From the IMG/VR virus record IMGVR_UViG_3300042561_001850: 64,000 nt of DNA, one strand, 5' to 3'. Below, piece by piece: positions 1-64,000 of this stretch (the first letter of the stretch is position 1; the number at the start of each line of letters is the position of its first letter). A model generated the notes under the pieces. It saw nothing but the letters and a program-made list of their open reading frames with translations, did not search any database and was not told the DNA's origin. This stretch comes from an uncultured virus (IMG/VR IMGVR_UViG_3300042561_001850) (lineage: Duplodnaviria > Heunggongvirae > Uroviricota > Caudoviricetes). Made by a program: the position numbers and the translations under genes.

Positions 1-526
1 TCTGCTCGGCCTCGTCGAGCACCTGCTCCATGGGCTTGCTCTGATCGAAACCGAGGCGGATGACTTCGTTGCCGGAGCGAATCAGCTGGCGCCTGAGGTA
101 TTTGTCCATAACCAAGCGGGCCACCTGATCAATGGAGGCGGTGCTGAGGGTGCGCTCCACCAGTTCCACCAAGCGGGCGCTGCCACCGACTTTTTCCAGG
201 TGCCCGGTGTCGGCGAGCCAAGCCATCATGGCAGTGAGATCCGTGGGCTTGCCCTGGCTATGCAGCATCAAAGCGGTGCGGTAAATCTCCCGGTGGGCGC
301 CCAGGTAAAAAGCCTCAGGCTGGAGGACGTCTGCCACCCGGCCAATGGCATCAGGGTCCAGCAGGATGCCTCCAAGTACCGCCTCTTCAGCCTCCAGGTT
401 CTGGGGGGGAAGGCCATCGGGAGTGGCTTCAAAGTCACCACCCTCGCCCCGAAATTCTCCGCCCCGCTTCGATCGGGGGGCGGGAAGCTCGGGGGCGCCA
501 GAGTCACTCAATGGAACGGTAATCAT
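1..526 (-). CDS. dnaB: Replicative DNA helicase DnaB, N-terminal part (runs off the left edge); cyanobacterial type
   Basis: Manual translation (absent from the ORF track): MITVPLSDSGAPE...PPQNLEAEEAVLGGILLDPDAIGRVADVLQPEAFYLGAHREIYRTALMLHSQGKPTDL...MDKYLRRQLIRSGNEVI, the DnaB N-terminal domain; ATG at 526. Confidence 0.93.
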   Translation of the reverse strand, partial: MITVPLSDSGAPELPAPRSKRGGEFRGEGGDFEATPDGLPPQNLEAEEAVLGGILLDPDAIGRVADVLQPEAFYLGAHREIYRTALMLHSQGKPTDLTAMMAWLADTGHLEKVGGSARLVELVERTLSTASIDQVARLVMDKYLRRQLIRSGNEVIRLGFDQSKPMEQVLDEAEQ

Positions 527-552
527 GGGCAAACTTGCGGAGAATGTTAGAA

Positions 553-879
553 CTACTTATGGCGAAGATGTAAGGCATACCCCTCAACATCCACCAGCAG
601 CCGCCGCCGCTTGCTGCTGTCCTCATTGGTATCCCTGACGAAATTGGGAGGGATGGTGCCCCGGTCAATGGCTCCCCGCAGCGCTTTGGGACTGGAAAAG
701 CGCAAAGCTTCGGCGGCTGCGGGCAGTGGCAGCCAAAGGCTTTTTGGGTTGGACGGCCTGGCATGCAGCTGGAAGCTGGCCAAAAGCCTGTCCAGCTGCT
801 CTGCAATCTCGTCGAGGCGCTTGTTGATTGCCTCGGCTGCAGCATCGCCCATGGCTTCAGTTGGTGAGCTGGACGCCAC
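553..879 (-). CDS. Small putative DNA-binding (excisionase-like HTH) protein
   Basis: WLPLPAAAEALRFSSPKALRGAIDRGTIP resembles a MerR/Xis-type HTH; lies in the leftward operon. Confidence 0.45.
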   Translation of the reverse strand: MASSSPTEAMGDAAAEAINKRLDEIAEQLDRLLASFQLHARPSNPKSLWLPLPAAAEALRFSSPKALRGAIDRGTIPPNFVRDTNEDSSKRRRLLVDVEGYALHLRHK

Positions 880-1279
880 TGGCCTCTTTTAACTCGTGGA
901 TGGTGCGCCGCGCCGGCAGGGACTGCAACGGCAGATCAGGCTGGAAAGGATCGTTGCGGCTCAGTGACCCCGATTCTTCATCGAAGAAGAAAAACGATGG
1001 ATCCACTTCAGCCGTGGGCTTGCGAAGAACCACCTTGTCTTCGACAAGCATCTGAATGCCGCGGCCAGCCTTTTTGACCTTGATGGTGAGGGTGAGGCTG
1101 CCGGACTTGTCGGTGGCCATCACCGCCTGAGTGAGCTCGGCCAGGGCCACGGTGAGCTCGCCGTGCAAGGCGCCCTGGCGCTGGAGAAACAGCCAGGCGG
1201 AAAAGGCCTGCAGGTTTGCGGTCTCGCCGTTGGCCGCGGCGTCATCGGTGGCTGGTAAAGCTGAGGATTCGTTAGTCAT
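857..1279 (-). CDS. Conserved phage hypothetical protein (DUF2303 partner type)
   Basis: 140-aa ORF with GSLTLTIKVK and FFFDEESGSLSRNDPFQ, adjacent to DUF2303. Confidence 0.6.
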   Translation of the reverse strand: MTNESSALPATDDAAANGETANLQAFSAWLFLQRQGALHGELTVALAELTQAVMATDKSGSLTLTIKVKKAGRGIQMLVEDKVVLRKPTAEVDPSFFFFDEESGSLSRNDPFQPDLPLQSLPARRTIHELKEASGVQLTN

Positions 1280-1364
1280 TTTGAGCTTTTATGAAAGAGG
1301 AAGAAAAAGCTGATGTACTAAAGCAAAATGGCAAAAGGCGCAATGCAAAAGAGGCCTTGATCTG

Positions 1365-2270
1365 TCACAGCGGACCAGCCGGAATGCCGTGGTAGACAAT
1401 GAGGTCGGTTTGTTCTTCAATCACCTTGATGGCATCGTTAATTGAGGATCGCAAGATTTGATCTGGCCTGTCCAGCAGCAGCCGCAGGGTTAATCTTTGC
1501 TCGCGCAATGAATACCTAAATCGTGCTGGGACTTTGAAGGGATCCGATCCTTCGAAAGGCGCCAAGGCCAAGGTGATGCTTTTGGGAATTTTCAGCTGGT
1601 TCTGCCTGCCGGCACTGGCGTTGTGCTCTTCGGTATATTGAAAACTTACTTCACCGGAAGCCAGCCTTAATGCCTGCTGGAATTTTACTCCAGAAGCAAC
1701 AGAAAGACTGGAGGCAATCTCCAACAAGTCTGCCGCGTCTGGTTCCACAATGTCAGCCAGGTGGTCTTCCAAGAAATCGGCGAATTCATCTTGAGGATGG
1801 TTTTTCTTACAGAATTCACTCCATTCGGACCACGCTGCAGTGAGCTGGAATTCCAAGATCGCTCGATGAGCGCCCCAGCCAGGTTCTTGCTCTTTAACAT
1901 CCAAAGGGATGTTGCGGCAATGGCCATCCAATACGGCCGTGATTGTGTTCTGTTTGCAATCAGCCCATAGCTCAGCCCGTGGGCCAGGATGGATGTGACT
2001 ATTGATGTAGTCAATAAATCCACTTAATTGATGAAATCTGAAAGTGCCTGATGGCCTTAATGGTGGCAAGCCAATTTCACAACGGTAGCCATTTCCCGTC
2101 AGATCAAGGATTTCCATGGTGCCCTTACCGGTATGGGCCCAGTAAATCCTTTGAGGCTCAACTTCAAGCGGCTTGCACGCAGATTGGGCAATTTCAGCGA
2201 CAGCGTCGGCTTCTGTCCTCAAGCCTTCGTTACTCCAAGCGGCATGAACAATTGGATCAGAGTTGGCCAT
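1365..2270 (-). CDS. DUF2303 (YfdQ-like) phage protein
   Basis: ITAVLDGH..PGWGAHRA, QDEFADFLED and LALAPFEGSDPFKVPARFRY signatures. Confidence 0.8.
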   Translation of the reverse strand: MANSDPIVHAAWSNEGLRTEADAVAEIAQSACKPLEVEPQRIYWAHTGKGTMEILDLTGNGYRCEIGLPPLRPSGTFRFHQLSGFIDYINSHIHPGPRAELWADCKQNTITAVLDGHCRNIPLDVKEQEPGWGAHRAILEFQLTAAWSEWSEFCKKNHPQDEFADFLEDHLADIVEPDAADLLEIASSLSVASGVKFQQALRLASGEVSFQYTEEHNASAGRQNQLKIPKSITLALAPFEGSDPFKVPARFRYSLREQRLTLRLLLDRPDQILRSSINDAIKVIEEQTDLIVYHGIPAGPL

Positions 2271-2333
2271 GGCGGAAAAAATTGAATGTGGGGGGAAGTT
2301 GCGGGTTGTCAGGCGTGGGTGATGGAAGCGGAG

Positions 2334-2732
2334 CTAACCAAAACCTTCACCGACTGCCGGAGGGAGATCGGGTGTCGCAATCTCATCGCGGAGTTTTGCT
2401 CGAAGCAGCGCTTCCCATTGCTCGGGGTGCGCTGCAATCCACTCGCGGGCGGAATTGCAATGCTCGATTGGGGGCAGCCCTTGGCGCGATCGCCAGGCAT
2501 TAGCTGCACATCGCGAGCATTGGGCTTCGGTGCCGGGTAGATGGCATAGATCAAGCTGCTCAAGGGTCCAGTACCCATCCAAAACACCCATAGCCGCTCG
2601 CTGGCCCCAGTTCGTCACGCTCCTCTCAAGCCGAGAGCGCGTAACCACTCCCTCGCCAACGGAAACTGCGGAGATGTCAATCGTGGCCGCTGAAGCGACC
2701 AGATCATCCATGGTTGTGGGTGATTCCATCAC
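2334..2732 (-). CDS. Hypothetical protein
   Basis: 132-aa ORF overlapping the upstream gene by 4 nt in the leftward operon. Confidence 0.55.
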   Translation of the reverse strand: MMESPTTMDDLVASAATIDISAVSVGEGVVTRSRLERSVTNWGQRAAMGVLDGYWTLEQLDLCHLPGTEAQCSRCAANAWRSRQGLPPIEHCNSAREWIAAHPEQWEALLRAKLRDEIATPDLPPAVGEGFG

Positions 2733-3232
2733 GCCTCAGCCAGCTGGGGTTCGGGGGCCGCGGCCATTGCAGGCTCAAGCGGATTGACCACGCCAGTAGC
2801 CGCGGCCAGGGCCAACAGGGACTCGATGCGCTCGGCCCTGGTCTTCGGTAGCGGCTGGATGGTCCGTGCAGGAGGCAGGGCAAAGGGGCGATGCGAGGCC
2901 TGCAGCGGCTGCAGGGGGTGGAATGACCCTGACACGGCTTGCCGCTGAGCCAAATCGGACCGCAACCCACGATCAAAGCAAGGGGCAAAGCCCTGACAGG
3001 GGTAGAGATACCGCATCAGGGCCATATGCACCGCAATCTCCGTCACGGGCTCTGGATCCAGCAGCAGCTGCTTGGCCGCATAAATCAAATCGGCCTTAGT
3101 AAGATTATCTCTCGCACGTTCATCTAACGTCAGGTAGATGAATTTGTGGTCATCTGCACTGAGATTTTTGGCATAACGATGCACGTGCGACAAGCTTTCG
3201 ACCACGTCAAACAAGTCATCGGATGTGATCAT
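2729..3232 (-). CDS. Hypothetical protein downstream of the replication initiator
   Basis: ATG at 3232 overlaps the initiator 3' end; co-oriented. Confidence 0.55.
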   Translation of the reverse strand: MITSDDLFDVVESLSHVHRYAKNLSADDHKFIYLTLDERARDNLTKADLIYAAKQLLLDPEPVTEIAVHMALMRYLYPCQGFAPCFDRGLRSDLAQRQAVSGSFHPLQPLQASHRPFALPPARTIQPLPKTRAERIESLLALAAATGVVNPLEPAMAAAPEPQLAEA

Positions 3233-4412
3233 TGGCCCTCCGTACCTCAGCGTTAATTCCCGCATTCATCGCATCCCGCTTCTGCTGGCGCAGGTCGGAA
3301 GGGTCAAAATTCGGTTTGCCGGATCGTAGCATCTTGGATCCTGTATGGACGAGGGCAAGCGAAAACTCGCTTGTTGTCGCGGCCTCCGCCATGCCTGCAA
3401 TCACCCGGCGGTGCCCCTCGTGCCCCAGGGACTGCCAACCGGCTTCGGCTGCCTGTTCGAGGTAGCCCTCCAGCACGCCGTGCTCGACCGCCAGGCGAAT
3501 CGCGTTCAAGGTCCGGGTTCCCAACTGCAGCCGATCGGCCCGGGGATGGACGCGGCAGCGGCGCTGCCACCAGGTCTTCAGCAGATCCAGCAGATCGGGC
3601 TCCAACTCCGGGGCATCGCCCGGCAAGGGGCAGTCCTGCGCCGAGCGGCTTTTGGCGGTGGCCGCGGCCTTCGGTTGGGCTTTGGGTTTGCTTGCCGCTG
3701 CAGCTGCGACAACGGCTGCAGCGGTGATTGGGCTGGTGGCCGCGGCCACCGGTGCCGGGTCAACGGGAGCTTCCAGCGGGGTCGGTTCAACTGGATCAAG
3801 GCTGATCACCTCCGTCACCTCGACCACGCTGGCGGGTTCGTCCCCCGGTGCGCGCAGCGCAGTGGGGGATACAGGGGGTTCTAAAGGCTGTTCTTCTTTC
3901 TTCTTGTTAAGTACTTCTTGTTCGTCTCCCCCTTTCGGGGGAGGGGTGTACTCCCCCGAAAGGGGGAGGGGTGAACTCCTCCTTTTGGGGGATCCCCCTT
4001 TTGGGGGAGTCCCCCTTTTGGGGGATCCCCTTTTCGGGGTATCCCCTGCTTGGGGGGAGGGTTCAGTGCCACGACCAGGCGCATACCCAGTGTTCATTAA
4101 GGTTCTGCCTGTTGCAGCCGGCTCTGTCCGTACATGAAAATTGGTGGTGAAGCCCGGGCGCTCCTCTCGGGTGATCCAGCCTTCCGCTTCAAGCCACCGG
4201 CGCGCTTCCCGGACCGCCTCTTCCTTCATGCGGCACTCGAAAGCCTGAGTTTCTACCGCTGGACAGGCATTGTCTCTGGTCCCCGCATAGTCCCATAGCC
4301 AGGCGTAAACAAACAAAGTGCCTTTTCTGTCATTGCAACTCCGCAGCAACCGCTTAGGGATAATGACAAAATCAGTACGCTTAAGGGTTGACTGATCTGG
4401 CTGTGATGGCAT
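3216..4412 (-). CDS. Phage replication initiator (N-terminal winged HTH, lambda O-like organisation)
   Basis: FVIIPKRLL...LFVYAWLWDYA...PAVETQAFECRMKEEAVREARRWLEAEGWITREERPG, followed by an iteron-encoded low-complexity linker; probable ATG at 4412. Confidence 0.75.
   Translation of the reverse strand: MPSQPDQSTLKRTDFVIIPKRLLRSCNDRKGTLFVYAWLWDYAGTRDNACPAVETQAFECRMKEEAVREARRWLEAEGWITREERPGFTTNFHVRTEPAATGRTLMNTGYAPGRGTEPSPQAGDTPKRGSPKRGTPPKGGSPKRRSSPLPLSGEYTPPPKGGDEQEVLNKKKEEQPLEPPVSPTALRAPGDEPASVVEVTEVISLDPVEPTPLEAPVDPAPVAAATSPITAAAVVAAAAASKPKAQPKAAATAKSRSAQDCPLPGDAPELEPDLLDLLKTWWQRRCRVHPRADRLQLGTRTLNAIRLAVEHGVLEGYLEQAAEAGWQSLGHEGHRRVIAGMAEAATTSEFSLALVHTGSKMLRSGKPNFDPSDLRQQKRDAMNAGINAEVRRANDHIR
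3926..4058. repeat. Palindromic iteron array (CCCC-TTTT/TTTC-GGGG units), probable phage origin
   Basis: About 6-7 units such as ccccttttggggga, cccctttcggggga and cccccgaaaggggg inside the initiator gene, next to an A/T-rich stretch at 3890-3922. Confidence 0.7.
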
Positions 4413-4623
4413 AGAATTCCGATGTTGAATGTGATGGGAGACGGCCTGGCCTGACTGGGCTCGACGCCTTACGGATCGCTGGGGAGCGGCTGTAAGCACA
4501 CGTTCTGCAAAGAACCCCGGTTCGGCCCCGGGGTTTCTTTGTGGATGCAGACATAGGCCATCCACGAAACAGGATAGGGGCTTGCTGGCGTCCCGAACAA
4601 CTGATGGGCGGGAATCGGGCAGA

Positions 4624-5568
4624 ATGCAAGAGCCATCCTTCTCCATGCGGACACGGTCATTGCCCCAAGCCACCCCGCCAGAACTGCAGCGCTTTGCGCG
4701 CGGGCAAGAGACCTTCGCTGCTTTAACGCGCAGCTGGATGGCGCGATCGGGCTGGAGCTATGCCGCCATGGCCGACCTGGCCGAAGCCGCTGTCATCGCC
4801 CTGGAGGCGAACGGCATCCCCGGCATGGGGAAGGGCCCTTATGCCAAGGATGATCTTGCTATCGCCAATGGCCACGTCTGGCGCGCCAAGAGGGATGGCA
4901 TTGGCATCAACACCACCATTCCCAAGCTGAATCAGGAACAGGGATCAGAAGACTGGGAACGGGTCGCCACTGTGCGCAGGATTTTTGCCTCCCAGATCAA
5001 CAACCTTCAGCTCCAACGGGTCAAGCAGGTTTCGCCGGTGATTTTTGACAGCTACGGGCTGCTCAACAAATACATCGAGGCCGTCCAGACCGGCAAACTG
5101 CCAGCACCCAAATCAGAGGTGTTGGCTCGGCACATCACCAACGCTGTAACGATCACCGACGAGCAAGGCCTCTACGGCGCTGAGGAATTTTTCAGCGTCT
5201 ACCTGGGCAACGTGGCCCCTGAAATCGTCGAACCGGTGGTGAACGATCAGGAAGCTCGATCCATTAGCGCAGCCGTAGCCAAGAAAATTCGCGAAGGCAT
5301 TCAGGCCTGCAAACTTGATCTGATCGACGACTGGAGCCAGTTCCTCTCCTGTTACCCAACATCAAACCCTGAGCGACTGGCCCGCATTCGCGAGGTCGCC
5401 CTTGGCCTTGGTGCCTGGTCAGCGGATCAGGTACGCGACGAGGAAGCTGCCGTCGCCATCGCCCTGGTCCGCCTGGCCAGCCGCAATCGGCCGCAGCTCA
5501 GCGATGCCTCAGCAACCGCTGCACCCGCAATGGAGGAATCCCAGGCATCAACCCAGGGGCAGGGCTGA
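4624..5568 (+). CDS. Hypothetical protein divergent from the replication operon
   Basis: Long clean ORF, probable ATG at 4624. Confidence 0.65.
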   Translation: MQEPSFSMRTRSLPQATPPELQRFARGQETFAALTRSWMARSGWSYAAMADLAEAAVIALEANGIPGMGKGPYAKDDLAIANGHVWRAKRDGIGINTTIPKLNQEQGSEDWERVATVRRIFASQINNLQLQRVKQVSPVIFDSYGLLNKYIEAVQTGKLPAPKSEVLARHITNAVTITDEQGLYGAEEFFSVYLGNVAPEIVEPVVNDQEARSISAAVAKKIREGIQACKLDLIDDWSQFLSCYPTSNPERLARIREVALGLGAWSADQVRDEEAAVAIALVRLASRNRPQLSDASATAAPAMEESQASTQGQG

Positions 5569-5804
5569 CGGGGCCGCGGCGGTCCCACTGCTCCCACGTT
5601 CGTACGCCAGCTCCACCTGCTCATCGCTCTCCGGGCACCGCCAGCGCAACACCAGCCTGTCCACAGGCCAGAGCAGCAACCATTGCGACCGAGCCCGCCA
5701 AATCTTGTCGGCAGCCTCTGCCGAGCTGGTCTCACATGTCAGATCAGAACCTGATACCGCAAAAATCAGCGCTGGAACCGTCACGGGCAAAGCAATGGGC
5801 ATTG

Positions 5805-5824
5805 GCATACAGGATCTTGGATGG
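5805..5824. promoter_or_regulatory. Putative operator copy 1 (GCATACAGGATCTTGGATGG)
   Basis: 20-bp identity with 32772-32791; upstream of the ERF gene. Confidence 0.55.
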
Positions 5825-5862
5825 GTGCTATCCTTTGGCTGTCCAGCCCACCATACTGATTT

Positions 5863-6759
5863 GTGGATGTTCCCCAACAGGGCACCGAGCCCACGCTCAC
5901 GGATGAAAAACCGGCTCAACAGCCGGAAAACCCTCGCTTACAAGCTTTTGAAAAAAGGCTCGCAAAATTAGGCGAGTGGGCCTTATCTGCCCAGGAAGGG
6001 TTCAAAGGACTACAAGAAAAGCAAGACCTGCTTGCTGCTGACCTTGCTTCTCATCAGGCAGCACTACAAACTCAACAGCAGGCCGCGGCTGTTGACGTTG
6101 TGATGGGATACAGACCTTCACCTGAGCAGCTATTCCTGCTTTTTGAGGCCTTGGCGCAGTGGCAGCACGGCGCCCCTGAGGTTGAGAAATCAGCCCGGGC
6201 CAATTTCAGAACTAAAACAACTGAAGAGAGGGGGGAAGGGAAAGAAGTAGATTACCCATACGCTACACCTGGAGAAATCTCTGCACTTGCAAGAACAGGA
6301 GGAGCATTTGGGCTTGCACATTTTCATCGCGAGGTAATTTTCGAGGACTACAGCGTAATAAGAACATATTTAGTGCATAAGAGCGGGGGGTTTATTTATT
6401 CAGATGTCCCTTTACTCAAAAAGGACAATAGAATGCTAAGTCCCATGCAGCAGTGGTCACACGCCAACACTTCGGCAAAGCGACTAGGCCTCCTTTCGGT
6501 AATGGGCATCATGCCAAGCGACACCGATGATGATGGCAATCCGCGCCAGCCAGAGGGGCAGCCAAATGGCCGCGGCCGATCAATACGAACTGTAGGTGCA
6601 AGTTCGGGCTCTGCCACCGGACTGGGAGAAAAACCACCGCCATTGCCGGAAGCGAACATAAAGCGCATCGCTTCCAAACCTGCTGCTGTAGGGGCAGGAC
6701 CTGGGCAAGCGGCAGCACCGATCTCAACTACAGCAACGGCCGACTATGCGCACGCATGA
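5863..6759 (+). CDS. ERF-family ssDNA annealing recombinase
   Basis: LFEALAQWQ..VEKSARANF, YPYAT, IRTYLVHKSGGFI, SANT-like SHANTSAKRLGLLSVMGI..DDDG. Confidence 0.8.
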   Translation: MDVPQQGTEPTLTDEKPAQQPENPRLQAFEKRLAKLGEWALSAQEGFKGLQEKQDLLAADLASHQAALQTQQQAAAVDVVMGYRPSPEQLFLLFEALAQWQHGAPEVEKSARANFRTKTTEERGEGKEVDYPYATPGEISALARTGGAFGLAHFHREVIFEDYSVIRTYLVHKSGGFIYSDVPLLKKDNRMLSPMQQWSHANTSAKRLGLLSVMGIMPSDTDDDGNPRQPEGQPNGRGRSIRTVGASSGSATGLGEKPPPLPEANIKRIASKPAAVGAGPGQAAAPISTTATADYAHA

Positions 6760-6959
6760 TGAATTTTGCCATCAAGCCATCCTTTTTGCTATTGCGCTGG
6801 CGAGTCAATTCTCAATGGCGTTGTTTGTGCTTCTCAACCCATGATCCTCAATGGCGCGAGACATTTCAAGCGATGGCGCGCAACCAGTTGCCAGTCCATT
6901 TGATTTATCCTCCAACCAAAGCATCTAAAGACCATGTCACGAATTGTTCGAACAGCTGA
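6756..6959 (+). CDS. Small hypothetical protein
   Basis: ATGA overlap with the ERF stop. Confidence 0.4.
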   Translation: MMNFAIKPSFLLLRWRVNSQWRCLCFSTHDPQWRETFQAMARNQLPVHLIYPPTKASKDHVTNCSNS

Positions 6960-7413
6960 GTCTGATGTCTCTTTTCATGAAGACGCTGGTTATCTCATCC
7001 CTCCTAAACAGAGCAATCTAGCGCCCCTGCTTTTGATTGCCCGATGTGGCACCCTAGGCCTGCGTGCCAATGGCACGCTGGTTCGCTTGCACCGGCCTGA
7101 GGAATGGTCAGCCGGCATGTCCGGCATGTATGGCGAATGGAGCGAGATTGACACGAAATGCCGAAGCCTTACTTGGGATGAAACGGCGACTTTGTTGGAA
7201 CACACAGAAGCCATGCTTCTGTTGCCAGAAAAAAGCTTGAGCCTGGAAACCCTGGGCATAGCTTGCATTGCTTGGGCCCAGGCCCACAATGTAAGCCTCA
7301 TGCCGTACAAGAAAGCGCAGCTTCGCATAGAAGAACTTCAAGAAGCCATTGAAAATGTCAAGAAGAAGAACAGTAAGCTAAAAGCAGCTTTGACTAAATC
7401 TAAAAATTTCTGA
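6934..7413 (+). CDS. Hypothetical protein with C-terminal coiled coil
   Basis: 159-aa ORF in the operon. Confidence 0.55.
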   Translation: MSRIVRTAESDVSFHEDAGYLIPPKQSNLAPLLLIARCGTLGLRANGTLVRLHRPEEWSAGMSGMYGEWSEIDTKCRSLTWDETATLLEHTEAMLLLPEKSLSLETLGIACIAWAQAHNVSLMPYKKAQLRIEELQEAIENVKKKNSKLKAALTKSKNF

Positions 7414-7453
7414 AGCAAACTTACAACTAATCCAAAACCCCATCCCCCCCGCC

Positions 7454-8113
7454 ATGAACGAACGACAACTTGTTTTCTTGACCGGCCCCATGCTGGGGTT
7501 GCCAGATCTTAACCGCCCCGCTTTCGCCGCTTATGCGGCGGCACTGCGGGCCAAGGGCTACGTAGTAGTTTGCGCAACCGAAATCGAGCACGATGACATG
7601 GAGAACGATGAGAGCCTTGCTGCAGACAGTCTGCGCGCAATGGCTGGATGCAATATCGTCGCTTATCTTCCCGATTGGGAACCAAGCGCACGTCGGACGC
7701 TTGAGCTACTCGGCGCAAATCAGCTTAATCTTCCGGCTGTTGAACTTGACGCCAGCTTTCTTTTTGACCCCACGGAAGGTTTTGACTTGCTGGCTTTTCT
7801 GACCCGGAACCGCATCTTCAGCTTTAAGACATTTGGGCCCGACCGTCGGGTCAATGGGATCTGCGACCATATCCGCAAAGAGCTGGTTGAGATCGAAGCC
7901 GAGGATGGTCCCCTTTCCGAATGGATCGACGTAATCATCTTGGGTTTTGACGGGGCCAATAGAACCGGCGCCAGTCCCGAGCAGATCGTGGAAGCCCTGG
8001 TCGCCAAGCAAATCAAGAACGAAGGCCGCACGTGGCCTGATTGGCGCACCTCTGACCCTGATAAGGCCATCGAGCACGACCGATCTGCTCACGACCTGGT
8101 CAACAAAGCCTGA
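7454..8113 (+). CDS. DUF4406 (deoxyribosyltransferase-like) fused to DUF550 (dNTP diphosphohydrolase, MazG-like)
   Basis: N-terminal FLTGPMLGLPDLNRPAF; C-terminal TFGP..GICDHIRKELVEI..EWIDVIILGFDG..KNEGRTWPDWR..AIEHDR. Confidence 0.8.
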   Translation: MNERQLVFLTGPMLGLPDLNRPAFAAYAAALRAKGYVVVCATEIEHDDMENDESLAADSLRAMAGCNIVAYLPDWEPSARRTLELLGANQLNLPAVELDASFLFDPTEGFDLLAFLTRNRIFSFKTFGPDRRVNGICDHIRKELVEIEAEDGPLSEWIDVIILGFDGANRTGASPEQIVEALVAKQIKNEGRTWPDWRTSDPDKAIEHDRSAHDLVNKA

Positions 8114-8133
8114 TTCCTATTTTCTCTTTTCCC

Positions 8134-8523
8134 ATGAACACAATTCAAGTCATTGGCAAGGTCACTCGCGAACCGGAAATAGACGGAGAAATTACGAGAA
8201 TGGAGCTTGCTTCCTTCGACAATCAAGATCCAAGGCCAATCTGGTTCAAGGTTTCCGTCAAGGGGCACAAAAAACTGATGGCAAGCATCAAAAAGGAATC
8301 ATTGGTGGCCATTACAGGCTCTATGAAATCTATGCACTGGCCCAACCCAGCCACAAAAGTAACCTATAGGACACTGGTCCTATGCGCAACATCTGTGCAT
8401 TTGCTGGAAGATTTTAGAAATCGCCTGTCAATTGTCCATCAAGATGAGGCAAAGCTCAGCGTGGGACGCCAAATTGAACCAGATCTCACTGGAGCTAGGC
8501 GGGCTGGAGGTTTACTTGCATGA
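8134..8523 (+). CDS. Single-stranded DNA-binding (OB-fold) protein, divergent
   Basis: MNTIQVIGKVTREPE..WFKVSV..IKKESLVAITGSM pattern. Confidence 0.7.
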   Translation: MNTIQVIGKVTREPEIDGEITRMELASFDNQDPRPIWFKVSVKGHKKLMASIKKESLVAITGSMKSMHWPNPATKVTYRTLVLCATSVHLLEDFRNRLSIVHQDEAKLSVGRQIEPDLTGARRAGGLLA

Positions 8524-9074
8524 ATTATGCGGGAAACAGCATTGCTATTGAGCTAGAATTGATTGAAAAGAAAATCAAGCAGATACTAAACCGCCATTTG
8601 CTTATTACTGAAAATCGGCTCAAGGAAGAGCTGGCCTTCCATTCAAGCCGATTAAAAGACATGAATGACAATGACCTTTTAGATGTAGCCTTGCAGCGGA
8701 TGCTATCGCAAAAACAGATCCAACGATGGGACCCATATGTAGGCATCAATCCAAAACCTTTGGGGACTGATGAATGTGTATATATGAAACCATCACTTGT
8801 TTCTTTTGATCCAATTCCATTGCCTGAACCACAAATGGCTGAACACACAATGCAAAAGCAACCGCAAATACCACTTTCTTTAGCCAATCGATTGGCAGCC
8901 GCTGCTTGCAGGGGAAGCGGCATTTGTGAAGCCATATCCCCAAAGATAGATGGGTATTGTGCGGTCTGTAGAGGAATGAGCGCTGCAGTCGCCGCAGAGC
9001 TGGCCTTGGAACTACGCGAACGCCACGGTGGAAGCTCCCAGGTTGCTGACATGTTGGATGGGTTGTTGGGATGA
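8520..9074 (+). CDS. Hypothetical protein
   Basis: ATGA-coupled ORF with Cys motifs in the C-terminal part. Confidence 0.55.
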   Translation: MNYAGNSIAIELELIEKKIKQILNRHLLITENRLKEELAFHSSRLKDMNDNDLLDVALQRMLSQKQIQRWDPYVGINPKPLGTDECVYMKPSLVSFDPIPLPEPQMAEHTMQKQPQIPLSLANRLAAAACRGSGICEAISPKIDGYCAVCRGMSAAVAAELALELRERHGGSSQVADMLDGLLG

Positions 9075-9571
9075 GTACAAGCAAAAAGTCTAAAAATATT
9101 CCAATAGTCAATGTATCGGCGAAGAAACGAAGTCGTTTGGAAAATATCTTTATCGCCAAATGGCTGCGTGACTACCCGCAGTTGAATTTTGAACGTGAAT
9201 ATGTGATTCCTGGCTGGCGGGCATGGGCCGAAGAAAAAAAGCAACTGGGCCTTGTTACCCGACGGGTGCCTTTCAAGGCTGATTTTGCTTGGCCTCAAGC
9301 GTGTGTAGTTGTAGAGGTTCAAGGCGGCACTTTTGTCGTTGGCGGCCATTCGACTGGGCCAGGCATTGAGCGCGATGCCATCAAGAGCTTGACCGCTCAA
9401 ATCAGTGGTTGGGCGATGATCTGCCTGACTGACAAGATGTTGACGCGCAATGGCGAGAAGATATGGCTGCCAAAACTGGCATCATTTATTGTCGCTCGAA
9501 CCGCATCAAAAGCAGCAATGCGTGAGATCGCCATAAAGCAATCTGTTGAAAACCTGATGATGCAAGGCTGA
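9071..9571 (+). CDS. PD-(D/E)xK endonuclease (Vsr/DUF559-like)
   Basis: FEREY..FKADFAWP..VVVEVQGG..GGH..RDAIK..GWAMI. Confidence 0.75.
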   Translation: MSTSKKSKNIPIVNVSAKKRSRLENIFIAKWLRDYPQLNFEREYVIPGWRAWAEEKKQLGLVTRRVPFKADFAWPQACVVVEVQGGTFVVGGHSTGPGIERDAIKSLTAQISGWAMICLTDKMLTRNGEKIWLPKLASFIVARTASKAAMREIAIKQSVENLMMQG

Positions 9572-10182
9572 TGGCTATTGAAACGCAAGGCTTTTGGCTT
9601 TCTCTTTGGGGCAGAACCCTGGATTCCAGTGCGATTGTGGAGCTGCAGACTGGTCAGCCAAGAAAATTCCTGCCGCCTGGGACATTCTGTAAGCCAGCAA
9701 AAGCTTCTGTTGTAGATGTGTCAATAGAAGAAGCCTATAACATTTGCTCTGTTGCCGTCGACTTGCCAGGAGAATGTTTGCCTTTTATCCTTTATACAGT
9801 TAAATTGTCTGATAACCCTAATACAGCAGGATCAAATCACAGGCAGCTAAGCCTGCCAACAGGGGGCCTGATCATCAACCCAAACCGAGAAACCCCTGCA
9901 AAATCTGTCACGCTGCGATTCCCAGTGGGAACCTTGTTGCTCCGCTTGGAAAGGCCTTGTACTGAAAATCAATGGTGCCGTGATAAAGCACTGATTGCTA
10001 CAGCTGTCCCCCATTTCACAGCAAATGGTTGGAGCCGCCGAAGCTTCCATTACGACGATCCTGCCAGGGTGTTCCAACCAACTGCGATTGTTTACCGAGA
10101 CAGCCTTGATGCCATCGTTTTTGTGGAAGAGTTCAACCATGTAGGCGACACCATCGTGGCTGAGCGATTCGCTTTGCAGTAA
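9571..10182 (+). CDS. Hypothetical protein
   Basis: 203-aa ORF coupled to the upstream stop. Confidence 0.55.
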   Translation: MAIETQGFWLSLWGRTLDSSAIVELQTGQPRKFLPPGTFCKPAKASVVDVSIEEAYNICSVAVDLPGECLPFILYTVKLSDNPNTAGSNHRQLSLPTGGLIINPNRETPAKSVTLRFPVGTLLLRLERPCTENQWCRDKALIATAVPHFTANGWSRRSFHYDDPARVFQPTAIVYRDSLDAIVFVEEFNHVGDTIVAERFALQ

Positions 10183-10194
10183 TCGGCAGAATGG

Positions 10195-10941
10195 ATGGAC
10201 AGCCTTGGCATCACGATGACTGGACGGATTGCCGACAAGAAGCCTGAAGCGGTCAAAACCATCCTCACCATCACTGCTCTACAGGATTCCTGGCTCAAGC
10301 AGAAGCCAATCCCAGCGAGTGACCTCAGCCCAGACCAAAGGAAGCCAGTGAAGGCAGGAGCCATTCACGGTTTGGTGGCCGTACGGGAAATCCCCCGCAC
10401 GGCCCATGTGGAGGTGGATCTTGCCGAAGGCGGCGGCACCTGGGTGATCTGGCAGCCCCACTGGAAGGGGTTCTCAGAGCCTCCCACCAGCCCCATCGTG
10501 AGCGGCCTGATTGATTGGCGCGACATGGGCGCAGCGGTATCGACTCATCTCAGCGTTGGTGAGGTGCTGCAGTTCGATCCCCGTCGGCGGCCATCACCCT
10601 CCAGCGGGGACATCCCCCGCATCATCCACACTGCACGCAAAGGCTTTGAGCCCCTCAGGCTTGCCTGGGGGACACCGCTAGGCGTGACCAGTTTCTACCG
10701 ACCTGAGCCGATCAACGCTGAAGTTGGAGGGGTTCGGAACAGTCACCACATCCCCGGCAACGCATTTGACATCTACCCCATCGGCCGCAGCTTGGAGGAA
10801 TTCTTCCAATGGGCTCGCGTTCGCTGGACTGGCGGCCTGGGCGATGGCCGTGATCGGGGCTTTCTCCACTTCGACACCCGCAACGGTGGTGGATTCGCAC
10901 CCGGCGGTGGCCGGCGGCCGGCGGCTGATTGGATCTACTGA
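10195..10941 (+). CDS. Peptidase M15A endolysin (Zn D-Ala-D-Ala carboxypeptidase family)
   Basis: VTSFYRPEPINAEVGGVRNSHHIPGNAFDI...FLHFDTR (SxH-x6-D...H Zn ligands). Confidence 0.85.
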   Translation: MDSLGITMTGRIADKKPEAVKTILTITALQDSWLKQKPIPASDLSPDQRKPVKAGAIHGLVAVREIPRTAHVEVDLAEGGGTWVIWQPHWKGFSEPPTSPIVSGLIDWRDMGAAVSTHLSVGEVLQFDPRRRPSPSSGDIPRIIHTARKGFEPLRLAWGTPLGVTSFYRPEPINAEVGGVRNSHHIPGNAFDIYPIGRSLEEFFQWARVRWTGGLGDGRDRGFLHFDTRNGGGFAPGGGRRPAADWIY

Positions 10942-11046
10942 TCACACAATTGGATGCCCTACAGAAAACCCCCGCTCATCACTCCACCAATCCTGACGGC
11001 AGGGCAGGCATTGTTCCTGGCATCTCAGCAGCAGCTGCACCGCCAA

Positions 11047-11913
11047 TCAATCGAGGAGCCCGATGCTGACGCGGAACCCTTCGCCCACATAATGGATTTC
11101 GACGGAGAATTCCAGCAGAATCTTGCGTAGGGCATCGTCGCTGCAAGCTTCCAAAGTGGCCGGATCCCGAAGCAGGCAGTCGTAAACCGTCGACGCATCG
11201 CTGGAGGCACTGGGCGTCAAGGCAACAATCTGATCACGCAGTTGGCAGATCGCCACCCCCAGGGCAACAACCCCCTCGGTTTGCAGGGCCTCCAGCCGGG
11301 CTAGCTGATCTTGGCACACCTGCAGCTCGTAGCAGTCGCTTTCGGATTGCTGCACAGCCCATTCCTTGGCCAGCCGTGCCATGCGAGGGGCCGCTCGACG
11401 GGTCAGCGCTGCGATCGTTGCCTTACGCAACGCTTCCTCTTCCAGCTGGGCCCCATGGCACGGGCAGCCGACGCGGCTGCATTTGTAGTTGCCTGCCCGG
11501 CTGTCCCAGCGGAACTGGCTTGAGCAGCCGCTGCACACAATGAGCCGACTGAAAAGGCGGCATTCATCCCGGCGTGGCTGATGGCCGCGGATGTAAAGCA
11601 GCCGTTTGAGGATTCGCCATTCTGACCGTGAGATCAAGCACGGGCCATGGCCCCATTCAACCGTGGCCCATTGAAGGGAACGATGCACTCGATGCCCGTT
11701 GCCACCCCGAAGGGTTGGGTTCGTAATCCATCTGCTAAACCCTTTTCGTGTGGGTATCCACGGAAATGCAATCGGTAAAGCCCTTGTAATTGCTGAATAA
11801 GTAAGTTCGCATTGAATTGCCAATTCAACCAACAGCCTTGCATGGCGCCAGTTGGATTCGCAGCGCTGAATCCTTCCGTTGCTGTAAGCAAATCCAAACG
11901 GTACTCGTCGCAT
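11047..11913 (-). pseudogene. Large serine recombinase C-terminal part (recombinase domain, Zn ribbon, coiled coil) without the catalytic domain
   Basis: Starts RVPFGFAY; WITNPTLRG, LISRSEW, LFSRLIVCSGC...YKC..C; in-frame TGA 11 codons upstream (11944-11946) and only about 100 bp to the next gene. Confidence 0.7.
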
Positions 11914-12014
11914 CGGCCAATAAGGATTTTTCCTTGTACGGCGTCAAACACCAGTCTGCGCCTGGACCCAACTGGGTAAACTGGTTAACAGATTACACAG
12001 ATAAGCTTTTCAAA

Positions 12015-12713
12015 ATGGCCGCCAAACGCCCTGCCGCCGCTGGTCAGCTGGCTCCCATTGCTAGGCCGGTGGATGACGCAGAAACCAGTCCCAGAGCGCG
12101 AGTTGTCACCCTGGCCGAGCTGACGCCAGACCCAAAGAACGCCCGGCGGCGCACGGAGCGCTCCCACGGGATGCTGTCCCGGTCAATCTCCGACTTCGGT
12201 GCGGCCCGCTCGATCGTGGTCGATGAGAACGGGGTGGTGCTTTGTGGCAACGGCACGGTGGAGGCCGCGGCCATCCACGGCATCAACCGGGTGCTTGTGA
12301 TTCCGACTGACGGCAACACCCTGGTGGCGGTGCAGCGGACCGATCTGAGCCCAACCGCAAAAACGGGCCTTGCCCTGGCGGACAACCGCAGCAGCGACAC
12401 TTCGGAGTTTTCCGGGCGGATGCTGGCCGAGCTGATGGAGGCCGACACGATGCTCGACATCAGCCCCTGGTTCACCGAAGACGAGTTCTCGGCCCTGCTG
12501 AAGGCTGATGAGGTGGAGTCCCTCCCCCCTGAAGAGCCGGCGGCGAAGTCAGGCCTGGAGATCAAGATCGCTTTCGACGATCAGGAGGCCTTTGACCGCT
12601 TTGGGTCGCTGCTGGTCCAGCTGGCCGCCAGCCTGCCGGAGCAGGACGAGCTGTCGGAGCGGCTGGCCCTGGTGATCGAGGAGCACCTCAACCGGCGAGA
12701 GCGGCGAGGCTAA
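12015..12713 (+). CDS. ParB/Srx-like N-terminal domain protein
   Basis: LAELTPDPKNARR...SISDFGAARSIVVDENGVVLCGNGTVEAA...LALADNRSSD; probable ATG at 12015. Confidence 0.75.
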   Translation: MAAKRPAAAGQLAPIARPVDDAETSPRARVVTLAELTPDPKNARRRTERSHGMLSRSISDFGAARSIVVDENGVVLCGNGTVEAAAIHGINRVLVIPTDGNTLVAVQRTDLSPTAKTGLALADNRSSDTSEFSGRMLAELMEADTMLDISPWFTEDEFSALLKADEVESLPPEEPAAKSGLEIKIAFDDQEAFDRFGSLLVQLAASLPEQDELSERLALVIEEHLNRRERRG

Positions 12714-12796
12714 GGCTTGCCTGCAGGCCCTGCAGATTTGAGCACCACGGTGTCGGAGCGGCTGGCCCTGGTGATCGAGGAGCATCTGAATCGGCG
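12652..12796 (+). repeat. 46-bp imperfect direct repeat duplicating the 3' end of the ParB-like gene
   Basis: 12652-12697 versus 12751-12796; only three differences, all synonymous. Confidence 0.85.
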
Positions 12797-12896
12797 CAGT
12801 TGAACCGACGGCGCCGGAGCGGATATGCCACAATCAATCCGGTGATCCAAACCCTTTTCGTTTGACCGCGGGTGGGGGTTTGGGTGAGTAGTTGAG

Positions 12897-12930
12897 AGGG
12901 CTCCCGGTTTGGTACCCGGGGGCCCTTTCT
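12897..12930. terminator. Intergenic GC-rich hairpin, possible terminator
   Basis: AGGGCTCCCGG-8 nt-CCGGGGGCCCT followed by TTCT. Confidence 0.35.
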
Positions 12931-12994
12931 GCTGTTGATCAGCAGGGCTTGCATCAGCCCCAACCCGGCAGAATGAGCAACTGGCGATATTGCT

Positions 12995-15193
12995 GTGCCG
13001 CAGGGCCTTTTGGAACTTGAGGCCCGGCTGGCCCGGCTGGATGCCAAGGCCAAGCAAGCGGCCCCCGGGCAAATCGGTCTCGACTTTGGGTCCACGCCCG
13101 CACCACCGGCCGCCGCCGGTGCGGGGCGCCCGGGCAAGCCCTGCGGTGATGGCCACATCAGCGCCGCCTATTCCTGCCACAAGAATGGCGGCGATGCCCC
13201 CCAGGGGCCAGCGGCTGGCGACACCTTCACATCGGATGAAGCCATTGCCCTGACGGTGTTGGCCAACAAGAAGCTGCGCAGCGACAAGGCCAGAAACAAG
13301 GCCATGATCGATCTGGGTGTCCGGCCAGATACGGATTTCGTCGCCCTGGTCTTGGCGGCACGGGAAAAGCTGGGCGGGCCCGGCTGGTGGCAGGACGAAA
13401 GCGGGTGGAAGGACAAACTGCAGCGCTTTGCAGCTGCAGCAGGGATAACGCCCAAAGCCCCCGCCAAGAAGAAGCAGGAGCCAGAGCTGATCAGCTCGGC
13501 CGAGGTGAAAACCTCCGCCGACCAGCTGGCATTTGCCAAACAGCAGCGGGCTGCGGCCCGCAGCGCTGGCGACACCACGGGGGAACAGGCCTGGGCTGAT
13601 TTGCAGCGGGACCTCCAACGCCGCCGCCTGGGGGCGGCCATGGCCGGCAAGCGCCAAAGCCAAACGGGACTCTTCGGGGCCACCGATTACGACCAGTCGC
13701 TGCCCCTCTTTGGTCGCAAGGATGGTGCCGATCGGGTTCGAGGTGAAATCGCTTCGATCGTCACGGCAGAACTCGAGCGCCAATTCCGCCAACCAATCCA
13801 GCTGCTCTCCCTCAACAGCTCCAGGGCCACCGGTGCGGTCACCGGTCGCTTTCGCAGTGGCCAAATGGTCTTCGGCTATCAGATCAAGGGGGAGCGGGTC
13901 AGCTATCAGCCCATCGGCGCCGAGCTGGCGAGGCCCCGGGGTTCGGCGCCGGAGCGGCAGGACGCCATCAGGGGTTGGAGCCCAGCGCGGTTGCAAGCGT
14001 TTCTAGTTACAGCTGCGCGGATGGACAGCCCCAGGCCCGGGCAGCGCCGCTGCGCCACCGGCTATCGCTGCGGCAGCACCTGCATCTCCCGCAGCAAACG
14101 GTGAGAACTCACCGGCAATGCCCAAGCCCTGGGCCGCCTGGGGGCCCTCGTCACCGGCGGCCAGGGCCAGGCCGTCACCAGGTTGGGGCGCAAGCTCCAT
14201 GGGCCCAATGATCGCCCGGCCCAGCTGCTCCAGCGGCGTGATGCCCTCCTGGCCGAAGGCCGTGACCTGCTCTCCCGCCGCCGCGATGACGGCAACGGCA
14301 CCCTCATGGAATTCCCCACCCCAGAGGCGATGCGAGCAATCAGCACCCTGGGGCGCCGCATCCGAGAGGTGGACCGTGAATTGCAGGAGGCCTCAGGCGA
14401 AAACCCCAACCACCGCCGCTGGCAGAAGGGCACCCCGGGCCTCGAAGACGGCCGCACCGGTTTCCCTGCAATGCCCGACAGCCCCGGGCGCAAGCTCTAC
14501 CGCGAGCAGCTGATCCAGGAGGCCCTCGCCAAGGGCACAACCGCCGGCAAGGGGGCCGGCGGCCGCAAGGTGGCCATCGTCATGATGGGGGGGCCCGCTT
14601 CGGGCAAATCAAGCCTCCTGGCCAAGGTGATGGCTGACACCACCGGCTATGTGAAGGTCGATCCTGATGAAGTGAAGGATCGGCTGCCCGAGTTTGCCTT
14701 GGCAGTCGCCAATTCCGACAAGCTGGCCGCGGCGAGAGCCCACGAGGAATCCAGCACCGCCATCGCCGAGGTGATTAAGGAGCGGGCAATTGAGGGCGGC
14801 TACAACGTCATGCTCGATGGAACGGGCAAAAACGGCAAGAAGTATCTGGCGATGGTGCAACGCCTCAAGGAACGGGGCTATGAGGTCCGGGTGATCATGC
14901 CCCACATCTCCGTTGCGGAGGGCGTGATGGCCGCTGAAAAGCGCGCCCATCGATCAGGGCGCTTTGTTCCTTTGGATTTCATCCGCCAGGCCTATGAGGT
15001 GATCCCGCACAACTTCGAGCAGGTGGCCCGCTTAGCGGATTCGGCGGTGCTGGCCGATGCCGAGCCCGATCGTCTGGGGGCCCGATCAATGAGCACCATC
15101 CAACGGTGGGAGAACGGGCGTATCGTTGAAGAGGACCAATCAAAATCACGCGCCTACAAACAGCAGTTTTTTGGAGGCAAAGCGCCGCGATGA
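12995..15193 (+). CDS. Modular effector 1: leader/Cys-knuckle modules plus C-terminal zeta-toxin-like P-loop kinase; interrupted by an in-frame TGA at 14102-14104
   Basis: ORFs 12995-14104 and 14183-15193 share a frame with one stop between them; zeta motifs MGGPASGKS, VDPDEVK, HEESS, NVMLDGT, RSGRFVP. Confidence 0.75.
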
Positions 15194-15357
15194 CCAGCAG
15201 CACCAGACAGGATCCCAGCGCATCAATTGGAGGCGACACCGCCGCAGACGAGCAACTTGATGCAACGCTGCCAGCGCTGACGGCAGAAGAGCTGGCAGCG
15301 TACGCACAAGAGTCGGAAGGGATGCCTGATTGGGACCCTGATTCCCACCTCGGCTGA
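15190..15357 (+). CDS. 55-aa acidic protein, candidate antitoxin/immunity factor
   Basis: ATGA overlap with the zeta stop; MTSSTRQDPSASIGGDTAADEQLDATLPALTAEELAAYAQESEGMPDWDPDSHLG (manual translation). Confidence 0.5.
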   Translation: MTSSTRQDPSASIGGDTAADEQLDATLPALTAEELAAYAQESEGMPDWDPDSHLG

Positions 15358-15397
15358 CCGTTAAAGGCCCAAACAAGGTCACAAAGGGCGGATTGCC

Positions 15398-15413
15398 GTA
15401 CAGGATTCTGTAT
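15398..15413. promoter_or_regulatory. Putative operator copy 2 (GTACAGGATTCTGTAT)
   Basis: TACAG-N4-CTGTA palindrome upstream of the AbrB-like gene. Confidence 0.45.
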
Positions 15414-15472
15414 TTGCTTGCATAGGGCTATTGCGCCAAGTGATACTTAAATGGTCATTGCACTGCATCCAG

Positions 15473-15856
15473 ATGCTTGTCGGTTCTGATTTGATGGCCA
15501 AGGTCAAGGAGATGGGGGATGTCAGCAAGTCCGATCTTGTTCGGGCTTGTGGCTACGTCTCCACCAAGGCCGATGGTTCCGAGCGCCTCAATTTCACGGC
15601 GTTCTACGAGGCCCTCCTCAATGCCAAGGGTGTGGACTTTGGTGGCGGTGGTGGCAAGGCCGCTGGCGGCAAATCCCCAGGCCGCAAGCTCAGCTTCGAG
15701 ACCAAGGTTCAGTTCAATGGCAACCTGATGATCGGCAAGGCCTACACAGCCTTGCTCGATCTGAAGCCCGGCGACGAGTTCGAAATCAAGCTCGGGCGAA
15801 AATCGATTCGCCTCCTGCCGAAGGGTGACAGCGAGGCAGCAGAAGATCAGGATTGA
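15473..15856 (+). CDS. Cyanobacterial AbrB-like transcriptional regulator
   Basis: MLVGSDLMAKVKEMGDVSKSDLVRACGYVS..ERLNFTAFYEALL..GRKLSF..VQFNGNLMIGKAYT..PGDEFEIKLGRK. Confidence 0.88.
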   Translation: MLVGSDLMAKVKEMGDVSKSDLVRACGYVSTKADGSERLNFTAFYEALLNAKGVDFGGGGGKAAGGKSPGRKLSFETKVQFNGNLMIGKAYTALLDLKPGDEFEIKLGRKSIRLLPKGDSEAAEDQD

Positions 15857-15897
15857 TGGTTGCGGCCGGCCCCTGGTCGGCAAGCGCAGCGAAGGGG

Positions 15898-15923
15898 GCC
15901 CTGGTTTGCGCCAGGGCTTTTTT
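15898..15923 (+). terminator. Rho-independent terminator
   Basis: GCCCTGG-tttgcg-CCAGGGC-TTTTTT after the AbrB-like gene. Confidence 0.75.
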
Positions 15924-16017
15924 GTGTGCTGGAGGGCCGATTGGGTCGCCACACCGTTACGGACGTGTTACGCTATGAAGGAAGGGGAGGGATCCCCTCA
16001 AACCGCTGGAAACAACA

Positions 16018-16212
16018 ATGGCCAACACCGCCACCGCCACCGCCACCGCCACCGATACCGCCACACTTTTGGACGCAATTGACTCGGCGATGGCTGCCTA
16101 CAGCGCTTCGATTGATCGGGGGCTCGCGATGGCCGGCGAGATGCGGCGCCTGGCCGACACGGTCGATGGCGGGATGGCCGACGCACGGGCCGAGTTCGAC
16201 GAGTGGTGGTGA
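16018..16212 (+). CDS. Small hypothetical protein with a (TA)n tract encoded by an (ACCGCC)n microsatellite
   Basis: 64 aa; ACCGCC repeats at 16027-16062. Confidence 0.5.
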   Translation: MANTATATATATDTATLLDAIDSAMAAYSASIDRGLAMAGEMRRLADTVDGGMADARAEFDEWW

Positions 16213-16276
16213 CGCCACCCCCCCCCCAGCCCGCCGGGGCCGTCCGGCAACACATCCATCCTCTCACCAGCCAGTC

Positions 16277-16456
16277 ATGCCTGAAAAACGCTTCTTCCCC
16301 ATCTCCTGCCGCTCTCTCTACTGCGGTGAAACGACCTGTCCTGCCACCTGCTCCAACCTGCCCGACTTGACCGCCTTCAACGCCTGGAAGCAGCGCACTA
16401 AGGCAACCCAGCCAGATCCGATCTGGAGCCCCACCTGTTGGCAAGCCGCCGCTTGA
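16277..16456 (+). CDS. Small Cys-rich hypothetical protein
   Basis: MPEKRFFPISCRSLYCGETTCPATC... Confidence 0.45.
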   Translation: MPEKRFFPISCRSLYCGETTCPATCSNLPDLTAFNAWKQRTKATQPDPIWSPTCWQAAA

Positions 16457-16532
16457 CCCCTGCCCGCTGGCCCTGACCCTCGGCCAGCCTGCAGCGCTCA
16501 GCTGCTATCCACCATCGACACCATCAAACGCC

Positions 16533-16874
16533 ATGACCACTACCACCATCCAAGTGACTACCCTTGACAAAATCGTTCAAGTTGCCAACGCTGCCGTAGC
16601 GATTCGGGGCAGTGGCCAGCTAGCCACAAAGAAATACGCAAAAATGATCGACACTCATTGGGCAGCCTATATGTTTGCCGCTGGCCAGCATGACTCTGTT
16701 GACCTTCACTTGAGGCTAAGGGCAATTACGTCGGCGCGGCCATTAGAACATTTTTCGCACCTTGGAAGCTGCGACTGGCCGGTAATGGCTGCTTACATGG
16801 GTTCACACCACCAACCGACAGGCGTCAAGCCGGTCAAAATGCGCCGATTAAACCACCTTGCAAGCTCGCTCTAG
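16533..16874 (+). CDS. Hypothetical protein
   Basis: 113-aa ORF in a cluster of small genes. Confidence 0.5.
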   Translation: MTTTTIQVTTLDKIVQVANAAVAIRGSGQLATKKYAKMIDTHWAAYMFAAGQHDSVDLHLRLRAITSARPLEHFSHLGSCDWPVMAAYMGSHHQPTGVKPVKMRRLNHLASSL

Positions 16875-16921
16875 CCCGCCGGGGCTTCCCGGCAACAATT
16901 CACCTTCGCCGCTTTACCGCC

Positions 16922-17203
16922 GTGACTGACTACTCCGAAGCATTCAAAACAGCCCGACGCCACTACGCAGAAGATTTTCACTGGCAACTTGAAAAAAAAG
17001 CAGGAGGGCCCGATGCCCTCTTGGCGCTCACCAAAGGGAAACCACGCGGCGAAGTAGAACATTTTATCGGCACTTTTATATCTGAACTCGCAGAAGAAGG
17101 GACACCAGCAGCATCGCTGCTTTGCACGGCGCATCGGTTTCTATTCTGCAAAGAAGAAATGCTTGATGCGCTAGAAGCAGCGCCATGGGGCGACGATGCC
17201 TGA
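16922..17203 (+). CDS. Hypothetical protein
   Basis: 93-aa ORF overlapping the next gene. Confidence 0.5.
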   Translation: MTDYSEAFKTARRHYAEDFHWQLEKKAGGPDALLALTKGKPRGEVEHFIGTFISELAEEGTPAASLLCTAHRFLFCKEEMLDALEAAPWGDDA

Positions 17204-17420
17204 CCCCACCGCCGCCGAGCGAATGCGACGGTATCGAGCGCGCCAGGCCGGCCGGCTGCCGCCCGCAGAGTTGTTCACCTGCTCCAACTGCTCCAGGCCT
17301 CACACCGGCGCCCATGACCCGTTCTGCGCCAAATGCTGGCTGTGCATAACAGAAGAAGGCAGGGCCGATCTAGCCTTCAGGCAAGCAGCCTTTCGAGTTA
17401 ATCGCAAAACCCGATCATGA
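17196..17420 (+). CDS. Small Zn-finger protein
   Basis: TAAERMRRYRAR plus CSNC..CAKC. Confidence 0.55.
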   Translation: MPDPTAAERMRRYRARQAGRLPPAELFTCSNCSRPHTGAHDPFCAKCWLCITEEGRADLAFRQAAFRVNRKTRS

Positions 17421-17428
17421 GGCAATTG

Positions 17429-18445
17429 CTAATGCTCTGGCTTTGATGACTCCTCAGACTTCTTGGCCGTTTGTTGTGCCAATCTGATGGCAGCAAAGGC
17501 AGCCCCAGCCGAAGCAAAATCGTAGTGCATCTCCAGATTAAACCACCAGTCTGGGACTAAACCACTTGCGATTATGCACCAGCAATTGGACTCTCCCATG
17601 CGACTTATCCTCACCGACTCACCCGCGTCATACGAATAGACGCTCAGGCTTGGTAACTCTGGCATTTTCCCAGGGCGAGGGATGGCCCAGTGCGGAGCGG
17701 AGTGGGTCACCGTGCCAAGGCGTCCCGAGCCCTGTGCCGGATCGGGCGGGGTGTCGTAGTTCCAGCTGCCCATGGAGTACGAATTGCAAAACCAGCACCG
17801 GCCCTCGGCATCACACCAGCCAAGGCGGTTCCATGGCTGTTCGTTGACGGGCACCACCAATGCTTTGGCGGGTTCGGCCAACTGCTGAACCAGGGCGGCA
17901 AGCTCGGACTCCTGCTGCTGGAGCAGGGTAGCGGCGCGGCGCAGCTTGAGAAATGCGTCAATGCTGATTGCGCCAGCCTGCGCTCGCGTAGGCGTCAGGA
18001 ACTCCACCAACTCCCCCACCTCCCCTGGCTCCGGCGCTGGCGGGGTGGCGGGTTCGGCCAACAGCTGAACCAGGGCTGCAAGCTGGGACTCCTGCTGCTC
18101 CAGCCTGGTGGCAGCCCGGCCAAAATATTCAGCGTCGCAGAGTTGAACCAAAGTTGAGTTTTCTGAACCAAGGGATTGCTCCCGTATTCGCAAGCAATGA
18201 ATCAGTTCAACCACATGTCCTGGCTCCTGCGCTGGTCGGGGCGGGGAATGGTCCATCTCATCCGCCTCAAACCACAGCAGCACCGGTTCGCAAGTGGTTG
18301 GGCACATGGCCCAGTGGGTTACTTCGACGTCGAGAATGCTCTGGAGATTGATAAACCGTGCGAACTTCAGAGAATCATGATCACCACCGCAGCGAGAGCA
18401 GCAGCGAACGTCTTGAAGAAAGCTCTGGGCAGTTGGTGCAATCAT
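17429..18445 (-). CDS. Mosaic hypothetical protein with an internal repeat
   Basis: Probable ATG at 18445; RAATRLEQQESQLAALVQLLAEPA and RAATLLQQQESELAALVQQLAEPA. Confidence 0.6.
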   Translation of the reverse strand: MIAPTAQSFLQDVRCCSRCGGDHDSLKFARFINLQSILDVEVTHWAMCPTTCEPVLLWFEADEMDHSPPRPAQEPGHVVELIHCLRIREQSLGSENSTLVQLCDAEYFGRAATRLEQQESQLAALVQLLAEPATPPAPEPGEVGELVEFLTPTRAQAGAISIDAFLKLRRAATLLQQQESELAALVQQLAEPAKALVVPVNEQPWNRLGWCDAEGRCWFCNSYSMGSWNYDTPPDPAQGSGRLGTVTHSAPHWAIPRPGKMPELPSLSVYSYDAGESVRISRMGESNCWCIIASGLVPDWWFNLEMHYDFASAGAAFAAIRLAQQTAKKSEESSKPEH

Positions 18446-18708
18446 TGTTTTGTTTCCAGGATGTTGAGTTGGCCGGGGGCAGGTTCTGGTGATCGACGCT
18501 TCGACCAGGGCGGGGGCTGGTAGACCTTTGGAGCCAGCTGGCGCTTGATCTCGCTCAACCAGATCTTGTAGGGGTGTCCACTCTTGGGCTCCCAGGGAAA
18601 AGCATCGGAAAGGGCCCGCCGCAGCGCCGGCAGGTCGCTGGTGCCAACGTCCTTGATCACCTGGGCAATCAACGGGGCCGCCTGCTTTCGCCAGTAGGAG
18701 TTGGTCAC
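18442..18708 (-). CDS. Hypothetical protein
   Basis: GTG overlapping the exonuclease stop; LRRALSDAFPW..HPYKIWLSEI. Confidence 0.55.
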   Translation of the reverse strand: MTNSYWRKQAAPLIAQVIKDVGTSDLPALRRALSDAFPWEPKSGHPYKIWLSEIKRQLAPKVYQPPPWSKRRSPEPAPGQLNILETKQ

Positions 18709-19436
18709 ATTGCTTCCAGCTTGAGCTCGTCCGGGGGGACGATTGCAAGCACGTTGAAGGGCAGAGCTGCTGCCTCGTCTTCCCTGAGGTAACGGGTCCA
18801 AGTCTTCATCAAACCGTGGCCTTGCCACTGGAAGCCGGCCTCCTTGGCCAGGTGTCGATCGTCGTATGAGACCAGGGCTGCATAAAGCAGCTGGGGCTTC
18901 TGCGCTTCGAGCAGCAGCTCAGGCAGGTCCTCGCGGGAGGCGAGCACCTGGGCCAGATAGGTGCAATCGGTGAGCGCCCGGTGGGCGGCCCACACCGGCA
19001 CCCCATGGGCCAGGGCCAGATCAATCACCGATGGCGTGGCGCGCAACCCGGGCCGGTGCCACCTGAAATCCCGCAAGGTGCAGATCCAAGGCGTCGGCGG
19101 CTTGCAGTTAAGCAAGGGCTCCAGCCAAAGGCGATCAAAGTCGACGTTGTGCGCAACCACCGCGTCGGCCATGTCGTAGAGGCTTTGCAGATAGGAGATT
19201 GCCCAATCAGATAACTGCTTAACCGGGCCCGAAGCCAGCAGGGCATCGGGGATTCCGTTGACGGCTTCGGCGCCGTTGGGCACCACGCTCGGCAGCAGGG
19301 CCGAGAATTGGTGCGTGACGGCCCGGTGCTTCACATCAAAAAGAATGGCCCCAATCTCAATCGGAGCGTTTTCGTCGAAGTCAATGCCCGTCGTCTCGAC
19401 GTCGACGATTAAGAGATTGCGGAGAGGGAGTGTCAT
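18705..19436 (-). CDS. DEDDh 3'-5' exonuclease (DnaQ/epsilon-like)
   Basis: IVDVETTG, VAHNVDFD, AHRALTD. Confidence 0.88.
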   Translation of the reverse strand: MTLPLRNLLIVDVETTGIDFDENAPIEIGAILFDVKHRAVTHQFSALLPSVVPNGAEAVNGIPDALLASGPVKQLSDWAISYLQSLYDMADAVVAHNVDFDRLWLEPLLNCKPPTPWICTLRDFRWHRPGLRATPSVIDLALAHGVPVWAAHRALTDCTYLAQVLASREDLPELLLEAQKPQLLYAALVSYDDRHLAKEAGFQWQGHGLMKTWTRYLREDEAAALPFNVLAIVPPDELKLEAM

Positions 19437-19599
19437 GGTTTGGATTCTTTGGGTGGGGCTGGCAAGAAGTTGCGGTAATCGGGGTAAAACACGCCAGTTC
19501 CACCATCTGGCCCTTCAGTGGCCCATTTCCGCAACGCATAAGCCTCTAATTCGGTTTCTGGCGTAACTGTTAATTTGCCAGCGCTATCAATTGTGGCTT

Positions 19600-20001
19600 T
19601 CATGGTGTTACCCCCGGCACATCAAAAAAGCCGAGCTGCCCCTTGTACGGGACAAAGTCTTCGGCGGAGAACGCCTTGTTGTCGCAAAGGCGAAAGGCGA
19701 AAGGCCCTTGAAACCAGGGCGAATCAGACGAGCACACGCAATCAAAAAGATTGGCGCTGCCAATGATGCCGCCGCGAGGAAGGTTGTCAGCCTCGAATAA
19801 ATACTCAAACAAAGAAATACCGGGGTCAATACGATAGGCAAATTCCATAGCTTCTTGATGTTCCTTTTTTGACATGCCCTTAGCTGCATGAATCAAGATC
19901 GGGCCTCTTACATTTGTGCTCCAGTTGCGGTTTTCTTCAGGCTTAAAGTTGTGAATGATCAAGCTGGCCCATGGCTGGCGAATGCTTAGGGCAAGGGTCA
20001 T
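19600..20001 (-). CDS. ASCH domain protein
   Basis: ALSIRQPWASLII..KPEENRNW..RGPILIHA..GGIIG..KGQLGFF. Confidence 0.85.
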   Translation of the reverse strand: MTLALSIRQPWASLIIHNFKPEENRNWSTNVRGPILIHAAKGMSKKEHQEAMEFAYRIDPGISLFEYLFEADNLPRGGIIGSANLFDCVCSSDSPWFQGPFAFRLCDNKAFSAEDFVPYKGQLGFFDVPGVTP

Positions 20002-20447
20002 GATTGCATCCATGGAGGGGAAGCGAGCGGGTTGCGCAGCTCTTCCATCCATTTGGCTTCCAGCTGGGCCCGAACAACCCCATCAGGTAGGGGTGTCATA
20101 ACCACCCGGAAAACGCAGGCATACGGTTGCTCCCTGCACGGCTTAATCTCCAGCTGGTGCCCACAGCGCCACAGCAGGGCCCGCAGAGTGTCGATTGCCG
20201 TTTCTCCGGGACTGACCCCCAGGGCCCGGGGAAGGGCGCCGTGCTGAGCAACGGCAAGGGCCTGCAACTTCAGCAGCTCGGGATTGGTGGCAGTGAACCA
20301 GCCGGCCCGCTTCAGCCAGGCCGGCAGGCCCAGGGCTTCGGCGGCTGCAATTAACGGGCCCAGCAGCTCCAGCTGGGCGGGGTTGGTAGCCCCGAACCCC
20401 TGGGGGCGGGGGCGGCTCCTACTGCGGTTGAATCTCATGGGATGCAA
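19998..20447 (-). CDS. Hypothetical protein
   Basis: 149-aa ORF heading the leftward operon. Confidence 0.5.
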   Translation of the reverse strand: MHPMRFNRSRSRPRPQGFGATNPAQLELLGPLIAAAEALGLPAWLKRAGWFTATNPELLKLQALAVAQHGALPRALGVSPGETAIDTLRALLWRCGHQLEIKPCREQPYACVFRVVMTPLPDGVVRAQLEAKWMEELRNPLASPPWMQS

Positions 20448-20490
20448 TCGGAAGGGCGATGGCGATAGGTGGGCTTGCAGATCTTACTAC

Positions 20491-20510
20491 CCATACAAGA
20501 TCCTGTATAC
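20491..20510. promoter_or_regulatory. Putative operator copy 3 (CCATACAAGATCCTGTATAC)
   Basis: Near-palindrome ATACAAGATCCTGTAT between divergent genes. Confidence 0.55.
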
Positions 20511-20561
20511 TGCCATCGTGGGCCCGCCGACGTTCTTCATCCGGCAGGGCCCACCAAAATC

Positions 20562-21062
20562 ATGACAACGCTGGCTGGCATCACGAGAGCTGATTGGGGC
20601 GAAAGCCTCAAGCTGTCCTACAAAGAGGGTCACCTCAGCTGGGTTATCGCTGCAACGGCTGCCTTTTATGTGGCCGGAATGGCCACCAGGGCCCTAATGA
20701 GGCGCCTTCGGGCTGAGCCACTGTTCTGGCTGTTGCGTCCGAAGGCGCCCAGCCTGGTCCTTGGCATTGACCCGGGCACAGAAGACGGTTCTGTTGATAC
20801 CCGATATGTGATTCTCTCGACGCCCGGACCCATCAGCTTCCCAGCTGCAGATTTTCTGGCGGCCGGTGGGATGGAGGCGGCGGAGATTCAACAAGTGCTG
20901 GGTGAACCAAGGCAACCACAGCCCTACCAAGTAGCAGCCATTGAGTCCATTAAAAGCGGTGGAATCAGCTACAAGCCCAAGCCCACTTATGCTCCATCCG
21001 ATCCTTCATCCGATCGCTCGGGCCCGCGCCAGCGCCGGCCCCGGGGCTTCAAAGCATCGTGA
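20562..21062 (+). CDS. Hypothetical protein with one hydrophobic segment
   Basis: ATG at 20562; LSWVIAATAAFYVAGMAT. Confidence 0.5.
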   Translation: MTTLAGITRADWGESLKLSYKEGHLSWVIAATAAFYVAGMATRALMRRLRAEPLFWLLRPKAPSLVLGIDPGTEDGSVDTRYVILSTPGPISFPAADFLAAGGMEAAEIQQVLGEPRQPQPYQVAAIESIKSGGISYKPKPTYAPSDPSSDRSGPRQRRPRGFKAS

Positions 21063-22539
21063 TCCAGCTGCTGTCCATCGGCCGCGCCGCCGCCCCAGCT
21101 TGGCCCGCCATGGCCAGGGCCATCACCGCATCGTCCTTGTGGCCTGGGGCGGCGGCGCGCCCGCCTTTTTCGTCCTGGCGGAAATTCCGCAGCTGATGGC
21201 CGAGGCCCTCGCGCTCTTCACCGTCCGGGAATGGGCCCTTGGGGATGACCAGCTCCTCCTGCTCCAACAACAGCACGATCCGATCGGTCATCAATAATTT
21301 TGAGGGCCCGCCAGTATGGATTTCGGTGATTTCGATTGATGGGCGCAGCAAGCAAAGAGCTTCAGCAACCGCTGCGCCAACACCATTGTTTTCAACCGCT
21401 ACCAGCACCGGCGCATATTCGTCAATGAGCCGTGCGCAACGCCGCAGGCCGTAGTCCCGGCTTTGGCCGCTCACGTTGAAACCGGCCACCACCCGCCACG
21501 GGCTGCGGGTGACATCGAGGACGATGCCGCAGAAGCCGTCACCGCCGCCGCCGTTGGGATCAATTCCCAGCACGTAGACGTTCTGCCGATAGGGCGATTC
21601 CCAGCCACCGCGAGACTCGGCCAGCTCGATCAGATCGTGGGAATAAACCTCAGAGTCGCTGGCGGTGAAATCGAGCTCAAATTCGCTTTGCCACTGGGCC
21701 TTGGTGATCTGCAGCGCGCGTCTATGTTTTTCGGGCCACTCTGGATCCTGGTTATAGACCGGATGCTGGGAGTAATGAATGCAAATCTTGGCGTACTGGT
21801 TGTCCGGGCTGATTCGCAGCCGCGGGATGCCATTGGCCCCCATTGGCGTGGGATCGACAACCACTTCGCCGTGGTCTTCGTGCCAGTGATCAGAAAACGC
21901 CCCTGATCGGCCCTTGGGGGTAGTAACCCACACGTGCCGCGCCGCGTCACCCAGCATGGAAGTGGTCGGAAGGGCGCCCTGCTCAATCCCTTTGAGCTTC
22001 TCGATGAAGGCCGCTTCATCGAACAGCAACATCGACGCCGAGGGGATGCCCCGGGCAGCACGTTCGGTGGGCGGCAGAAAATGCAGGCTGCCGAAGCCGT
22101 TGAAAACCAGCTTCCGCATTGAATCCTTTGCAAACTTGGGGCAGCGTTCCCGCAGGCTGCTGGCCTGGCCCTTGATTCGGGCTGCCAGCTCGCTGGCGTC
22201 TTCGCCGGTTTTCGAAAAAACGACACCTGTCCATGCCCTTTTTCGAATGGATTGACAGAGCTTGTACGAAATGATCGTTTCAGATGCGCCTACCTGACGG
22301 CTTTTAAGCACATAAACATTCTTTACCCTGCGAATCACTTTGATTAGATCACGCTGATACAAGTAAGGCCTGAATGGCATGTACTTGCCACTTGAAGCGA
22401 TTAACGTCTGCTCAGCGAAATCTGGCCAGGCAGGAGGAAGCGTGTCCCATGGGGCGGCAGCTTTTTCAGACGTGCCCAGAATTGGGATAGGTGAATACCA
22501 ATCAACTATTGAAGGTGGCCTTACAATTATCTGAACCAT
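21049..22539 (-). CDS. terL: Terminase large subunit
   Basis: PYLYQ, Walker A LKSRQVGAS, Walker B LLFDEAAF, VTTPKG, nuclease YVLGIDP...KDDAVMALA. Confidence 0.93.
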   Translation of the reverse strand: MVQIIVRPPSIVDWYSPIPILGTSEKAAAPWDTLPPAWPDFAEQTLIASSGKYMPFRPYLYQRDLIKVIRRVKNVYVLKSRQVGASETIISYKLCQSIRKRAWTGVVFSKTGEDASELAARIKGQASSLRERCPKFAKDSMRKLVFNGFGSLHFLPPTERAARGIPSASMLLFDEAAFIEKLKGIEQGALPTTSMLGDAARHVWVTTPKGRSGAFSDHWHEDHGEVVVDPTPMGANGIPRLRISPDNQYAKICIHYSQHPVYNQDPEWPEKHRRALQITKAQWQSEFELDFTASDSEVYSHDLIELAESRGGWESPYRQNVYVLGIDPNGGGGDGFCGIVLDVTRSPWRVVAGFNVSGQSRDYGLRRCARLIDEYAPVLVAVENNGVGAAVAEALCLLRPSIEITEIHTGGPSKLLMTDRIVLLLEQEELVIPKGPFPDGEEREGLGHQLRNFRQDEKGGRAAAPGHKDDAVMALAMAGQAGAAARPMDSSWITML

Positions 22540-22542
22540 GCC

Positions 22543-22980
22543 TTACTCAAAATCCTCGCGAGGATCATGGGTCGCAGCTTCTCTGGTTGCCTGGTTAGCC
22601 ACAATGTCGGCGTCAGGCGCCTTTTCCAAGAAATAGCGAGCCATCGAGTCGCACGCCATGATCATGGCGCCAGGATTTTTAAGTGATCTCGCTAACTTGT
22701 ACGCATTTTCGTAGCGATGGAAGATAATCAGTGCTATTTTCTGCTGATCGGTTTCCGTCAGCGAATCGACCATCCCGCCAAGCGCTTCTTTGATGTAAAG
22801 GCGAGCATTTGGCAGGCTTAGCCCCCATTTCTGGATGCAATGGCTCTCCAGGTCAAGAGCGGAATAGCCGTTAATGCAAAGGGTTTGTAATTCCCGCACA
22901 CGAAATAGTTTCTCTAATCGCGTTGCTTTTTTCCTGGGCTTTTTGGCTCCGGCAGGTTTTTTTTCTGCTGCTCCTGCCAC
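22543..22980 (-). CDS. Probable terminase small subunit
   Basis: Directly upstream of terL; helical HTH-like 145-aa protein. Confidence 0.6.
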   Translation of the reverse strand: MAGAAEKKPAGAKKPRKKATRLEKLFRVRELQTLCINGYSALDLESHCIQKWGLSLPNARLYIKEALGGMVDSLTETDQQKIALIIFHRYENAYKLARSLKNPGAMIMACDSMARYFLEKAPDADIVANQATREAATHDPREDFE

Positions 22981-23110
22981 TCGTCAAGCAGACATGTTCG
23001 TCATGTTACCCATTTGATAGCAAATCAACTGGAACAGTGAACGCTGCCAATGGCTTGGCCCCTGCTCCTTCCACTCATAATGCGAATAACAATGATGGGC
23101 AAAGCGGCCA

Positions 23111-24535
23111 ATGCAACGGGTCTTTGATGCAATTGAGGCCCGCCTGGCCCGCATCGATGCCCGCCTAGGTGCCCGCAAGGCACGAGCGCCTGGCCAGCTG
23201 GATCTGTTCGGCGGTGGCGCCCAAACTGACCTGACGATGCCTGGCCAGACTTCCACCAGCGGCCGGAACAGCCAGAAGCCACCGGCAGTGGGCCGTGCGG
23301 CCCGCGGCGCAACCGCACGAAATGGCAAGCCCTGCGGGGATGGTCACATCAGCGCAAGCCTCACCTGCCACAAATCAGGCAGTGCAGCGACACCAAACGC
23401 CCAAGCACCACCCAAGGGGCCAGCCTCCGCTCCAGCCACGCCAACAGCAAGTGAGGCGGCCCAGGGCAACACCAGCGCCGAGGCCTCTCCAGGCAGCGCA
23501 ACTGCCACCAGCTACGCCAGCCCAGCAGACCTCAGCTACGAGCTTGCCCTGAATGCCCACCGAGGCACGTCGTTTGACCCGGAAAAACGAGCCCGATCAC
23601 ACCAGGAGAACTACGCCGCACACCTCAACAGCCTCTACGCACGACTGCAGGACTTAGCTGAGTCACCGGAGCAAAAAGCCATTTTGGACGCCGAAATGCA
23701 GGCATACAAGGCTGGCTACACCAAGCGCTATACCGCCTGGCTAAGCGCAAAAAGCCGGCTTGTGAGCCCGATGATCGCCGGGCCCAGCAATTTCCCGGTG
23801 CGGCGCATGGAGAAGGCAAATCGGGCCGAAGATGTGAGGCGGCGCGAGCTGGAGGATTTCACCACCAGGGCCCAAAGCAGCATCTACCGAAAACTGCAGC
23901 GTGGCCGCACTCCAGAAGCCGCCCACGCCCAGGAGCTGGCCACGGTCACCCGCAGCATTGATCGAAGCATCACCTGGACAAGGGAAGCGGAATCGGGGCG
24001 CACGTTTTACGACCGGTCGTCAGCGGCGGCCTCGATTTCGGGCAAAATCAGCCGTTTGGCCAAAAATGGCCAGGTGGAGTTGGTGCGTGACCTTCTCGAC
24101 CACCTAAGGGATCAACAGGACACATTGCGCAAGCCGCTGTTTACCCCCAGGCATTCGGTTTGGAACCTGGAGGAGACGGCCCGGCAACAACGGCTGGCAA
24201 CAACCGCCAAAGCCGCCTCAGCAAAAGCCGGTGCAGCAGCAGCGGACTTCCAAAGCGGTGAAATCGAGCGTGACTTCGACAACAACCGGGTTCGGATCAG
24301 GTTTCACAATGGCAAGCCATCAGATGCCATCCGCAGCCAGCTGAAAAGATCTGGCTGGCGCTGGAGCCCCAGCAACAGCGCGTGGCAGCGCATGAACACC
24401 GAAAACAGCGTCTACGCGGCCAAGCGCATCCTCAAAGCTGCTGATGAAGAGCAAAAATCCCGTGGTGACAGCATTGAAGCAATCGAAAACAGACTGGTAC
24501 GGCTGAGTGCAGCTAAATCAAAAGTTGCTTGTTAG
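23111..24535 (+). CDS. Modular effector 2: leader/knuckle plus a mobile-element 'polyvalent protein'-type domain
   Basis: IEARLARIDAR, PGQLDLF, GKPCGDGHISASLTCHK; then HRGTSFDPEKRA..SPMIAGPSNFPVRRMEKAN and NRVRIRF..GKPS..LKRSGWRWSPSNSAWQR. Confidence 0.7.
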   Translation: MQRVFDAIEARLARIDARLGARKARAPGQLDLFGGGAQTDLTMPGQTSTSGRNSQKPPAVGRAARGATARNGKPCGDGHISASLTCHKSGSAATPNAQAPPKGPASAPATPTASEAAQGNTSAEASPGSATATSYASPADLSYELALNAHRGTSFDPEKRARSHQENYAAHLNSLYARLQDLAESPEQKAILDAEMQAYKAGYTKRYTAWLSAKSRLVSPMIAGPSNFPVRRMEKANRAEDVRRRELEDFTTRAQSSIYRKLQRGRTPEAAHAQELATVTRSIDRSITWTREAESGRTFYDRSSAAASISGKISRLAKNGQVELVRDLLDHLRDQQDTLRKPLFTPRHSVWNLEETARQQRLATTAKAASAKAGAAAADFQSGEIERDFDNNRVRIRFHNGKPSDAIRSQLKRSGWRWSPSNSAWQRMNTENSVYAAKRILKAADEEQKSRGDSIEAIENRLVRLSAAKSKVAC

Positions 24536-24576
24536 GATTGGGGCGCAATTGACCAGCTTTAGGCCAAAGCAAAAGG

Positions 24577-24951
24577 ATGTCAGACCGACAAACAGGCAGA
24601 ACCACCGCACAAATGAGTGCCGCCCCACTCGGCGCGGTTTTTGTGTGGCTAAACAGCAACTTGATCTACCCAAAGGCATTAGCAGCAAAGTTGGGGCGTG
24701 ATGACCTGGAGGTGCGCCCATTGTCATGGCTGAATGTACGCAACACAAGGGGACGCAGATTCAACTACTCAGAGGTGGTTGTGGACCATGCTGTCCCGTT
24801 TGACAGCGAGCGCTATGCAGCGCTAAATATCTTGCTCACAAATGGTTGTAAAGTGTATGGAGCCAAAAGAGCCTTTCTGCAGCAAATAAATGAGCAAGCC
24901 CCAAGACAGCTGCCCAGTGAGATACTAGATGAACTTGCCCATCAATACTAA
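24577..24951 (+). CDS. Hypothetical protein (degenerate P-loop-like start)
   Basis: RQTGRTT...VVVDH. Confidence 0.55.
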   Translation: MSDRQTGRTTAQMSAAPLGAVFVWLNSNLIYPKALAAKLGRDDLEVRPLSWLNVRNTRGRRFNYSEVVVDHAVPFDSERYAALNILLTNGCKVYGAKRAFLQQINEQAPRQLPSEILDELAHQY

Positions 24952-25275
24952 ATGAGCACGAATTGGCGCCAGTTTGCGGCCATCGCTTTCGATCCCACGG
25001 TGGCTGCAGTGATCAAAGCGTTGGCCATCGAAGTGCCCCCCGAAGGGCGGCCTGTGGCGTTTTCCGGTGCGGACGCATTCATGGCGGCCCGCACCACAGA
25101 AGGCAAATGGGTGGTGCTTGATCATGGCGGCAGCCGGTTTGTCGATGGCCCTGCCGAGGTGCTCAAGGCGGCCAAGCTGGCCGCCGGCACCCCCCACGGC
25201 GACGCCCTGCGCCAGTGGCTGGGGTGGTGGGGCTGGGTGCCAGCGGCCAAGGCCAAACCTCAATCAGGCGGCTAG
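24952..25275 (+). CDS. Hypothetical protein
   Basis: Abuts the upstream stop. Confidence 0.5.
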   Translation: MSTNWRQFAAIAFDPTVAAVIKALAIEVPPEGRPVAFSGADAFMAARTTEGKWVVLDHGGSRFVDGPAEVLKAAKLAAGTPHGDALRQWLGWWGWVPAAKAKPQSGG

Positions 25276-25281
25276 GACGCC

Positions 25282-25578
25282 ATGGCACCAGTGGATTGGA
25301 GCAAATACCCAGACGACTGGAAAACGATCGCCCTCAATGTGAAGCGGCAATCGGACTGGACCTGCGAAGGCTGCAAAACCCAGTGCCGGCGCCCGGGGGA
25401 GCCCTTTATCACCCACAAACTGACCCTCACGGTCGCTCACATCAACCACATCGAGCACGACTGCCGGCCCGAAAACCTGGTGGCCCTATGCGCACCCTGC
25501 CACCTGCGCTATGACGGTGAGAGGCGCCGGCTGCAAAGGCGAGCGCTGGCACGCATCCAAAACGTAAAGCAAACCTAA
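25282..25578 (+). CDS. HNH endonuclease (packaging-associated type)
   Basis: YPDDW..CEGC..LTVAHINH..ENLVALCAPCHLRYD. Confidence 0.85.
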   Translation: MAPVDWSKYPDDWKTIALNVKRQSDWTCEGCKTQCRRPGEPFITHKLTLTVAHINHIEHDCRPENLVALCAPCHLRYDGERRRLQRRALARIQNVKQT

Positions 25579-26471
25579 AACAATGATTCCTGAATGACTT
25601 GTTCACCATCGTCGATCAAGGCCAGGCGACGCAGCTTGCCCATTGCCTTGTTGACAATGTTGGAAACCCGATCAGCAGTTGTATTAAGCATCCTGGCGAT
25701 TTCCGTTCTAGGTAATTCGTTAAGATACAACAGTTCAATCATTTCGGTTTCTTCGTCTGACAGCAAGGGGAGCATTGCCGCCAGCCTCTCAAGCTGAAGA
25801 GCATTTTCCAGCCGATCCTCTTCAATATCGGCCCGGCTTTTAGGGCATGGCAATATCTCTTCTAGGCAGTGCTTTTCATCTGGCAACAGGACTGAGGTGC
25901 TACCGCATTTTTTGGCGCGAGCACCTATCCGAATGCGATCCAACTGTTCCATCCTTTGCAGTCCAGAAACCTCCAGCAATTCAGCATCAGAGAGAGGTTT
26001 TGAACTTGACGCAACATGTCGCTCTATTTTAAACAAAACCTCCAGCACGTTGGTTGGGATTCGAATCGTATCCGCAGTTTCCGCCAGCGCGCGGTACATG
26101 GCCTGGCGCACCCACCAATAGGCATAAGTGCCCAGGGTGTAACCCATGGTTGGATTAAACATCTCGACCCCCCTCTGCAATCCGATTGCCCCCTCCTGGA
26201 TCAGATCTTCCAGGGGGAGGCCCATCCTGCTGTACTTTTTGGCGACAACGACGCACATCCTCATATTTCCTGCTACCAACCGATCGCGAGCCCGCTTCCC
26301 TGCTCGCTTTATTGAGGCTGGGGCCGCGTCAGGACCGCCAGGCCAATCCAGCCACTTTCGAACCTGCTGGCTCCGAAGCAGCTGCTCGGTTTTGTTAGGG
26401 ATCGGATAGCGCCCAAAATCGGCCAGCATGGCGCCAACCATTGATGCTCGTTCGCCTGATCTGCTGGCCAT
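25575..26471 (-). CDS. Sigma-70 family RNA polymerase sigma factor (cyanobacterial RpoD-like)
   Basis: GKRARDRLVAGNMRMCVVVAKKY, DLIQEGAIGLQRGVEMFNPTMGYTLGTYAYWWVRQAM, TIRIP, region-4 HTH. Confidence 0.9.
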   Translation of the reverse strand: MASRSGERASMVGAMLADFGRYPIPNKTEQLLRSQQVRKWLDWPGGPDAAPASIKRAGKRARDRLVAGNMRMCVVVAKKYSRMGLPLEDLIQEGAIGLQRGVEMFNPTMGYTLGTYAYWWVRQAMYRALAETADTIRIPTNVLEVLFKIERHVASSSKPLSDAELLEVSGLQRMEQLDRIRIGARAKKCGSTSVLLPDEKHCLEEILPCPKSRADIEEDRLENALQLERLAAMLPLLSDEETEMIELLYLNELPRTEIARMLNTTADRVSNIVNKAMGKLRRLALIDDGEQVIQESLF

Positions 26472-26607
26472 GGCCCCGCATCGCCGATGGTCGCCGTAAG
26501 CCTACCGTCCATTGCATCCAGCATTGGCGATGAAGCGCCCTGGCATTCAGGAGAAAGGACGGGCGGCATTAACCTGATCGAGCGCCTTTCGTAAAAGAGC
26601 AGGGATT

Positions 26608-28575
26608 TTGGATACCGACGAAATCGCTTTTGAGGAACGGCTTGACGGGGTATTGGTTAACGCCCTGACCAAAATGGGCACCAATCAGGACAAGGAGCGA
26701 TACACCGGGGTTGCAGCGCCAGAAATTCTGCAACCCGCTGACCTGGACGCTTTATACATAAACAACTGGCTCTGCCGGCGCATTGTCGACATCATCCCGC
26801 AGGAAAGCACCAGGGCGGGCTGGGCCCTGACCCTGGGCACGGAAACCACCGATGCTGAAAAAAAGCGGTTTGATCGGCTGGTTGCGGTTGGCGAACGCAT
26901 GGGGATCCGCACCCATGTCAAGGAAGCCATGCGGCAGTCTCGCCTTCATGGTGGCGCGGCGATCATCATGATTTTGGACGACAACACTCCCATCGATGAG
27001 CCTGTCAACCTCAAGAAGCTACGGGCCATCAAGGGGCTACATGCCATGGATTGCCAACGAGTTTGGCCGGCAGCGGGCTGGAGCGGTGTAGGCGAACCTG
27101 ACCTTTATCAAATCCAAATCAACCGAGATGAAGATTTGCGGAAGATTGGGATGAAAGATCAATTACTGCATGTGCCTATCCATCGCTCCAGGCTGCTGCG
27201 TTTTGAAGGGGACGCTGCTCCGTACAGCTACAAAAGTCACTTTAAGTGGTGGGGCATATCCGTATTGCAGTCCGTTTGGAATGTATTTAAGCGTTATGAA
27301 ACAGGCCAAGCATCAGCCGCCAATATCCTTAACGATTTCAGCCTTTATGTGCAAAAAATCAAGGGTTTAAAAGGCATGGTTGAGCAAGGGAAAGGCGACT
27401 TTGTGGCCAATCGGTTGTCACTGAACGCGCTGATGCGTTCAGTGATCGGCGGGATCGCCCTGGACGCTGATGGCGAGGAGGCCTCGTTTCTGACCCGTTC
27501 GGCCGCCGGGGTCGATTCGATCATCGAGAGGCTCAAGGATGAGGTGCAGGGGGCAAGCCGGATCCCCCATACCAAGCTTTGGGGCAGCTCCCCATCGGGG
27601 TTGGGGGCCACTGGGCAGTCCGAGAAGTCGGATTTTGCGCAGGAAGTTCACATGCTCCAGGAGGACCACCTGGATCGGGCGCTGCGGCAGTACTACGAAA
27701 CCCTGGCCGCCTGCTCAACCAATCGGGCAGCAATGGAATTGCCGGAGGATTGGCAGATTGATTTTCACAGCACCATCACCCTTTCCGACCTGGAAGAGGC
27801 CGAGCTACGGGGCAAGGTGGCCTCGGCCGACAGCCAGTACCTCAACGCAGGTGTGTTGCAGCCCAACGAAGTGGCCTTGGCGCGTTTTGGCGGGGCCAAG
27901 TTCTCGATGGAGACCACCCTGCTGGACCGCGAGAAGAATGGCGCGATCAAACAGGATCCCCAAAACCTGCCACCACCCACCTTTGGTGGTGACCTGGCCA
28001 CTCTGCCCGGCGAGGCCATTGGCCAGGGCCAGGGCCAGCAGCAAGTGCCCCGTGGGGACAGCGGGGACGAACGCGACGACGGTTGCTGCAGCCCCTGCGA
28101 CGCCGCCACCGCCAGGGGGAAGCCCGCCACCTGCAACGACGGCGCCGTCGACGGCCAGCAGCAGGCCGATGACCAGCTGGAGGGCCAGCAAGCGGCGGCC
28201 GCCAAGGCGATCGCCAGGGCAATTGCGCAGGACAAGCGCCGCAAGGGCCGCGGCCGGCGGCCCGGGGTACGGGCGGACGGCAGCCGGGTGACCGGTCGGC
28301 GAGTGGTGGCCGGCGTGCCAGTTGACGTCCGCATCGATGGCAGCGCCACCCTGGTCGGACCCTACGGGCAGGGCCTGGGCCTCGAAGCGGCAGTGGGCTT
28401 TGACTCCACTGGAATATGGGAGGTGCTCAGCCCGGCCGGCCAATGGACAGCCGTGGTGGGGGTGGAAGATCAGGCCATGGTGGTGGCCGCCGCCGGCCCA
28501 GGTGCCCGGGTGCGCCGCCTAGATGGCATCGACTTGCTGGCGATGGGGGTCCGATGCGACAGCTATGAGCCATGA
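26608..28575 (+). CDS. Portal protein (DUF1073 family) with a C-terminal extension of about 200 aa
   Basis: LYINNWLCRRIVDIIPQESTR, SRLHGGA, IHRSRLLRF, WGISVL, IPHTKLWGSSPSGLGATG. Confidence 0.88.
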   Translation: MDTDEIAFEERLDGVLVNALTKMGTNQDKERYTGVAAPEILQPADLDALYINNWLCRRIVDIIPQESTRAGWALTLGTETTDAEKKRFDRLVAVGERMGIRTHVKEAMRQSRLHGGAAIIMILDDNTPIDEPVNLKKLRAIKGLHAMDCQRVWPAAGWSGVGEPDLYQIQINRDEDLRKIGMKDQLLHVPIHRSRLLRFEGDAAPYSYKSHFKWWGISVLQSVWNVFKRYETGQASAANILNDFSLYVQKIKGLKGMVEQGKGDFVANRLSLNALMRSVIGGIALDADGEEASFLTRSAAGVDSIIERLKDEVQGASRIPHTKLWGSSPSGLGATGQSEKSDFAQEVHMLQEDHLDRALRQYYETLAACSTNRAAMELPEDWQIDFHSTITLSDLEEAELRGKVASADSQYLNAGVLQPNEVALARFGGAKFSMETTLLDREKNGAIKQDPQNLPPPTFGGDLATLPGEAIGQGQGQQQVPRGDSGDERDDGCCSPCDAATARGKPATCNDGAVDGQQQADDQLEGQQAAAAKAIARAIAQDKRRKGRGRRPGVRADGSRVTGRRVVAGVPVDVRIDGSATLVGPYGQGLGLEAAVGFDSTGIWEVLSPAGQWTAVVGVEDQAMVVAAAGPGARVRRLDGIDLLAMGVRCDSYEP

Positions 28576-30011
28576 GCATTGACCGTCGGCTGGAGCTCCA
28601 GCAGCGGCTAAGCGACGAACTGCGGGGCCTGGAGGATGAAGCGATCGGGCGGATCGGTCGCGTCTTCGAGGGGGCCCTGCGGGAAACGGTCGCACGCATT
28701 TTTGCGCAGCTCGATGGCATCGCCGCCCAACCCGCCTATGACCCAAAGACCACCCCAGGGGCGTTTTTGGGATCCACCCCCGAGGGGCAGGTATCGATCG
28801 ATCCGGTTTTGAAGAATCAAGCCCAGCTGATCCTGCAGGGGCAGCTGCTCCAAGATCTCCGGCAGATCGTCGATTCGATGCAGCTCTCCCCCCGGCGGAT
28901 GGAGCGGCTGGAGAGCGAACTGAAAGCCCTGTTCGATCGGGCCCAGGGACTGGGCAGCGAATATGCCCTCCAGATCACCGGGGCAGAACTCGAGCCCTCC
29001 CTGGCGGCGCTCTCCCCTGAGGGGCAGATCGAGCGGCTGCCAGGCCAGGGCCAGGGCCAGGGGCCGGGCGACGGCCCGCCGCTGTTGCCCAGCCAGCAGG
29101 GTCAGCAGGGCCCCGCACCGATCGACATGCCATCGGCGCCAGATCGGGGGTACCAGGGTGGGCAACGGCTGAGCCGGCTCTTCGATCTCAGCGGTGCGGT
29201 GATCGCGGCGGAACGTGATTTCAAGAGCCTGTCCGAGAACTACGCCAAAGAGCGTGACGCGGCCTCCGATGAGCACGTCAGGGCGTCAAAGGCTTACTAC
29301 GCCAAGTGGTGGGCTGAATGGGGGGAATCGGTGTCATTTGAGACGGCGCGCCAGATGGCCCAGGGCCCCGATCCCCGGGCGCTGAAGGCCAAGCTGCGGG
29401 AGAGGATCCCAACCATCAACGAGGCCTTCAAAAACCGGGCGGAAACGATCGCCCGCACCGAAACCTTGATGGCATCTGGCGAGGCCCAAGAGCGGATCTA
29501 CCGCCGGCTGCGGGTTGGCTTTGTGCAGTACCTGGCGACGCTTGATGACCGCACCTGCGAGTTCTGTGCGCCCCGATCCGGCTGCATCTACTGGATTGGT
29601 GGGGTGAAAACCCCGATCCATCCGAACTGCCGCTGCGGCGAGAGCCCGATCACCTTGGAATCGCTGGTGATCCAGAACAGCATGGCGAAATCGCCGGAGC
29701 AGACCTGGGAGGCCGAGTTCCAGGCCCATGCGGCGGCCACAATGGCCTATTTCCGGGCGGCCGCCGGCGCCGATGCGGTGCCCCGGCCGGTCGGTGGGCC
29801 CGGGGACATGCGGGGCAAGTCTGCTGACTACCCCCTGATGGAGCGCAAAGGCCTGCCGCAAAGCGTGGCCAGGAAAGCCTTGAGCCCAGATGACCCACTG
29901 AACCAGGCCGCGCGCGATTGGCCAGCTGGGGACCCGGTGTGGTGCCCGCGGCGAGGTTGGCTGGACCAGCAAGCCAGGGCGGCCTATGAGGCGATTTTTA
30001 GATCGGTTTGA
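28572..30011 (+). CDS. MuF / phage head morphogenesis (minor capsid) protein
   Basis: RAETIARTET, ATLDDRTCEFC, PIHPNCRC. Confidence 0.88.
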   Translation: MSIDRRLELQQRLSDELRGLEDEAIGRIGRVFEGALRETVARIFAQLDGIAAQPAYDPKTTPGAFLGSTPEGQVSIDPVLKNQAQLILQGQLLQDLRQIVDSMQLSPRRMERLESELKALFDRAQGLGSEYALQITGAELEPSLAALSPEGQIERLPGQGQGQGPGDGPPLLPSQQGQQGPAPIDMPSAPDRGYQGGQRLSRLFDLSGAVIAAERDFKSLSENYAKERDAASDEHVRASKAYYAKWWAEWGESVSFETARQMAQGPDPRALKAKLRERIPTINEAFKNRAETIARTETLMASGEAQERIYRRLRVGFVQYLATLDDRTCEFCAPRSGCIYWIGGVKTPIHPNCRCGESPITLESLVIQNSMAKSPEQTWEAEFQAHAAATMAYFRAAAGADAVPRPVGGPGDMRGKSADYPLMERKGLPQSVARKALSPDDPLNQAARDWPAGDPVWCPRRGWLDQQARAAYEAIFRSV

Positions 30012-30022
30012 TCAAGTACCCG

Positions 30023-30466
30023 TCAAGTACCTATCGCTTGAAGAGCAGCATTAGCTCGCTCAATCCATTCCAGTGCATGTGATACGCAACCTGAGCCGTG
30101 AATTGGGCACTCTGGTATAGCCCTGAGAACTTGATTGCGGTTTTCAAGCAGCCTATTGGTAAGGTCCAGTTCCTCTTTTAAAGGCGATAAGGCCCCTGGC
30201 GGCACCAGCCACTCCAGGTTGCAGTGCTCGCATTGAGCGATGAAACTCTCGACTGATTCAGCCCAGATGTGGCAAATACCACGAGAGCTAACTTTAACAA
30301 GCTGTGGCGAATACTCCGGGGAATGGATGGTACTGGCTATGTCGCGACAAGTGCGGGGCTTGCCGGGTTGAAAGTCAACAATGCAGACAATCGCTGCGGT
30401 TTGGGCCAACGTCCAGAGCTGGCGATAATCCCTGGATGTTGGGTAGTTGGCAATGGGTACGATCAT
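30023..30466 (-). CDS. Hypothetical protein
   Basis: Probable ATG at 30466; C-terminal IPECPIHG..C. Confidence 0.55.
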   Translation of the reverse strand: MIVPIANYPTSRDYRQLWTLAQTAAIVCIVDFQPGKPRTCRDIASTIHSPEYSPQLVKVSSRGICHIWAESVESFIAQCEHCNLEWLVPPGALSPLKEELDLTNRLLENRNQVLRAIPECPIHGSGCVSHALEWIERANAALQAIGT

Positions 30467-30717
30467 GAATGGGCTGTGAGTTGGGCACGGATAGCCAGCA
30501 TTTCGGAGCCAAGCGGGCACCAGTCTGGAGTTGTCCAAGATGTATCGCCTACCTCGCGTCTAGCCTTTAAAATCCCCCAACCGTGCGAAGGATGAGTGCA
30601 GTAAATATAAAGTCCGCTATCACCTTGGTGGCAGTAGTACTGCTTTGAGCAGTATCGACACCCATTGCAGGATGCAGATATGTGAAGACTGGGTCCATCT
30701 CGTAAATCTGGTTCCAT
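30463..30717 (-). CDS. Small Cys-rich hypothetical protein
   Basis: CNGCRYC...TPDWCPL. Confidence 0.55.
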   Translation of the reverse strand: MEPDLRDGPSLHISASCNGCRYCSKQYYCHQGDSGLYIYCTHPSHGWGILKARREVGDTSWTTPDWCPLGSEMLAIRAQLTAHS

Positions 30718-30721
30718 GATG

Positions 30722-30985
30722 TTAGGTACAAGTATGGGTCAGGTCAGTTACAGCTTCTGCTGCACCGTGTTCCGTAAATCGCAGCGATCGGTGACCATGG
30801 GGTTGCCAGGTCACCCAGCCCTTTTTCTTCAGCTGGGTCAAATGCTGGTAAATGCTACTCACGGTGGCAATTTCAAGAGCCTGCGCGAGCTCTTTTAAAG
30901 TTGGAGACTGGCCGTGGAGATTCTGGTGTTTGAGGATTGCCATGGCGACATCGTGCTGGCGGCGGGTTGGTTGCTGTAGTGCCAT
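30722..30985 (-). CDS. Stand-alone LexA-type DNA-binding domain
   Basis: TRRQHDV..ILKHQNLHGQSPTLKELAQALEIATVSSIYQHLTQLKKKGWV..RSL; no peptidase S24 domain. Confidence 0.8.
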   Translation of the reverse strand: MALQQPTRRQHDVAMAILKHQNLHGQSPTLKELAQALEIATVSSIYQHLTQLKKKGWVTWQPHGHRSLRFTEHGAAEAVTDLTHTCT

Positions 30986-31088
30986 AAACAAAGTTTCAAA
31001 CCGCCCACATATTGTACAGGAACATGAATGGCAAAAAAAAGAGCCGCAATGCGACTCTTGGACAATTTCATGTTTGTGCAAAACCTGT

Positions 31089-31382
31089 TCAGCTGGGTGC
31101 CCCAGGGACAGCATCCAGAATTGCATTGATGGCGGCATCCTCCTCAGCATCCTCTGCAACCACAGATTGCAGTTCGGTCACTTTGGCGTTGGCTGCATCG
31201 GCAGCTTCTTGCGCGACAGTTGCGGCAGCTTGTGCGACAGCAATCGTTTCGGCATCGGCAGCATCGTTGGCCAGGGCAGCGGCTAAGGATGCTTTGGTTT
31301 CAGCCAATTCGCTTTTCAAAGCGGCTTCACCACTTTGAAGAAACTGAATGACAGCGTTTACGCGATTAACAAGAGCGGACAT
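31089..31382 (-). CDS. Ala-rich acidic coiled-coil protein
   Basis: MSALVNRVNAVIQFLQSGEAALKSELAETKASLAAAL... Confidence 0.55.
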   Translation of the reverse strand: MSALVNRVNAVIQFLQSGEAALKSELAETKASLAAALANDAADAETIAVAQAAATVAQEAADAANAKVTELQSVVAEDAEEDAAINAILDAVPGAPS

Positions 31383-31507
31383 GGTTTTAAGCAAACAAAG
31401 GGAACGTTGGTTCATTGCAGTAATGAACCGGTAGAAAGCAAAGTCCATTTACTGGGACCCAGAAGCAGCACGGATGCGCTGCAACACCATGCTAGGCCAA
31501 GAAATCG

Positions 31508-32167
31508 CTAGACCGGATTGGAGCGCTTTAGTGCCTCCAACAACTGATTGGTTCGCCACTGCAACCACTTGGCCTCATCTTGTAATTGTTGTTCTTCTGT
31601 GGGGAACATAACAGCCATGGCCTGGCGACCCTCGCCGCTGATGATCTGGGTTAGCTTTTTCGAAAAATAAAAACCACCAAGGCTATCAACTAACCCTACA
31701 TAAAACCACATGTTTGCATCATTTGGGGCTTGCTCCAGAAGGGATCCGAATTCTGCGGGTTGGGGCTCGGAAGTAACATTGACGGCAAGTGCCCAACGAC
31801 GTTTGACAAAAACCCAGCGACAAACCGGGTCTAACTCAGCTGTTTGGCCAGGATCCACATCAATGGGCGGCGGTGTGATGATGCGAATCTGCTCGGTTTC
31901 GTAAGTTGCCTGCGACAACAACCAGGCCCAGGGCCCAGCCAGTATCTGAGGCCGTAACCGGCCACTAATTTCCATGGCCAGATAGCGAAGCCAGCCCGAC
32001 TGGGCTGGGCTCAGGCCTCGTCGCTGTGTGGCCAGCTGCAGGGCAAAGTCCCCAACGTTTTGATTGGCGCGATCGGCGTCAAGGACGATTTGGCGCGCTT
32101 CGGCGTCAGTTAGATCGCATTCGAACTCAATAATGCAGCCGTTCTTTTTATGCAGTTGGATCAGCAT
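31508..32167 (-). CDS. Hypothetical protein
   Basis: 219-aa ORF. Confidence 0.55.
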   Translation of the reverse strand: MLIQLHKKNGCIIEFECDLTDAEARQIVLDADRANQNVGDFALQLATQRRGLSPAQSGWLRYLAMEISGRLRPQILAGPWAWLLSQATYETEQIRIITPPPIDVDPGQTAELDPVCRWVFVKRRWALAVNVTSEPQPAEFGSLLEQAPNDANMWFYVGLVDSLGGFYFSKKLTQIISGEGRQAMAVMFPTEEQQLQDEAKWLQWRTNQLLEALKRSNPV

Positions 32168-32226
32168 TGGTTCACAAAGATAAGGGCGCCAAGGCTTCCC
32201 TTAGCGCCATGGGAAAGGAGAAAAAA

Positions 32227-32424
32227 TCAGCCTGAGACACCCACCACTTGAACGAGGGCGCCCAGGGCTTGAGCTGCGTGAGCCCGCAATCGCTCGGCAT
32301 CCAGCCGAGTCAACTGAAACGGGAATTCGCACAATTGCCAGAAGCCTGGGTCAAATCGATTCCAGGCCAAGTAATGAGGAGTGACCCCTTTTGGCGTCAC
32401 TAAGCGCACCAAATAGCTTTCCAT
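32227..32424 (-). CDS. Small hypothetical protein
   Basis: 65-aa ORF in the leftward operon. Confidence 0.45.
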   Translation of the reverse strand: MESYLVRLVTPKGVTPHYLAWNRFDPGFWQLCEFPFQLTRLDAERLRAHAAQALGALVQVVGVSG

Positions 32425-32429
32425 AAAAC

Positions 32430-32738
32430 TCAGTCCTGGCGCAGAATCGGGGCGACACCTCGCTGATACTGCAAGATCTGAATGGCATCACGCATCTGCA
32501 TGATGTGTGGGAACAGGATGGCACCACCTATAAGCAGGCACCAAAGCATTAAGTGATTCCCAAGCGACAGCATAAACGACACGATAAAGGAATCGATTCC
32601 ATCGGATTGGTGCCTTTTGGATTGGCGTCTTGTTGCCGGCTGGCGAAACTTTTCACTTTGGAGTGATTCAGCATTTTCGCTGGTTTTGCAACGACGCAGC
32701 CGCCGGCTCTCAGCCAAAGCGGTGTTGGGTTGAGTCAT
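32430..32738 (-). CDS. Small putative membrane protein
   Basis: Probable ATG at 32738; hydrophobic LMLWCLLIGGAILFP. Confidence 0.45.
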   Translation of the reverse strand: MTQPNTALAESRRLRRCKTSENAESLQSEKFRQPATRRQSKRHQSDGIDSFIVSFMLSLGNHLMLWCLLIGGAILFPHIMQMRDAIQILQYQRGVAPILRQD

Positions 32739-32771
32739 GGGTCCGATCAGTAATCGGTCTGGACTTGTCAA

Positions 32772-32791
32772 GCATACAGGATCTTGGATGG
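32772..32791. promoter_or_regulatory. Putative operator copy 4 (GCATACAGGATCTTGGATGG)
   Basis: Identical to 5805-5824; between divergent operons. Confidence 0.55.
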
Positions 32792-32804
32792 CATGGAAGG
32801 GCGC

Positions 32805-32856
32805 GCCCTGCCGCTGGCGGCAGCCGTGCCCTGCCGCTGGCGGCAGCCGTGCCCTG
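32805..32856. repeat. 23-bp tandem repeat (2.3 copies) with an internal palindrome
   Basis: gccctgccgctggcggcagccgt x2 plus gccctg; core CTGCCGC-tg-GCGGCAG. Confidence 0.85.
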
Positions 32857-32895
32857 GCCGATCGCCTTAGCTTGACCAGACACCAACTGATTCGC

Positions 32896-33204
32896 ATGAT
32901 CGAAGAACAATTTGCCCTGAACGCACTCGCCACTTGGGTTCACGCAAACGGGATTCATCAGGTCAGAACCGCATTGGCATTTGCCAATCAAGCGGCCCAG
33001 CAAGAAGACATTGATAGCGATGGTCTGGCGGCCATGTTGTTAGAGGAGGGAGAACGCCTTCGCAATGAGCCCACCCCAAGTGGTGTTACAACCGATCAGC
33101 TTGCTCCAGTGCCAAATCCGGAGCAAGATCCTGACGAGGTAAAGCCTCCACAAACCCAGTCACTTCAAGCAAAGGAGGCAAAGCCTGACAAGAAAAATCC
33201 GTAA
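32896..33204 (+). CDS. Hypothetical protein
   Basis: ATG at 32896; first gene of the effector operon. Confidence 0.5.
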   Translation: MIEEQFALNALATWVHANGIHQVRTALAFANQAAQQEDIDSDGLAAMLLEEGERLRNEPTPSGVTTDQLAPVPNPEQDPDEVKPPQTQSLQAKEAKPDKKNP

Positions 33205-33222
33205 CATGTTAATCAAGGTTCA

Positions 33223-36072
33223 TTGACACCAAGAGAAACAGCAGTGGATGTCAGGCAGGAAACAGCGTCGCTCGTTAAATCAATCATTGACGAACTGATT
33301 CACGACAGCGTGCATCTGCTGACTCTCAATACATCTGGCGCCACTGGTGAAACTACTGGCACCTTTCGTGCTGGCCAATTGGTCTACAACTACAGAATTC
33401 AAGGCAATAACGTTACTTATTCGCCCGTTAGTGACAATTCAGCTGGACGTGCTGACGCCAAGCGGGGCACAGCCAGCAAAACGGTGCCCAGGGGGCATCC
33501 TGGATTCAGGCGGATCGAAACCCGCATGGCGCGGCTGGACGGTGCGACTGCCGCCATGGCGGCGATTGATCCGATCACGGCGCCACTGACGGCGGTGCTG
33601 GCCGCATCGCTGCCTGGGGCGGCCGTTTTGAGCTGGGACCGGCAGCACGCCCCCCAGGGCCAAAGCCTCACCGGGCGAGTGGCGGCAGCTGGGCTGGTTT
33701 ACCAGTTTCGCGTCGATGGCGAAGCCGTGCGGTTCCGCCCAGCCTGGGATGTCGAGACCGATGCAACCTGGGCGGCGAGGTCTGAAGGATTTCTGGCGGC
33801 CCGGGGCCACCGCCTCGATTTCCGTGACACCCGAGCCAAAGGCAAGAGCGCCAGCAAGCGGCGGTGCACCACCGGCTACGGCTGCGGGGCCACCTGCATC
33901 TCAGTCAACAAGGAGTGCGTCATCAGGGCCGCCAGCGCCATCGGCAAGGAGCGGTTGCGGCGGCTGCAGGAGCTAGTAAGCCAGGGCGACCCAAATGCCG
34001 GGAAGGTGCAGGCGGCCGTGCAGGCAGGGCGCAATCAAAAAGCCAAAGGCCTGCAGGAGGGCCGGCAAGTGGAGCGGTTGCGGGCAATGCTGCAAGATCC
34101 GGCGGTTGCCCAGATGGTCCGCAGCGGCAAGGTGCCCGCAGCAACGGCCGCGGCGCCCGGCCCCGGCCTGGGGGGGCCCGGCCAGGGGGGCCTGGCAGGG
34201 ACCGTGGCGGTCGTGGCGCCGGACTCCATCGAGGTGGATCCCAAGCGCTTCCAGTTCAAGCTCCACTCATCTGCCAGCGGAGAGGTTGGCTCCCTCGCCG
34301 GCATCAAAAAATGGGACGACAACCTCGCCGGGGTGATCTCGGTGTGGCAAGACCCGGCCGATGGCAAGACCTATGTCGTGAACGGGCACAACCGCCTCGC
34401 ATTGGCCAAACGGATGGCGGCAGAGTCCGTGACGATCCGGTACCTCAAGGCCGCCAATGCCAACGAGGCCCGTGCGATCGGGGCCATGCAGAACATCGCC
34501 CAGGGCCAGGGCAGCAGCGTCGATGCGGCGAAATTCTTCCGGGATTCCGGCATCACCGATCAGGCGGCCGTTGAACGCGCCGGCCTCCCCCTCCAATCCG
34601 GCAAGGCCGCCCAGGGCCTGGGGCTGGCCCGGCTGCCCGAGTCGATGTTCCGTGCGGTCATTGACAACGAGCTTTCAATCAGCCGTGGCGCGATCATCGG
34701 TAATTCAGGGCTGAGCAAGGCCAAACAGGGCGAAATCGGCAAGCTGTTGCGGCAGCGCAAAAACATCTCCGATGGCACCCTGCAGGAGTACGTCGAAAAC
34801 CTGGCCGTCAGCGTGGCCAGCACGCAGGGGGCCCTGGACATCTTCGGGGGGCAAGAAACGGTCGACAACGGCCTGGCGCGGGCGGAGCTCGCCAACAACC
34901 TGCGGCGCAAGCTGGCCCGGGAAAAATCGCTCTTTGCCACCGTCAGCAAAAGCCGCGCGACCGAGGCCCTCCAGCAGAAGGCCGGCAACAAGATCAACCA
35001 ACGGGAAAGCGCCGAAGTTGCCGCCGAAGCCGATCAGGTGCTGAGGGTGTTCAAGGAGCTGAAGGACAAGGCCGGCCCGATCGCCACCGCCCTCAACAGC
35101 GCCGCCAACCGCATGCTGAAGGGCGACCCGGCCGCCCAAGTGAAGAAGGAGCTGGAGGAGCAGGTGATCGCCGCCATGCAGCTGGAGCTGGAACGGGCCG
35201 GCTTGCGCAAACCGAAGAACCTCGCCAACGAGGCACCCACGGCCAGCATGTTCGACAGCCTCATCAGCCGGATCATCCGCCTGGATGCTCGCGCCCGAAC
35301 CACCCCGGGCCAGCTGCCCTTGATGGCCGGTGGCGCCCAACTCGATCTGGGCATGCAGCGTGGCACCACCACCAGCCAGGGTGGACGCAAGCCGCCGGCA
35401 GTGGGCCGGGCCGCCAAGGCCGCAGCTACCGGCAACAGCAAAGCCGGCAAGCCCTGCGGGGATGGTCACATCTCTGCGGCCCTCACCTGCCACAAAGGAG
35501 GTGCAGGGGCCGGCAATGGGGCCATGGTCTACGCCGGTGAAAGTGATGACGGCAGCCGGTTTGTTGATGCCAAGCCGAACGCCGCGCCGTTGTTCAAGAT
35601 CCCCCCTCGCCAGGAAACACCAGCAAGCCCAACGGCCAGCAAAACCCCGCTGGCCGATGCCATGCGCCAGGCAATCCAGCAGATGAAGGCGGCAGACGTT
35701 CGGCAGATGTCGATGCTGGCCAACCAGCTGTTCGAATCCGAATGGAGCCTGGAGCGCAAAGGCAAATGGAAGGGCATGACCAAAGCTGCCGCCCAACAGG
35801 CCTACATCCAAGAGTTTGGCCAACAACTGCAGGAGGCGCAAGCCCAGCGCCAGCAGCAGGCTCAGCAAACTCAACCGGCAGGCAGTGGCGCGCCGATGAA
35901 GCTGTCCCAACGCATGCGACAGCTGACTGAGGCGATGAAAGCGTCTGACGAGCGGATGGCAAAGCTGGGGGAAAAGATCTTTGAGCTGCGCCGCAGGACC
36001 ATGGGCCTCGACAGCCCCCCGGATGAGGGGCTGACAGGACCAGCGAGCCGGACACTGCCACGAGGGAAATGA
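33223..36072 (+). CDS. Modular effector 3: two beta-modules, Cys4 knuckle, ParB-like domain, second leader/knuckle, coiled coil
   Basis: RRCTTGYGCGATCISVNKEC; IEVDPKRFQFK..GKTYVVNGHNRLALAKR; IIRLDAR..PGQLPL..GKPCGDGHISAALTCHK. Confidence 0.75.
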   Translation: MTPRETAVDVRQETASLVKSIIDELIHDSVHLLTLNTSGATGETTGTFRAGQLVYNYRIQGNNVTYSPVSDNSAGRADAKRGTASKTVPRGHPGFRRIETRMARLDGATAAMAAIDPITAPLTAVLAASLPGAAVLSWDRQHAPQGQSLTGRVAAAGLVYQFRVDGEAVRFRPAWDVETDATWAARSEGFLAARGHRLDFRDTRAKGKSASKRRCTTGYGCGATCISVNKECVIRAASAIGKERLRRLQELVSQGDPNAGKVQAAVQAGRNQKAKGLQEGRQVERLRAMLQDPAVAQMVRSGKVPAATAAAPGPGLGGPGQGGLAGTVAVVAPDSIEVDPKRFQFKLHSSASGEVGSLAGIKKWDDNLAGVISVWQDPADGKTYVVNGHNRLALAKRMAAESVTIRYLKAANANEARAIGAMQNIAQGQGSSVDAAKFFRDSGITDQAAVERAGLPLQSGKAAQGLGLARLPESMFRAVIDNELSISRGAIIGNSGLSKAKQGEIGKLLRQRKNISDGTLQEYVENLAVSVASTQGALDIFGGQETVDNGLARAELANNLRRKLAREKSLFATVSKSRATEALQQKAGNKINQRESAEVAAEADQVLRVFKELKDKAGPIATALNSAANRMLKGDPAAQVKKELEEQVIAAMQLELERAGLRKPKNLANEAPTASMFDSLISRIIRLDARARTTPGQLPLMAGGAQLDLGMQRGTTTSQGGRKPPAVGRAAKAAATGNSKAGKPCGDGHISAALTCHKGGAGAGNGAMVYAGESDDGSRFVDAKPNAAPLFKIPPRQETPASPTASKTPLADAMRQAIQQMKAADVRQMSMLANQLFESEWSLERKGKWKGMTKAAAQQAYIQEFGQQLQEAQAQRQQQAQQTQPAGSGAPMKLSQRMRQLTEAMKASDERMAKLGEKIFELRRRTMGLDSPPDEGLTGPASRTLPRGK

Positions 36073-37403
36073 GACCGATGCGAAACGACGGGGCGCCTGG
36101 TGCACCGGGCGTGGCAATGAACTCCTTGGAGATCCGTCTTGAGCGGCTCGACGCCCGAGGGAAACCGGGAATTCCCTGCGGGGAGAGCTTTATCAATGCC
36201 AATGACAAGTGTCACAAGGGAAAGGGGGCGACAGGGATGCCCCCAAAACTGGCCGCAATCGTGAAGCAAGCTCAGGCCCGAAGAAGGGAGATTGAGGCGC
36301 TGAACGCATCACGTCGCAAAACGCTCGAAGCTGGTGCTCAGGGCCTGGAGATCACATCGGCATCTGAAGACTTCCCCGAGGAGTCCAAGGCGCCAAAAGT
36401 GCAGGGCCGTTTACCAGTGAAAGCGCTGGGGAGCGGCAATTTTGGTGACACCTACCTTTTCAAGACAAAAGACGGCACCAAGGTGGTGGTCAAGGTTGAT
36501 CGCCTCTCCAACCAAGATCCGAAAGAGGATGGCTTTGATGTGCCGCAAGAAACGCAAAGGCTCAATGCCGTTACCCGTGAACACGCGGCCATGCATCGAG
36601 CGAGCGAGCTGGGCCTTGGCCCCAAACCCCTCAGCAATGTGCAAAAGCTTCCGGATGGCCGGCTTGCCTTTGCCTATGAGTTTGTTGATGGGATGAGGCT
36701 GTGGAAAGATCACCGAAGTGCCGAGCCCACCCCCGAGGCACTCGACCTGCTGGAGCAACCAGGCTTTAAGGCCAAAATTGCGGCAAGCGTTGGGAAGATT
36801 GCCCGCATCATGGCCGAAAGCGGCTTCGAGCATGGGGACGGACATGGCGGCAACATCCTGCTTAAGCAGGACGGGACGATTTCGCTGATCGATTGGGGCT
36901 ACAGTTCCCAGTCAAAGGTGGGATCCGCAGCAGAGAAGGCACAGATTGAAGCCAGGCAAGCTTGGATTATGGGGGATATGTTCGGTATCAACGGATCTAT
37001 AAACATGAGGGCAAGAAATGGTCTCGGTGAGGTAAAGGGACCAATCAGCGGCGAGACAGGGTCTACCCCTCTAAATGTTTTTCAAGTAAAAATCAGCAAG
37101 GCACTGACAGCCGAGCAGCAAGTGATCAAGGATTACGAAAGTGCATGGAAAAAAGATCCAAAAAACATTCTCAGCGTTGACAAAGAAAACCAGCTTTTGG
37201 ATGAAGCTATTCGTTTGAACAGGGAGAAGGGAGTGAATTTCAAGGAGGCACAGCGCATAGTGGGCATCGAGCCCTTGCTGACACCCGAGATTTTGAGCAG
37301 GGCCGCCGCCGCCCGTGATGCGATCTTCGGCGAACGGCAGCTGCGGACGATGCGCCGCATGATCGATACCCACTACCAGGCCTGGAACGACTACCAGCCA
37401 TGA
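36069..37403 (+). CDS. Modular effector 4: leader/knuckle plus protein kinase-like domain
   Basis: LERLDARGKPGIPCGESFINANDKCHK; LGSGNFGDTY, VVVK, REHAAM, HGDGHGGNIL, IDWG. Confidence 0.82.
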   Translation: MRPMRNDGAPGAPGVAMNSLEIRLERLDARGKPGIPCGESFINANDKCHKGKGATGMPPKLAAIVKQAQARRREIEALNASRRKTLEAGAQGLEITSASEDFPEESKAPKVQGRLPVKALGSGNFGDTYLFKTKDGTKVVVKVDRLSNQDPKEDGFDVPQETQRLNAVTREHAAMHRASELGLGPKPLSNVQKLPDGRLAFAYEFVDGMRLWKDHRSAEPTPEALDLLEQPGFKAKIAASVGKIARIMAESGFEHGDGHGGNILLKQDGTISLIDWGYSSQSKVGSAAEKAQIEARQAWIMGDMFGINGSINMRARNGLGEVKGPISGETGSTPLNVFQVKISKALTAEQQVIKDYESAWKKDPKNILSVDKENQLLDEAIRLNREKGVNFKEAQRIVGIEPLLTPEILSRAAAARDAIFGERQLRTMRRMIDTHYQAWNDYQP

Positions 37404-39751
37404 AGCGCTCCGTCATGACGATGCAGATACCCAAGCGGTTGAAAGTCCGGATGGCCATGGACGCCGCAGCTGCCGCCGGAGAGTGGGATCAACACGCTGT
37501 GTTGCAGAGCCAGTGGCAAAACCTGATCACTGGTGAAGCGCCTGATCGAAGTGACAGCCTTGCCGGCATCAACGCCCGTCTTGACGCACTAGTCAAGCGC
37601 CTTGACGCCCGCCGCAAGGCCTCCCCCGGCCAGCTCGACCTGCTTGGCGGCGGCGGAGCGCAAACTGAGATCCCCCTGGGCGTCACCAGCAAGAGCAAAG
37701 GCCAAAAGCCAGCAGCTGTAGGCCGGGCCAGCAAGGCCGCGGCGGCCAGCAACGGCCGGGCCGGCAAACCCTGCGGGGATGGCCACATTGCGGCGGATCT
37801 CACCTGCCGCAAAGGGGCTGGGGAGACAGGCGAAAGCCAGGAAGGCCAGGAAGCTCCAGCTGACAAGCCGGCCGCAGGGCGGAAGGGAGGACGCCCAACA
37901 GCACCTGCCGACCCCCGGGAGGGAACCACCGGAGCGGTTGAGTCTGGTGACTATAGATTCGCCCGAAAATCCGAGGTCCCGAACGCCGGGGAAGATCTGG
38001 CCCTATCGGCCCGCCATCGGCGAAACATGTTCTTGGGATTGGCGGCGGAGGAGGCCGCCGGCACCGCCGAAAAGAACCTCACTCGCGACAACCTGCTCAA
38101 GGCCACACCCCATGACCTGATCGCCGGCATGACCCCGGCCAACAGCCTGAGCAGCCTTCAGGGTTACCTGACGCTCCAGGCGTTCCCGGCGCGGCCGTAC
38201 AGCGAAAAGGAACTGGCGGGTTACCAGCGGGCAATGGAACGGCAGGCGCGGCCAGGGATGCAATCCACGGCTGTTTCTCCGGAAGGCCTGCGGGAGCAAT
38301 ATCACGATGCGTTTCAGCAGCTCCATGGGCTGGTTCATGCGCTACAAAAACATGCCGATCCTAATGCCAATCGTTTAGTTATTCTAAAATGGATTGGCGA
38401 TAAAGTTCGAGAGTTACGACAGCAGCAAACAAGCGGCACATCGTCACTTGCAGTTTCGACAGCAAAAGACCCATACAATCCTGTAGCCAACAGTCTGATT
38501 GATTTTTCGCGGCGCATTGGCCGTCGGGGGACTACCTCCGTGCCCGGGAAGATGGAAGATTTCTCCCGTCGGCTCAAGGCCGCCATGGGCAACGACTTTG
38601 GGTCGGCCGAAACCACCTTGGAAAAGGCGAGGGAAATTGCGACCCGGATCATGGAGGGCAGCAGCTTCAACGAGGCCTTCGGGACCGTCGGCGCCAATGG
38701 CAAGCGGCGCTTCAATCCGGCGGATCTCTACGTGGCCCCGGCCAATCGCCAAGGGGGCCGCAACGTCGGTGGCTCGACGATTGAGCAGGGCACCGATTTC
38801 ATCCTCAAGGGATCCGGGTTCCGAGGTCTGCAGTTTGGCAACAGCGTCAGCGATGACGAGCGCAAGCACCACCTGAAGAAGGCGGCCGAGGCCCTGGCCG
38901 ACTTGGCCGATGTGACCGGCCTGCCTGATGAAGCCATGGGCTTGAAGGGTTCGCTGGGCCTGGCCATTGGCGCCAGAGGGCGAGGTGCTGCGCTGGCTCA
39001 CTTCGAGCCAAAGCTCAAGGTGATCAACCTCACCCGCAAACGGGGCATCGGCACCCTTTCCCACGAATGGGGCCACGCTCTCGACAACTACCTGGGGCTG
39101 AAGGCCGGGGTGGCGGCGAGCAGCGCCCCCAATAGCGACAGAATCCACCCGGACCACGTTTTCCTCACCAACTCAGGCAAACCGTGGGAGAAGGATCCCA
39201 AAAACCCATCCCCCGTGATCGACGCGATGAAGGCCGTGAACGAGGCCCATGTCACATCGGGCTTTATGGATCAGGTGGAAAAGGAAGCCAGGGGCATAAG
39301 GAGGGCCATGGCCTTCAACGCGGACTACTGGCGTTCGCGGCCAGAGATGTTCGCTCGATCATTTGAGGCCCACATTGACCGCAAGCTGAAGGCCCTTGGG
39401 CGGGCGAACACCTATCTGACGCAGACCCCCGACTCTTTGCTATGGCCGACTGCTGAGCAGTCCGACGCAATGGCGCCAGCCTTTGATCGGCTGATGGCCG
39501 CCGTGCGCGCAGAGCACTTTGCCGACGCACCAAAGCGTAATGATGCAAGGGGTGTCCGCATTGATCGCTTCATGGCCGCCTTGGAACGCAACACGCCTCA
39601 GAAGCCGAGAAAGCAGCCAGGGCAAACTGAACCCGAGCAAAAATCCGAATCTCCCGCCACCGAAGCCCCGATCAACTGGGACAACGTCGCCAGCGAAGTG
39701 AAGACCATGCTGGAGCTGGACCCCAAGGATCCAGAAGACGGCACCGATTAG
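37400..39751 (+). CDS. Modular effector 5: leader/knuckle plus zincin-like (HExxH) and LPD1-like polyvalent domains
   Basis: KRLDARRKASPGQLDLL..GKPCGDGHIAADLTCRK; FRGLQFGNSV, LGLAIGARG..AHFEP..INLT..GTLSHEWGHALD, YWRSRPEMFARSFEA. Confidence 0.8.
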   Translation: MKRSVMTMQIPKRLKVRMAMDAAAAAGEWDQHAVLQSQWQNLITGEAPDRSDSLAGINARLDALVKRLDARRKASPGQLDLLGGGGAQTEIPLGVTSKSKGQKPAAVGRASKAAAASNGRAGKPCGDGHIAADLTCRKGAGETGESQEGQEAPADKPAAGRKGGRPTAPADPREGTTGAVESGDYRFARKSEVPNAGEDLALSARHRRNMFLGLAAEEAAGTAEKNLTRDNLLKATPHDLIAGMTPANSLSSLQGYLTLQAFPARPYSEKELAGYQRAMERQARPGMQSTAVSPEGLREQYHDAFQQLHGLVHALQKHADPNANRLVILKWIGDKVRELRQQQTSGTSSLAVSTAKDPYNPVANSLIDFSRRIGRRGTTSVPGKMEDFSRRLKAAMGNDFGSAETTLEKAREIATRIMEGSSFNEAFGTVGANGKRRFNPADLYVAPANRQGGRNVGGSTIEQGTDFILKGSGFRGLQFGNSVSDDERKHHLKKAAEALADLADVTGLPDEAMGLKGSLGLAIGARGRGAALAHFEPKLKVINLTRKRGIGTLSHEWGHALDNYLGLKAGVAASSAPNSDRIHPDHVFLTNSGKPWEKDPKNPSPVIDAMKAVNEAHVTSGFMDQVEKEARGIRRAMAFNADYWRSRPEMFARSFEAHIDRKLKALGRANTYLTQTPDSLLWPTAEQSDAMAPAFDRLMAAVRAEHFADAPKRNDARGVRIDRFMAALERNTPQKPRKQPGQTEPEQKSESPATEAPINWDNVASEVKTMLELDPKDPEDGTD

Positions 39752-40047
39752 AGGGCCAGCAGGGAATCGGCCGATACCTGCAGCACCTGGCAGATCACCC
39801 TGATCTGCGCCGGGGATGCCGAGGCCCTGCCCAGCTCAAGTTTGGCGATCCAGGGCTGGCCGACACCGGCGCATTCAGCCAGCTGGGCCTGGGTGAGGCC
39901 CCGCCGGTGGCGGGCGGTTCGGATGCGGCCGCCCATCTCCCGCCGGACGTACGGGGCAGGAGGGACCACAAACGGGCGGTCCTCAAACATGCCGATGCGG
40001 AATAAAACACGATTCAGGCTAAGGAAACCCGCAGTTTGGTATCTCAT
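39748..40047 (-). CDS. XRE-family HTH regulator
   Basis: GGRIRTARHRRGLTQAQLAECAGVGQPWIAKLELGR...ICQVLQVSADSLL. Confidence 0.8.
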   Translation of the reverse strand: MRYQTAGFLSLNRVLFRIGMFEDRPFVVPPAPYVRREMGGRIRTARHRRGLTQAQLAECAGVGQPWIAKLELGRASASPAQIRVICQVLQVSADSLLAL

Positions 40048-40061
40048 CCGAACTGGATGGT

Positions 40062-41390
40062 GTGAGCGAGGGATGGAGGTTTGACCGTGGCGCCATTAGC
40101 CCCAACTGGGAGAAAACCCCAGATGGGTTCTTGCGTGTCCATGGAACCTTCAGCCGTACCGGTTGTCTGTCCTACAAGCGAGCAGACGGCAGCACCCAGG
40201 TCGAATATCGCCCGGAAGAAGAGGTTGCTCATCGCGACTCCATTCTTTCGCTTGGGGGATTGCCCGTCACTCTGGAGCATCCCCCAGAGCTGCTGACCCC
40301 TGCCAACACTCGGCAGTATCAACGCGGATCGACTGGAACCGAAGTCAAGTACGACAACGGTTTTGTCAAAGGCGTGGTGATTCTCACGGACGCCGAACTT
40401 ATCGCCGCCGTTGAACGCGGCGATGCCAGGGAATTGTCGATTGGCTATCGCGTTCAGATCGATCGCACACCAGGGGTTACGGCCACAGGTGAGCATTACG
40501 ACGCGATCCAGCGACGCATCGTGGGAAACCATTTGGCGGTGACCAGGGAAGGCCGATCTGGGTCTGAGGTCCGGCTGCACATGGATTCCGCATTCTCGAT
40601 CGATCCACCACCCCCCTCTCCGCCATCACCCCCCCCCTTGGAGGCCCATGAAATGACCACGGCTGTTGCAGCACTGTCCAGCGCCACCGCGACCTTGGCC
40701 ACCGCCCTGGCGGGCCAAAGCCGCTCGGATGGCAAGCAACGCTCCATGCCCATGCAGGAAATGGCGATGGATATGGATCCTGAAGATGACCCCGACGGCG
40801 ACCCCGAGGAAACCTCTGAAGAGGAGGGCATGGAACCCGACGAAATGCAAAAGCCCAAAAAACCGATGGCCAGGCGCCGCCGTAGTGACAGCGTGGTGTC
40901 ACGGCAGGAATACGAGCGGGTGGTGAACGCGCTGGCTGACAGCGAGCGAGCACACCAGACGGATCTCGGCCGGATGGATGCGATCAGCGAACGGCTCGCC
41001 GAACTGGAAGCAGATCTGGGAACCAGGCTCGATTCCAGCGAGATCGATCTCGATGCGCTGGTCACCGAAAAGCTGGAGCTGCTGGAGCGGGCCAATGAAT
41101 TGGCCGGTGAACGAATCGACCATTCCGGCCTATCGCCGCGACAACTGCAACTGGAAGCAATGCAGAAATCGGGTGTGGCGATCGAGCGCTTCGATAGTAA
41201 ATCCGACGAATACGTGGCCGCGGCATTCGACACCTACTGCGATGCCAACACCAGCCCCAACCGCCTGGACCACTCATCCGCTCTGGAGCTCCTGCTTGGC
41301 AAAACTTCGGGAGAGACCACTTCTGATCCCCGCGAAGGATATAAACAACGGCTTGAAAGTGCTTCTCGACAACCGTTGGCCAGCAACTGA
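40062..41390 (+). CDS. DUF2213 prohead protease/scaffold fusion
   Basis: TPDGFL, YRPEEEV, PVTLEHP, ELSIGY, YDAIQRRIVGNHLAV..GRSG; acidic coiled-coil C-terminus. Confidence 0.85.
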   Translation: MSEGWRFDRGAISPNWEKTPDGFLRVHGTFSRTGCLSYKRADGSTQVEYRPEEEVAHRDSILSLGGLPVTLEHPPELLTPANTRQYQRGSTGTEVKYDNGFVKGVVILTDAELIAAVERGDARELSIGYRVQIDRTPGVTATGEHYDAIQRRIVGNHLAVTREGRSGSEVRLHMDSAFSIDPPPPSPPSPPPLEAHEMTTAVAALSSATATLATALAGQSRSDGKQRSMPMQEMAMDMDPEDDPDGDPEETSEEEGMEPDEMQKPKKPMARRRRSDSVVSRQEYERVVNALADSERAHQTDLGRMDAISERLAELEADLGTRLDSSEIDLDALVTEKLELLERANELAGERIDHSGLSPRQLQLEAMQKSGVAIERFDSKSDEYVAAAFDTYCDANTSPNRLDHSSALELLLGKTSGETTSDPREGYKQRLESASRQPLASN

Positions 41391-41426
41391 CACATCTTTA
41401 GTTATCTGTCCTCTCGCTAACTGACC

Positions 41427-41984
41427 ATGGCCTTGATCGTTACTCCAAATGCAAGCTCCGTTGATGACGGGGCCCAGATTGCGTACCCTCTAGCTGCCGA
41501 TCGCGGCCTCCCGGGCCAAATCGCCGACCTAACTGAGGCGACGATTCGTTCGGGGCACAATGAAACTGCAGCCCGGATCCCGTTTGGGATTCCGGTGAGG
41601 CTGAACGGCTCTGGACTTCTCAACAACAGCTGTATTCCCCTCACGGCCGCCGGCGCCATCTTGGGGCTCACTGCCCGGACTGCAGTAGCCGAACGCGATG
41701 GCCCCTCCGGTGCCTACGCCGATGGCATCCCGATTGGTGCCGCCGTCAATATTCTTACCCGCGGGCCCATCTACCTGGAGGTGATTGAAACCGTGGCGCT
41801 GACCGACAGCCTGCGGTACTTCAAGTCAGGTCCAAATGCCGGCAAGTGGGGCAAGACAGCGTCCGCTGGCAACTCGCTGCTCCTGACCGCTGGTAACTGG
41901 GCGATTCGAAAAGCAGGCGCCGTAGGAACCGTCCTGCTTCTGGAAATCAACACCCCAGCGGCATTGAGTTTCACAGCCGACTGA
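41427..41984 (+). CDS. Head decoration/cement protein
   Basis: Between scaffold and capsid genes; GLPGQIAD, IPFG, VNILTRGPI. Confidence 0.7.
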   Translation: MALIVTPNASSVDDGAQIAYPLAADRGLPGQIADLTEATIRSGHNETAARIPFGIPVRLNGSGLLNNSCIPLTAAGAILGLTARTAVAERDGPSGAYADGIPIGAAVNILTRGPIYLEVIETVALTDSLRYFKSGPNAGKWGKTASAGNSLLLTAGNWAIRKAGAVGTVLLLEINTPAALSFTAD

Positions 41985-42019
41985 TCACCGTTCAAGCCCA
42001 AACCTCGCCAATCATCACC

Positions 42020-42952
42020 ATGGCCATTCGCAACGACGCCCAGGCAGCAGCTGGAGCTTTTCTGCAACAAGAACTGCGGCACAAACTTGCTAAAGCCTAT
42101 GAAAAAGAATACCCCGAGATTGTTTATAGCAAAATCTTGCCTGTCAGCTTTGAGGTTCCGGAAGGTGCGGAAACTTATACTTACGATCTATGGGATCGTG
42201 TCGGTGAGATGGATCTCATCAGCGACAGCGGTGATGATCTGCCCACATCAGATGTTAAACGAGGTGAGGTAATTAACCAGATCCGTCAGTATGGTACTTC
42301 TTTTAGGTACAGTACCGAAGAGATCCGGAAGGCTCAATTTGCTGGTATTAGCTTGGATCAGCGTAAAGCTGATGCCGCTCGATCGGCGTATGAAGAGCGT
42401 GCCAATCGAGTTGCCCTTTTTGGACAAGCCGGCACCGGTCTTAAAGGGTTCTTTAACCATCCAGCCGTAGACAGGCTGGTGATCACCGGCAGTGCCACCG
42501 ATGGCTGGTTTGATGCCGCAAACATCACCCCTGACCAAATGGTTGCAATCTTAAATGAACCAATAACATATCAAGGTAACGTGTCGAACCAGGTGGAAGC
42601 CGCAGACACCTTGTTGTTGCCTTATACCGACCATCGCAAGGTGGCTACCACAAAGATGGGGACGAACGATTCCATGACCGTCCTTGACTTTTTCTTGAAA
42701 TGTAACCCGCAAATCAAGCGGGTAATGGCAATCAACGAGTTGGACCCAAGCAAATCGTTCGGCAATCTCAGCGCCAAGCGGATGGTGCTATACAAATTTT
42801 CCGAAGAAAAAGTTAAATTCATGATTTCCATGGCTCTTAAGTTTTTGCCGCCCCAGCCAGTAAATCTTGCCTTCAAGGTGCCAGCTGAAGCCAAATTTGC
42901 CGGCGTTGCTGCTTTCTTCCCCAAATCGATTACCTACGTCGATAAAGGCTGA
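42020..42952 (+). CDS. Major capsid protein (DUF2184, HK97 fold)
   Basis: AFLQQEL..AYEKEYPE, DDLPT, YSTEEIRKAQ..LDQRKADAAR..NRVALFG..GFFNHP. Confidence 0.88.
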   Translation: MAIRNDAQAAAGAFLQQELRHKLAKAYEKEYPEIVYSKILPVSFEVPEGAETYTYDLWDRVGEMDLISDSGDDLPTSDVKRGEVINQIRQYGTSFRYSTEEIRKAQFAGISLDQRKADAARSAYEERANRVALFGQAGTGLKGFFNHPAVDRLVITGSATDGWFDAANITPDQMVAILNEPITYQGNVSNQVEAADTLLLPYTDHRKVATTKMGTNDSMTVLDFFLKCNPQIKRVMAINELDPSKSFGNLSAKRMVLYKFSEEKVKFMISMALKFLPPQPVNLAFKVPAEAKFAGVAAFFPKSITYVDKG

Positions 42953-42994
42953 TCAGCTTAATTCAGGCTTACATACCCAATTACCTCCCGTTTT

Positions 42995-43537
42995 ATGGCT
43001 GCTACTGCAACTGCTCCCGCTCCAGCTTCTACCAAGCCTGAGGTTGATTCCGCTACGGCGCCGGACCCTGCCATGACCGCAGCCCCTGCCGCTGCTGTTG
43101 AGGCTGGGGCCCCGGCCCACCGCCGTCTGGCCATCGCCTACACCCCTGAGGTGGTCGAGGCGCAGACGGCTGCGATCCCCGCTGGCGACTTTGTCGTCTG
43201 TTGGGTGGGCCAAGAAGAGCGCCTCATCCTCAAACCCGGGCTGAATTTCGACATCGATCCTGGGCTGTGGGAAAAGGCCAAGGAGCGCTCCAGCGTCCAA
43301 GAACTGTTGGGTCAGCGGGCGATTGAAGAGATCGACCTGGGCGGCCCGACCGTCAACGACACCCCCGCCTTTGGCGTCACGGTGATCAAAACGTGCGACC
43401 AGGCCACGGCACTGCGCCTGGTGCATGTGTCGCGTGATGCCAAGCAGCTGGAAGGCTGGCTGACCATGGAAGAGCGCACGCCGGTGCGCAACAACATCGC
43501 CAACAAGCTCAAGCAGCTCAAGGACGGGAAGAGCTGA
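42995..43537 (+). CDS. Hypothetical virion-associated protein
   Basis: Directly after the capsid gene; LILKPGLN. Confidence 0.6.
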   Translation: MAATATAPAPASTKPEVDSATAPDPAMTAAPAAAVEAGAPAHRRLAIAYTPEVVEAQTAAIPAGDFVVCWVGQEERLILKPGLNFDIDPGLWEKAKERSSVQELLGQRAIEEIDLGGPTVNDTPAFGVTVIKTCDQATALRLVHVSRDAKQLEGWLTMEERTPVRNNIANKLKQLKDGKS

Positions 43538-43539
43538 TC

Positions 43540-43848
43540 ATGGCGGTCCCGACCCTGGAGGCATTCCTGGAGAGATTCCCGGAGATGGTCATTCACCCGG
43601 TGCCGGTGATTGAAGATGCCCTGCTGGTGTCGGGAAAACTGTGTGCTGCGGAAATTTGGGGCGACCTGCACAACAGCGGTGTGGGCTACTACGCAGCCCA
43701 TCTGCTTGATCTGCGCAACCGCGAGATCGGCGCCATGGTCGGCCAGGCCGTCACGGGCATCTCTGGCACAGGGGTGAACGCCACCTTCTACGGCCAGCAA
43801 TACGAAGCGCTGCGCTCCACGCTGCCCATCGTGGGGATGGTTTTCTGA
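43540..43848 (+). CDS. Head-tail adaptor (DUF4054-like)
   Basis: FLERFPE..YYAAHLL..TFYGQQY. Confidence 0.75.
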   Translation: MAVPTLEAFLERFPEMVIHPVPVIEDALLVSGKLCAAEIWGDLHNSGVGYYAAHLLDLRNREIGAMVGQAVTGISGTGVNATFYGQQYEALRSTLPIVGMVF

Positions 43849-44246
43849 TGTCCATTCCGTCGCTGCCGAATTCGAACTACGGCACCCACGCCAATGCTGT
43901 CCTGACATTTGTGGTGAGCGGCCTTGCCACGGTGGACGACCCGGAGACGGGCAATCCGGTGCCCCTGCCGGAAACGCTCACCTACACCGCAGCGCTGCGC
44001 ATCGCACGGCCCGACTGGAAGGGCCAGCCGGGGGTCGACATGACCGACTACAACTGCTCAGGCCGGCTTCTGGAGCCCCCCACCCTGGATCCACGGCTCA
44101 CCAGTGGCTGCCAGGCAGAGGCCACAATCAATGGCTACAGCGGCACTTTTGAGCTGCGGCCGGACATCGGCATCAATCGGGTGGCCCTGCCTGCCATCCG
44201 CCAAGCGATCCAGGGCAAATTCACCATCGTCGGAGGCAGCCGCTGA
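43848..44246 (+). CDS. Putative head closure protein
   Basis: Synteny; DPETGNPV beta-rich pattern. Confidence 0.5.
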   Translation: MSIPSLPNSNYGTHANAVLTFVVSGLATVDDPETGNPVPLPETLTYTAALRIARPDWKGQPGVDMTDYNCSGRLLEPPTLDPRLTSGCQAEATINGYSGTFELRPDIGINRVALPAIRQAIQGKFTIVGGSR

Positions 44247-44674
44247 TGCCAATGGTCGACCTGCGGATCAATAGTGCCATCGATGAAACCTTCGCCGATT
44301 TTGCGGCCTACCTGGCCCGGCGCTTTACTGCCGAAATCCGGGAGGCCAAATGGAACTGGCCCACCGATCCCTCCCCCCGGGACATCGTGGACACCGGCAA
44401 CCTCGCCAAATCGCTACGGGTGGTCGGGCCCGAAACGGTTGATAGCCGCATAGAGATTCGTTTTGAATGGGTAGCTCCTTATGCGGCTCCCGTGCATGAC
44501 GGTGCGGTGTTCAAGCGCACCGGCAGCAACGGGCAGGCCCTGACGATGCCGGCCCGGCCCTGGACCCGGCCGGTGCTTTATGACCGGATCACCCTCCAGG
44601 AGTACTTCGAGCGGCGTTTTGCTTTGGCCATGCAGCGCCAGGGCGATGGGGAAGAGCCTGAGGAGGTGGCATGA
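44246..44674 (+). CDS. Neck/tail completion protein (HK97 gp10-like)
   Basis: IVDTGNLAKS..APYAAPVHDG..MPARPW. Confidence 0.7.
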   Translation: MPMVDLRINSAIDETFADFAAYLARRFTAEIREAKWNWPTDPSPRDIVDTGNLAKSLRVVGPETVDSRIEIRFEWVAPYAAPVHDGAVFKRTGSNGQALTMPARPWTRPVLYDRITLQEYFERRFALAMQRQGDGEEPEEVA

Positions 44675-45108
44675 GCGACCAGCTGGTCGAACGTGGCGCC
44701 AACCTGCTCCAGATCCGAGAGCAGCTGCTGGATCTCTTCGGCGCCCAGCTGGGCGTCTACATCCTGCCCTCTGGGGCGACCAAGCCGGCCTTTTGGATCA
44801 CCGGCGGCGGCAAGGGTCAGCATCGGGTGCCACCGGATTGGCGGATCCGCGGCATCGAGGCCGTTCTGCAGCGCCGGCCCGTTCGGCAGCCGCTCGGCGG
44901 CATCGGCACGATCATCGCCAACCGCATCTGGTCGTTGACATTTGTGTGTTACGACTCGACCCAAACCCTGGATGAAATCGACCTGTTGATCCTCCGGGCC
45001 TTCCCGGATGCGCAACGGCGCCCCCGTGCTGCCACCGACGACACCTACGAGCAGCTGAATGTGGAGCTGCCGGATGTCGTTACTATTCAACCAATTCAAC
45101 TCACTTAG
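44671..45108 (+). CDS. Putative tail terminator
   Basis: Synteny: immediately before the major tail gene. Confidence 0.5.
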   Translation: MSDQLVERGANLLQIREQLLDLFGAQLGVYILPSGATKPAFWITGGGKGQHRVPPDWRIRGIEAVLQRRPVRQPLGGIGTIIANRIWSLTFVCYDSTQTLDEIDLLILRAFPDAQRRPRAATDDTYEQLNVELPDVVTIQPIQLT

Positions 45109-45130
45109 ACCCCCCCACAACTGAGGCACA

Positions 45131-46141
45131 ATGACTGAAATTGCAATCGGCGCCAGCATCCACAAAGCAACCCGCAGTCTGGTACGGGTGGTTCCCTTAA
45201 CCCTGCCCAATCGCTTATATGCAACCAGGGATAGCGCAGGCTTGATCACCCTGCCAACCCTGCCTACAGGACAGGGCTACGTCAATATGCCAGGTGTCAC
45301 TAAACTTTCCTTCCAAATTGACGACAGAGAAGAAGAGTTTAACCTATTTGGCGATAATGGCTGGGTAGATTCTGTGACAGTAGGCTCAAGAGTCACCGGT
45401 TCAGGTGAGGCATTTTTTATGCGCAACATCGAAGTCTCAGCAGCTTCGGCGCCAGTATTCCAGGGCGACTACTCCGAAGACTTTGCCATAATTGAACGGT
45501 CGCGCTACGACAAAGATTCTGAGGTTTATATTGAATTTCTCAAGGAAATGGGCCGCGCTCAAGGTACAAGCGGTGATTTTGTTTATGATTATGCCGGATT
45601 TAACGGCGTATTTAGGGGATACAACGATCCCAATGCCAGCAGCGCTGGCCTTACCAAAATCAGTTTTAATCTGATGAGCCGCAGCGAGGCAGTATTTGGC
45701 CGTTACATTTCCGGCTCAACTCCTCTGCCGATTGGAGAAATCCAATCCACCCAGCTGGCGACGGCGCCGAGCTCGGGCACCCGTCGCTGGGCCACATCCC
45801 CGGTGGACAACGCATCGGCCGTGGCAGTTTCGGCCGCGATCACCGTCACCTACACCAGCGATGGCACCGCTGCCCTGACGCAGCTTGCCCTCCCCCCGAC
45901 CGGTGGCGGTGGCTTCCGCCTGGAAAATGCCTCCTCAGGCGTCCAGATCTTGGCGGGCGTGTCGCTGGCAAACAACGTGGTGACGATCACTCCGGCCGCT
46001 TCCCTGCCGGCGGCCACAATCCTGCGGCTGCGAGTCGCCGATGGCGCCATCCAGCAGTCGGTGGACGCCTCCAACAACGCATCGGTCAACGGTGTGCGCA
46101 AGCCCCTGCAGGGCTTTGCCACCACCTTCCGGACTGCGTGA
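45131..46141 (+). CDS. Major tail protein with a C-terminal Ig-like domain
   Basis: Position; C-terminal TSPVDNASAVAVSAAITVTY..VVTITPAASL..FATTFRTA (Big_5-like). Confidence 0.7.
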   Translation: MTEIAIGASIHKATRSLVRVVPLTLPNRLYATRDSAGLITLPTLPTGQGYVNMPGVTKLSFQIDDREEEFNLFGDNGWVDSVTVGSRVTGSGEAFFMRNIEVSAASAPVFQGDYSEDFAIIERSRYDKDSEVYIEFLKEMGRAQGTSGDFVYDYAGFNGVFRGYNDPNASSAGLTKISFNLMSRSEAVFGRYISGSTPLPIGEIQSTQLATAPSSGTRRWATSPVDNASAVAVSAAITVTYTSDGTAALTQLALPPTGGGGFRLENASSGVQILAGVSLANNVVTITPAASLPAATILRLRVADGAIQQSVDASNNASVNGVRKPLQGFATTFRTA

Positions 46142-46166
46142 ACCTGATCGCCAGCCGGGGCCCTCG

Positions 46167-46427
46167 ATGAATGACCCCGGCTTCTACCCCTTACTTGCGG
46201 CAGGGGACGGCTCCTGCCATTTGATCCATTGCGAAGTGACCTGCAACCGCATGGAGGTGGCCGTGATGATCATCGAGCCATCGTTTGGCGATGAATGGGC
46301 CCAGGTGACATCAGAGGCGGACTACGGGGGCGATCGTTGCGCCGTAAAGCTGCCATCAGCCTGCGTGAATGCAAGCGAAAGACTTAAGATCTATAACGCA
46401 AGCCTTCCTTACAAAACGCTCGAATGA
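46167..46427 (+). CDS. Small hypothetical tail-region protein
   Basis: ATG at 46167; ATGA overlap with the chaperone gene. Confidence 0.45.
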   Translation: MNDPGFYPLLAAGDGSCHLIHCEVTCNRMEVAVMIIEPSFGDEWAQVTSEADYGGDRCAVKLPSACVNASERLKIYNASLPYKTLE

Positions 46428-47017
46428 CGACCAAGGCAAGGGATGCAGTCTTTGCATCATTTGAAGAACAATTTGTTGAATTTGGCCCTATTCGATTGCG
46501 GCAATACAGCGATTTGCTAGGTGGAGAGATTGAGGAATATGACCGGCAGCAACGGGAATCGGCCCAGTTGATGTTGCAGGTGAGTGAGATTGCTCGAACC
46601 ATTGGCGAGCACCCGGATTCTGGGATGGATGCCGATCAGGCCTTCGCTCTGCTGAGCAGCCCTCAAACCGATGCCGCTCTCAAGATCTCCGTGGCCATGA
46701 AATGGGGCCCCCCGGGCGGCTTCGGGGGCGTTGCGGCCTTGTTGCCTGCAAAGGAGGAGCAGCACACCAGGATGATCACCCTGGCGGTGCTCAGCCGCGG
46801 CTCCGCCCAGGTGGATGGCGAATGGCTGCCCCTGCGGGAAGGCTGGAGCGACGCAGACTCCCGGGCGCTGCCGGGCAAACTCCGCACCGCCATCATCAAT
46901 TTCATGGTGCAGGAAGGCAAGGGCGGGCCCCAGCCGGCAGAAGCGGGGGAGGCGGGGGGCGCCGGGGGGGGAAAGCCCCAGGGGGCGCCAGAAAGCAAAC
47001 GATCCACGAACAAATAG
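46424..47017 (+). CDS. Tail assembly chaperone (gpG-like)
   Basis: Between major tail and tape measure genes; ends just after a G GGA AAG slippery site. Confidence 0.7.
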   Translation: MTTKARDAVFASFEEQFVEFGPIRLRQYSDLLGGEIEEYDRQQRESAQLMLQVSEIARTIGEHPDSGMDADQAFALLSSPQTDAALKISVAMKWGPPGGFGGVAALLPAKEEQHTRMITLAVLSRGSAQVDGEWLPLREGWSDADSRALPGKLRTAIINFMVQEGKGGPQPAEAGEAGGAGGGKPQGAPESKRSTNK

Positions 47018-47439
47018 CAAACCTACGGGCTTTTTTAGAGCGAAAACCAACCGATTGGAATAGCATCTACTTTCGCCTGGCTAGTTCTGATCTGCATGAT
47101 CCCCGCTTTCATGCAGATCAATTCCATTTGCAACCAGTCGGCCACATCTTTAAGGCGGTCGAATGGCTCAATGAGCATGACCAGCAGAAGGCCAACATCC
47201 TCTCCCACACCACGGCCCGGCTGGCGGCGATCGTCCTGGCGATTGGATCCCAGGGCACTGCCAAAAGCGACCACACCGAATTTCTGCCCTTCTTGGCGCC
47301 ACTCCCTGGTGGCAAGCCCAACATCAAGCCAGCCGTGATCGCCACCATCGAGGGGCTGATTCGCGCCAGGCGTCTGCCCATGGCCATCGTCGCCCTGCTG
47401 GCGGAGGACATTCGCTCGACCATGAAACCGGCAGAATGA
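46969..47439 (+). CDS. -1 frameshift extension of the tail chaperone (gpGT-like)
   Basis: GGGAAAG at 46969-46975 in the X XXY YYZ phase; the -1 frame is open to 47439. Confidence 0.75.
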   Translation, partial: GKAPGGARKQTIHEQIANLRAFLERKPTDWNSIYFRLASSDLHDPRFHADQFHLQPVGHIFKAVEWLNEHDQQKANILSHTTARLAAIVLAIGSQGTAKSDHTEFLPFLAPLPGGKPNIKPAVIATIEGLIRARRLPMAIVALLAEDIRSTMKPAE

Positions 47440-47458
47440 CCAACAGGCAAATGGTTCG

Positions 47459-50400
47459 TTGGCAGGTGGGGAGGTCGATCTTGGTGCTGCCGTACTGCGG
47501 CTCTATGGCGATCGCAGCGAGCTGGACAAAGAACTGGAAAAGCTGCGTCGATATACCGAACAATTAGAAAAGCAGGGCATCAAGGTCAAATTTGACGCCG
47601 AAACCGGCAACGCCACCCGCGAGGTGAACACCCTCCAGCAGAAGCTGGTGGGCCTGCGCAGCACGCTGGAGGCCGTAAGCCGGGGCATGGAGGGAGATGC
47701 GTCGGCCTGGGAGGGCCTCGCCGACATGCTCACCAAGGCGGGCAAGAGCGCCGATGGCGGCTCTGGCGGCATCTCCAAAATGGCCGGTGGCCTGGCCGGC
47801 CTCAGCCGGGCGGCCGGGGTGGCGCTGCCAATCCTGGGTCAGATCGGCCTGGCGGGGATGGGGTTGCAGACGATCTTCAACGCTGTGGCCGCGGCCGTTG
47901 GCTCAATCACCGGGCCCCTGCAGGCCCTGTCTCAGCAGACGGGCGAATTCAACAAACAGGTTGCTGAGGCCAGCATCTTCACGTCACAGGCCTTTGCCGT
48001 GATCGGCCCGGACGGCAAAGCCATTGAGGGGACCTCAAACCAGATGCGGGCCCTGCGCGGCCGAATCACAGGCGAATTCAAGGAAATCCAAAAGGAAGTG
48101 GCGATGATTTCGGGCGCCACATCCAGCGAGGTGTACGACGCATTTAATATCATCAGCCAGAACAACTCTGGATTGGGGAAGCAGGGCGAAAACCTTAGCA
48201 ATGTCACCAAGCTTTCGACCCGCATCGCTGCGGCAATGGCGACGCTCAACATCCCTGGTTATCAGTTGCGGGGAGAGGCCAGCAGCCTGCTGAGCGGCAA
48301 TGTGCAACCTGGTGATGAGCTGGCGATGAAGCTTTATGGCCAGGGTGCCGGCGAGCGGATCCGCACCTTGCAAGCAGAAGGCAAATACTATGACGACTTG
48401 ATGGATAAGCTAAATAAGCTATATGACGGTCAGAAAGTATTAGCGGCATCGCTGGAGAACACGCTAAGCAACTTTCAAGATGTGATGCAGTCAATAAATA
48501 CAAGTGGTGGCCAGGGATTTGAACGTGGGTCAGCCCGTGCACTACAGGCAATTTTGACGCCGCTGACGGAATTAAAAGACACCTTTGGCGACATGATGCG
48601 ATCCATAGGCGAAGGCCTGGAGCCAGTCATCGTGTTGGCGGGGCAGCTTGCCGGCGCACTGGTGCCAGTGTTATCAGTTGGCGCCTCTATCATTCAAATT
48701 GTTAGCGACATCACAGCTCTGGTTGGGAACCTTGCCGGTGCTGTACTTACGCCAATTATTCAGTATGTGACGGCTGGTCTTACCACAATCGCCAAGATGT
48801 TTCAGCTATTGGCTTCGCTGGTATCGACAATGCTGCGACCAATCACGCTGTTTTTCCGCCTGATTGGCCAGCAGGGTGGAGACTATAGCGATAACGCCTT
48901 CGACAAAATCAACGACACCCTAGATAGCCTTATAGAGAAAAGCGACAGGCTGGGCGCAGTTATCTCGAAACCCTTCATTGAAGCCGCTAAGGCTGCCGCC
49001 TGGCTGGAGGGCAAGGCCCGGGGGCTCAGCGACAAGGAAATCATGGCGCGGCAAGCCGATATAGCCGCCGAATTTGCCGACAAAATCGGCACCAACGACA
49101 AGATCAGCCTGCGCAGCATCAATGTCTCGCCGCTGGCCAAGCAGATGCAGCAGGAGGCGGAGAAGCGCTACGCCGGGGCGATTCCAGAAGAGAAGCAGCT
49201 GGCCAAGACCAGAGAGCTGGCCGCCATCAAGGAGAAGATCTACAACAACGAGATCACCGCCCTCAACCAGGGGCTGGCCCTGCTGCAGGCCCAGCGGGCC
49301 GTGCAGGAGAAGCTGTTTGGCTTGGCCGATGCTCGGCGCGGGCTGGAAACCCAACGGGCTCAGTTTCAGGTGTCGGTGGCGGCATCCCCCGAAGCCCGCG
49401 CCCAGGCCGAAGACCGCCGCAATCAACTGGCCAATACCCAGGAGCAGCAACGGATTCGTGAGCGGGTCACCGCCTTGCAGTCTGAGAAGGCAATCCAGCA
49501 GCAGCAGCTGGAGATCAGCATCCGCCAGGCGGCCATCCAGCAGCAGCAGCTGACCATCCAGCGGGCCGAAATCGACGTGCAGCGGCTCAAAACCCGGCTG
49601 GCGATGGAGGAGTTCTATCAAAAAGCCCAAAACGCTGCTCCCAACTCTGCTGAGCAGAAGTCGTTGCTTGCCAACTACGAATTACAGAAGGACATTCTTT
49701 ATATCTATCGCCAGCAGATGGAAGCGGCCGATCGCGCAGTGGCCCTATCCGCCGAAGGCGCCACCAACCTGCGCCGCACCGGCGCCCTGCAGCAGCAAAG
49801 CCTCGACATCCAGCAGCGGGCCCTGGGGGTCCAGGTCGAAGCGGCCAACCTCAGCCTGGCCCAGCAGCGGGTGTTGACCCGGCTGAACGAACAGGAGCAG
49901 GCGATCAAGAACAACCTCGCCGAACGCACCCAGGTGGAAACCCGGTTGCAGAACGGCCGCCAGCAGGAGATCGCCATTCTCGAGCGCCAGCGCAATGCCC
50001 AGGAAAAGCTGCAGGCGATCGAAAAAAGCAGGGCCGACCTGGCCAAGGCCCGCCTCGATGCCAATGCGCAGGATGCCGAGCGCATGCTGTCGCTGGCCCG
50101 GGCCCAGGCCGATGCCCGCAACAACCCCTCATCGGTGTCGGCGGTGATCGGCGCCCAGATCGAGGCCCTGGCACTCGGCCGCACCGGGCTGGTGAGCGAG
50201 GCCGATGCTGTTCGGGAGCTCTACAACGCCAAGGCCCGGCAGCTGAACCTGGAGCAATCGGTTGCCCGCCAGCAGCTGGAGTTCCAGCAGAAGCGGGAGG
50301 CTTCCGAGCAGCGGATCGCTCTGCTGCGCCTGCAGGTGGAGCGCACCAGCCAGAACATTGCCCTGCTGAACCTGGATTCGGCCCGGCAACAGCTAAAGGT

Positions 50401-52093
50401 CCAGGCCCAACGCGACACCCTTAGTGGCGCCACCGGGGCCGCGGCGCCTCCAGTGGTCGCGACGGGGGGGCGCATGATTTCAGGGGCTAGGACCAATCGC
50501 ACCCGCGATCCTGATGCGGAAGCAACCGGCTGGGACATCGTGGTGCCTGGTGGCCGCGGCGGTGCTGTCACCAATCCATTCGGGAAACTCACGATCACCG
50601 GCACCGGCTTTCAGGGCCGCGGTGCGGGATCAACTGGCAAAGGGTACGGCAGCTGGGTCAGCGGAGAGTTCAATATCGGCGGCAAGAAATACGAAATGCT
50701 GCTCGGTCACTTCGACAGCATTGACGTGGCCAAAGGGATGACCCTTGGCCCTGGCGACCGCATTGGGAGCCAGGGCATTACGGGCCGGACCTTTGGGACT
50801 CATGTCACCACCCACGTCAACCCCAAAGGCGGGGCATCAACGGCTGACGCTTGGCAAGCGCTGGAAGCACTTACTCGTGCGTGGGAAACGGGGCGCATGG
50901 TCCCTGGGTCAGGTTCAGCCGCGCTCCCCGCCATGGCGTCAAGACCCCGCAGTGGGCCCGACATCTTCGCCGGTATTGACATGAATGGCCCCATCCCAGA
51001 TGCAACACCAGCACCGCTACGGCGGCTGCAAGGTGGCTCGGCGCCAAGGGCAATCGCTACCGCCACGGCTTCTGCCGGCCCGATCCTGGCCGCCCAACCC
51101 CTCGAAAAGCCGCTGAACAGCCTGGGCAACAGCCTCCAGGCCAACACCGACAGCATGGAGCAGACGCGCCAGTTGCTGGCCAACATCGACACCGCGATCA
51201 AAGACCTGCAGGATGAATTGGGAGGGACCAGAACCCGCAATGAATTCGACACCGAAGCCCTGAGAATCAACCAGGCGGAGCAGAGCAGGGCCATGGAGGT
51301 GGAGCGGATAAGCGCCCAGCTCAAGGCTGAAATCCTCAACTCCCCCCGCGGCCGACTGGCTGCCGGCCTGACGGAGGAGACCGTGGGCGGGTTGGGCGGC
51401 GGCGTCCGCCAGGCGCTTTCTACGGCAATGCAGGGCGGCGACATCCGCGGGGCGATCGCCCAGGCCCTGGCCGGCACCGCCGATCGCCTGGCCCAGACCA
51501 CCCTCAATTCCATCCTCGCCCCCCTCGAACAGCTGCTCACCGGCAACCTGTTCCAGGCCCTCAGCGGCTTCAGCGGGGCAGCGGGGCAGCAGATGACCGC
51601 AGCCCAGCTGATGCTGCGGGCGGGGCAGTTGATGGCCCAAAGCGGCGTGGGCAGTGGCTTTACACCAGGTGGCGGTGGCGGGCTGGGGTTGATCGGCGAC
51701 CTCTTTGGAGGCCTGGGCCCTGGTGCGGGGCTGGTGGGCGCCGGCATCAAGGGCCTAGGCAGCGCCTTCAATGTCACCGACTTCCCGCTGGCCCAGTTTG
51801 CGGCCGGTGGGGTCTCCCATGGCCCCAAAAGTGGTTACGCGGCCATGCTCCATGGCACTGAGGCGATTGTTCCTCTGCCGAACGGCCGCAGCCTGCCGGT
51901 GCAGCTGCAGGGAGGGGCGGCCGGCGGCGGCTGGGGCGGCGGATCGATCACCATCCCGATCAGCGTCGACGCCACGGGCACGGCCGTCGCCGGCAACAAC
52001 GAGAAGGGTTCGAGGTTGGGCGAAATGGTCGGCCAGGCGGTGAAAGAGGTGCTAATCCGCGAGAAACGCCCCGGCGGCATTCTCTACAACTGA
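47459..52093 (+). CDS. Tape measure protein with an embedded M23-like domain
   Basis: 1544 aa, Ala/Gln-rich helical; GYGSWV..LLGHFDSIDVAKG..GDRIGSQGITG; C-terminal FAAGG..AMLHGTEAIVPL. Confidence 0.9.
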   Translation: MAGGEVDLGAAVLRLYGDRSELDKELEKLRRYTEQLEKQGIKVKFDAETGNATREVNTLQQKLVGLRSTLEAVSRGMEGDASAWEGLADMLTKAGKSADGGSGGISKMAGGLAGLSRAAGVALPILGQIGLAGMGLQTIFNAVAAAVGSITGPLQALSQQTGEFNKQVAEASIFTSQAFAVIGPDGKAIEGTSNQMRALRGRITGEFKEIQKEVAMISGATSSEVYDAFNIISQNNSGLGKQGENLSNVTKLSTRIAAAMATLNIPGYQLRGEASSLLSGNVQPGDELAMKLYGQGAGERIRTLQAEGKYYDDLMDKLNKLYDGQKVLAASLENTLSNFQDVMQSINTSGGQGFERGSARALQAILTPLTELKDTFGDMMRSIGEGLEPVIVLAGQLAGALVPVLSVGASIIQIVSDITALVGNLAGAVLTPIIQYVTAGLTTIAKMFQLLASLVSTMLRPITLFFRLIGQQGGDYSDNAFDKINDTLDSLIEKSDRLGAVISKPFIEAAKAAAWLEGKARGLSDKEIMARQADIAAEFADKIGTNDKISLRSINVSPLAKQMQQEAEKRYAGAIPEEKQLAKTRELAAIKEKIYNNEITALNQGLALLQAQRAVQEKLFGLADARRGLETQRAQFQVSVAASPEARAQAEDRRNQLANTQEQQRIRERVTALQSEKAIQQQQLEISIRQAAIQQQQLTIQRAEIDVQRLKTRLAMEEFYQKAQNAAPNSAEQKSLLANYELQKDILYIYRQQMEAADRAVALSAEGATNLRRTGALQQQSLDIQQRALGVQVEAANLSLAQQRVLTRLNEQEQAIKNNLAERTQVETRLQNGRQQEIAILERQRNAQEKLQAIEKSRADLAKARLDANAQDAERMLSLARAQADARNNPSSVSAVIGAQIEALALGRTGLVSEADAVRELYNAKARQLNLEQSVARQQLEFQQKREASEQRIALLRLQVERTSQNIALLNLDSARQQLKVQAQRDTLSGATGAAAPPVVATGGRMISGARTNRTRDPDAEATGWDIVVPGGRGGAVTNPFGKLTITGTGFQGRGAGSTGKGYGSWVSGEFNIGGKKYEMLLGHFDSIDVAKGMTLGPGDRIGSQGITGRTFGTHVTTHVNPKGGASTADAWQALEALTRAWETGRMVPGSGSAALPAMASRPRSGPDIFAGIDMNGPIPDATPAPLRRLQGGSAPRAIATATASAGPILAAQPLEKPLNSLGNSLQANTDSMEQTRQLLANIDTAIKDLQDELGGTRTRNEFDTEALRINQAEQSRAMEVERISAQLKAEILNSPRGRLAAGLTEETVGGLGGGVRQALSTAMQGGDIRGAIAQALAGTADRLAQTTLNSILAPLEQLLTGNLFQALSGFSGAAGQQMTAAQLMLRAGQLMAQSGVGSGFTPGGGGGLGLIGDLFGGLGPGAGLVGAGIKGLGSAFNVTDFPLAQFAAGGVSHGPKSGYAAMLHGTEAIVPLPNGRSLPVQLQGGAAGGGWGGGSITIPISVDATGTAVAGNNEKGSRLGEMVGQAVKEVLIREKRPGGILYN

Positions 52094-52443
52094 TGCCCTT
52101 CACCCTGCCAGCCAGCCCCCGGCCGATCTACCCGGCAACCGAAACCACCAAGCCGGAGCTGCGGGGGAGCCAATTTGGCGACGGGCCGGAAGACCGCAAG
52201 GCTTTGGGGCTCAACCAGTTCCCCGTCACCCTGCCGCTGCAATGGGCGCCGCTGCCAATGGACAAGGCCAAGATCCTCACCACCTTTTTTGAGGCGCGAC
52301 TACGCAACAACCAGGCTTTTCTCTGGACGCCACCGGACCGCCCCGAAGCTCTTTGGCGCTGCCCGCAATGGTCGCTGACTGGGGCTGGCCGCGGCTTGTA
52401 TGTGCTCAGTGCCGTTTTTGAGCAGTCCTTCGGGATCCGATGA
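52093..52443 (+). CDS. Minor tail protein M-like (distal tail)
   Basis: QFGDGPEDR..GLN..FFEAR..AFLWTPP..WRC..W..AVFEQ. Confidence 0.8.
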   Translation: MPFTLPASPRPIYPATETTKPELRGSQFGDGPEDRKALGLNQFPVTLPLQWAPLPMDKAKILTTFFEARLRNNQAFLWTPPDRPEALWRCPQWSLTGAGRGLYVLSAVFEQSFGIR

Positions 52444-53342
52444 CCTACTCCACCTTCCCGGCGGTGCCGGTGAAAAGCGAGCTGAGCAAAGAGGTGCGCA
52501 GCCTTGCTACCAAACAGCCCTTGGGGGACGGCTACACATACATCACTCAGTTCGGGCTGCATCCGCTGGAGGAGACCTGGCGGGTGCGGATGCTGATCAA
52601 GCTCAGTGAAGCAGCCACGGTTCGGTCTTTCCTGGAGGCCCGGGCAACCGATGGGAAACCATTCCTCTGGACGCCGCCAGACCATGCGGGGGGCAGCACT
52701 CCCATGTGGAAGGTCGAAGAATGGCCAATCGCCAGAGAATTTCAGTCCATGGTGAAGATTGATCTGCTGCTGCGTCGGATTTGGGGGAAACTTGCACCAC
52801 CTGGGTTCAGGATTGGTGGCGTGCCGCATTATTGCCAGGCGCAGCCTGATTTTGCTTTGCACCCTTCAGCCGCATACGTTCGGTGGGTTGGTGTGCAATG
52901 GTCGGAGCGGGGATATGGCGGCCTCGGCGGTAGCTCGGCGCCTCCGGTGACAAATAACATCACAACGAGTTGGCGACCGTTGCGCACAACAACAGGCCAG
53001 CTTATTACATATGGGATTGGGGGCATAGTATTGGAAGGAAACTATAGCGCCGCAGGCTACTTAGGCCCTTGGTACTCAAATATAGATATTTACGTTGCTT
53101 ATTATTCAGGGCCAGGCAATTCCATGGGCGGATCCATGAGTGTATTCTACATTTACACAGCAAACCCAACGCTGCCGCTCCAGGGTGCAGAAACCAACAC
53201 TGGGTACGGTTTCAGCCGATCCGCCTACGATTACTCCAACTTTGCCACCGCCAGGGGGCTCTGGGAATTCGCCAACGCCGCTTATGAAGTGATTTTTACC
53301 TGGGATGGATATTCCCGGCTGCGTCCAGGTGCCGTAATCTAA
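52440..53342 (+). CDS. Second gpM-like protein with a C-terminal extension of about 180 aa
   Basis: LGDGYTY..GLHP..FLEARA..PFLWTPPD, then a Tyr/Gly/Ser-rich domain. Confidence 0.7.
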   Translation: MTYSTFPAVPVKSELSKEVRSLATKQPLGDGYTYITQFGLHPLEETWRVRMLIKLSEAATVRSFLEARATDGKPFLWTPPDHAGGSTPMWKVEEWPIAREFQSMVKIDLLLRRIWGKLAPPGFRIGGVPHYCQAQPDFALHPSAAYVRWVGVQWSERGYGGLGGSSAPPVTNNITTSWRPLRTTTGQLITYGIGGIVLEGNYSAAGYLGPWYSNIDIYVAYYSGPGNSMGGSMSVFYIYTANPTLPLQGAETNTGYGFSRSAYDYSNFATARGLWEFANAAYEVIFTWDGYSRLRPGAVI

Positions 53343-53345
53343 ATC

Positions 53346-54089
53346 ATGATGGATTCAACACTCAGGGCTGAACTCGCTTCGATGGAACCTGGTTCCATCA
53401 TCGAATTGTTTGAAATCGAAGCCAACTGCCGAATCCACGGCGTTGATCAAACCTTTAGGTTTTCAAACACCTATAGCGCTTCCAGCACAGTGATACCAGT
53501 GATTTGGGCTGGTAATTCCTATTGGCCAATCACAATTGAAGCCGACGGCTTTGCTTATGACGGCAAAGGGGTGCTGCCTACACCCACATTGCGGCTGGGC
53601 AATGTCAATGGTGAAATTTCCGCAATCCTCAATGAGGTCAATGCCTTCACCCCAGGCAACGACCTTGGCCTGGCCAAGTTCACCAGAATCAGAACCCTAG
53701 CCAGGTTCCTTGATGCCGCGAATTTTGATGATGGGGTGAATCCTTACGGCACACCCAACCCGGCTGCGACATTTCCGCCAGAGATTTACTACGTTGACAA
53801 GAAGGAGCTTGAATGCCGCGATGTAGTCGAATTCAAGATGGAATCAGCGTTTAGCTTGGTGGGTGAACGGGGCCCTCGGCGCCAATGCCTCAAGCAATGC
53901 ACCTTTGTGTTGGGAGGCGATGGCTGCGGCTACAACGGCCCCAACTTTTTTGACGAAAACAACAATCCAGTTGCGTCAGCCGAACTAAGCGTTTGCAGCC
54001 AGACACTGACTGGTTGTCGATTACGCCATGGCGAAGGCGCTGAACTTCCATACGGTGGTTATCCAGGTATTGGCAATTACAATGCCTGA
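53346..54089 (+). CDS. Minor tail protein L
   Basis: IIELFEI, IEADGFAYDGKG..PTPTL, RIRTLARFLDAANF, conserved C-terminal Cys, LPYGGYPG. Confidence 0.9.
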   Translation: MMDSTLRAELASMEPGSIIELFEIEANCRIHGVDQTFRFSNTYSASSTVIPVIWAGNSYWPITIEADGFAYDGKGVLPTPTLRLGNVNGEISAILNEVNAFTPGNDLGLAKFTRIRTLARFLDAANFDDGVNPYGTPNPAATFPPEIYYVDKKELECRDVVEFKMESAFSLVGERGPRRQCLKQCTFVLGGDGCGYNGPNFFDENNNPVASAELSVCSQTLTGCRLRHGEGAELPYGGYPGIGNYNA

Positions 54090-54098
54090 TCGCCAGCA

Positions 54099-54836
54099 AT
54101 GAACAACCAGACCCGTGCTGCAGCGCTGCTTGCCGCAGTGGCCGAGGCCCCCCGCGAAAGCTGCGGCCTGGTGGTGGTGGTGGGCGGCAAGGAGCGCTAC
54201 TGGCCCTGCCGCAACATCAACCCGATTCAGACTGATTTCAGCATTGATCCAGCCGACTACCTGGCCGCCGCCAGGGCCGGAACAATCGTGGCGGTGATCC
54301 ATTCCCATCCCGACGGCTTCCCACATCCATCTGATGCCGATCGCGCCAGCTGCGAGAAGTGGGGGATCCCCTGGCACATCGTCTCCCCGCACCTGGGTGA
54401 CGGCCAGGGCCAGTGGTTCAGCTTCGAGCCCAGTGGCTGGAAGCCGCCGTTGATCGGCAGGCAATGGTCGTGGGGGGTTCACGACTGCTGGGCGCTAGTA
54501 CGGGACTGGTACGCCGAGCAAAACCTGCCCCTGCCGGACTTCGAGCGGCCCGCTGACCCAGAAGAGTTCATGCGCCAGCCCCTGTTCGAGAGCCTCTACG
54601 CCGAGGCCGGCTTCTTTGCGGTGCCCCGGGAGCAGATCCGGGCCGGCGATGCCGTTCTGCAAAGCCGTTTCGTGCCCGGGCTCAACCATGTGGGCGTCAT
54701 CCTGCCCGATGGCCGCCTGCTCCATCACGTAGAGGGCCGCCTGTCGAGCTCCGACATCTACGGCGACGGCCACCAGCGCAGCACCGGCCGGGTGTTGCGA
54801 CCGCTTGCCTGGAAGGACAAGAGCCCCTGGACTTAG
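54099..54836 (+). CDS. Tail tip protein K (JAB plus NlpC/P60)
   Basis: PRESCGL..HSHP..PSDADR; DCWALVRDWY..NHVGV..LLHH. Confidence 0.9.
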   Translation: MNNQTRAAALLAAVAEAPRESCGLVVVVGGKERYWPCRNINPIQTDFSIDPADYLAAARAGTIVAVIHSHPDGFPHPSDADRASCEKWGIPWHIVSPHLGDGQGQWFSFEPSGWKPPLIGRQWSWGVHDCWALVRDWYAEQNLPLPDFERPADPEEFMRQPLFESLYAEAGFFAVPREQIRAGDAVLQSRFVPGLNHVGVILPDGRLLHHVEGRLSSSDIYGDGHQRSTGRVLRPLAWKDKSPWT

Positions 54837-54875
54837 GGGCCCTTGGGCGCTCGCCGCCGGCCCCCCCCGTGGCGG

Positions 54876-55090
54876 TATCAAATCCAGTGCTCCGGGATTT
54901 CCGGACAACTCGAGCGGACTGGGCTGATAGCTGGCAGCTAGCTCCCCGAATTTGGCTGCCAGCTCCCGGAATTTGGCCAAAAATCGGCAACCCTGACTTG
55001 GATTTCACTGGGCGCCCCTCGCCGCCCCCCGAGCGTTTGCCGTTCCCCGGGCGTTATCAAATCGAACTATCCGGTATTTCCGGACAGTTC
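54876..55090. repeat. Cluster of imperfect repeats and pseudo-palindromes downstream of the KilA-N gene
   Basis: TATCAAATC-N6-TCCGGnATTTCCGGACA at 54876 and 55055; GCTCCCsGAATTTGGC at 54941 and 54962. Confidence 0.7.
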
Positions 55091-56177
55091 AGAGGCGCTC
55101 GAACAGCCAGCTGGGCCGCCCTGGGGGGAGGGTGCTGCCGAGATCACCGCAGCCGATTTTGCCCTGGCCAATCAGCTGCCAGCCATCGCGGCTGGCGCCG
55201 ATGCCGTGGTGGCGCGACCAATCGTTGATGCGGTGGGTGGTGATGCCCAGGATCCGGGCCAGCTCCGGGCCCGCAATCTGCTCACCTCGCCGGAACCGCC
55301 GAACCTGATCAGGCTCGATCGGCCGCAGGTGCCGGCAGATCATCGTTTCGGGTGGCTGGGCGGCCTGCCAGGGATCGGGCCCCGGCCACGGCGCCGATGA
55401 ACGGCGACGGCGCCGGACCGGCAAATCCGCTGGGGTTGGGGTGGCCGGGGTTGCCGGCAGGGCAGCCACCGAACCAGCCGCCGAGAAATCTTCGGCAACT
55501 GGTAAGGCGGGCTTACAGGTTGGAGGGAGCACCAGCTGGGCATAGCGCTGCACCAACCAGCCCATGAAATGTGTGGCCAGGGGCCGGGCATAGCGCAGCG
55601 AGCGCGGCACTTCATGCGCCGCTCGGCCCTCGATGGCAGCTTCCACCTCCTTGGCATAGGCCGCAACGATCTCGTTCCAGTCCGCAGGGGCTGTCACCGC
55701 CGAGAACCCAAAAGCTGTGGCGGCTCCCCCTAGGGGGGTGGCTCCCGTGCCGGCCGCGGCGGCTCTGGCCCCTTGGGTCTGGGACCCCTGGGCACCGGCA
55801 TGCTGGGCCGCGGCGCCCTGGGCCTGGGCCTGCACCACCTCCAGAAACCAGCCATCCATCCAGACGGCAAAGGCGGGACTGATCCACCGGGCCAAATCCA
55901 CGGCCAACCTGGGGTGGATCCAGGTGCCACGAAGGTGGTTTAGGCCTGTTGCAATCACCTGAATCAGGTCACCGCATTTTTGCGGCGACCCCAAATTTGC
56001 ACCCAATGCAGCGAGGTAAGCCTGTGTGCGTTCAGATCTGAAATATGTGAACCATTCGCGGCCACCAGCCCGACACATGGCCGTGGCATTGACAAAGCCG
56101 TCAGCGGGCCGGCGCTGAATCTCCACACCGTTCCAGATGCGGCAATCCATCCCCATGGGGGAAGAAAAGCAATTCAT
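55089..56177 (-). CDS. KilA-N domain protein (antirepressor-like), antisense within the tail operon
   Basis: WNGVEIQRRPADGFVNATAMCRA..TQAYLAAL..RGTWIHPRLAVDLARWISPAFAVW. Confidence 0.88.
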   Translation of the reverse strand: MNCFSSPMGMDCRIWNGVEIQRRPADGFVNATAMCRAGGREWFTYFRSERTQAYLAALGANLGSPQKCGDLIQVIATGLNHLRGTWIHPRLAVDLARWISPAFAVWMDGWFLEVVQAQAQGAAAQHAGAQGSQTQGARAAAAGTGATPLGGAATAFGFSAVTAPADWNEIVAAYAKEVEAAIEGRAAHEVPRSLRYARPLATHFMGWLVQRYAQLVLPPTCKPALPVAEDFSAAGSVAALPATPATPTPADLPVRRRRRSSAPWPGPDPWQAAQPPETMICRHLRPIEPDQVRRFRRGEQIAGPELARILGITTHRINDWSRHHGIGASRDGWQLIGQGKIGCGDLGSTLPPGRPSWLFERL

Positions 56178-56633
56178 GGGTTGCTCCCGCTCGAAACGGG
56201 GCTATCTGTAAAACTTGATGTCGCCACCAAGCCACCAGACATTACTGCATCCGTATGGAAATGGCATTAGGTGGAGGCTGGGCCTCCGATACCGGTGCCC
56301 AGGCCTGATGCCCAAGCTGAGCAGCGACAGACGGCACTGCTCCCGACGCCCAGCCTTGCGGTTAAGGCCGACCCAACCCCCAAAACGAGCGTACACGGTT
56401 CAGGATGAAAGGTCGGGCAAGAAAGGGGGGGGCTGGAGGCGGTTTCAGAGGCATGGCTCTGGAGGGGCTCCAGAGGCACGGGGTTGGATGGGCCCCAGGG
56501 CCACGGCAGGGGCTCCAGAGCCTTGGCCATCAAGCCGGTGCCGGCAAGTCAGACGCTGAGAAAAATTGGATGGTAAAGTCCACCCCGAAAGCCGTGACCA
56601 TGGCTATCAAAAACAAACCTCACACCGAATGCC

Positions 56634-56891
56634 ATGGATGACAACAAATTTCGCAACCTTGTCGGTTCTGCTTCGATTGCCGTTATCGCCGGGGCAGCAT
56701 TTGTGGCAACGGGGCTTCTAGCCGGCGGCGGATGGCTGCTCTGGAGGCACATGGCTTATCAAACAGCGGTGAAAGAATGTTTTCTTGGCGTCAGCCCTTT
56801 GGCCGTGGACATGATGAATGAAGCGGCAGTCCGATATGGCGGGGTCACCACGTCTCAATGCATGGCGCAAAAGGGTTTCCCCCAGCGCTGA
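56634..56891 (+). CDS. Small membrane protein (moron-like)
   Basis: Hydrophobic IAVIAGAAFVATGLLAGGGWLLW plus two Cys. Confidence 0.5.
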   Translation: MDDNKFRNLVGSASIAVIAGAAFVATGLLAGGGWLLWRHMAYQTAVKECFLGVSPLAVDMMNEAAVRYGGVTTSQCMAQKGFPQR

Positions 56892-57041
56892 CATTGTTGA
56901 GCTAACCGTATCCAGCGGGGCCGCGGCGGCAACTTGGACCATTTGCGTGCGGCCACGAAAATGGTGCTGACCAGACCGCTCGCGCCAACCCCCACCGTGC
57001 CACTGGAGTGGCCTCCGTAGCCTGGGGCTATTCAGTGGTCG

Positions 57042-57677
57042 GTGGCATTGGAGCGAACGCTGCGCCTGTACGGGCCCCTGGCCGAGCGGACCGGATACAC
57101 GGTTTTGAGCGCCAATATCGCCTCGATTGGCGAAGCCGTGCGGTTCCTGGTCGCCAATTGGCCCGATCTGGAGGCCCTCATCGCCGGATACGACTGGCTG
57201 CTGTCGGAGGGCAGCTACAACCTCGGCGCCGATGAGATTCACCACCCCCTCGGCAGCGAGGACATCCACCTGGTGCCGATCGTGAGTGGTTCAGGATCGG
57301 CCGGCGCCAAGATTGTGGGTGGCATTCTGCTGGTGGCCGCATCGTTTGCGGTGCCGGGCATTGGCCTGGCGGCCTTGGGGCCCACCCTGTTTGGCGCCGG
57401 CATGAGCCTGGCCCTGGGCGGTGCCGCCCAGCTGCTGACACCCTCAACGCCCACTCCAGATCGCAACCGTGACCCCAAAGAAACCAACTCCTACTCGGTA
57501 TCAGGGGTGCAGTTGACATCAAGGGAGGGCACGCCCGTCAACATCCCAAGGGGCCGCATCGTCATGGGCGCCATCGTCATCTCAGCCGGCATCAGCACAA
57601 GTGAGTTGCCTGGGGCGGGCGCCAACAAGCGATCCATGACCCTGGTCGAAGCGATCCAGGCGACGGGCAAGCGATGA
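57042..57677 (+). CDS. Tail assembly protein I
   Basis: LRLYGPLAE..EAVRFL..IHLVPIVSGSG..LALGGAAQLL..SY..EGTPVNIPRG..GAIVISAG. Confidence 0.88.
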   Translation: MALERTLRLYGPLAERTGYTVLSANIASIGEAVRFLVANWPDLEALIAGYDWLLSEGSYNLGADEIHHPLGSEDIHLVPIVSGSGSAGAKIVGGILLVAASFAVPGIGLAALGPTLFGAGMSLALGGAAQLLTPSTPTPDRNRDPKETNSYSVSGVQLTSREGTPVNIPRGRIVMGAIVISAGISTSELPGAGANKRSMTLVEAIQATGKR

Positions 57678-59860
57678 GGTTGATCCCCGTAGACAGCCTG
57701 GTCCAGCTGCCGCCATGGCCAGTGATCCGGGGGGCTGGCATCGGTGGCCAAAAGCAGGCCAAGGCCAGCCGGGGGGCCGCCACCGCGCCGGACACCCTCA
57801 ACTCCACCCAGTACGCCCGGCTGCTGCTGCTGCTCGGCGAGGGAGAACAAGAGGGCTGGCCGTCGGCCAGGGGCTATACGCGGGGCAGCAAGGCCTATGA
57901 AACCGCTCTGCTGAAAGATATTTATATCAACAAAACGCCAATTCTTAAGGCATCGGCAGATCCAAATAATCCGAAAACCACTGATTTTAACTTTCTAGGC
58001 GTTGTTGTTGAGCATCGCTATGGGACTGTTGACCAGTCTTCGATCAAAGGTTTCAATGCAACCGAATCACAGCGAGCGGTTGGACTGCCGGTGACAGCAG
58101 CGACACCGCTAACACGCACAATTACAGATACTGCCGTTAATGCACTCAGAATTACCCTTAGCTGGCAAGCCCTGCAGCAGTATTACGATCCTAAGAATAA
58201 GGTATCAAAATCATTGACTTCTAGCATTTTGAAAGGTGGCGTCAAGTCACCGCAGGAGGGCGATGTCATTGCAGTGGAGGTCAAATATCAGATCCAAGTG
58301 GCGACTGCAGGTGGCAGCTTCAAAACCGTGGTTGACACATCTGTGAAAGGCCGTTCTGGCGATCTGTTTCAACGCAGCCATGAAATCGAGATCTATGGCC
58401 CCTTCCCCGTAAGCGTGCGAGTGGTGCGAATCACCCCAGATTCAAACAACTCCAAAGTCAATGACACAATGGTTTGGAGTGACTATACAGAATTAATCTA
58501 TGCAAAGCTTAGATACCCATATTCAGCGTTGTTGGCGTTGCAACTAGACGCCAAGTATTTCAGCTCCTGGCCGCAAGTATCCGAAGACCGGTTAGGTGTC
58601 AAAATTCCGATTCCTGACAATGCAACCGTCGAGCAAACCACCGGCCGGTTGATTTACTCCGGCATTTGGACGGGCAACTTTGCCGAAGCTCAATGGACGA
58701 CCGATCCTGCCTGGCATTTTTACGACCAGGTCACCCATCCACGCTATGGGTTCGGCCATCGCTGCCCGCCTGAAACCGTCGATAAGTTTGCTCTGTATTC
58801 AATATCTAAATACTGCGCAGAACTTGTGTCTGATGGCAGGGGCGGTTTTGAGCCGCGTTTCGCCTGTTCAATCAACATCCAGAGCAGCGAAGACGCATAC
58901 AAAATGATCAATCAGATGGCCAGTGTCTTTCGAGGCATGCCCCATTGGGGCAAAGGCTCGGTAACTGTTACGCAAGATGCCCCTGGCGATGCAATCGTCA
59001 CCGTATCAAACGCAGACATATCGCCAGAAGGCTTTCGCTATGTCGGCTCTAGCCTGCGGGAGCGCTATACCGTCGCCGTTGTGCGGTATTTCAACAACGA
59101 GAAACAAGACTATGATTTTGTAACGGTACAAGATAAAAAGGCAATTCAGTTATATGGGGCAAAGGTCGCCAATATCGACGCTTTTGCCTGCACATCACCT
59201 GGGCAAGCCCATCGCGCAGGGGAATGGCTGCTTTACACCGAACAATACGAATCAGAAGTTGTGATGTTTGAGGGCACCGTGGCTCTGGGGGTGGAACTTC
59301 GGCCGGGCCTGCGGTTCAGAGCAGCTGATCGTCTCAAAAGCGGCGTAAGGCGAGCTGGCAAAACCATTGCAGGCACAACAACCAGCCTCACTGTTGATGA
59401 TGCAACCCAGACTGATCTGCCAACCGGGGCAGATGCAACGATCACCGCCAAGCTGGTTGATGGAAATCTGGAGACACGATTCATTGGTTCTATCAGCGGT
59501 GTGGTTGTTACACCAGCCCTGCCATTCTCGGCAGCGCCATTGATTGGTGGCACTTGGTCAATTGACAACAACGCCATGCGCACAAGCCTGTGGACGGCTA
59601 TTGGCATCACCGAAAGCAGTCGGACGAAATATATGGTTTCTGCATTGCGCCATAATCCAAGCAAATATGACCACATCGAGCGTGATATTCCATTAGATCT
59701 GCAAGTGTTTGCACCCCTTGAAATCAAGCCACCGGCGGCACCCTCCAGCGCAACAGCCATCGCCGTGGTAAATCCAGCCACACGGCAAACTGATATGCAC
59801 CTCTCCTGGGAGGCCATCCCTGGGGCAGTTGAGTATGAGGTGGCGGTGCGCAACGTATGA
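57674..59860 (+). CDS. Central tail tip protein J, N-terminal part
   Basis: LGEGE, IYINKTP, LRYPYSAL, WTTDPAW, EPRFAC, ACTSPGQAHRAGEW; ends in the middle of an FN3 domain. Confidence 0.9.
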   Translation: MRLIPVDSLVQLPPWPVIRGAGIGGQKQAKASRGAATAPDTLNSTQYARLLLLLGEGEQEGWPSARGYTRGSKAYETALLKDIYINKTPILKASADPNNPKTTDFNFLGVVVEHRYGTVDQSSIKGFNATESQRAVGLPVTAATPLTRTITDTAVNALRITLSWQALQQYYDPKNKVSKSLTSSILKGGVKSPQEGDVIAVEVKYQIQVATAGGSFKTVVDTSVKGRSGDLFQRSHEIEIYGPFPVSVRVVRITPDSNNSKVNDTMVWSDYTELIYAKLRYPYSALLALQLDAKYFSSWPQVSEDRLGVKIPIPDNATVEQTTGRLIYSGIWTGNFAEAQWTTDPAWHFYDQVTHPRYGFGHRCPPETVDKFALYSISKYCAELVSDGRGGFEPRFACSINIQSSEDAYKMINQMASVFRGMPHWGKGSVTVTQDAPGDAIVTVSNADISPEGFRYVGSSLRERYTVAVVRYFNNEKQDYDFVTVQDKKAIQLYGAKVANIDAFACTSPGQAHRAGEWLLYTEQYESEVVMFEGTVALGVELRPGLRFRAADRLKSGVRRAGKTIAGTTTSLTVDDATQTDLPTGADATITAKLVDGNLETRFIGSISGVVVTPALPFSAAPLIGGTWSIDNNAMRTSLWTAIGITESSRTKYMVSALRHNPSKYDHIERDIPLDLQVFAPLEIKPPAAPSSATAIAVVNPATRQTDMHLSWEAIPGAVEYEVAVRNV

Positions 59861-61362
59861 CCAGCAACTGGCAGATCTACAGAACCACAACGCCATCGAT
59901 CGTGCTGCCGGGGGTGGCCGATGGTAAATACGAGATCCAGGTGGTAGCAATTGATGCCTTTGGCAACCGCTCCGATCCCTTTGTGCCCCCCACCCAAGAG
60001 GTGGATCGATCGGCTACCGGCGTCATCGGCATTGATGGCAGCGTCGAGCGGGTGATGGATGCGGCCGTGGTGGCGCTGGGCGAATGGGTGGTGCAGGCCA
60101 GCTGGGCCCAGGTCGACATCGATTCGCTGAGCGTGGCGATCCGGCATTCGCCGGACCTATCAGGCGCCACCTGGTCAACCAGCAACCCCTTGGTCAAAGG
60201 GGAGGCCCCCAATGCCGAGGGTCAGATGCTGCTGCCGGCTTTGACGGGGACCTACCTATTTCGCCACCAAAATGGCAGCGGGGCTGTTTCTGCAACAACA
60301 TCAGTGGTATTTCATGCACCAAAAACGGCGATGGAAGTCGTTGCCACCATTGATGAAGCAGCAACAGGATTCACTGGTGTCAAAAGAAATTGTGCCTTCG
60401 ATGCCTCGATTCAGGCCCTGCGATTAAACGATGAATACTGGGACGACCTGGCGTTGGATGGTGATTTTGATGCGTTGCCAGGGCCAATTGATGAGTATGG
60501 CGCACCAAGGGTAGATACAAGAACATGGGATGAATTAGCAGAAGACGGCAATTTTGATGGATTGCCTGGCCCAATTGACGATTACGGATTTGACAGCAGG
60601 CAGGCAATTTATTACTTTGCCAATAATTTTGACGCAGGGGCTGTCAAGGATTTACAGTTAAGCCGCATAATTCGATCCCGATCCAGGTTGGTTGCATCGA
60701 CATGGGATGCACTTGTGGGGCCAGTTGATGAAATTTTGAGCATTGACAATGAAACGGCGGAAAGCGGCATTGTTCGATTGGAATATCAAGATTCACACGA
60801 TGCCCTGAGTTCTGGCCTGGCAGGCAGTTGGTCGGGTTGGAAGCCGTTGACGCGCAGCATCGTCCGGGCGCGATCGGTTCGGTTTCGAGCTCTGCTTTCA
60901 GTCGCTGATATAAACCAAGACGTTGTGGTTTCTTCACTTGCTGTTGAAGTGGCTTTGGCAGCTACATCTGCAGGAGGCTTTAATACATTGGGGCCAGGCC
61001 TAAGCATTACAGATGGGCAACTGAATGCCGCGTTCCTGCCTGTAGTTGATGAACCACTAACCCTTAATTATGCTGCCACCGTGAATTTAGACATGACTGC
61101 TTTGGCTGGCAAAATGCTCACCCTCAACCTTGCTGGCAATGTTACATTCACCACAAGCAATCGAAGCGCCGGCAAAGAAGTGGCAATACGAATCATCTGC
61201 GATGGTACGACTCGCGCATTCACATTTCCTGGCTGGATTTTTACTCAGTCTCCGGCCACGGGGCCCTCAAGTATCGCAGCAGGCAAAACAGGGATTCTGA
61301 GCGTCCGTTGCTGGGGGCCAGCCGACGGCGACGCCACAGCCGTTTATGCGGTGCAGGGATGA
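59857..61362 (+). CDS. Tail tip protein J, C-terminal part / fibre
   Basis: Begins with the second half of an FN3 domain (NWQ..GKYEIQVVAIDAFGNRS); acidic WD..LPGPID repeats; WSGWKPL..RSVRFR. Confidence 0.75.
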   Translation: MTSNWQIYRTTTPSIVLPGVADGKYEIQVVAIDAFGNRSDPFVPPTQEVDRSATGVIGIDGSVERVMDAAVVALGEWVVQASWAQVDIDSLSVAIRHSPDLSGATWSTSNPLVKGEAPNAEGQMLLPALTGTYLFRHQNGSGAVSATTSVVFHAPKTAMEVVATIDEAATGFTGVKRNCAFDASIQALRLNDEYWDDLALDGDFDALPGPIDEYGAPRVDTRTWDELAEDGNFDGLPGPIDDYGFDSRQAIYYFANNFDAGAVKDLQLSRIIRSRSRLVASTWDALVGPVDEILSIDNETAESGIVRLEYQDSHDALSSGLAGSWSGWKPLTRSIVRARSVRFRALLSVADINQDVVVSSLAVEVALAATSAGGFNTLGPGLSITDGQLNAAFLPVVDEPLTLNYAATVNLDMTALAGKMLTLNLAGNVTFTTSNRSAGKEVAIRIICDGTTRAFTFPGWIFTQSPATGPSSIAAGKTGILSVRCWGPADGDATAVYAVQG

Positions 61363-62039
61363 GAGGATTTAGCCTTCGAGATCAGGCGTTTTTGGGCAGC
61401 GTTGGTGCGCGGGTTGAACCATCAGTATTGACGTTTTCAACGTCTACGATTGTATATGTACCCAACCCCAACATAACTGGCAACACCAGGCCCTTACAGT
61501 TTAACCCGTCCGGCGGATCATTGAATACAGGAGCAACGCCTAATCTAAGAAATTTCATATACAAAGACTTGGCGTGTAACGACATTTCTGTTGTTTGGAG
61601 GCCTTCAGGGCAGTCCTTATCTGCGGCTGTGGACTATGGCAATAGTAGCGCAGGGCTTTCCAACACTAGCCAAAGAGCGCAGCGATTTGATTACTTTTTT
61701 AACACCTCAACGTCATCCGAAGCCGGTCCGCCAGTTGTCTATACATGGACAAACAGATTTGACCTCAGCTTTGGTGCTTTCTACCTCGACGGACCTTACA
61801 GCTTTTGCGGATCCGTAAACGTTGTCAACTTGGTCAGTGCCACGTCAACCGGAATCGCACAATTCATCGGAAACGGCGGAGGGTGGCTAAATAAAAATTC
61901 ATTGACGAGCAGCGTCTATAGCATTGTCTTTGGTGCGTCTGGCAGAACTGGCACACTGCAATACACTGCGGCTACCGATGTGCAGGCCACGGGCAATCAG
62001 ATCAGCGGCGGGACAATTACCATTAACATAAATCCGTAG
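61359..62039 (+). CDS. Putative tail fibre / receptor-binding protein
   Basis: ATGA-coupled; Ser/Thr/Asn/Gly-rich, beta-type. Confidence 0.5.
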   Translation: MRGFSLRDQAFLGSVGARVEPSVLTFSTSTIVYVPNPNITGNTRPLQFNPSGGSLNTGATPNLRNFIYKDLACNDISVVWRPSGQSLSAAVDYGNSSAGLSNTSQRAQRFDYFFNTSTSSEAGPPVVYTWTNRFDLSFGAFYLDGPYSFCGSVNVVNLVSATSTGIAQFIGNGGGWLNKNSLTSSVYSIVFGASGRTGTLQYTAATDVQATGNQISGGTITININP

Positions 62040-62070
62040 ACTGAAAACCTAGCTCATTGTTTTTTCAAAA

Positions 62071-62784
62071 ATGGCCCAGCACGATTTTACGATTGAGAGT
62101 AGCAGTGGATTATCCCTTCGGTTAGATGTGCAAACTGCCCTACAGGCATTGGCTACACAAAATTCTGGTTCCTTACCGCCATCGGTTACCTACCCATTTA
62201 TGCGGTGGCCAGACGCAGGATCGGGCCTAATGAAAGAGAGGAATAGCAACAATACAGACTGGAATGTTATGGGGTTGCTTAACAGCAACGGCTACAATTA
62301 CTGGTATAGACTAAATGCTGCCCTTGCAGGGGCAAACGTCAACACTGCCCAGAATCTGATGGGAGTAGGTGTCACGTTGGCCGCCGGCACTTACGAATTC
62401 GAGATTTTGTTCAGCTTGCTGAAGACGGCAGGCACCACGGCGCACACCTTGGCAATCGGGTTTGGTGGCACGGCCGTGCTGAGCAACATCGCCTACCAGC
62501 TGGTCTATCGGTCACTGGACGGCGGCAGTTTCCCACCGGCAGCGCTTAGCCCGGCTTTCACAACCTGGCTGCAGACTGCCACCTCTGCGGTGATCTCCGG
62601 ATCCCTCACCAGCGCCAGCGCCAGCCACCACGGCTCGATCCGAGGGACTGTCGCTATTAGCACTCCCGGCACTTTCACCCCTCAATACCTGCTCTCGGCG
62701 GCCCCAGGTGGCGCTTACACCACCGGGGCCGGGTCCTTCATGCGAATTGCCCCAATCCAAACCCGGGCCGCTGATTGGTCGTGA
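62071..62784 (+). CDS. Tail fibre protein
   Basis: MAQHDFTIE..LRLDVQTALQALATQNSG..P..YPFMRW..KERNSNN..W, a cyanophage fibre-type N-terminus. Confidence 0.7.
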   Translation: MAQHDFTIESSSGLSLRLDVQTALQALATQNSGSLPPSVTYPFMRWPDAGSGLMKERNSNNTDWNVMGLLNSNGYNYWYRLNAALAGANVNTAQNLMGVGVTLAAGTYEFEILFSLLKTAGTTAHTLAIGFGGTAVLSNIAYQLVYRSLDGGSFPPAALSPAFTTWLQTATSAVISGSLTSASASHHGSIRGTVAISTPGTFTPQYLLSAAPGGAYTTGAGSFMRIAPIQTRAADWS

Positions 62785-62827
62785 CGATTGCCAGATTTGC
62801 TTAATCTGAACAAACACAAGTAATGCA

Positions 62828-63043
62828 ATGGGCGTCGGCGAAACAATTGCCCTGGTTGCCGTAGGACTTACGGGCGTAGGAATGCTTGGGGCAGGGGTAA
62901 AATCAGCAATTGAGGCTTTGTGGAGCATCTCCAGAGGGTTGGGGGCCTTTGAAGGAAAAATTCTAGAAATTTTGAACCGCCACGATAAAGAATTGGCGAG
63001 CCTAGACGAACGATTTCGACATGTAGAAGATAAGGTTAGATGA
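62828..63043 (+). CDS. Small membrane protein, holin candidate
   Basis: One N-terminal transmembrane segment plus a coiled coil. Confidence 0.45.
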   Translation: MGVGETIALVAVGLTGVGMLGAGVKSAIEALWSISRGLGAFEGKILEILNRHDKELASLDERFRHVEDKVR

Positions 63044-63237
63044 AACGCTATCAGATCGTGTGTTTGGCGTTTGTGGGGTTATTCCTTGCGATTAGCGCAA
63101 GCCACGCCTCTGTGGGTTGGTTGCGTTGTACACAAAGTCATGGGGGGCTGGCTTGCAGATCCTTTATGTCTGATGCCATAGCTGGTTGGAGTATGGTCGC
63201 CAACGTATTGCAAGGAATAGCGTTTAAAGCGGAATAA
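63040..63237 (+). CDS. Small membrane protein
   Basis: Hydrophobic; ATGA-coupled. Confidence 0.4.
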   Translation: MKRYQIVCLAFVGLFLAISASHASVGWLRCTQSHGGLACRSFMSDAIAGWSMVANVLQGIAFKAE

Positions 63238-63242
63238 AATTA

Positions 63243-63563
63243 TCATTGGATCTTTTTGGAAACTTTGATCAAAATAAACTCATCGTTTGGGAAGGTTTCA
63301 GTTGTGCCATCGGCATAGGTCACATCAAACTCGGCCTCATAAACGCCGCTTGAGTTTCCCGTTTGCCATGAATACCCAACCGTTGGCGTATCCTTTGCAA
63401 TTACAACTGCTGCAGAATCATTAATCAACGTAGCCCCGCCAAGCGAGGGTAAGTTGCGCATTTGGAACAGCACTGTTGCCCCCGTCAGATCCACCGTTGG
63501 CGGGTATAGCTCATATCGGATGGCGGGCGATGTGTCGCCCTCCTTGATGTAAAACGTTTCCAT
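63243..63563 (-). CDS. BppU-like Ig-fold virion protein
   Basis: FYIKEGDTSP..VDLTGATVLFQM..Y.W..G.YEAEFDVTYADGTTETFPN. Confidence 0.7.
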   Translation of the reverse strand: METFYIKEGDTSPAIRYELYPPTVDLTGATVLFQMRNLPSLGGATLINDSAAVVIAKDTPTVGYSWQTGNSSGVYEAEFDVTYADGTTETFPNDEFILIKVSKKIQ

Positions 63564-63570
63564 CCGAACC

Positions 63571-64000
63571 TCAGACTACAATGCGCCCGCCACGGCGTGA
63601 TATAGCTAGCTTACCGCCATTTGCTGGATCGCCAGGGAAGGCAAAGCGGGTGGAAATCACGGACGGTCCGTAGCCAATCACCGTAGCCCCCCCTGCAGCT
63701 GTGCCCGCAGCACTGGCAATCGACGCGCCCTGCCCCGATGCTGTGGCCGATCCAAAAGAAGCGCCGGCAACGGACAGAATCAGCGCCACCTGGGCCTGCA
63801 CCGAGGCCGCGCCTGCCGCCGATCCAGCAGCAGCTGCAATGGCCGCGCCCTGCCCTGCTGTCGTGGCTGCGCCAAAGGCAGCCCCGGCAAAAGCCAGAAT
63901 CAGCGCGCCCTGAGCCTGCGCCGTGGCCAAACCGGCGGCCGATCCCGCACCCGCAACAATTTCGCCCCCAGACGGGCTTTGGCCCGCCGCCGTGGCCACG
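63571..64000 (-). CDS. Ala/Gly-rich repeat virion protein (5' end beyond the window)
   Basis: Repeats of about 20 aa such as AGSAAGLATAQAQG and AGAAFGAATTAGQG. Confidence 0.55.
   Translation of the reverse strand, partial: VATAAGQSPSGGEIVAGAGSAAGLATAQAQGALILAFAGAAFGAATTAGQGAAIAAAAGSAAGAASVQAQVALILSVAGASFGSATASGQGASIASAAGTAAGGATVIGYGPSVISTRFAFPGDPANGGKLAISRRGGRIVV

Follow-up and report, generated by a model that had tools for sequence, protein, structure and literature searches.

Polyvalent proteins of a cyanophage-like siphophage share an unnamed domain-boundary junction, a candidate prohead-targeting element and prohead-protease cut site

Five genes in a 64,000-nucleotide stretch of DNA from an uncultured virus (the window) carry the same short Cys-containing sequence next to unrelated domains, which raises the question of what this shared element does among the genes for the phage head. 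The virus is a cyanophage-like siphophage of ~69 kb, with Synechococcus phage S-CBS4 as its nearest cultured relative. Its portal gene is followed by a MuF-like gene and, further downstream, by three coupled knuckle genes and the protease, cement and capsid genes (Table 1). A preliminary description of this DNA had counted seven knuckles in five genes, and translation confirmed each of them at its coordinates, together with the upstream helix, the PGQ run and the KP(P/A)AVGRA stretch. The system is not of a new kind: the proteins are polyvalent proteins, with LPD1, zincin (HExxH), kinase, zeta-toxin and ParB-like domains. Judged from their sequences, the five genes are fragments of a polyvalent-protein arsenal in which each unit is headed by the same tag. 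The tag is indeed unnamed, having no model in Pfam, NCBIfam or PHROG.

Table 1. Knuckle genes, knuckle copies and head genes of the window
Feature	Position	Strand	Details
Knuckle gene 1	12995..15193	+	split by in-frame TGA at 14102-14104
Knuckle, gene 1, first copy	13133-13183		GKPCGDGHISAAYSCHK
Cys4 knuckle, gene 1, second copy	14045-14104		RRCATGYRCGSTCISRSKR, ending at the stop
Large terminase	21049..22539	-	phrog_2, E = 2.4e-25; context of gene 2
Knuckle gene 2	23111..24535	+	474 aa; module 23111-23386, with PGQLDLF
Knuckle, gene 2	23324-23374		GKPCGDGHISASLTCHK
Portal, Phage_portal_3	26608..28575	+	E = 6.2e-65
MuF-like minor head protein	28572..30011	+	TIGR01641; PF04233 E = 3.2e-8
Knuckle gene 3	33223..36072	+	949 aa; two X domains
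Cys4 knuckle, gene 3	33859-33918		RRCTTGYGCGATCISVNKEC
Knuckle, gene 3, internal junction module	35446-35496		GKPCGDGHISAALTCHK
Knuckle gene 4	36069..37403	+	444 aa; protein-kinase/APH-like domain
Knuckle, gene 4, short junction	36159-36218		GKPGIPCGESFINANDKCHK
Knuckle gene 5	37400..39751	+	783 aa; junction module 37547-37825
Knuckle, gene 5	37763-37813		GKPCGDGHIAADLTCRK
DUF2213 prohead protease	40062..41390	+	E = 1.9e-41; C-terminal half scaffold-like
Cement protein, Phage_cement	41427..41984	+	E = 6.4e-18
Major capsid protein, PF09950	42020..42952	+	residues 4-7 = R-N-D-A

Gene 1 begins with a junction module (12995-13192), continues with one 'X' domain, R-M-D-S and a Cys4 knuckle, and ends in a Zeta_toxin/AAA_33 domain. 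A single TGA occupies the place of the fourth Cys of the second knuckle; the zeta-toxin cargo assigned to this gene lies beyond the stop, in the same frame, as far as 15193. The relatives P0030 and P0031 are unbroken 732-aa proteins with Cys at this position (PF06414 on P0030, E = 1.8e-26), and the DNA of one relative is identical across the compared stretch save for TGC instead of TGA. Gene 2, oriented divergently from the terminase genes, has a cargo resembling the C-terminal portions of phage 'primase' proteins (phrog_19458, E = 1.4e-20) and a further RGDS-helix at its C-terminus. Gene 3 holds, besides its two X domains, R-L-D-F with a Cys4 knuckle, then a ParB-like region (about 34195-35151), an internal junction module (35236-35508) and finally an uncharacterised C-terminal domain. 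Across 13 sequences, R197 and D199 ahead of the Cys4 knuckle do not vary, nor do its four Cys. The supposed N-terminal leader of this protein lies at residues about 672-762. Gene 3 matched the portal-fused region of phrog_21 (E = 1.1e-47) and gave no match in Pfam; ParB_N is carried by its ESM Atlas neighbours, which is a lead only. The starts of genes 4 and 5 each overlap the stop of the preceding gene. Gene 4 has a short junction (36108-36236) of helix, RLDA and, after 2 residues, the knuckle, followed by a cargo matching APH (4.2e-9), ABC1 (2e-7) and Pkinase (1.1e-6) in Pfam. Gene 5 carries as cargo LPD1 (E = 9.5e-12) together with a zincin-like domain that has HEWGH; this protein matched phrog_616 (E = 1.7e-33), and its CLCA_X match was under the cut-off.

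The junction consists of an amphipathic helix with an R-x-D end, an optional PGQ(L/M)xL(F/DL) linker and a 12-residue knuckle, C-G-x-x-[H/C/F/W/Y]-I-x5-C, which in extended form reads G-[KQ]-P-C-G-x-[SG]-[H/C/F/W/Y]-I-x5-C-[HR]-x-G. The PGQ(L/M)xL(F/DL)-Gly linker is a trait of the window's lineage. The four long module copies differ at synonymous sites, so that their conservation is at the protein level. Only the two Cys are invariant in the knuckle: the residue at +4 is His or Cys in 149 of 312 copies, in 131 of the 312 the second Cys is followed by His, and among 277 knuckles of large proteins, potential metal ligands number two in 90, three in 92 and four in 93. The label of a Cys/His Zn knuckle is uncertain, since a third of the copies retain two Cys only. 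In the window genes, R-x-D stands 8-58 residues ahead of the knuckle, and the two parts need not work jointly. In the AlphaFold2 prediction the knuckle stayed unmodelled, at pLDDT below 50.

A 61-position profile of the module, run exhaustively against 1.84 billion proteins, matched at least 150 representatives of clusters (E = 1e-67 to 1e-3), a recurrence beyond chance; a word-indexed search gave 36 matches. Many of the matched clusters are of 1000-3300 aa with 2-5 module copies each, and 278 knuckles were counted in 121 large proteins, at 1-5 per protein. The element is thus not a simple N-terminal leader, as first described, but a repeated inter-domain junction and a marker of domain boundaries. 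For example, the fused relative P0008 (1577 aa) has three junctions, and P0028, P0032 and P0040 (1744-1944 aa) have three or more each (E < 1). The expectation of unrelated conflict-type domains behind the module was borne out by ARTs, NUDIX, kinases, zincins, 2H and LPD1 in the profile matches. Pfam cargo was found in 28 of the 51 top representatives, with no match overlapping a knuckle, and comprised ART-PolyVal, ADPrib_exo_Tox, InPase, NUDIX, 2H, PolyA_pol+HD, APH/RIO1, M90/ATLF-like, GNAT, LRAT, DnaJ and ParB_N; another Pfam scan added further families. Of 149 representatives, about 28 are shorter than 200 aa, and in several of these small proteins a hydrophobic, signal-peptide-like N-terminus goes with two Cys4 knuckles. 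No cargo domain was found in the 13 small proteins scanned with Pfam, so the bare knuckle is not restricted to polyvalent proteins. Inspection of relatives also revealed mosaics: P0023 joins a linker of the gene-3 type to the cargo of gene 5, P0018 has the gene-5 knuckle under a different leader, P0017 has an extra domain inserted downstream of a different knuckle type, and P0025 has a deletion starting within the module. The junction is a site of linker and cargo exchange among these relatives.

A link to the head genes of phages with portal_3 (DUF1073) and DUF2213 had been proposed, and the related loci agree with it. Across the 27 long related viral loci that carry the 'KPCGASHIPK' knuckle variant, which come from 25 contigs, the genes run from TerL and portal through a knuckle gene, MuF and more knuckle genes to DUF2213, cement and capsid. 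A knuckle gene lies directly upstream of MuF in all 27, with the portal (and TerL) ahead of it wherever the locus extends so far; behind MuF come 0-3 further knuckle genes, after which 26 of the 27 loci have DUF2213, cement and capsid. The knuckle genes are therefore located inside the head-morphogenesis operon of DUF2213-protease phages. Independence from MuF is not supported, since MuF is encoded nearby: 65 of 73 related loci have a MuF-like gene, and in the window MuF has a gene of its own behind the portal, with neither a knuckle nor R-x-D-[SAG]. In the cultured phage PaV-LD, five knuckle genes stand immediately behind the capsid gene. In locus L043, a knuckle gene lies directly upstream of a protease of another family, which has a knuckle in its own N-terminal extension.

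The R-x-D motif suggests a more specific tie to the head. Among the window's 58 ORFs, R-x-D-[SAG] occurs 18 times in the five knuckle genes, seven times in the portal (1.0 expected), seven times in the protease-scaffold protein and once each at the capsid N-terminus, in HNH and in TMP; the other 48 ORFs have none. The portal has a C-terminal extension of ~240 aa that contains a Cys cluster and is rich in R-x-D-[SG]. The scaffold-like half of the protease has position-conserved sites and a helix, GRMDAISERLAELE, similar to the leader helix. The 33 DUF2213 homologues compared hold 296 copies where 28.1 would be expected, and these stand at conserved positions of the alignment. In related lineages, R-x-D lies close to the start of the capsid protein in all 18 distinct N-termini. 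Upstream of the knuckle, R-x-D lies within 25 residues in 50% of cases, compared with 10% at random positions. The same is true of 135 of 142 knuckles in DUF2213-lineage loci and of none of nine in L043, where Asn lies within 7 residues in seven of nine; this covariation with protease family covers two protease lineages only. S-CBS4, with no large polyvalent gene annotated between portal and protease, still has R-x-D concentrated in the protease-scaffold, portal extension and capsid N-terminus. The folded protease domain has conserved copies of R-x-D-[SAG] as well (in P0046, at about positions 42 and 121), so not all copies can be cut sites, and the DUF2213 proteins of Pam3 (one copy, not enriched) and FP_Brigit (three, mildly enriched) indicate that R-x-D, if a protease specificity, is lineage-limited. 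The best profile-profile alignment of module and protease placed the leader helix on the scaffold R-x-D-A-L-x-E-R-L-D-x-L-E, a weak match (probability 5%, E = 0.0076, 14 columns).

We put at about even the chance that the junction is a prohead-targeting element combined with a prohead-protease cut site. Each enzyme unit, whether standalone or fused in relatives, starts with the same junction. The units would be co-assembled into the prohead, as suggested by the likeness of the leader helix to the most conserved helix of the protease scaffold, and the prohead protease would cut them at R-x-D, given the concentration of this motif in the scaffold half, the portal extension and the capsid N-terminus. 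The freed enzymes, beginning a few to about 60 residues ahead of a knuckle, would stay in the head, exit with the DNA and act on the host as kinase, zeta-type kinase, ParB-like nuclease or zincin. The knuckle itself may serve as a metal-dependent clasp, a DNA anchor or a docking element, which is the least certain step.

The knuckle could instead carry the main function as a small metal-binding clasp for nucleic acid, by which the effectors would ride the packaged DNA into the host, with R-x-D and helix secondary. The invariant Cys pair, the frequent ligands at +4 and after the second Cys, and the basic flanks (K at -2, [HR] at +12, K at +13, KPPAVGRAAK upstream) all suit such a role, and retention of the knuckle across lineages with differing protease families would be expected if its partner were universal, as DNA is. 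A local sequence likeness to retroviral CCHC knuckles would also speak for it. However, the 90 two-ligand copies have Phe, Trp or Tyr at +4 and Arg after the second Cys, the C-x3-[HC]-x6-C spacing differs from every named knuckle compared, AlphaFold2 gave no knuckle model, and Pfam/NCBIfam-type scans of these genes gave no DNA-binding family match, which makes this reading unlikely. The linker offers another candidate function, since PGQ(L/M)xL(F/DL) resembles a beta-sliding-clamp-binding motif; the tag would then also be active after injection, when it would either hold the enzymes on clamps loaded on the host DNA or obstruct the clamp. Clamp motifs are described with the consensus QL[S/D]LF or QxxLF, with QLSLPL in Hda and QMGLF in B. 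subtilis DnaE, and tight binding is described for QLDLF (PMC12309361). The form in gene 2 is QLDLF, those in relatives are QMGLF, QMDLF, QLGLF and QLSLDL, and the motif sits in a Gly-rich, presumably disordered stretch; QxxLF occurs in 18 and Q[LMI]xLx[LFM] in 23 of 58 distinct leaders, which are homologous and hence not independent. Against this, the motif is short, 17 of the 58 leaders match neither form, gene 4 and most junctions outside the window's lineage lack it, and the comparison is with published motifs. We hold it to be unlikely, and it would be compatible with a prohead-targeting, protease-cut junction.

Instead of the prohead protease, the zincin-like metallopeptidases carried within polyvalent proteins, such as that of gene 5, could do the cutting, with the junction as their recognition site. 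Behind the junction, zincin-like domains (M90/ATLF-like, LPD1-associated) are one of the most frequent kinds of cargo, and processing by their own zincin MPTase domains was proposed for polyvalent proteins by Iyer et al. 2017 (PMC5512222). This would leave unexplained both the R-x-D concentration in the protease-scaffold, portal extension and capsid N-terminus, even in S-CBS4, and the different pre-knuckle motif in a lineage with another prohead protease, and seems quite improbable. The chimeric modules, the cargo swaps between close relatives, the Gly/Ala-rich linkers and the unmodelled region would suit a flexible linker with no biochemical role, whose similarity merely promotes cargo-shuffling recombination in late, cytoplasmic, unpackaged proteins. 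We consider this very improbable in view of the conservation of G-x-P-C-G, I, C and G in 150 or more clusters at no more than 50% identity, the synonymous DNA differences between module copies, the fixed gene position within head operons and the knuckle borne by a prohead protease itself.

A prohead-targeting, protease-cut junction would have precedents in known systems. Packaging and injection have already been proposed for polyvalent proteins as a class (Iyer et al. 2017, PMC5512222), and proteomics of phi24B virions reported an LPD1-bearing polyvalent protein of 2811 aa (10.64898/2026.04.10.717836). In giant phages, the prohead protease is described as recognising a common motif in head and ejection proteins, where its cuts mostly remove N-terminal propeptides (PMC10052503).

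All five reading frames proposed in the preliminary description as carriers of a common tag are open, and translation at the seven places where it put a knuckle yields each of them as described. When the leader-plus-knuckle stretches were aligned, the helix (L/I)xxR(L/I)xR(L/I)DA(R/K) was present in all five leaders, PGQ(L/I)xL in four, and an additional common stretch, KP(P/A)AVGRA, in three. The knuckle reads G-K-P-C-G-D-G-H-I-(S/A)-x4-C-(H/R)-K in four genes, and the kinase gene has a shorter variant of it. At the DNA level, column identity among the four long copies averages 66%, and they differ at synonymous sites within the knuckle, so it is the protein and not the DNA that is conserved. 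Common to the long form and the Cys4 form is the core C-G-x-x-[C/H]-I-x5-C, with a candidate fourth ligand supplied by an upstream Cys in the Cys4 form and by a His that follows the final Cys in the other; in the relatives P0028, P0032 and P0037 the Cys4 form stands directly behind the same helix (RLDAIEARLIRLDKNC...). The module is thus shared by the five genes as claimed, but its placement as a leader does not apply to gene 3, where the copy is internal (residues ~672-762). We use the term junction for the helix ending in R-x-D, the optional PGQ linker and the two-Cys knuckle. Genes 2 and 5 end at or near an extra R-x-D with an amphipathic helix. In the relative P0008 a helix of this gene-end type runs on into the next unit, and it looks as if gene fission occurred just behind a junction helix in both genes.

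Coordinates and assignments of features in the window and in two other viral loci
Feature	Position	Strand	Assignment
Gene 1	12995-15193	+	Zeta-toxin P-loop kinase
Gene 1, first part	12995-14104	+	Frame up to the TGA
Gene 1, X domain	13750-14040		One copy
Gene 1, in-frame TGA	14102-14104		
Gene 1, zeta-toxin ORF	14183-15193	+	Same frame as first part
Terminase	21049-22539	-	
Gene 2	23111-24535	+	Cargo similar to C-terminal parts of phage 'primase' proteins
Gene 2, end	24491-24535		Extra R-x-D and helix, SRGDSIEAIENRLVRL
Terminase region to portal	25282-26471		HNH endonuclease (+), sigma-factor-like gene (-, phrog_351)
Portal	26608-28575	+	
Portal C-terminal extension	28000-28575		
MuF	28572-30011	+	
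Gene 3	33223-36072	+	Region fused to portals in other phages (phrog_21, E = 1e-47)
Gene 3, X domains	33223-33860		Two copies
Gene 4	36069-37403	+	Kinase/APH fold
Gene 5	37400-39751	+	LPD1 (E = 9.5e-12) and HExxH zincin, HEWGH
Gene 5, end	39536-39580		Extra R-x-D and helix, KRNDARGVRIDRFMAAL
Small HTH repressor-like gene	39748-40047	-	Between knuckle operon and protease
Protease-scaffold	40062-41390	+	DUF2213
KilA-N domain gene	55089-56177	-	Weakly BstA-like, among opposite-strand tail genes; looks like a moron
Cement protein; capsid protein	in window		Capsid PF09950
Recombination and replication genes; endolysin; lambda-like tail genes	in window		
PaV-LD ORF078, 079, 080, 081, 085	L136, 8893-16957		Cys4-knuckle genes
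L043 prohead protease	7156-8376	-	phrog_328

For gene 1, the extent and the knuckles given previously stand, but its two open stretches are one frame split by a single TGA. This codon takes the place of the fourth Cys in the Cys4 knuckle and divides a 732-aa zeta-toxin polyvalent gene. Two relatives of ~98% identity (P0030 and P0031) run through without a break as proteins of 732 aa and have Cys at the stop position, the related virus record G001 (69,291 bases) has a 738-aa open frame at the counterpart, and in the DNA of one relative the only difference over the stretch compared is TGC for TGA. The truncated 369-aa form is recorded in three contigs (cluster P0029). Most simply, the TGA is a nonsense mutation or a base-call error. 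Selenocysteine insertion or read-through is less likely, given the TGC and the Cys of the intact relatives, and a hairpin downstream of the TGA belongs to the same sequence, which relatives read with Cys.

The entire window is phage. The nearest record is a viral contig, 98% complete, with the same five modules. Among cultured phages, the capsid protein comes closest to that of the Synechococcus siphovirus S-CBS4 (43.7% identity; genome 69.4 kb). Its head-gene order matches that of the window, and its slot between portal/MuF and protease is annotated with glycosyltransferases, a methyltransferase, an HNH endonuclease and small hypothetical genes; it also has a repressor at the position equivalent to the small HTH gene. 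A megablast search of 33223-41390 against cultured phages gave no match. As a lead only, part of gene 3 can be called ParB-like, in that the nearest ESM Atlas clusters carry ParB_N; Pfam gave no match there. The Cys4 knuckles of genes 1 and 3 follow a module of ~70-90 aa (the X domain), which PaV-LD ORF078/079 and giant relatives have as well. Modelled together with the Cys4 knuckle, X domains are predicted to form a helix and a four-stranded sheet (mean pLDDT 57). The best fold matches, cystatin-like and YpmB (Z 6.9 and 6.6 over 61-62 residues), are too weak to show kinship.

Linkage to the head genes was examined with a back-translated pattern for the variant KPCGASHIPK, which occurred in 99 IMG/VR stretches, taken as 73 loci. 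Matches to a window-like portal were found in 58 of these loci, to MuF in 65, TerL in 43, DUF2213 in 37, the cement protein in 32 and the capsid protein in 27. Among the 27 loci of at least 15 kb (from 25 contigs), a knuckle gene of ~700-1530 aa with one to three knuckles lay directly upstream of MuF in all 27, preceded by the portal (and TerL) in every long locus that reached so far. DUF2213 was present in 26 of them, where MuF was followed by zero to three more knuckle genes and then by DUF2213, cement and capsid genes in that order. The system had been called MuF-independent; this does not hold, because a separate MuF gene follows the portal in the window and MuF is found in most of the related loci. 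In none of the 73 related knuckle ORFs did the ORF overlap the MuF match.

Knuckle genes lie beside head genes in two further viruses. In the cultured Planktothrix phage PaV-LD, five Cys4-knuckle genes lie just downstream of the capsid gene; two of the proteins begin at the knuckle and three have F-R-x-D-A or L-R-I-D-A before it. This phage is a candidate experimental model. ORF079 has two near-identical repeats of ~220 aa behind the knuckle. CL131 ORF048 (1811 aa, detected in virions) matches PaV-LD ORF085 weakly (E = 6e-4); it may be a tape measure, and it was therefore left out of the evidence. In L043, a 105-kb viral contig of another kind, the gene for a 761-aa protein with four knuckles immediately precedes that for a prohead protease belonging to a different family, which has a knuckle in its own N-terminal extension and shares an N-terminal F-Y-K-L-F-N with its neighbour. 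A second polyvalent protein, of at least 1344 aa and with four knuckles, is encoded beyond the capsid gene.

We built a profile (A3, 61 positions) from 17 copies of the module, and in a word-indexed search it matched 36 longer proteins. When 1.84 billion representatives were searched exhaustively, at least 150 matched at E <= 1e-3, and 45 at E <= 1e-10. One of the matches, P0102, was rejected as a carrier: it is a eukaryotic thrombospondin-repeat protein that fits the knuckle profile by chance pattern. Among the matches listed, 121 representatives of at least 200 aa contained 278 knuckles (one in 32 proteins, two in 44, three in 27, four in 13 and five in 5). The full leader, with helix and PGQ, is limited by eye to roughly the best 60 representatives, and the knuckle core extends further. 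The junction has no name in Pfam, NCBIfam or PHROGs, in agreement with the view that the tag is not a recognised family, and no Pfam family covered the knuckle in the 110 of 139 new representatives that were scanned. In the first batch, 28 of 51 representatives had at least one Pfam family. The cargo included ART-PolyVal, ADPrib_exo_Tox/ART, InPase, NUDIX, 2'-5' RNA ligase/Acb1-like and PolyA_pol+HD domains, and further APH/RIO1/ABC1/Pkinase, M90/ATLF-like zincins, GNAT, LRAT, DnaJ, His_Phos_1, ParB_N, lipase, LPD1 and LPD3; many cargo segments behind the tag belong to no known family.

The diversity of cargo that a knuckle profile was expected to retrieve was found, but the bare knuckle is not exclusive to polyvalent proteins, since it occurs in small proteins without cargo. 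Of 149 representatives, 28 were shorter than 200 aa. Several small proteins (P0115, P0122, P0128, P0131, P0143, P0154, P0155, P0163, P0167, P0169-P0172 and others) measure 74-140 aa and have a hydrophobic N-terminus and two Cys4 knuckles of the NCKKGKPCGNSCISKNDVCHK type; a Pfam scan of 13 small proteins gave no cargo domain or family. The two-knuckle proteins may be a secreted cellular family sharing the knuckle. Searches elsewhere were negative: tblastn with the 92-aa module found no match in plasmids or in 50,697 cultured-phage records (at low sensitivity, with the low-complexity filter on), tblastn with the distant knuckle protein P0138 found none in cultured phages, and the ESM Atlas returned no usable match to the module. 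A pattern scan of 185,579 genomes for host prophages gave 12 matches, all by chance, with the second Cys never in register. The 'KPCGDSHI' pattern occurred in a single lineage only and was uninformative.

Large relatives combine these units in different ways. For example, P0008 (1577 aa) fuses three junction-plus-cargo units, that of gene 5 among them, and P0028, P0032 and P0040 (1744-1944 aa) have at least three junctions each at E < 1. By inspection, P0023 joins a gene-3-type linker and a different knuckle to the cargo of gene 5, while P0018 carries the leader of P0023 before the knuckle that gene 5 itself has. Compared with P0016, P0017 has another type of knuckle and, directly behind it, an inserted domain of ~150 aa. 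In P0025 a deletion begins within the module and extends to the C-terminal tail. These chimeras mark the junction as an exchange breakpoint.

The R-x-D motif that ends the helix is concentrated in head genes. Among the 58 ORFs of the window, R.D[SAG] occurs 35 times and is absent from 48. The five knuckle genes have 18 copies, the portal 7 (mostly in its C-terminal extension) and the protease-scaffold 7, with one each in the capsid protein (R-N-D-A, residues 4-7), the HNH gene and the tape measure; shuffled sequences give about one per protein. In 33 DUF2213 homologues (37-77% identity) we counted 296 copies against 28.1 expected, at positions kept in 21-30 of the 33 within the otherwise variable scaffold half, although some conserved copies lie within the protease fold. 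The proteases of S-CBS4 and PaV-LD have 5 (0.5 expected) and 12 copies, whereas the DUF2213 protein of Pam3 has one and that of FP_Brigit three, which argues against a simple reading of R-x-D. Capsid proteins have R-N-D-x or R-L-D-x in about the first ten residues in 18 of 18 distinct relatives by eye, and in 12 by a stricter pattern; PaV-LD has T-R-L-D-A and S-CBS4 F-R-M-D-E. The portal C-terminal extension is ~240 aa long, with six R-x-D-[SG], a Cys cluster DDGCCSPCD...GKPATCNDG and the terminus RRLDGIDLLAMGVRCDSYEP; it may be cut in the way proposed for the cargo.

R.D is found at most 25 residues upstream of 50% of the 278 knuckles, compared with 10% of random positions, and upstream in 135 of 142 distinct knuckle contexts of the DUF2213-lineage loci, against none of nine in L043. 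There, seven of the nine knuckles have an Asn within seven residues, in the form hydrophobic-x-N-[SA]-[GQ]. Ahead of the Cys4 knuckle, R197 and D199 are kept without exception in 13 sequences. The helix also resembles the scaffold: a near-invariant scaffold segment reads G-R-x-D-A-L-x-E-R-L-D-x-L-E, the leaders (R)-x-D-(S/A)-L-x-x-R-L-x-R-L-D-A-R, and one relative's leader shares the string RLDALVER with one scaffold. The best profile-profile alignment of module and protease pairs leader with this segment, weakly (probability 5%, E = 0.0076, 14 columns). A complex prediction for module and protease-scaffold scored 0.00, which counts neither way.

We are highly confident of the description: the junction stands at domain boundaries before diverse, exchanged cargo, in genes of the head operon, and shares R-x-D with head-assembly proteins. 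A mechanism can be proposed in which the leader helix recruits each enzyme unit to the core of the scaffold. The units would then be cut at R-x-D by the DUF2213 protease, as the analogy with T4, phiKZ and SPN3US suggests, and the freed enzymes would stay in the head and later be ejected, for which phi24B virions offer a precedent. This chain would have about an even chance of holding from end to end.

Other roles for the junction could be envisaged. The knuckle might be a clasp for DNA or metal, and it does resemble the retroviral-type CCHC knuckle in being a short Cys/His hairpin with a Gly after Cys, a hydrophobic or aromatic residue and basic flanks. The retroviral spacing is C-x2-C-x4-H-x4-C. 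In the present knuckles it is C-x3-[H/C/F/W/Y]-x6-C, to which some copies add a Cys upstream or a His downstream, and only two ligands are invariant; the logo of 312 copies is G(-3)-[KQ]-P-C-G-x-[SG]-[H85/C64/F64/W53/Y46]-I-x5-C-[H131/R120]-[KVI]-G. A classical zinc knuckle or ribbon has four Cys/His at fixed spacing, whereas of 277 knuckles from large proteins no more than 93 offer four possible ligands (92 offer three, 90 two). With only two in so many copies, the knuckle cannot generally be a classical zinc site within one chain; it may be a metal-free hairpin, or the site may be shared by two chains or completed by a partner. AlphaFold2 did not fold the knuckle (pLDDT below 50). We regard the clasp as unlikely. 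Gene 5 encodes a zincin, but it is very doubtful that the phage's own zincin cuts the polyproteins, which would not explain why the motif at the proposed cut sites recurs in the protease-scaffold. Least probable is a junction that is nothing but a recombination-prone linker; the chimeras do break there, but particular knuckle residues are conserved in the protein and the genes keep a fixed place in head operons.

A further alternative, compatible with prohead loading and cutting, is that the PGQ stretch is a sliding-clamp-binding motif. Published motifs of this kind include QL[S/D]LF / QxxLF and QLxLxL (PMC12309361). Among 58 distinct leaders, 18 contain QxxLF and 23 Q[LMI]xLx[LFM], so that 41 fit one form, and gene 2 has QLDLF. 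We regard clamp binding as rather improbable. Joining both ideas gives a two-sided address tag, which we consider a long shot. The scaffold-like helix would bring each enzyme into the prohead in the producing cell, and the DUF2213 cut after R-x-D would expose an N-terminal PGQLDLF / QMGLF / QLxLDL followed by the knuckle. The ejected kinase, zeta-type kinase, ParB-like nuclease and zincin could then be held on the host's DNA-loaded sliding clamps and thus on its replisome. If true, this would be a general, cassette-swappable way for phages to direct injected enzymes to the replisome of the host.

Among phage weapons, polyvalent proteins are believed to enter the cell first. The junction offers a handle on how they could be loaded into the head without fusion to MuF or portal and on how their domains are separated, and it predicts cut sites and mature N-termini. 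It may also disclose at which sequences the uncharacterised DUF2213 prohead proteases cut, and is a candidate portable tag for putting foreign proteins into the capsids of this phage group. Because it sets the boundaries of the cargo, new anti-defence or take-over enzymes could be mined from metagenomes.

The prohead proteases of T4 and phiKZ cut at L/I-x-E or A/S/G-x-E. As in T4 internal proteins, which have a capsid-targeting sequence, and in phiKZ/SPN3US, the junction would be a short N-terminal or junction peptide with an acidic P1-type motif, also present in scaffold, portal and capsid proteins; here R-x-D is common to junctions, protease-scaffold, portal and capsid N-terminus. The substrates in those phages reside inside the head and leave it at ejection, as is proposed for the enzymes of the window. 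Unlike there, the candidate motif is R-x-D, the protease is DUF2213 and not T4 gp21-like, and the knuckle has no counterpart. In phiKZ and SPN3US, head and ejection proteins are cut by the prohead protease at one motif, which scaffold, portal and capsid proteins also have (PMC10052503). As with MuF-fused toxins, variable effector domains adjoin portal and MuF and head delivery is presumed, but MuF is a separate neighbour, the five proteins have no PF04233 match, and what stays constant is a 40-90 aa tag that recurs before each cargo, in place of a single MuF domain at the N-terminus. A Pfam scan of the five proteins found no secretion-system domain of the kind that marks polymorphic toxins.

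The five-gene system belongs to the polyvalent proteins, which were described in phages and conjugative elements with delivery alongside the DNA proposed (Iyer, Burroughs, Anand, de Souza, Aravind 2017; PMC5512222, main text). Class domains are present in the window (LPD1 and HEWGH in gene 5, a kinase in gene 4, a zeta toxin in gene 1) and in relatives (including ART-PolyVal, InPase and LPD3). The knuckle genes lie among virion and late genes, like those of the class, which are found there or among transfer genes. The repertoire of LPD1, zincin MPTase, ARTs, kinases, NUDIX, 2H, InPase and ParB-like domains, the location among virion genes and the mosaic architectures all agree with that main text. 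The ParB-like or LPD1/zincin content is also that of the giant virion-borne proteins P1 DarB/DdrB, whose packaging the same text cites, and phi24B gp47, a 2811-aa LPD1-bearing polyvalent protein contained in virions according to a preprint (10.64898/2026.04.10.717836). The class has 2-15 domains per polypeptide, whereas each knuckle gene of the window has one recognisable enzyme along with accessory domains. Several enzymes are joined in relatives of 1100-3300 aa, and the window looks like a split form of a polyvalent arsenal, spread over five genes. Literature on polyvalent proteins with capsids, proteolysis, ejection or MuF yielded no account of the junction, nor does the main text of PMC5512222, although its online supplements may contain it. 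In contrast to that main text, the arsenal here is partly split, every unit has the helix-R-x-D and two-Cys junction, and the cutting there credited to the zincin would fall to the prohead protease. The polyvalent class was known already; the junction of R-x-D helix and two-Cys knuckle appears to be a new feature of it.
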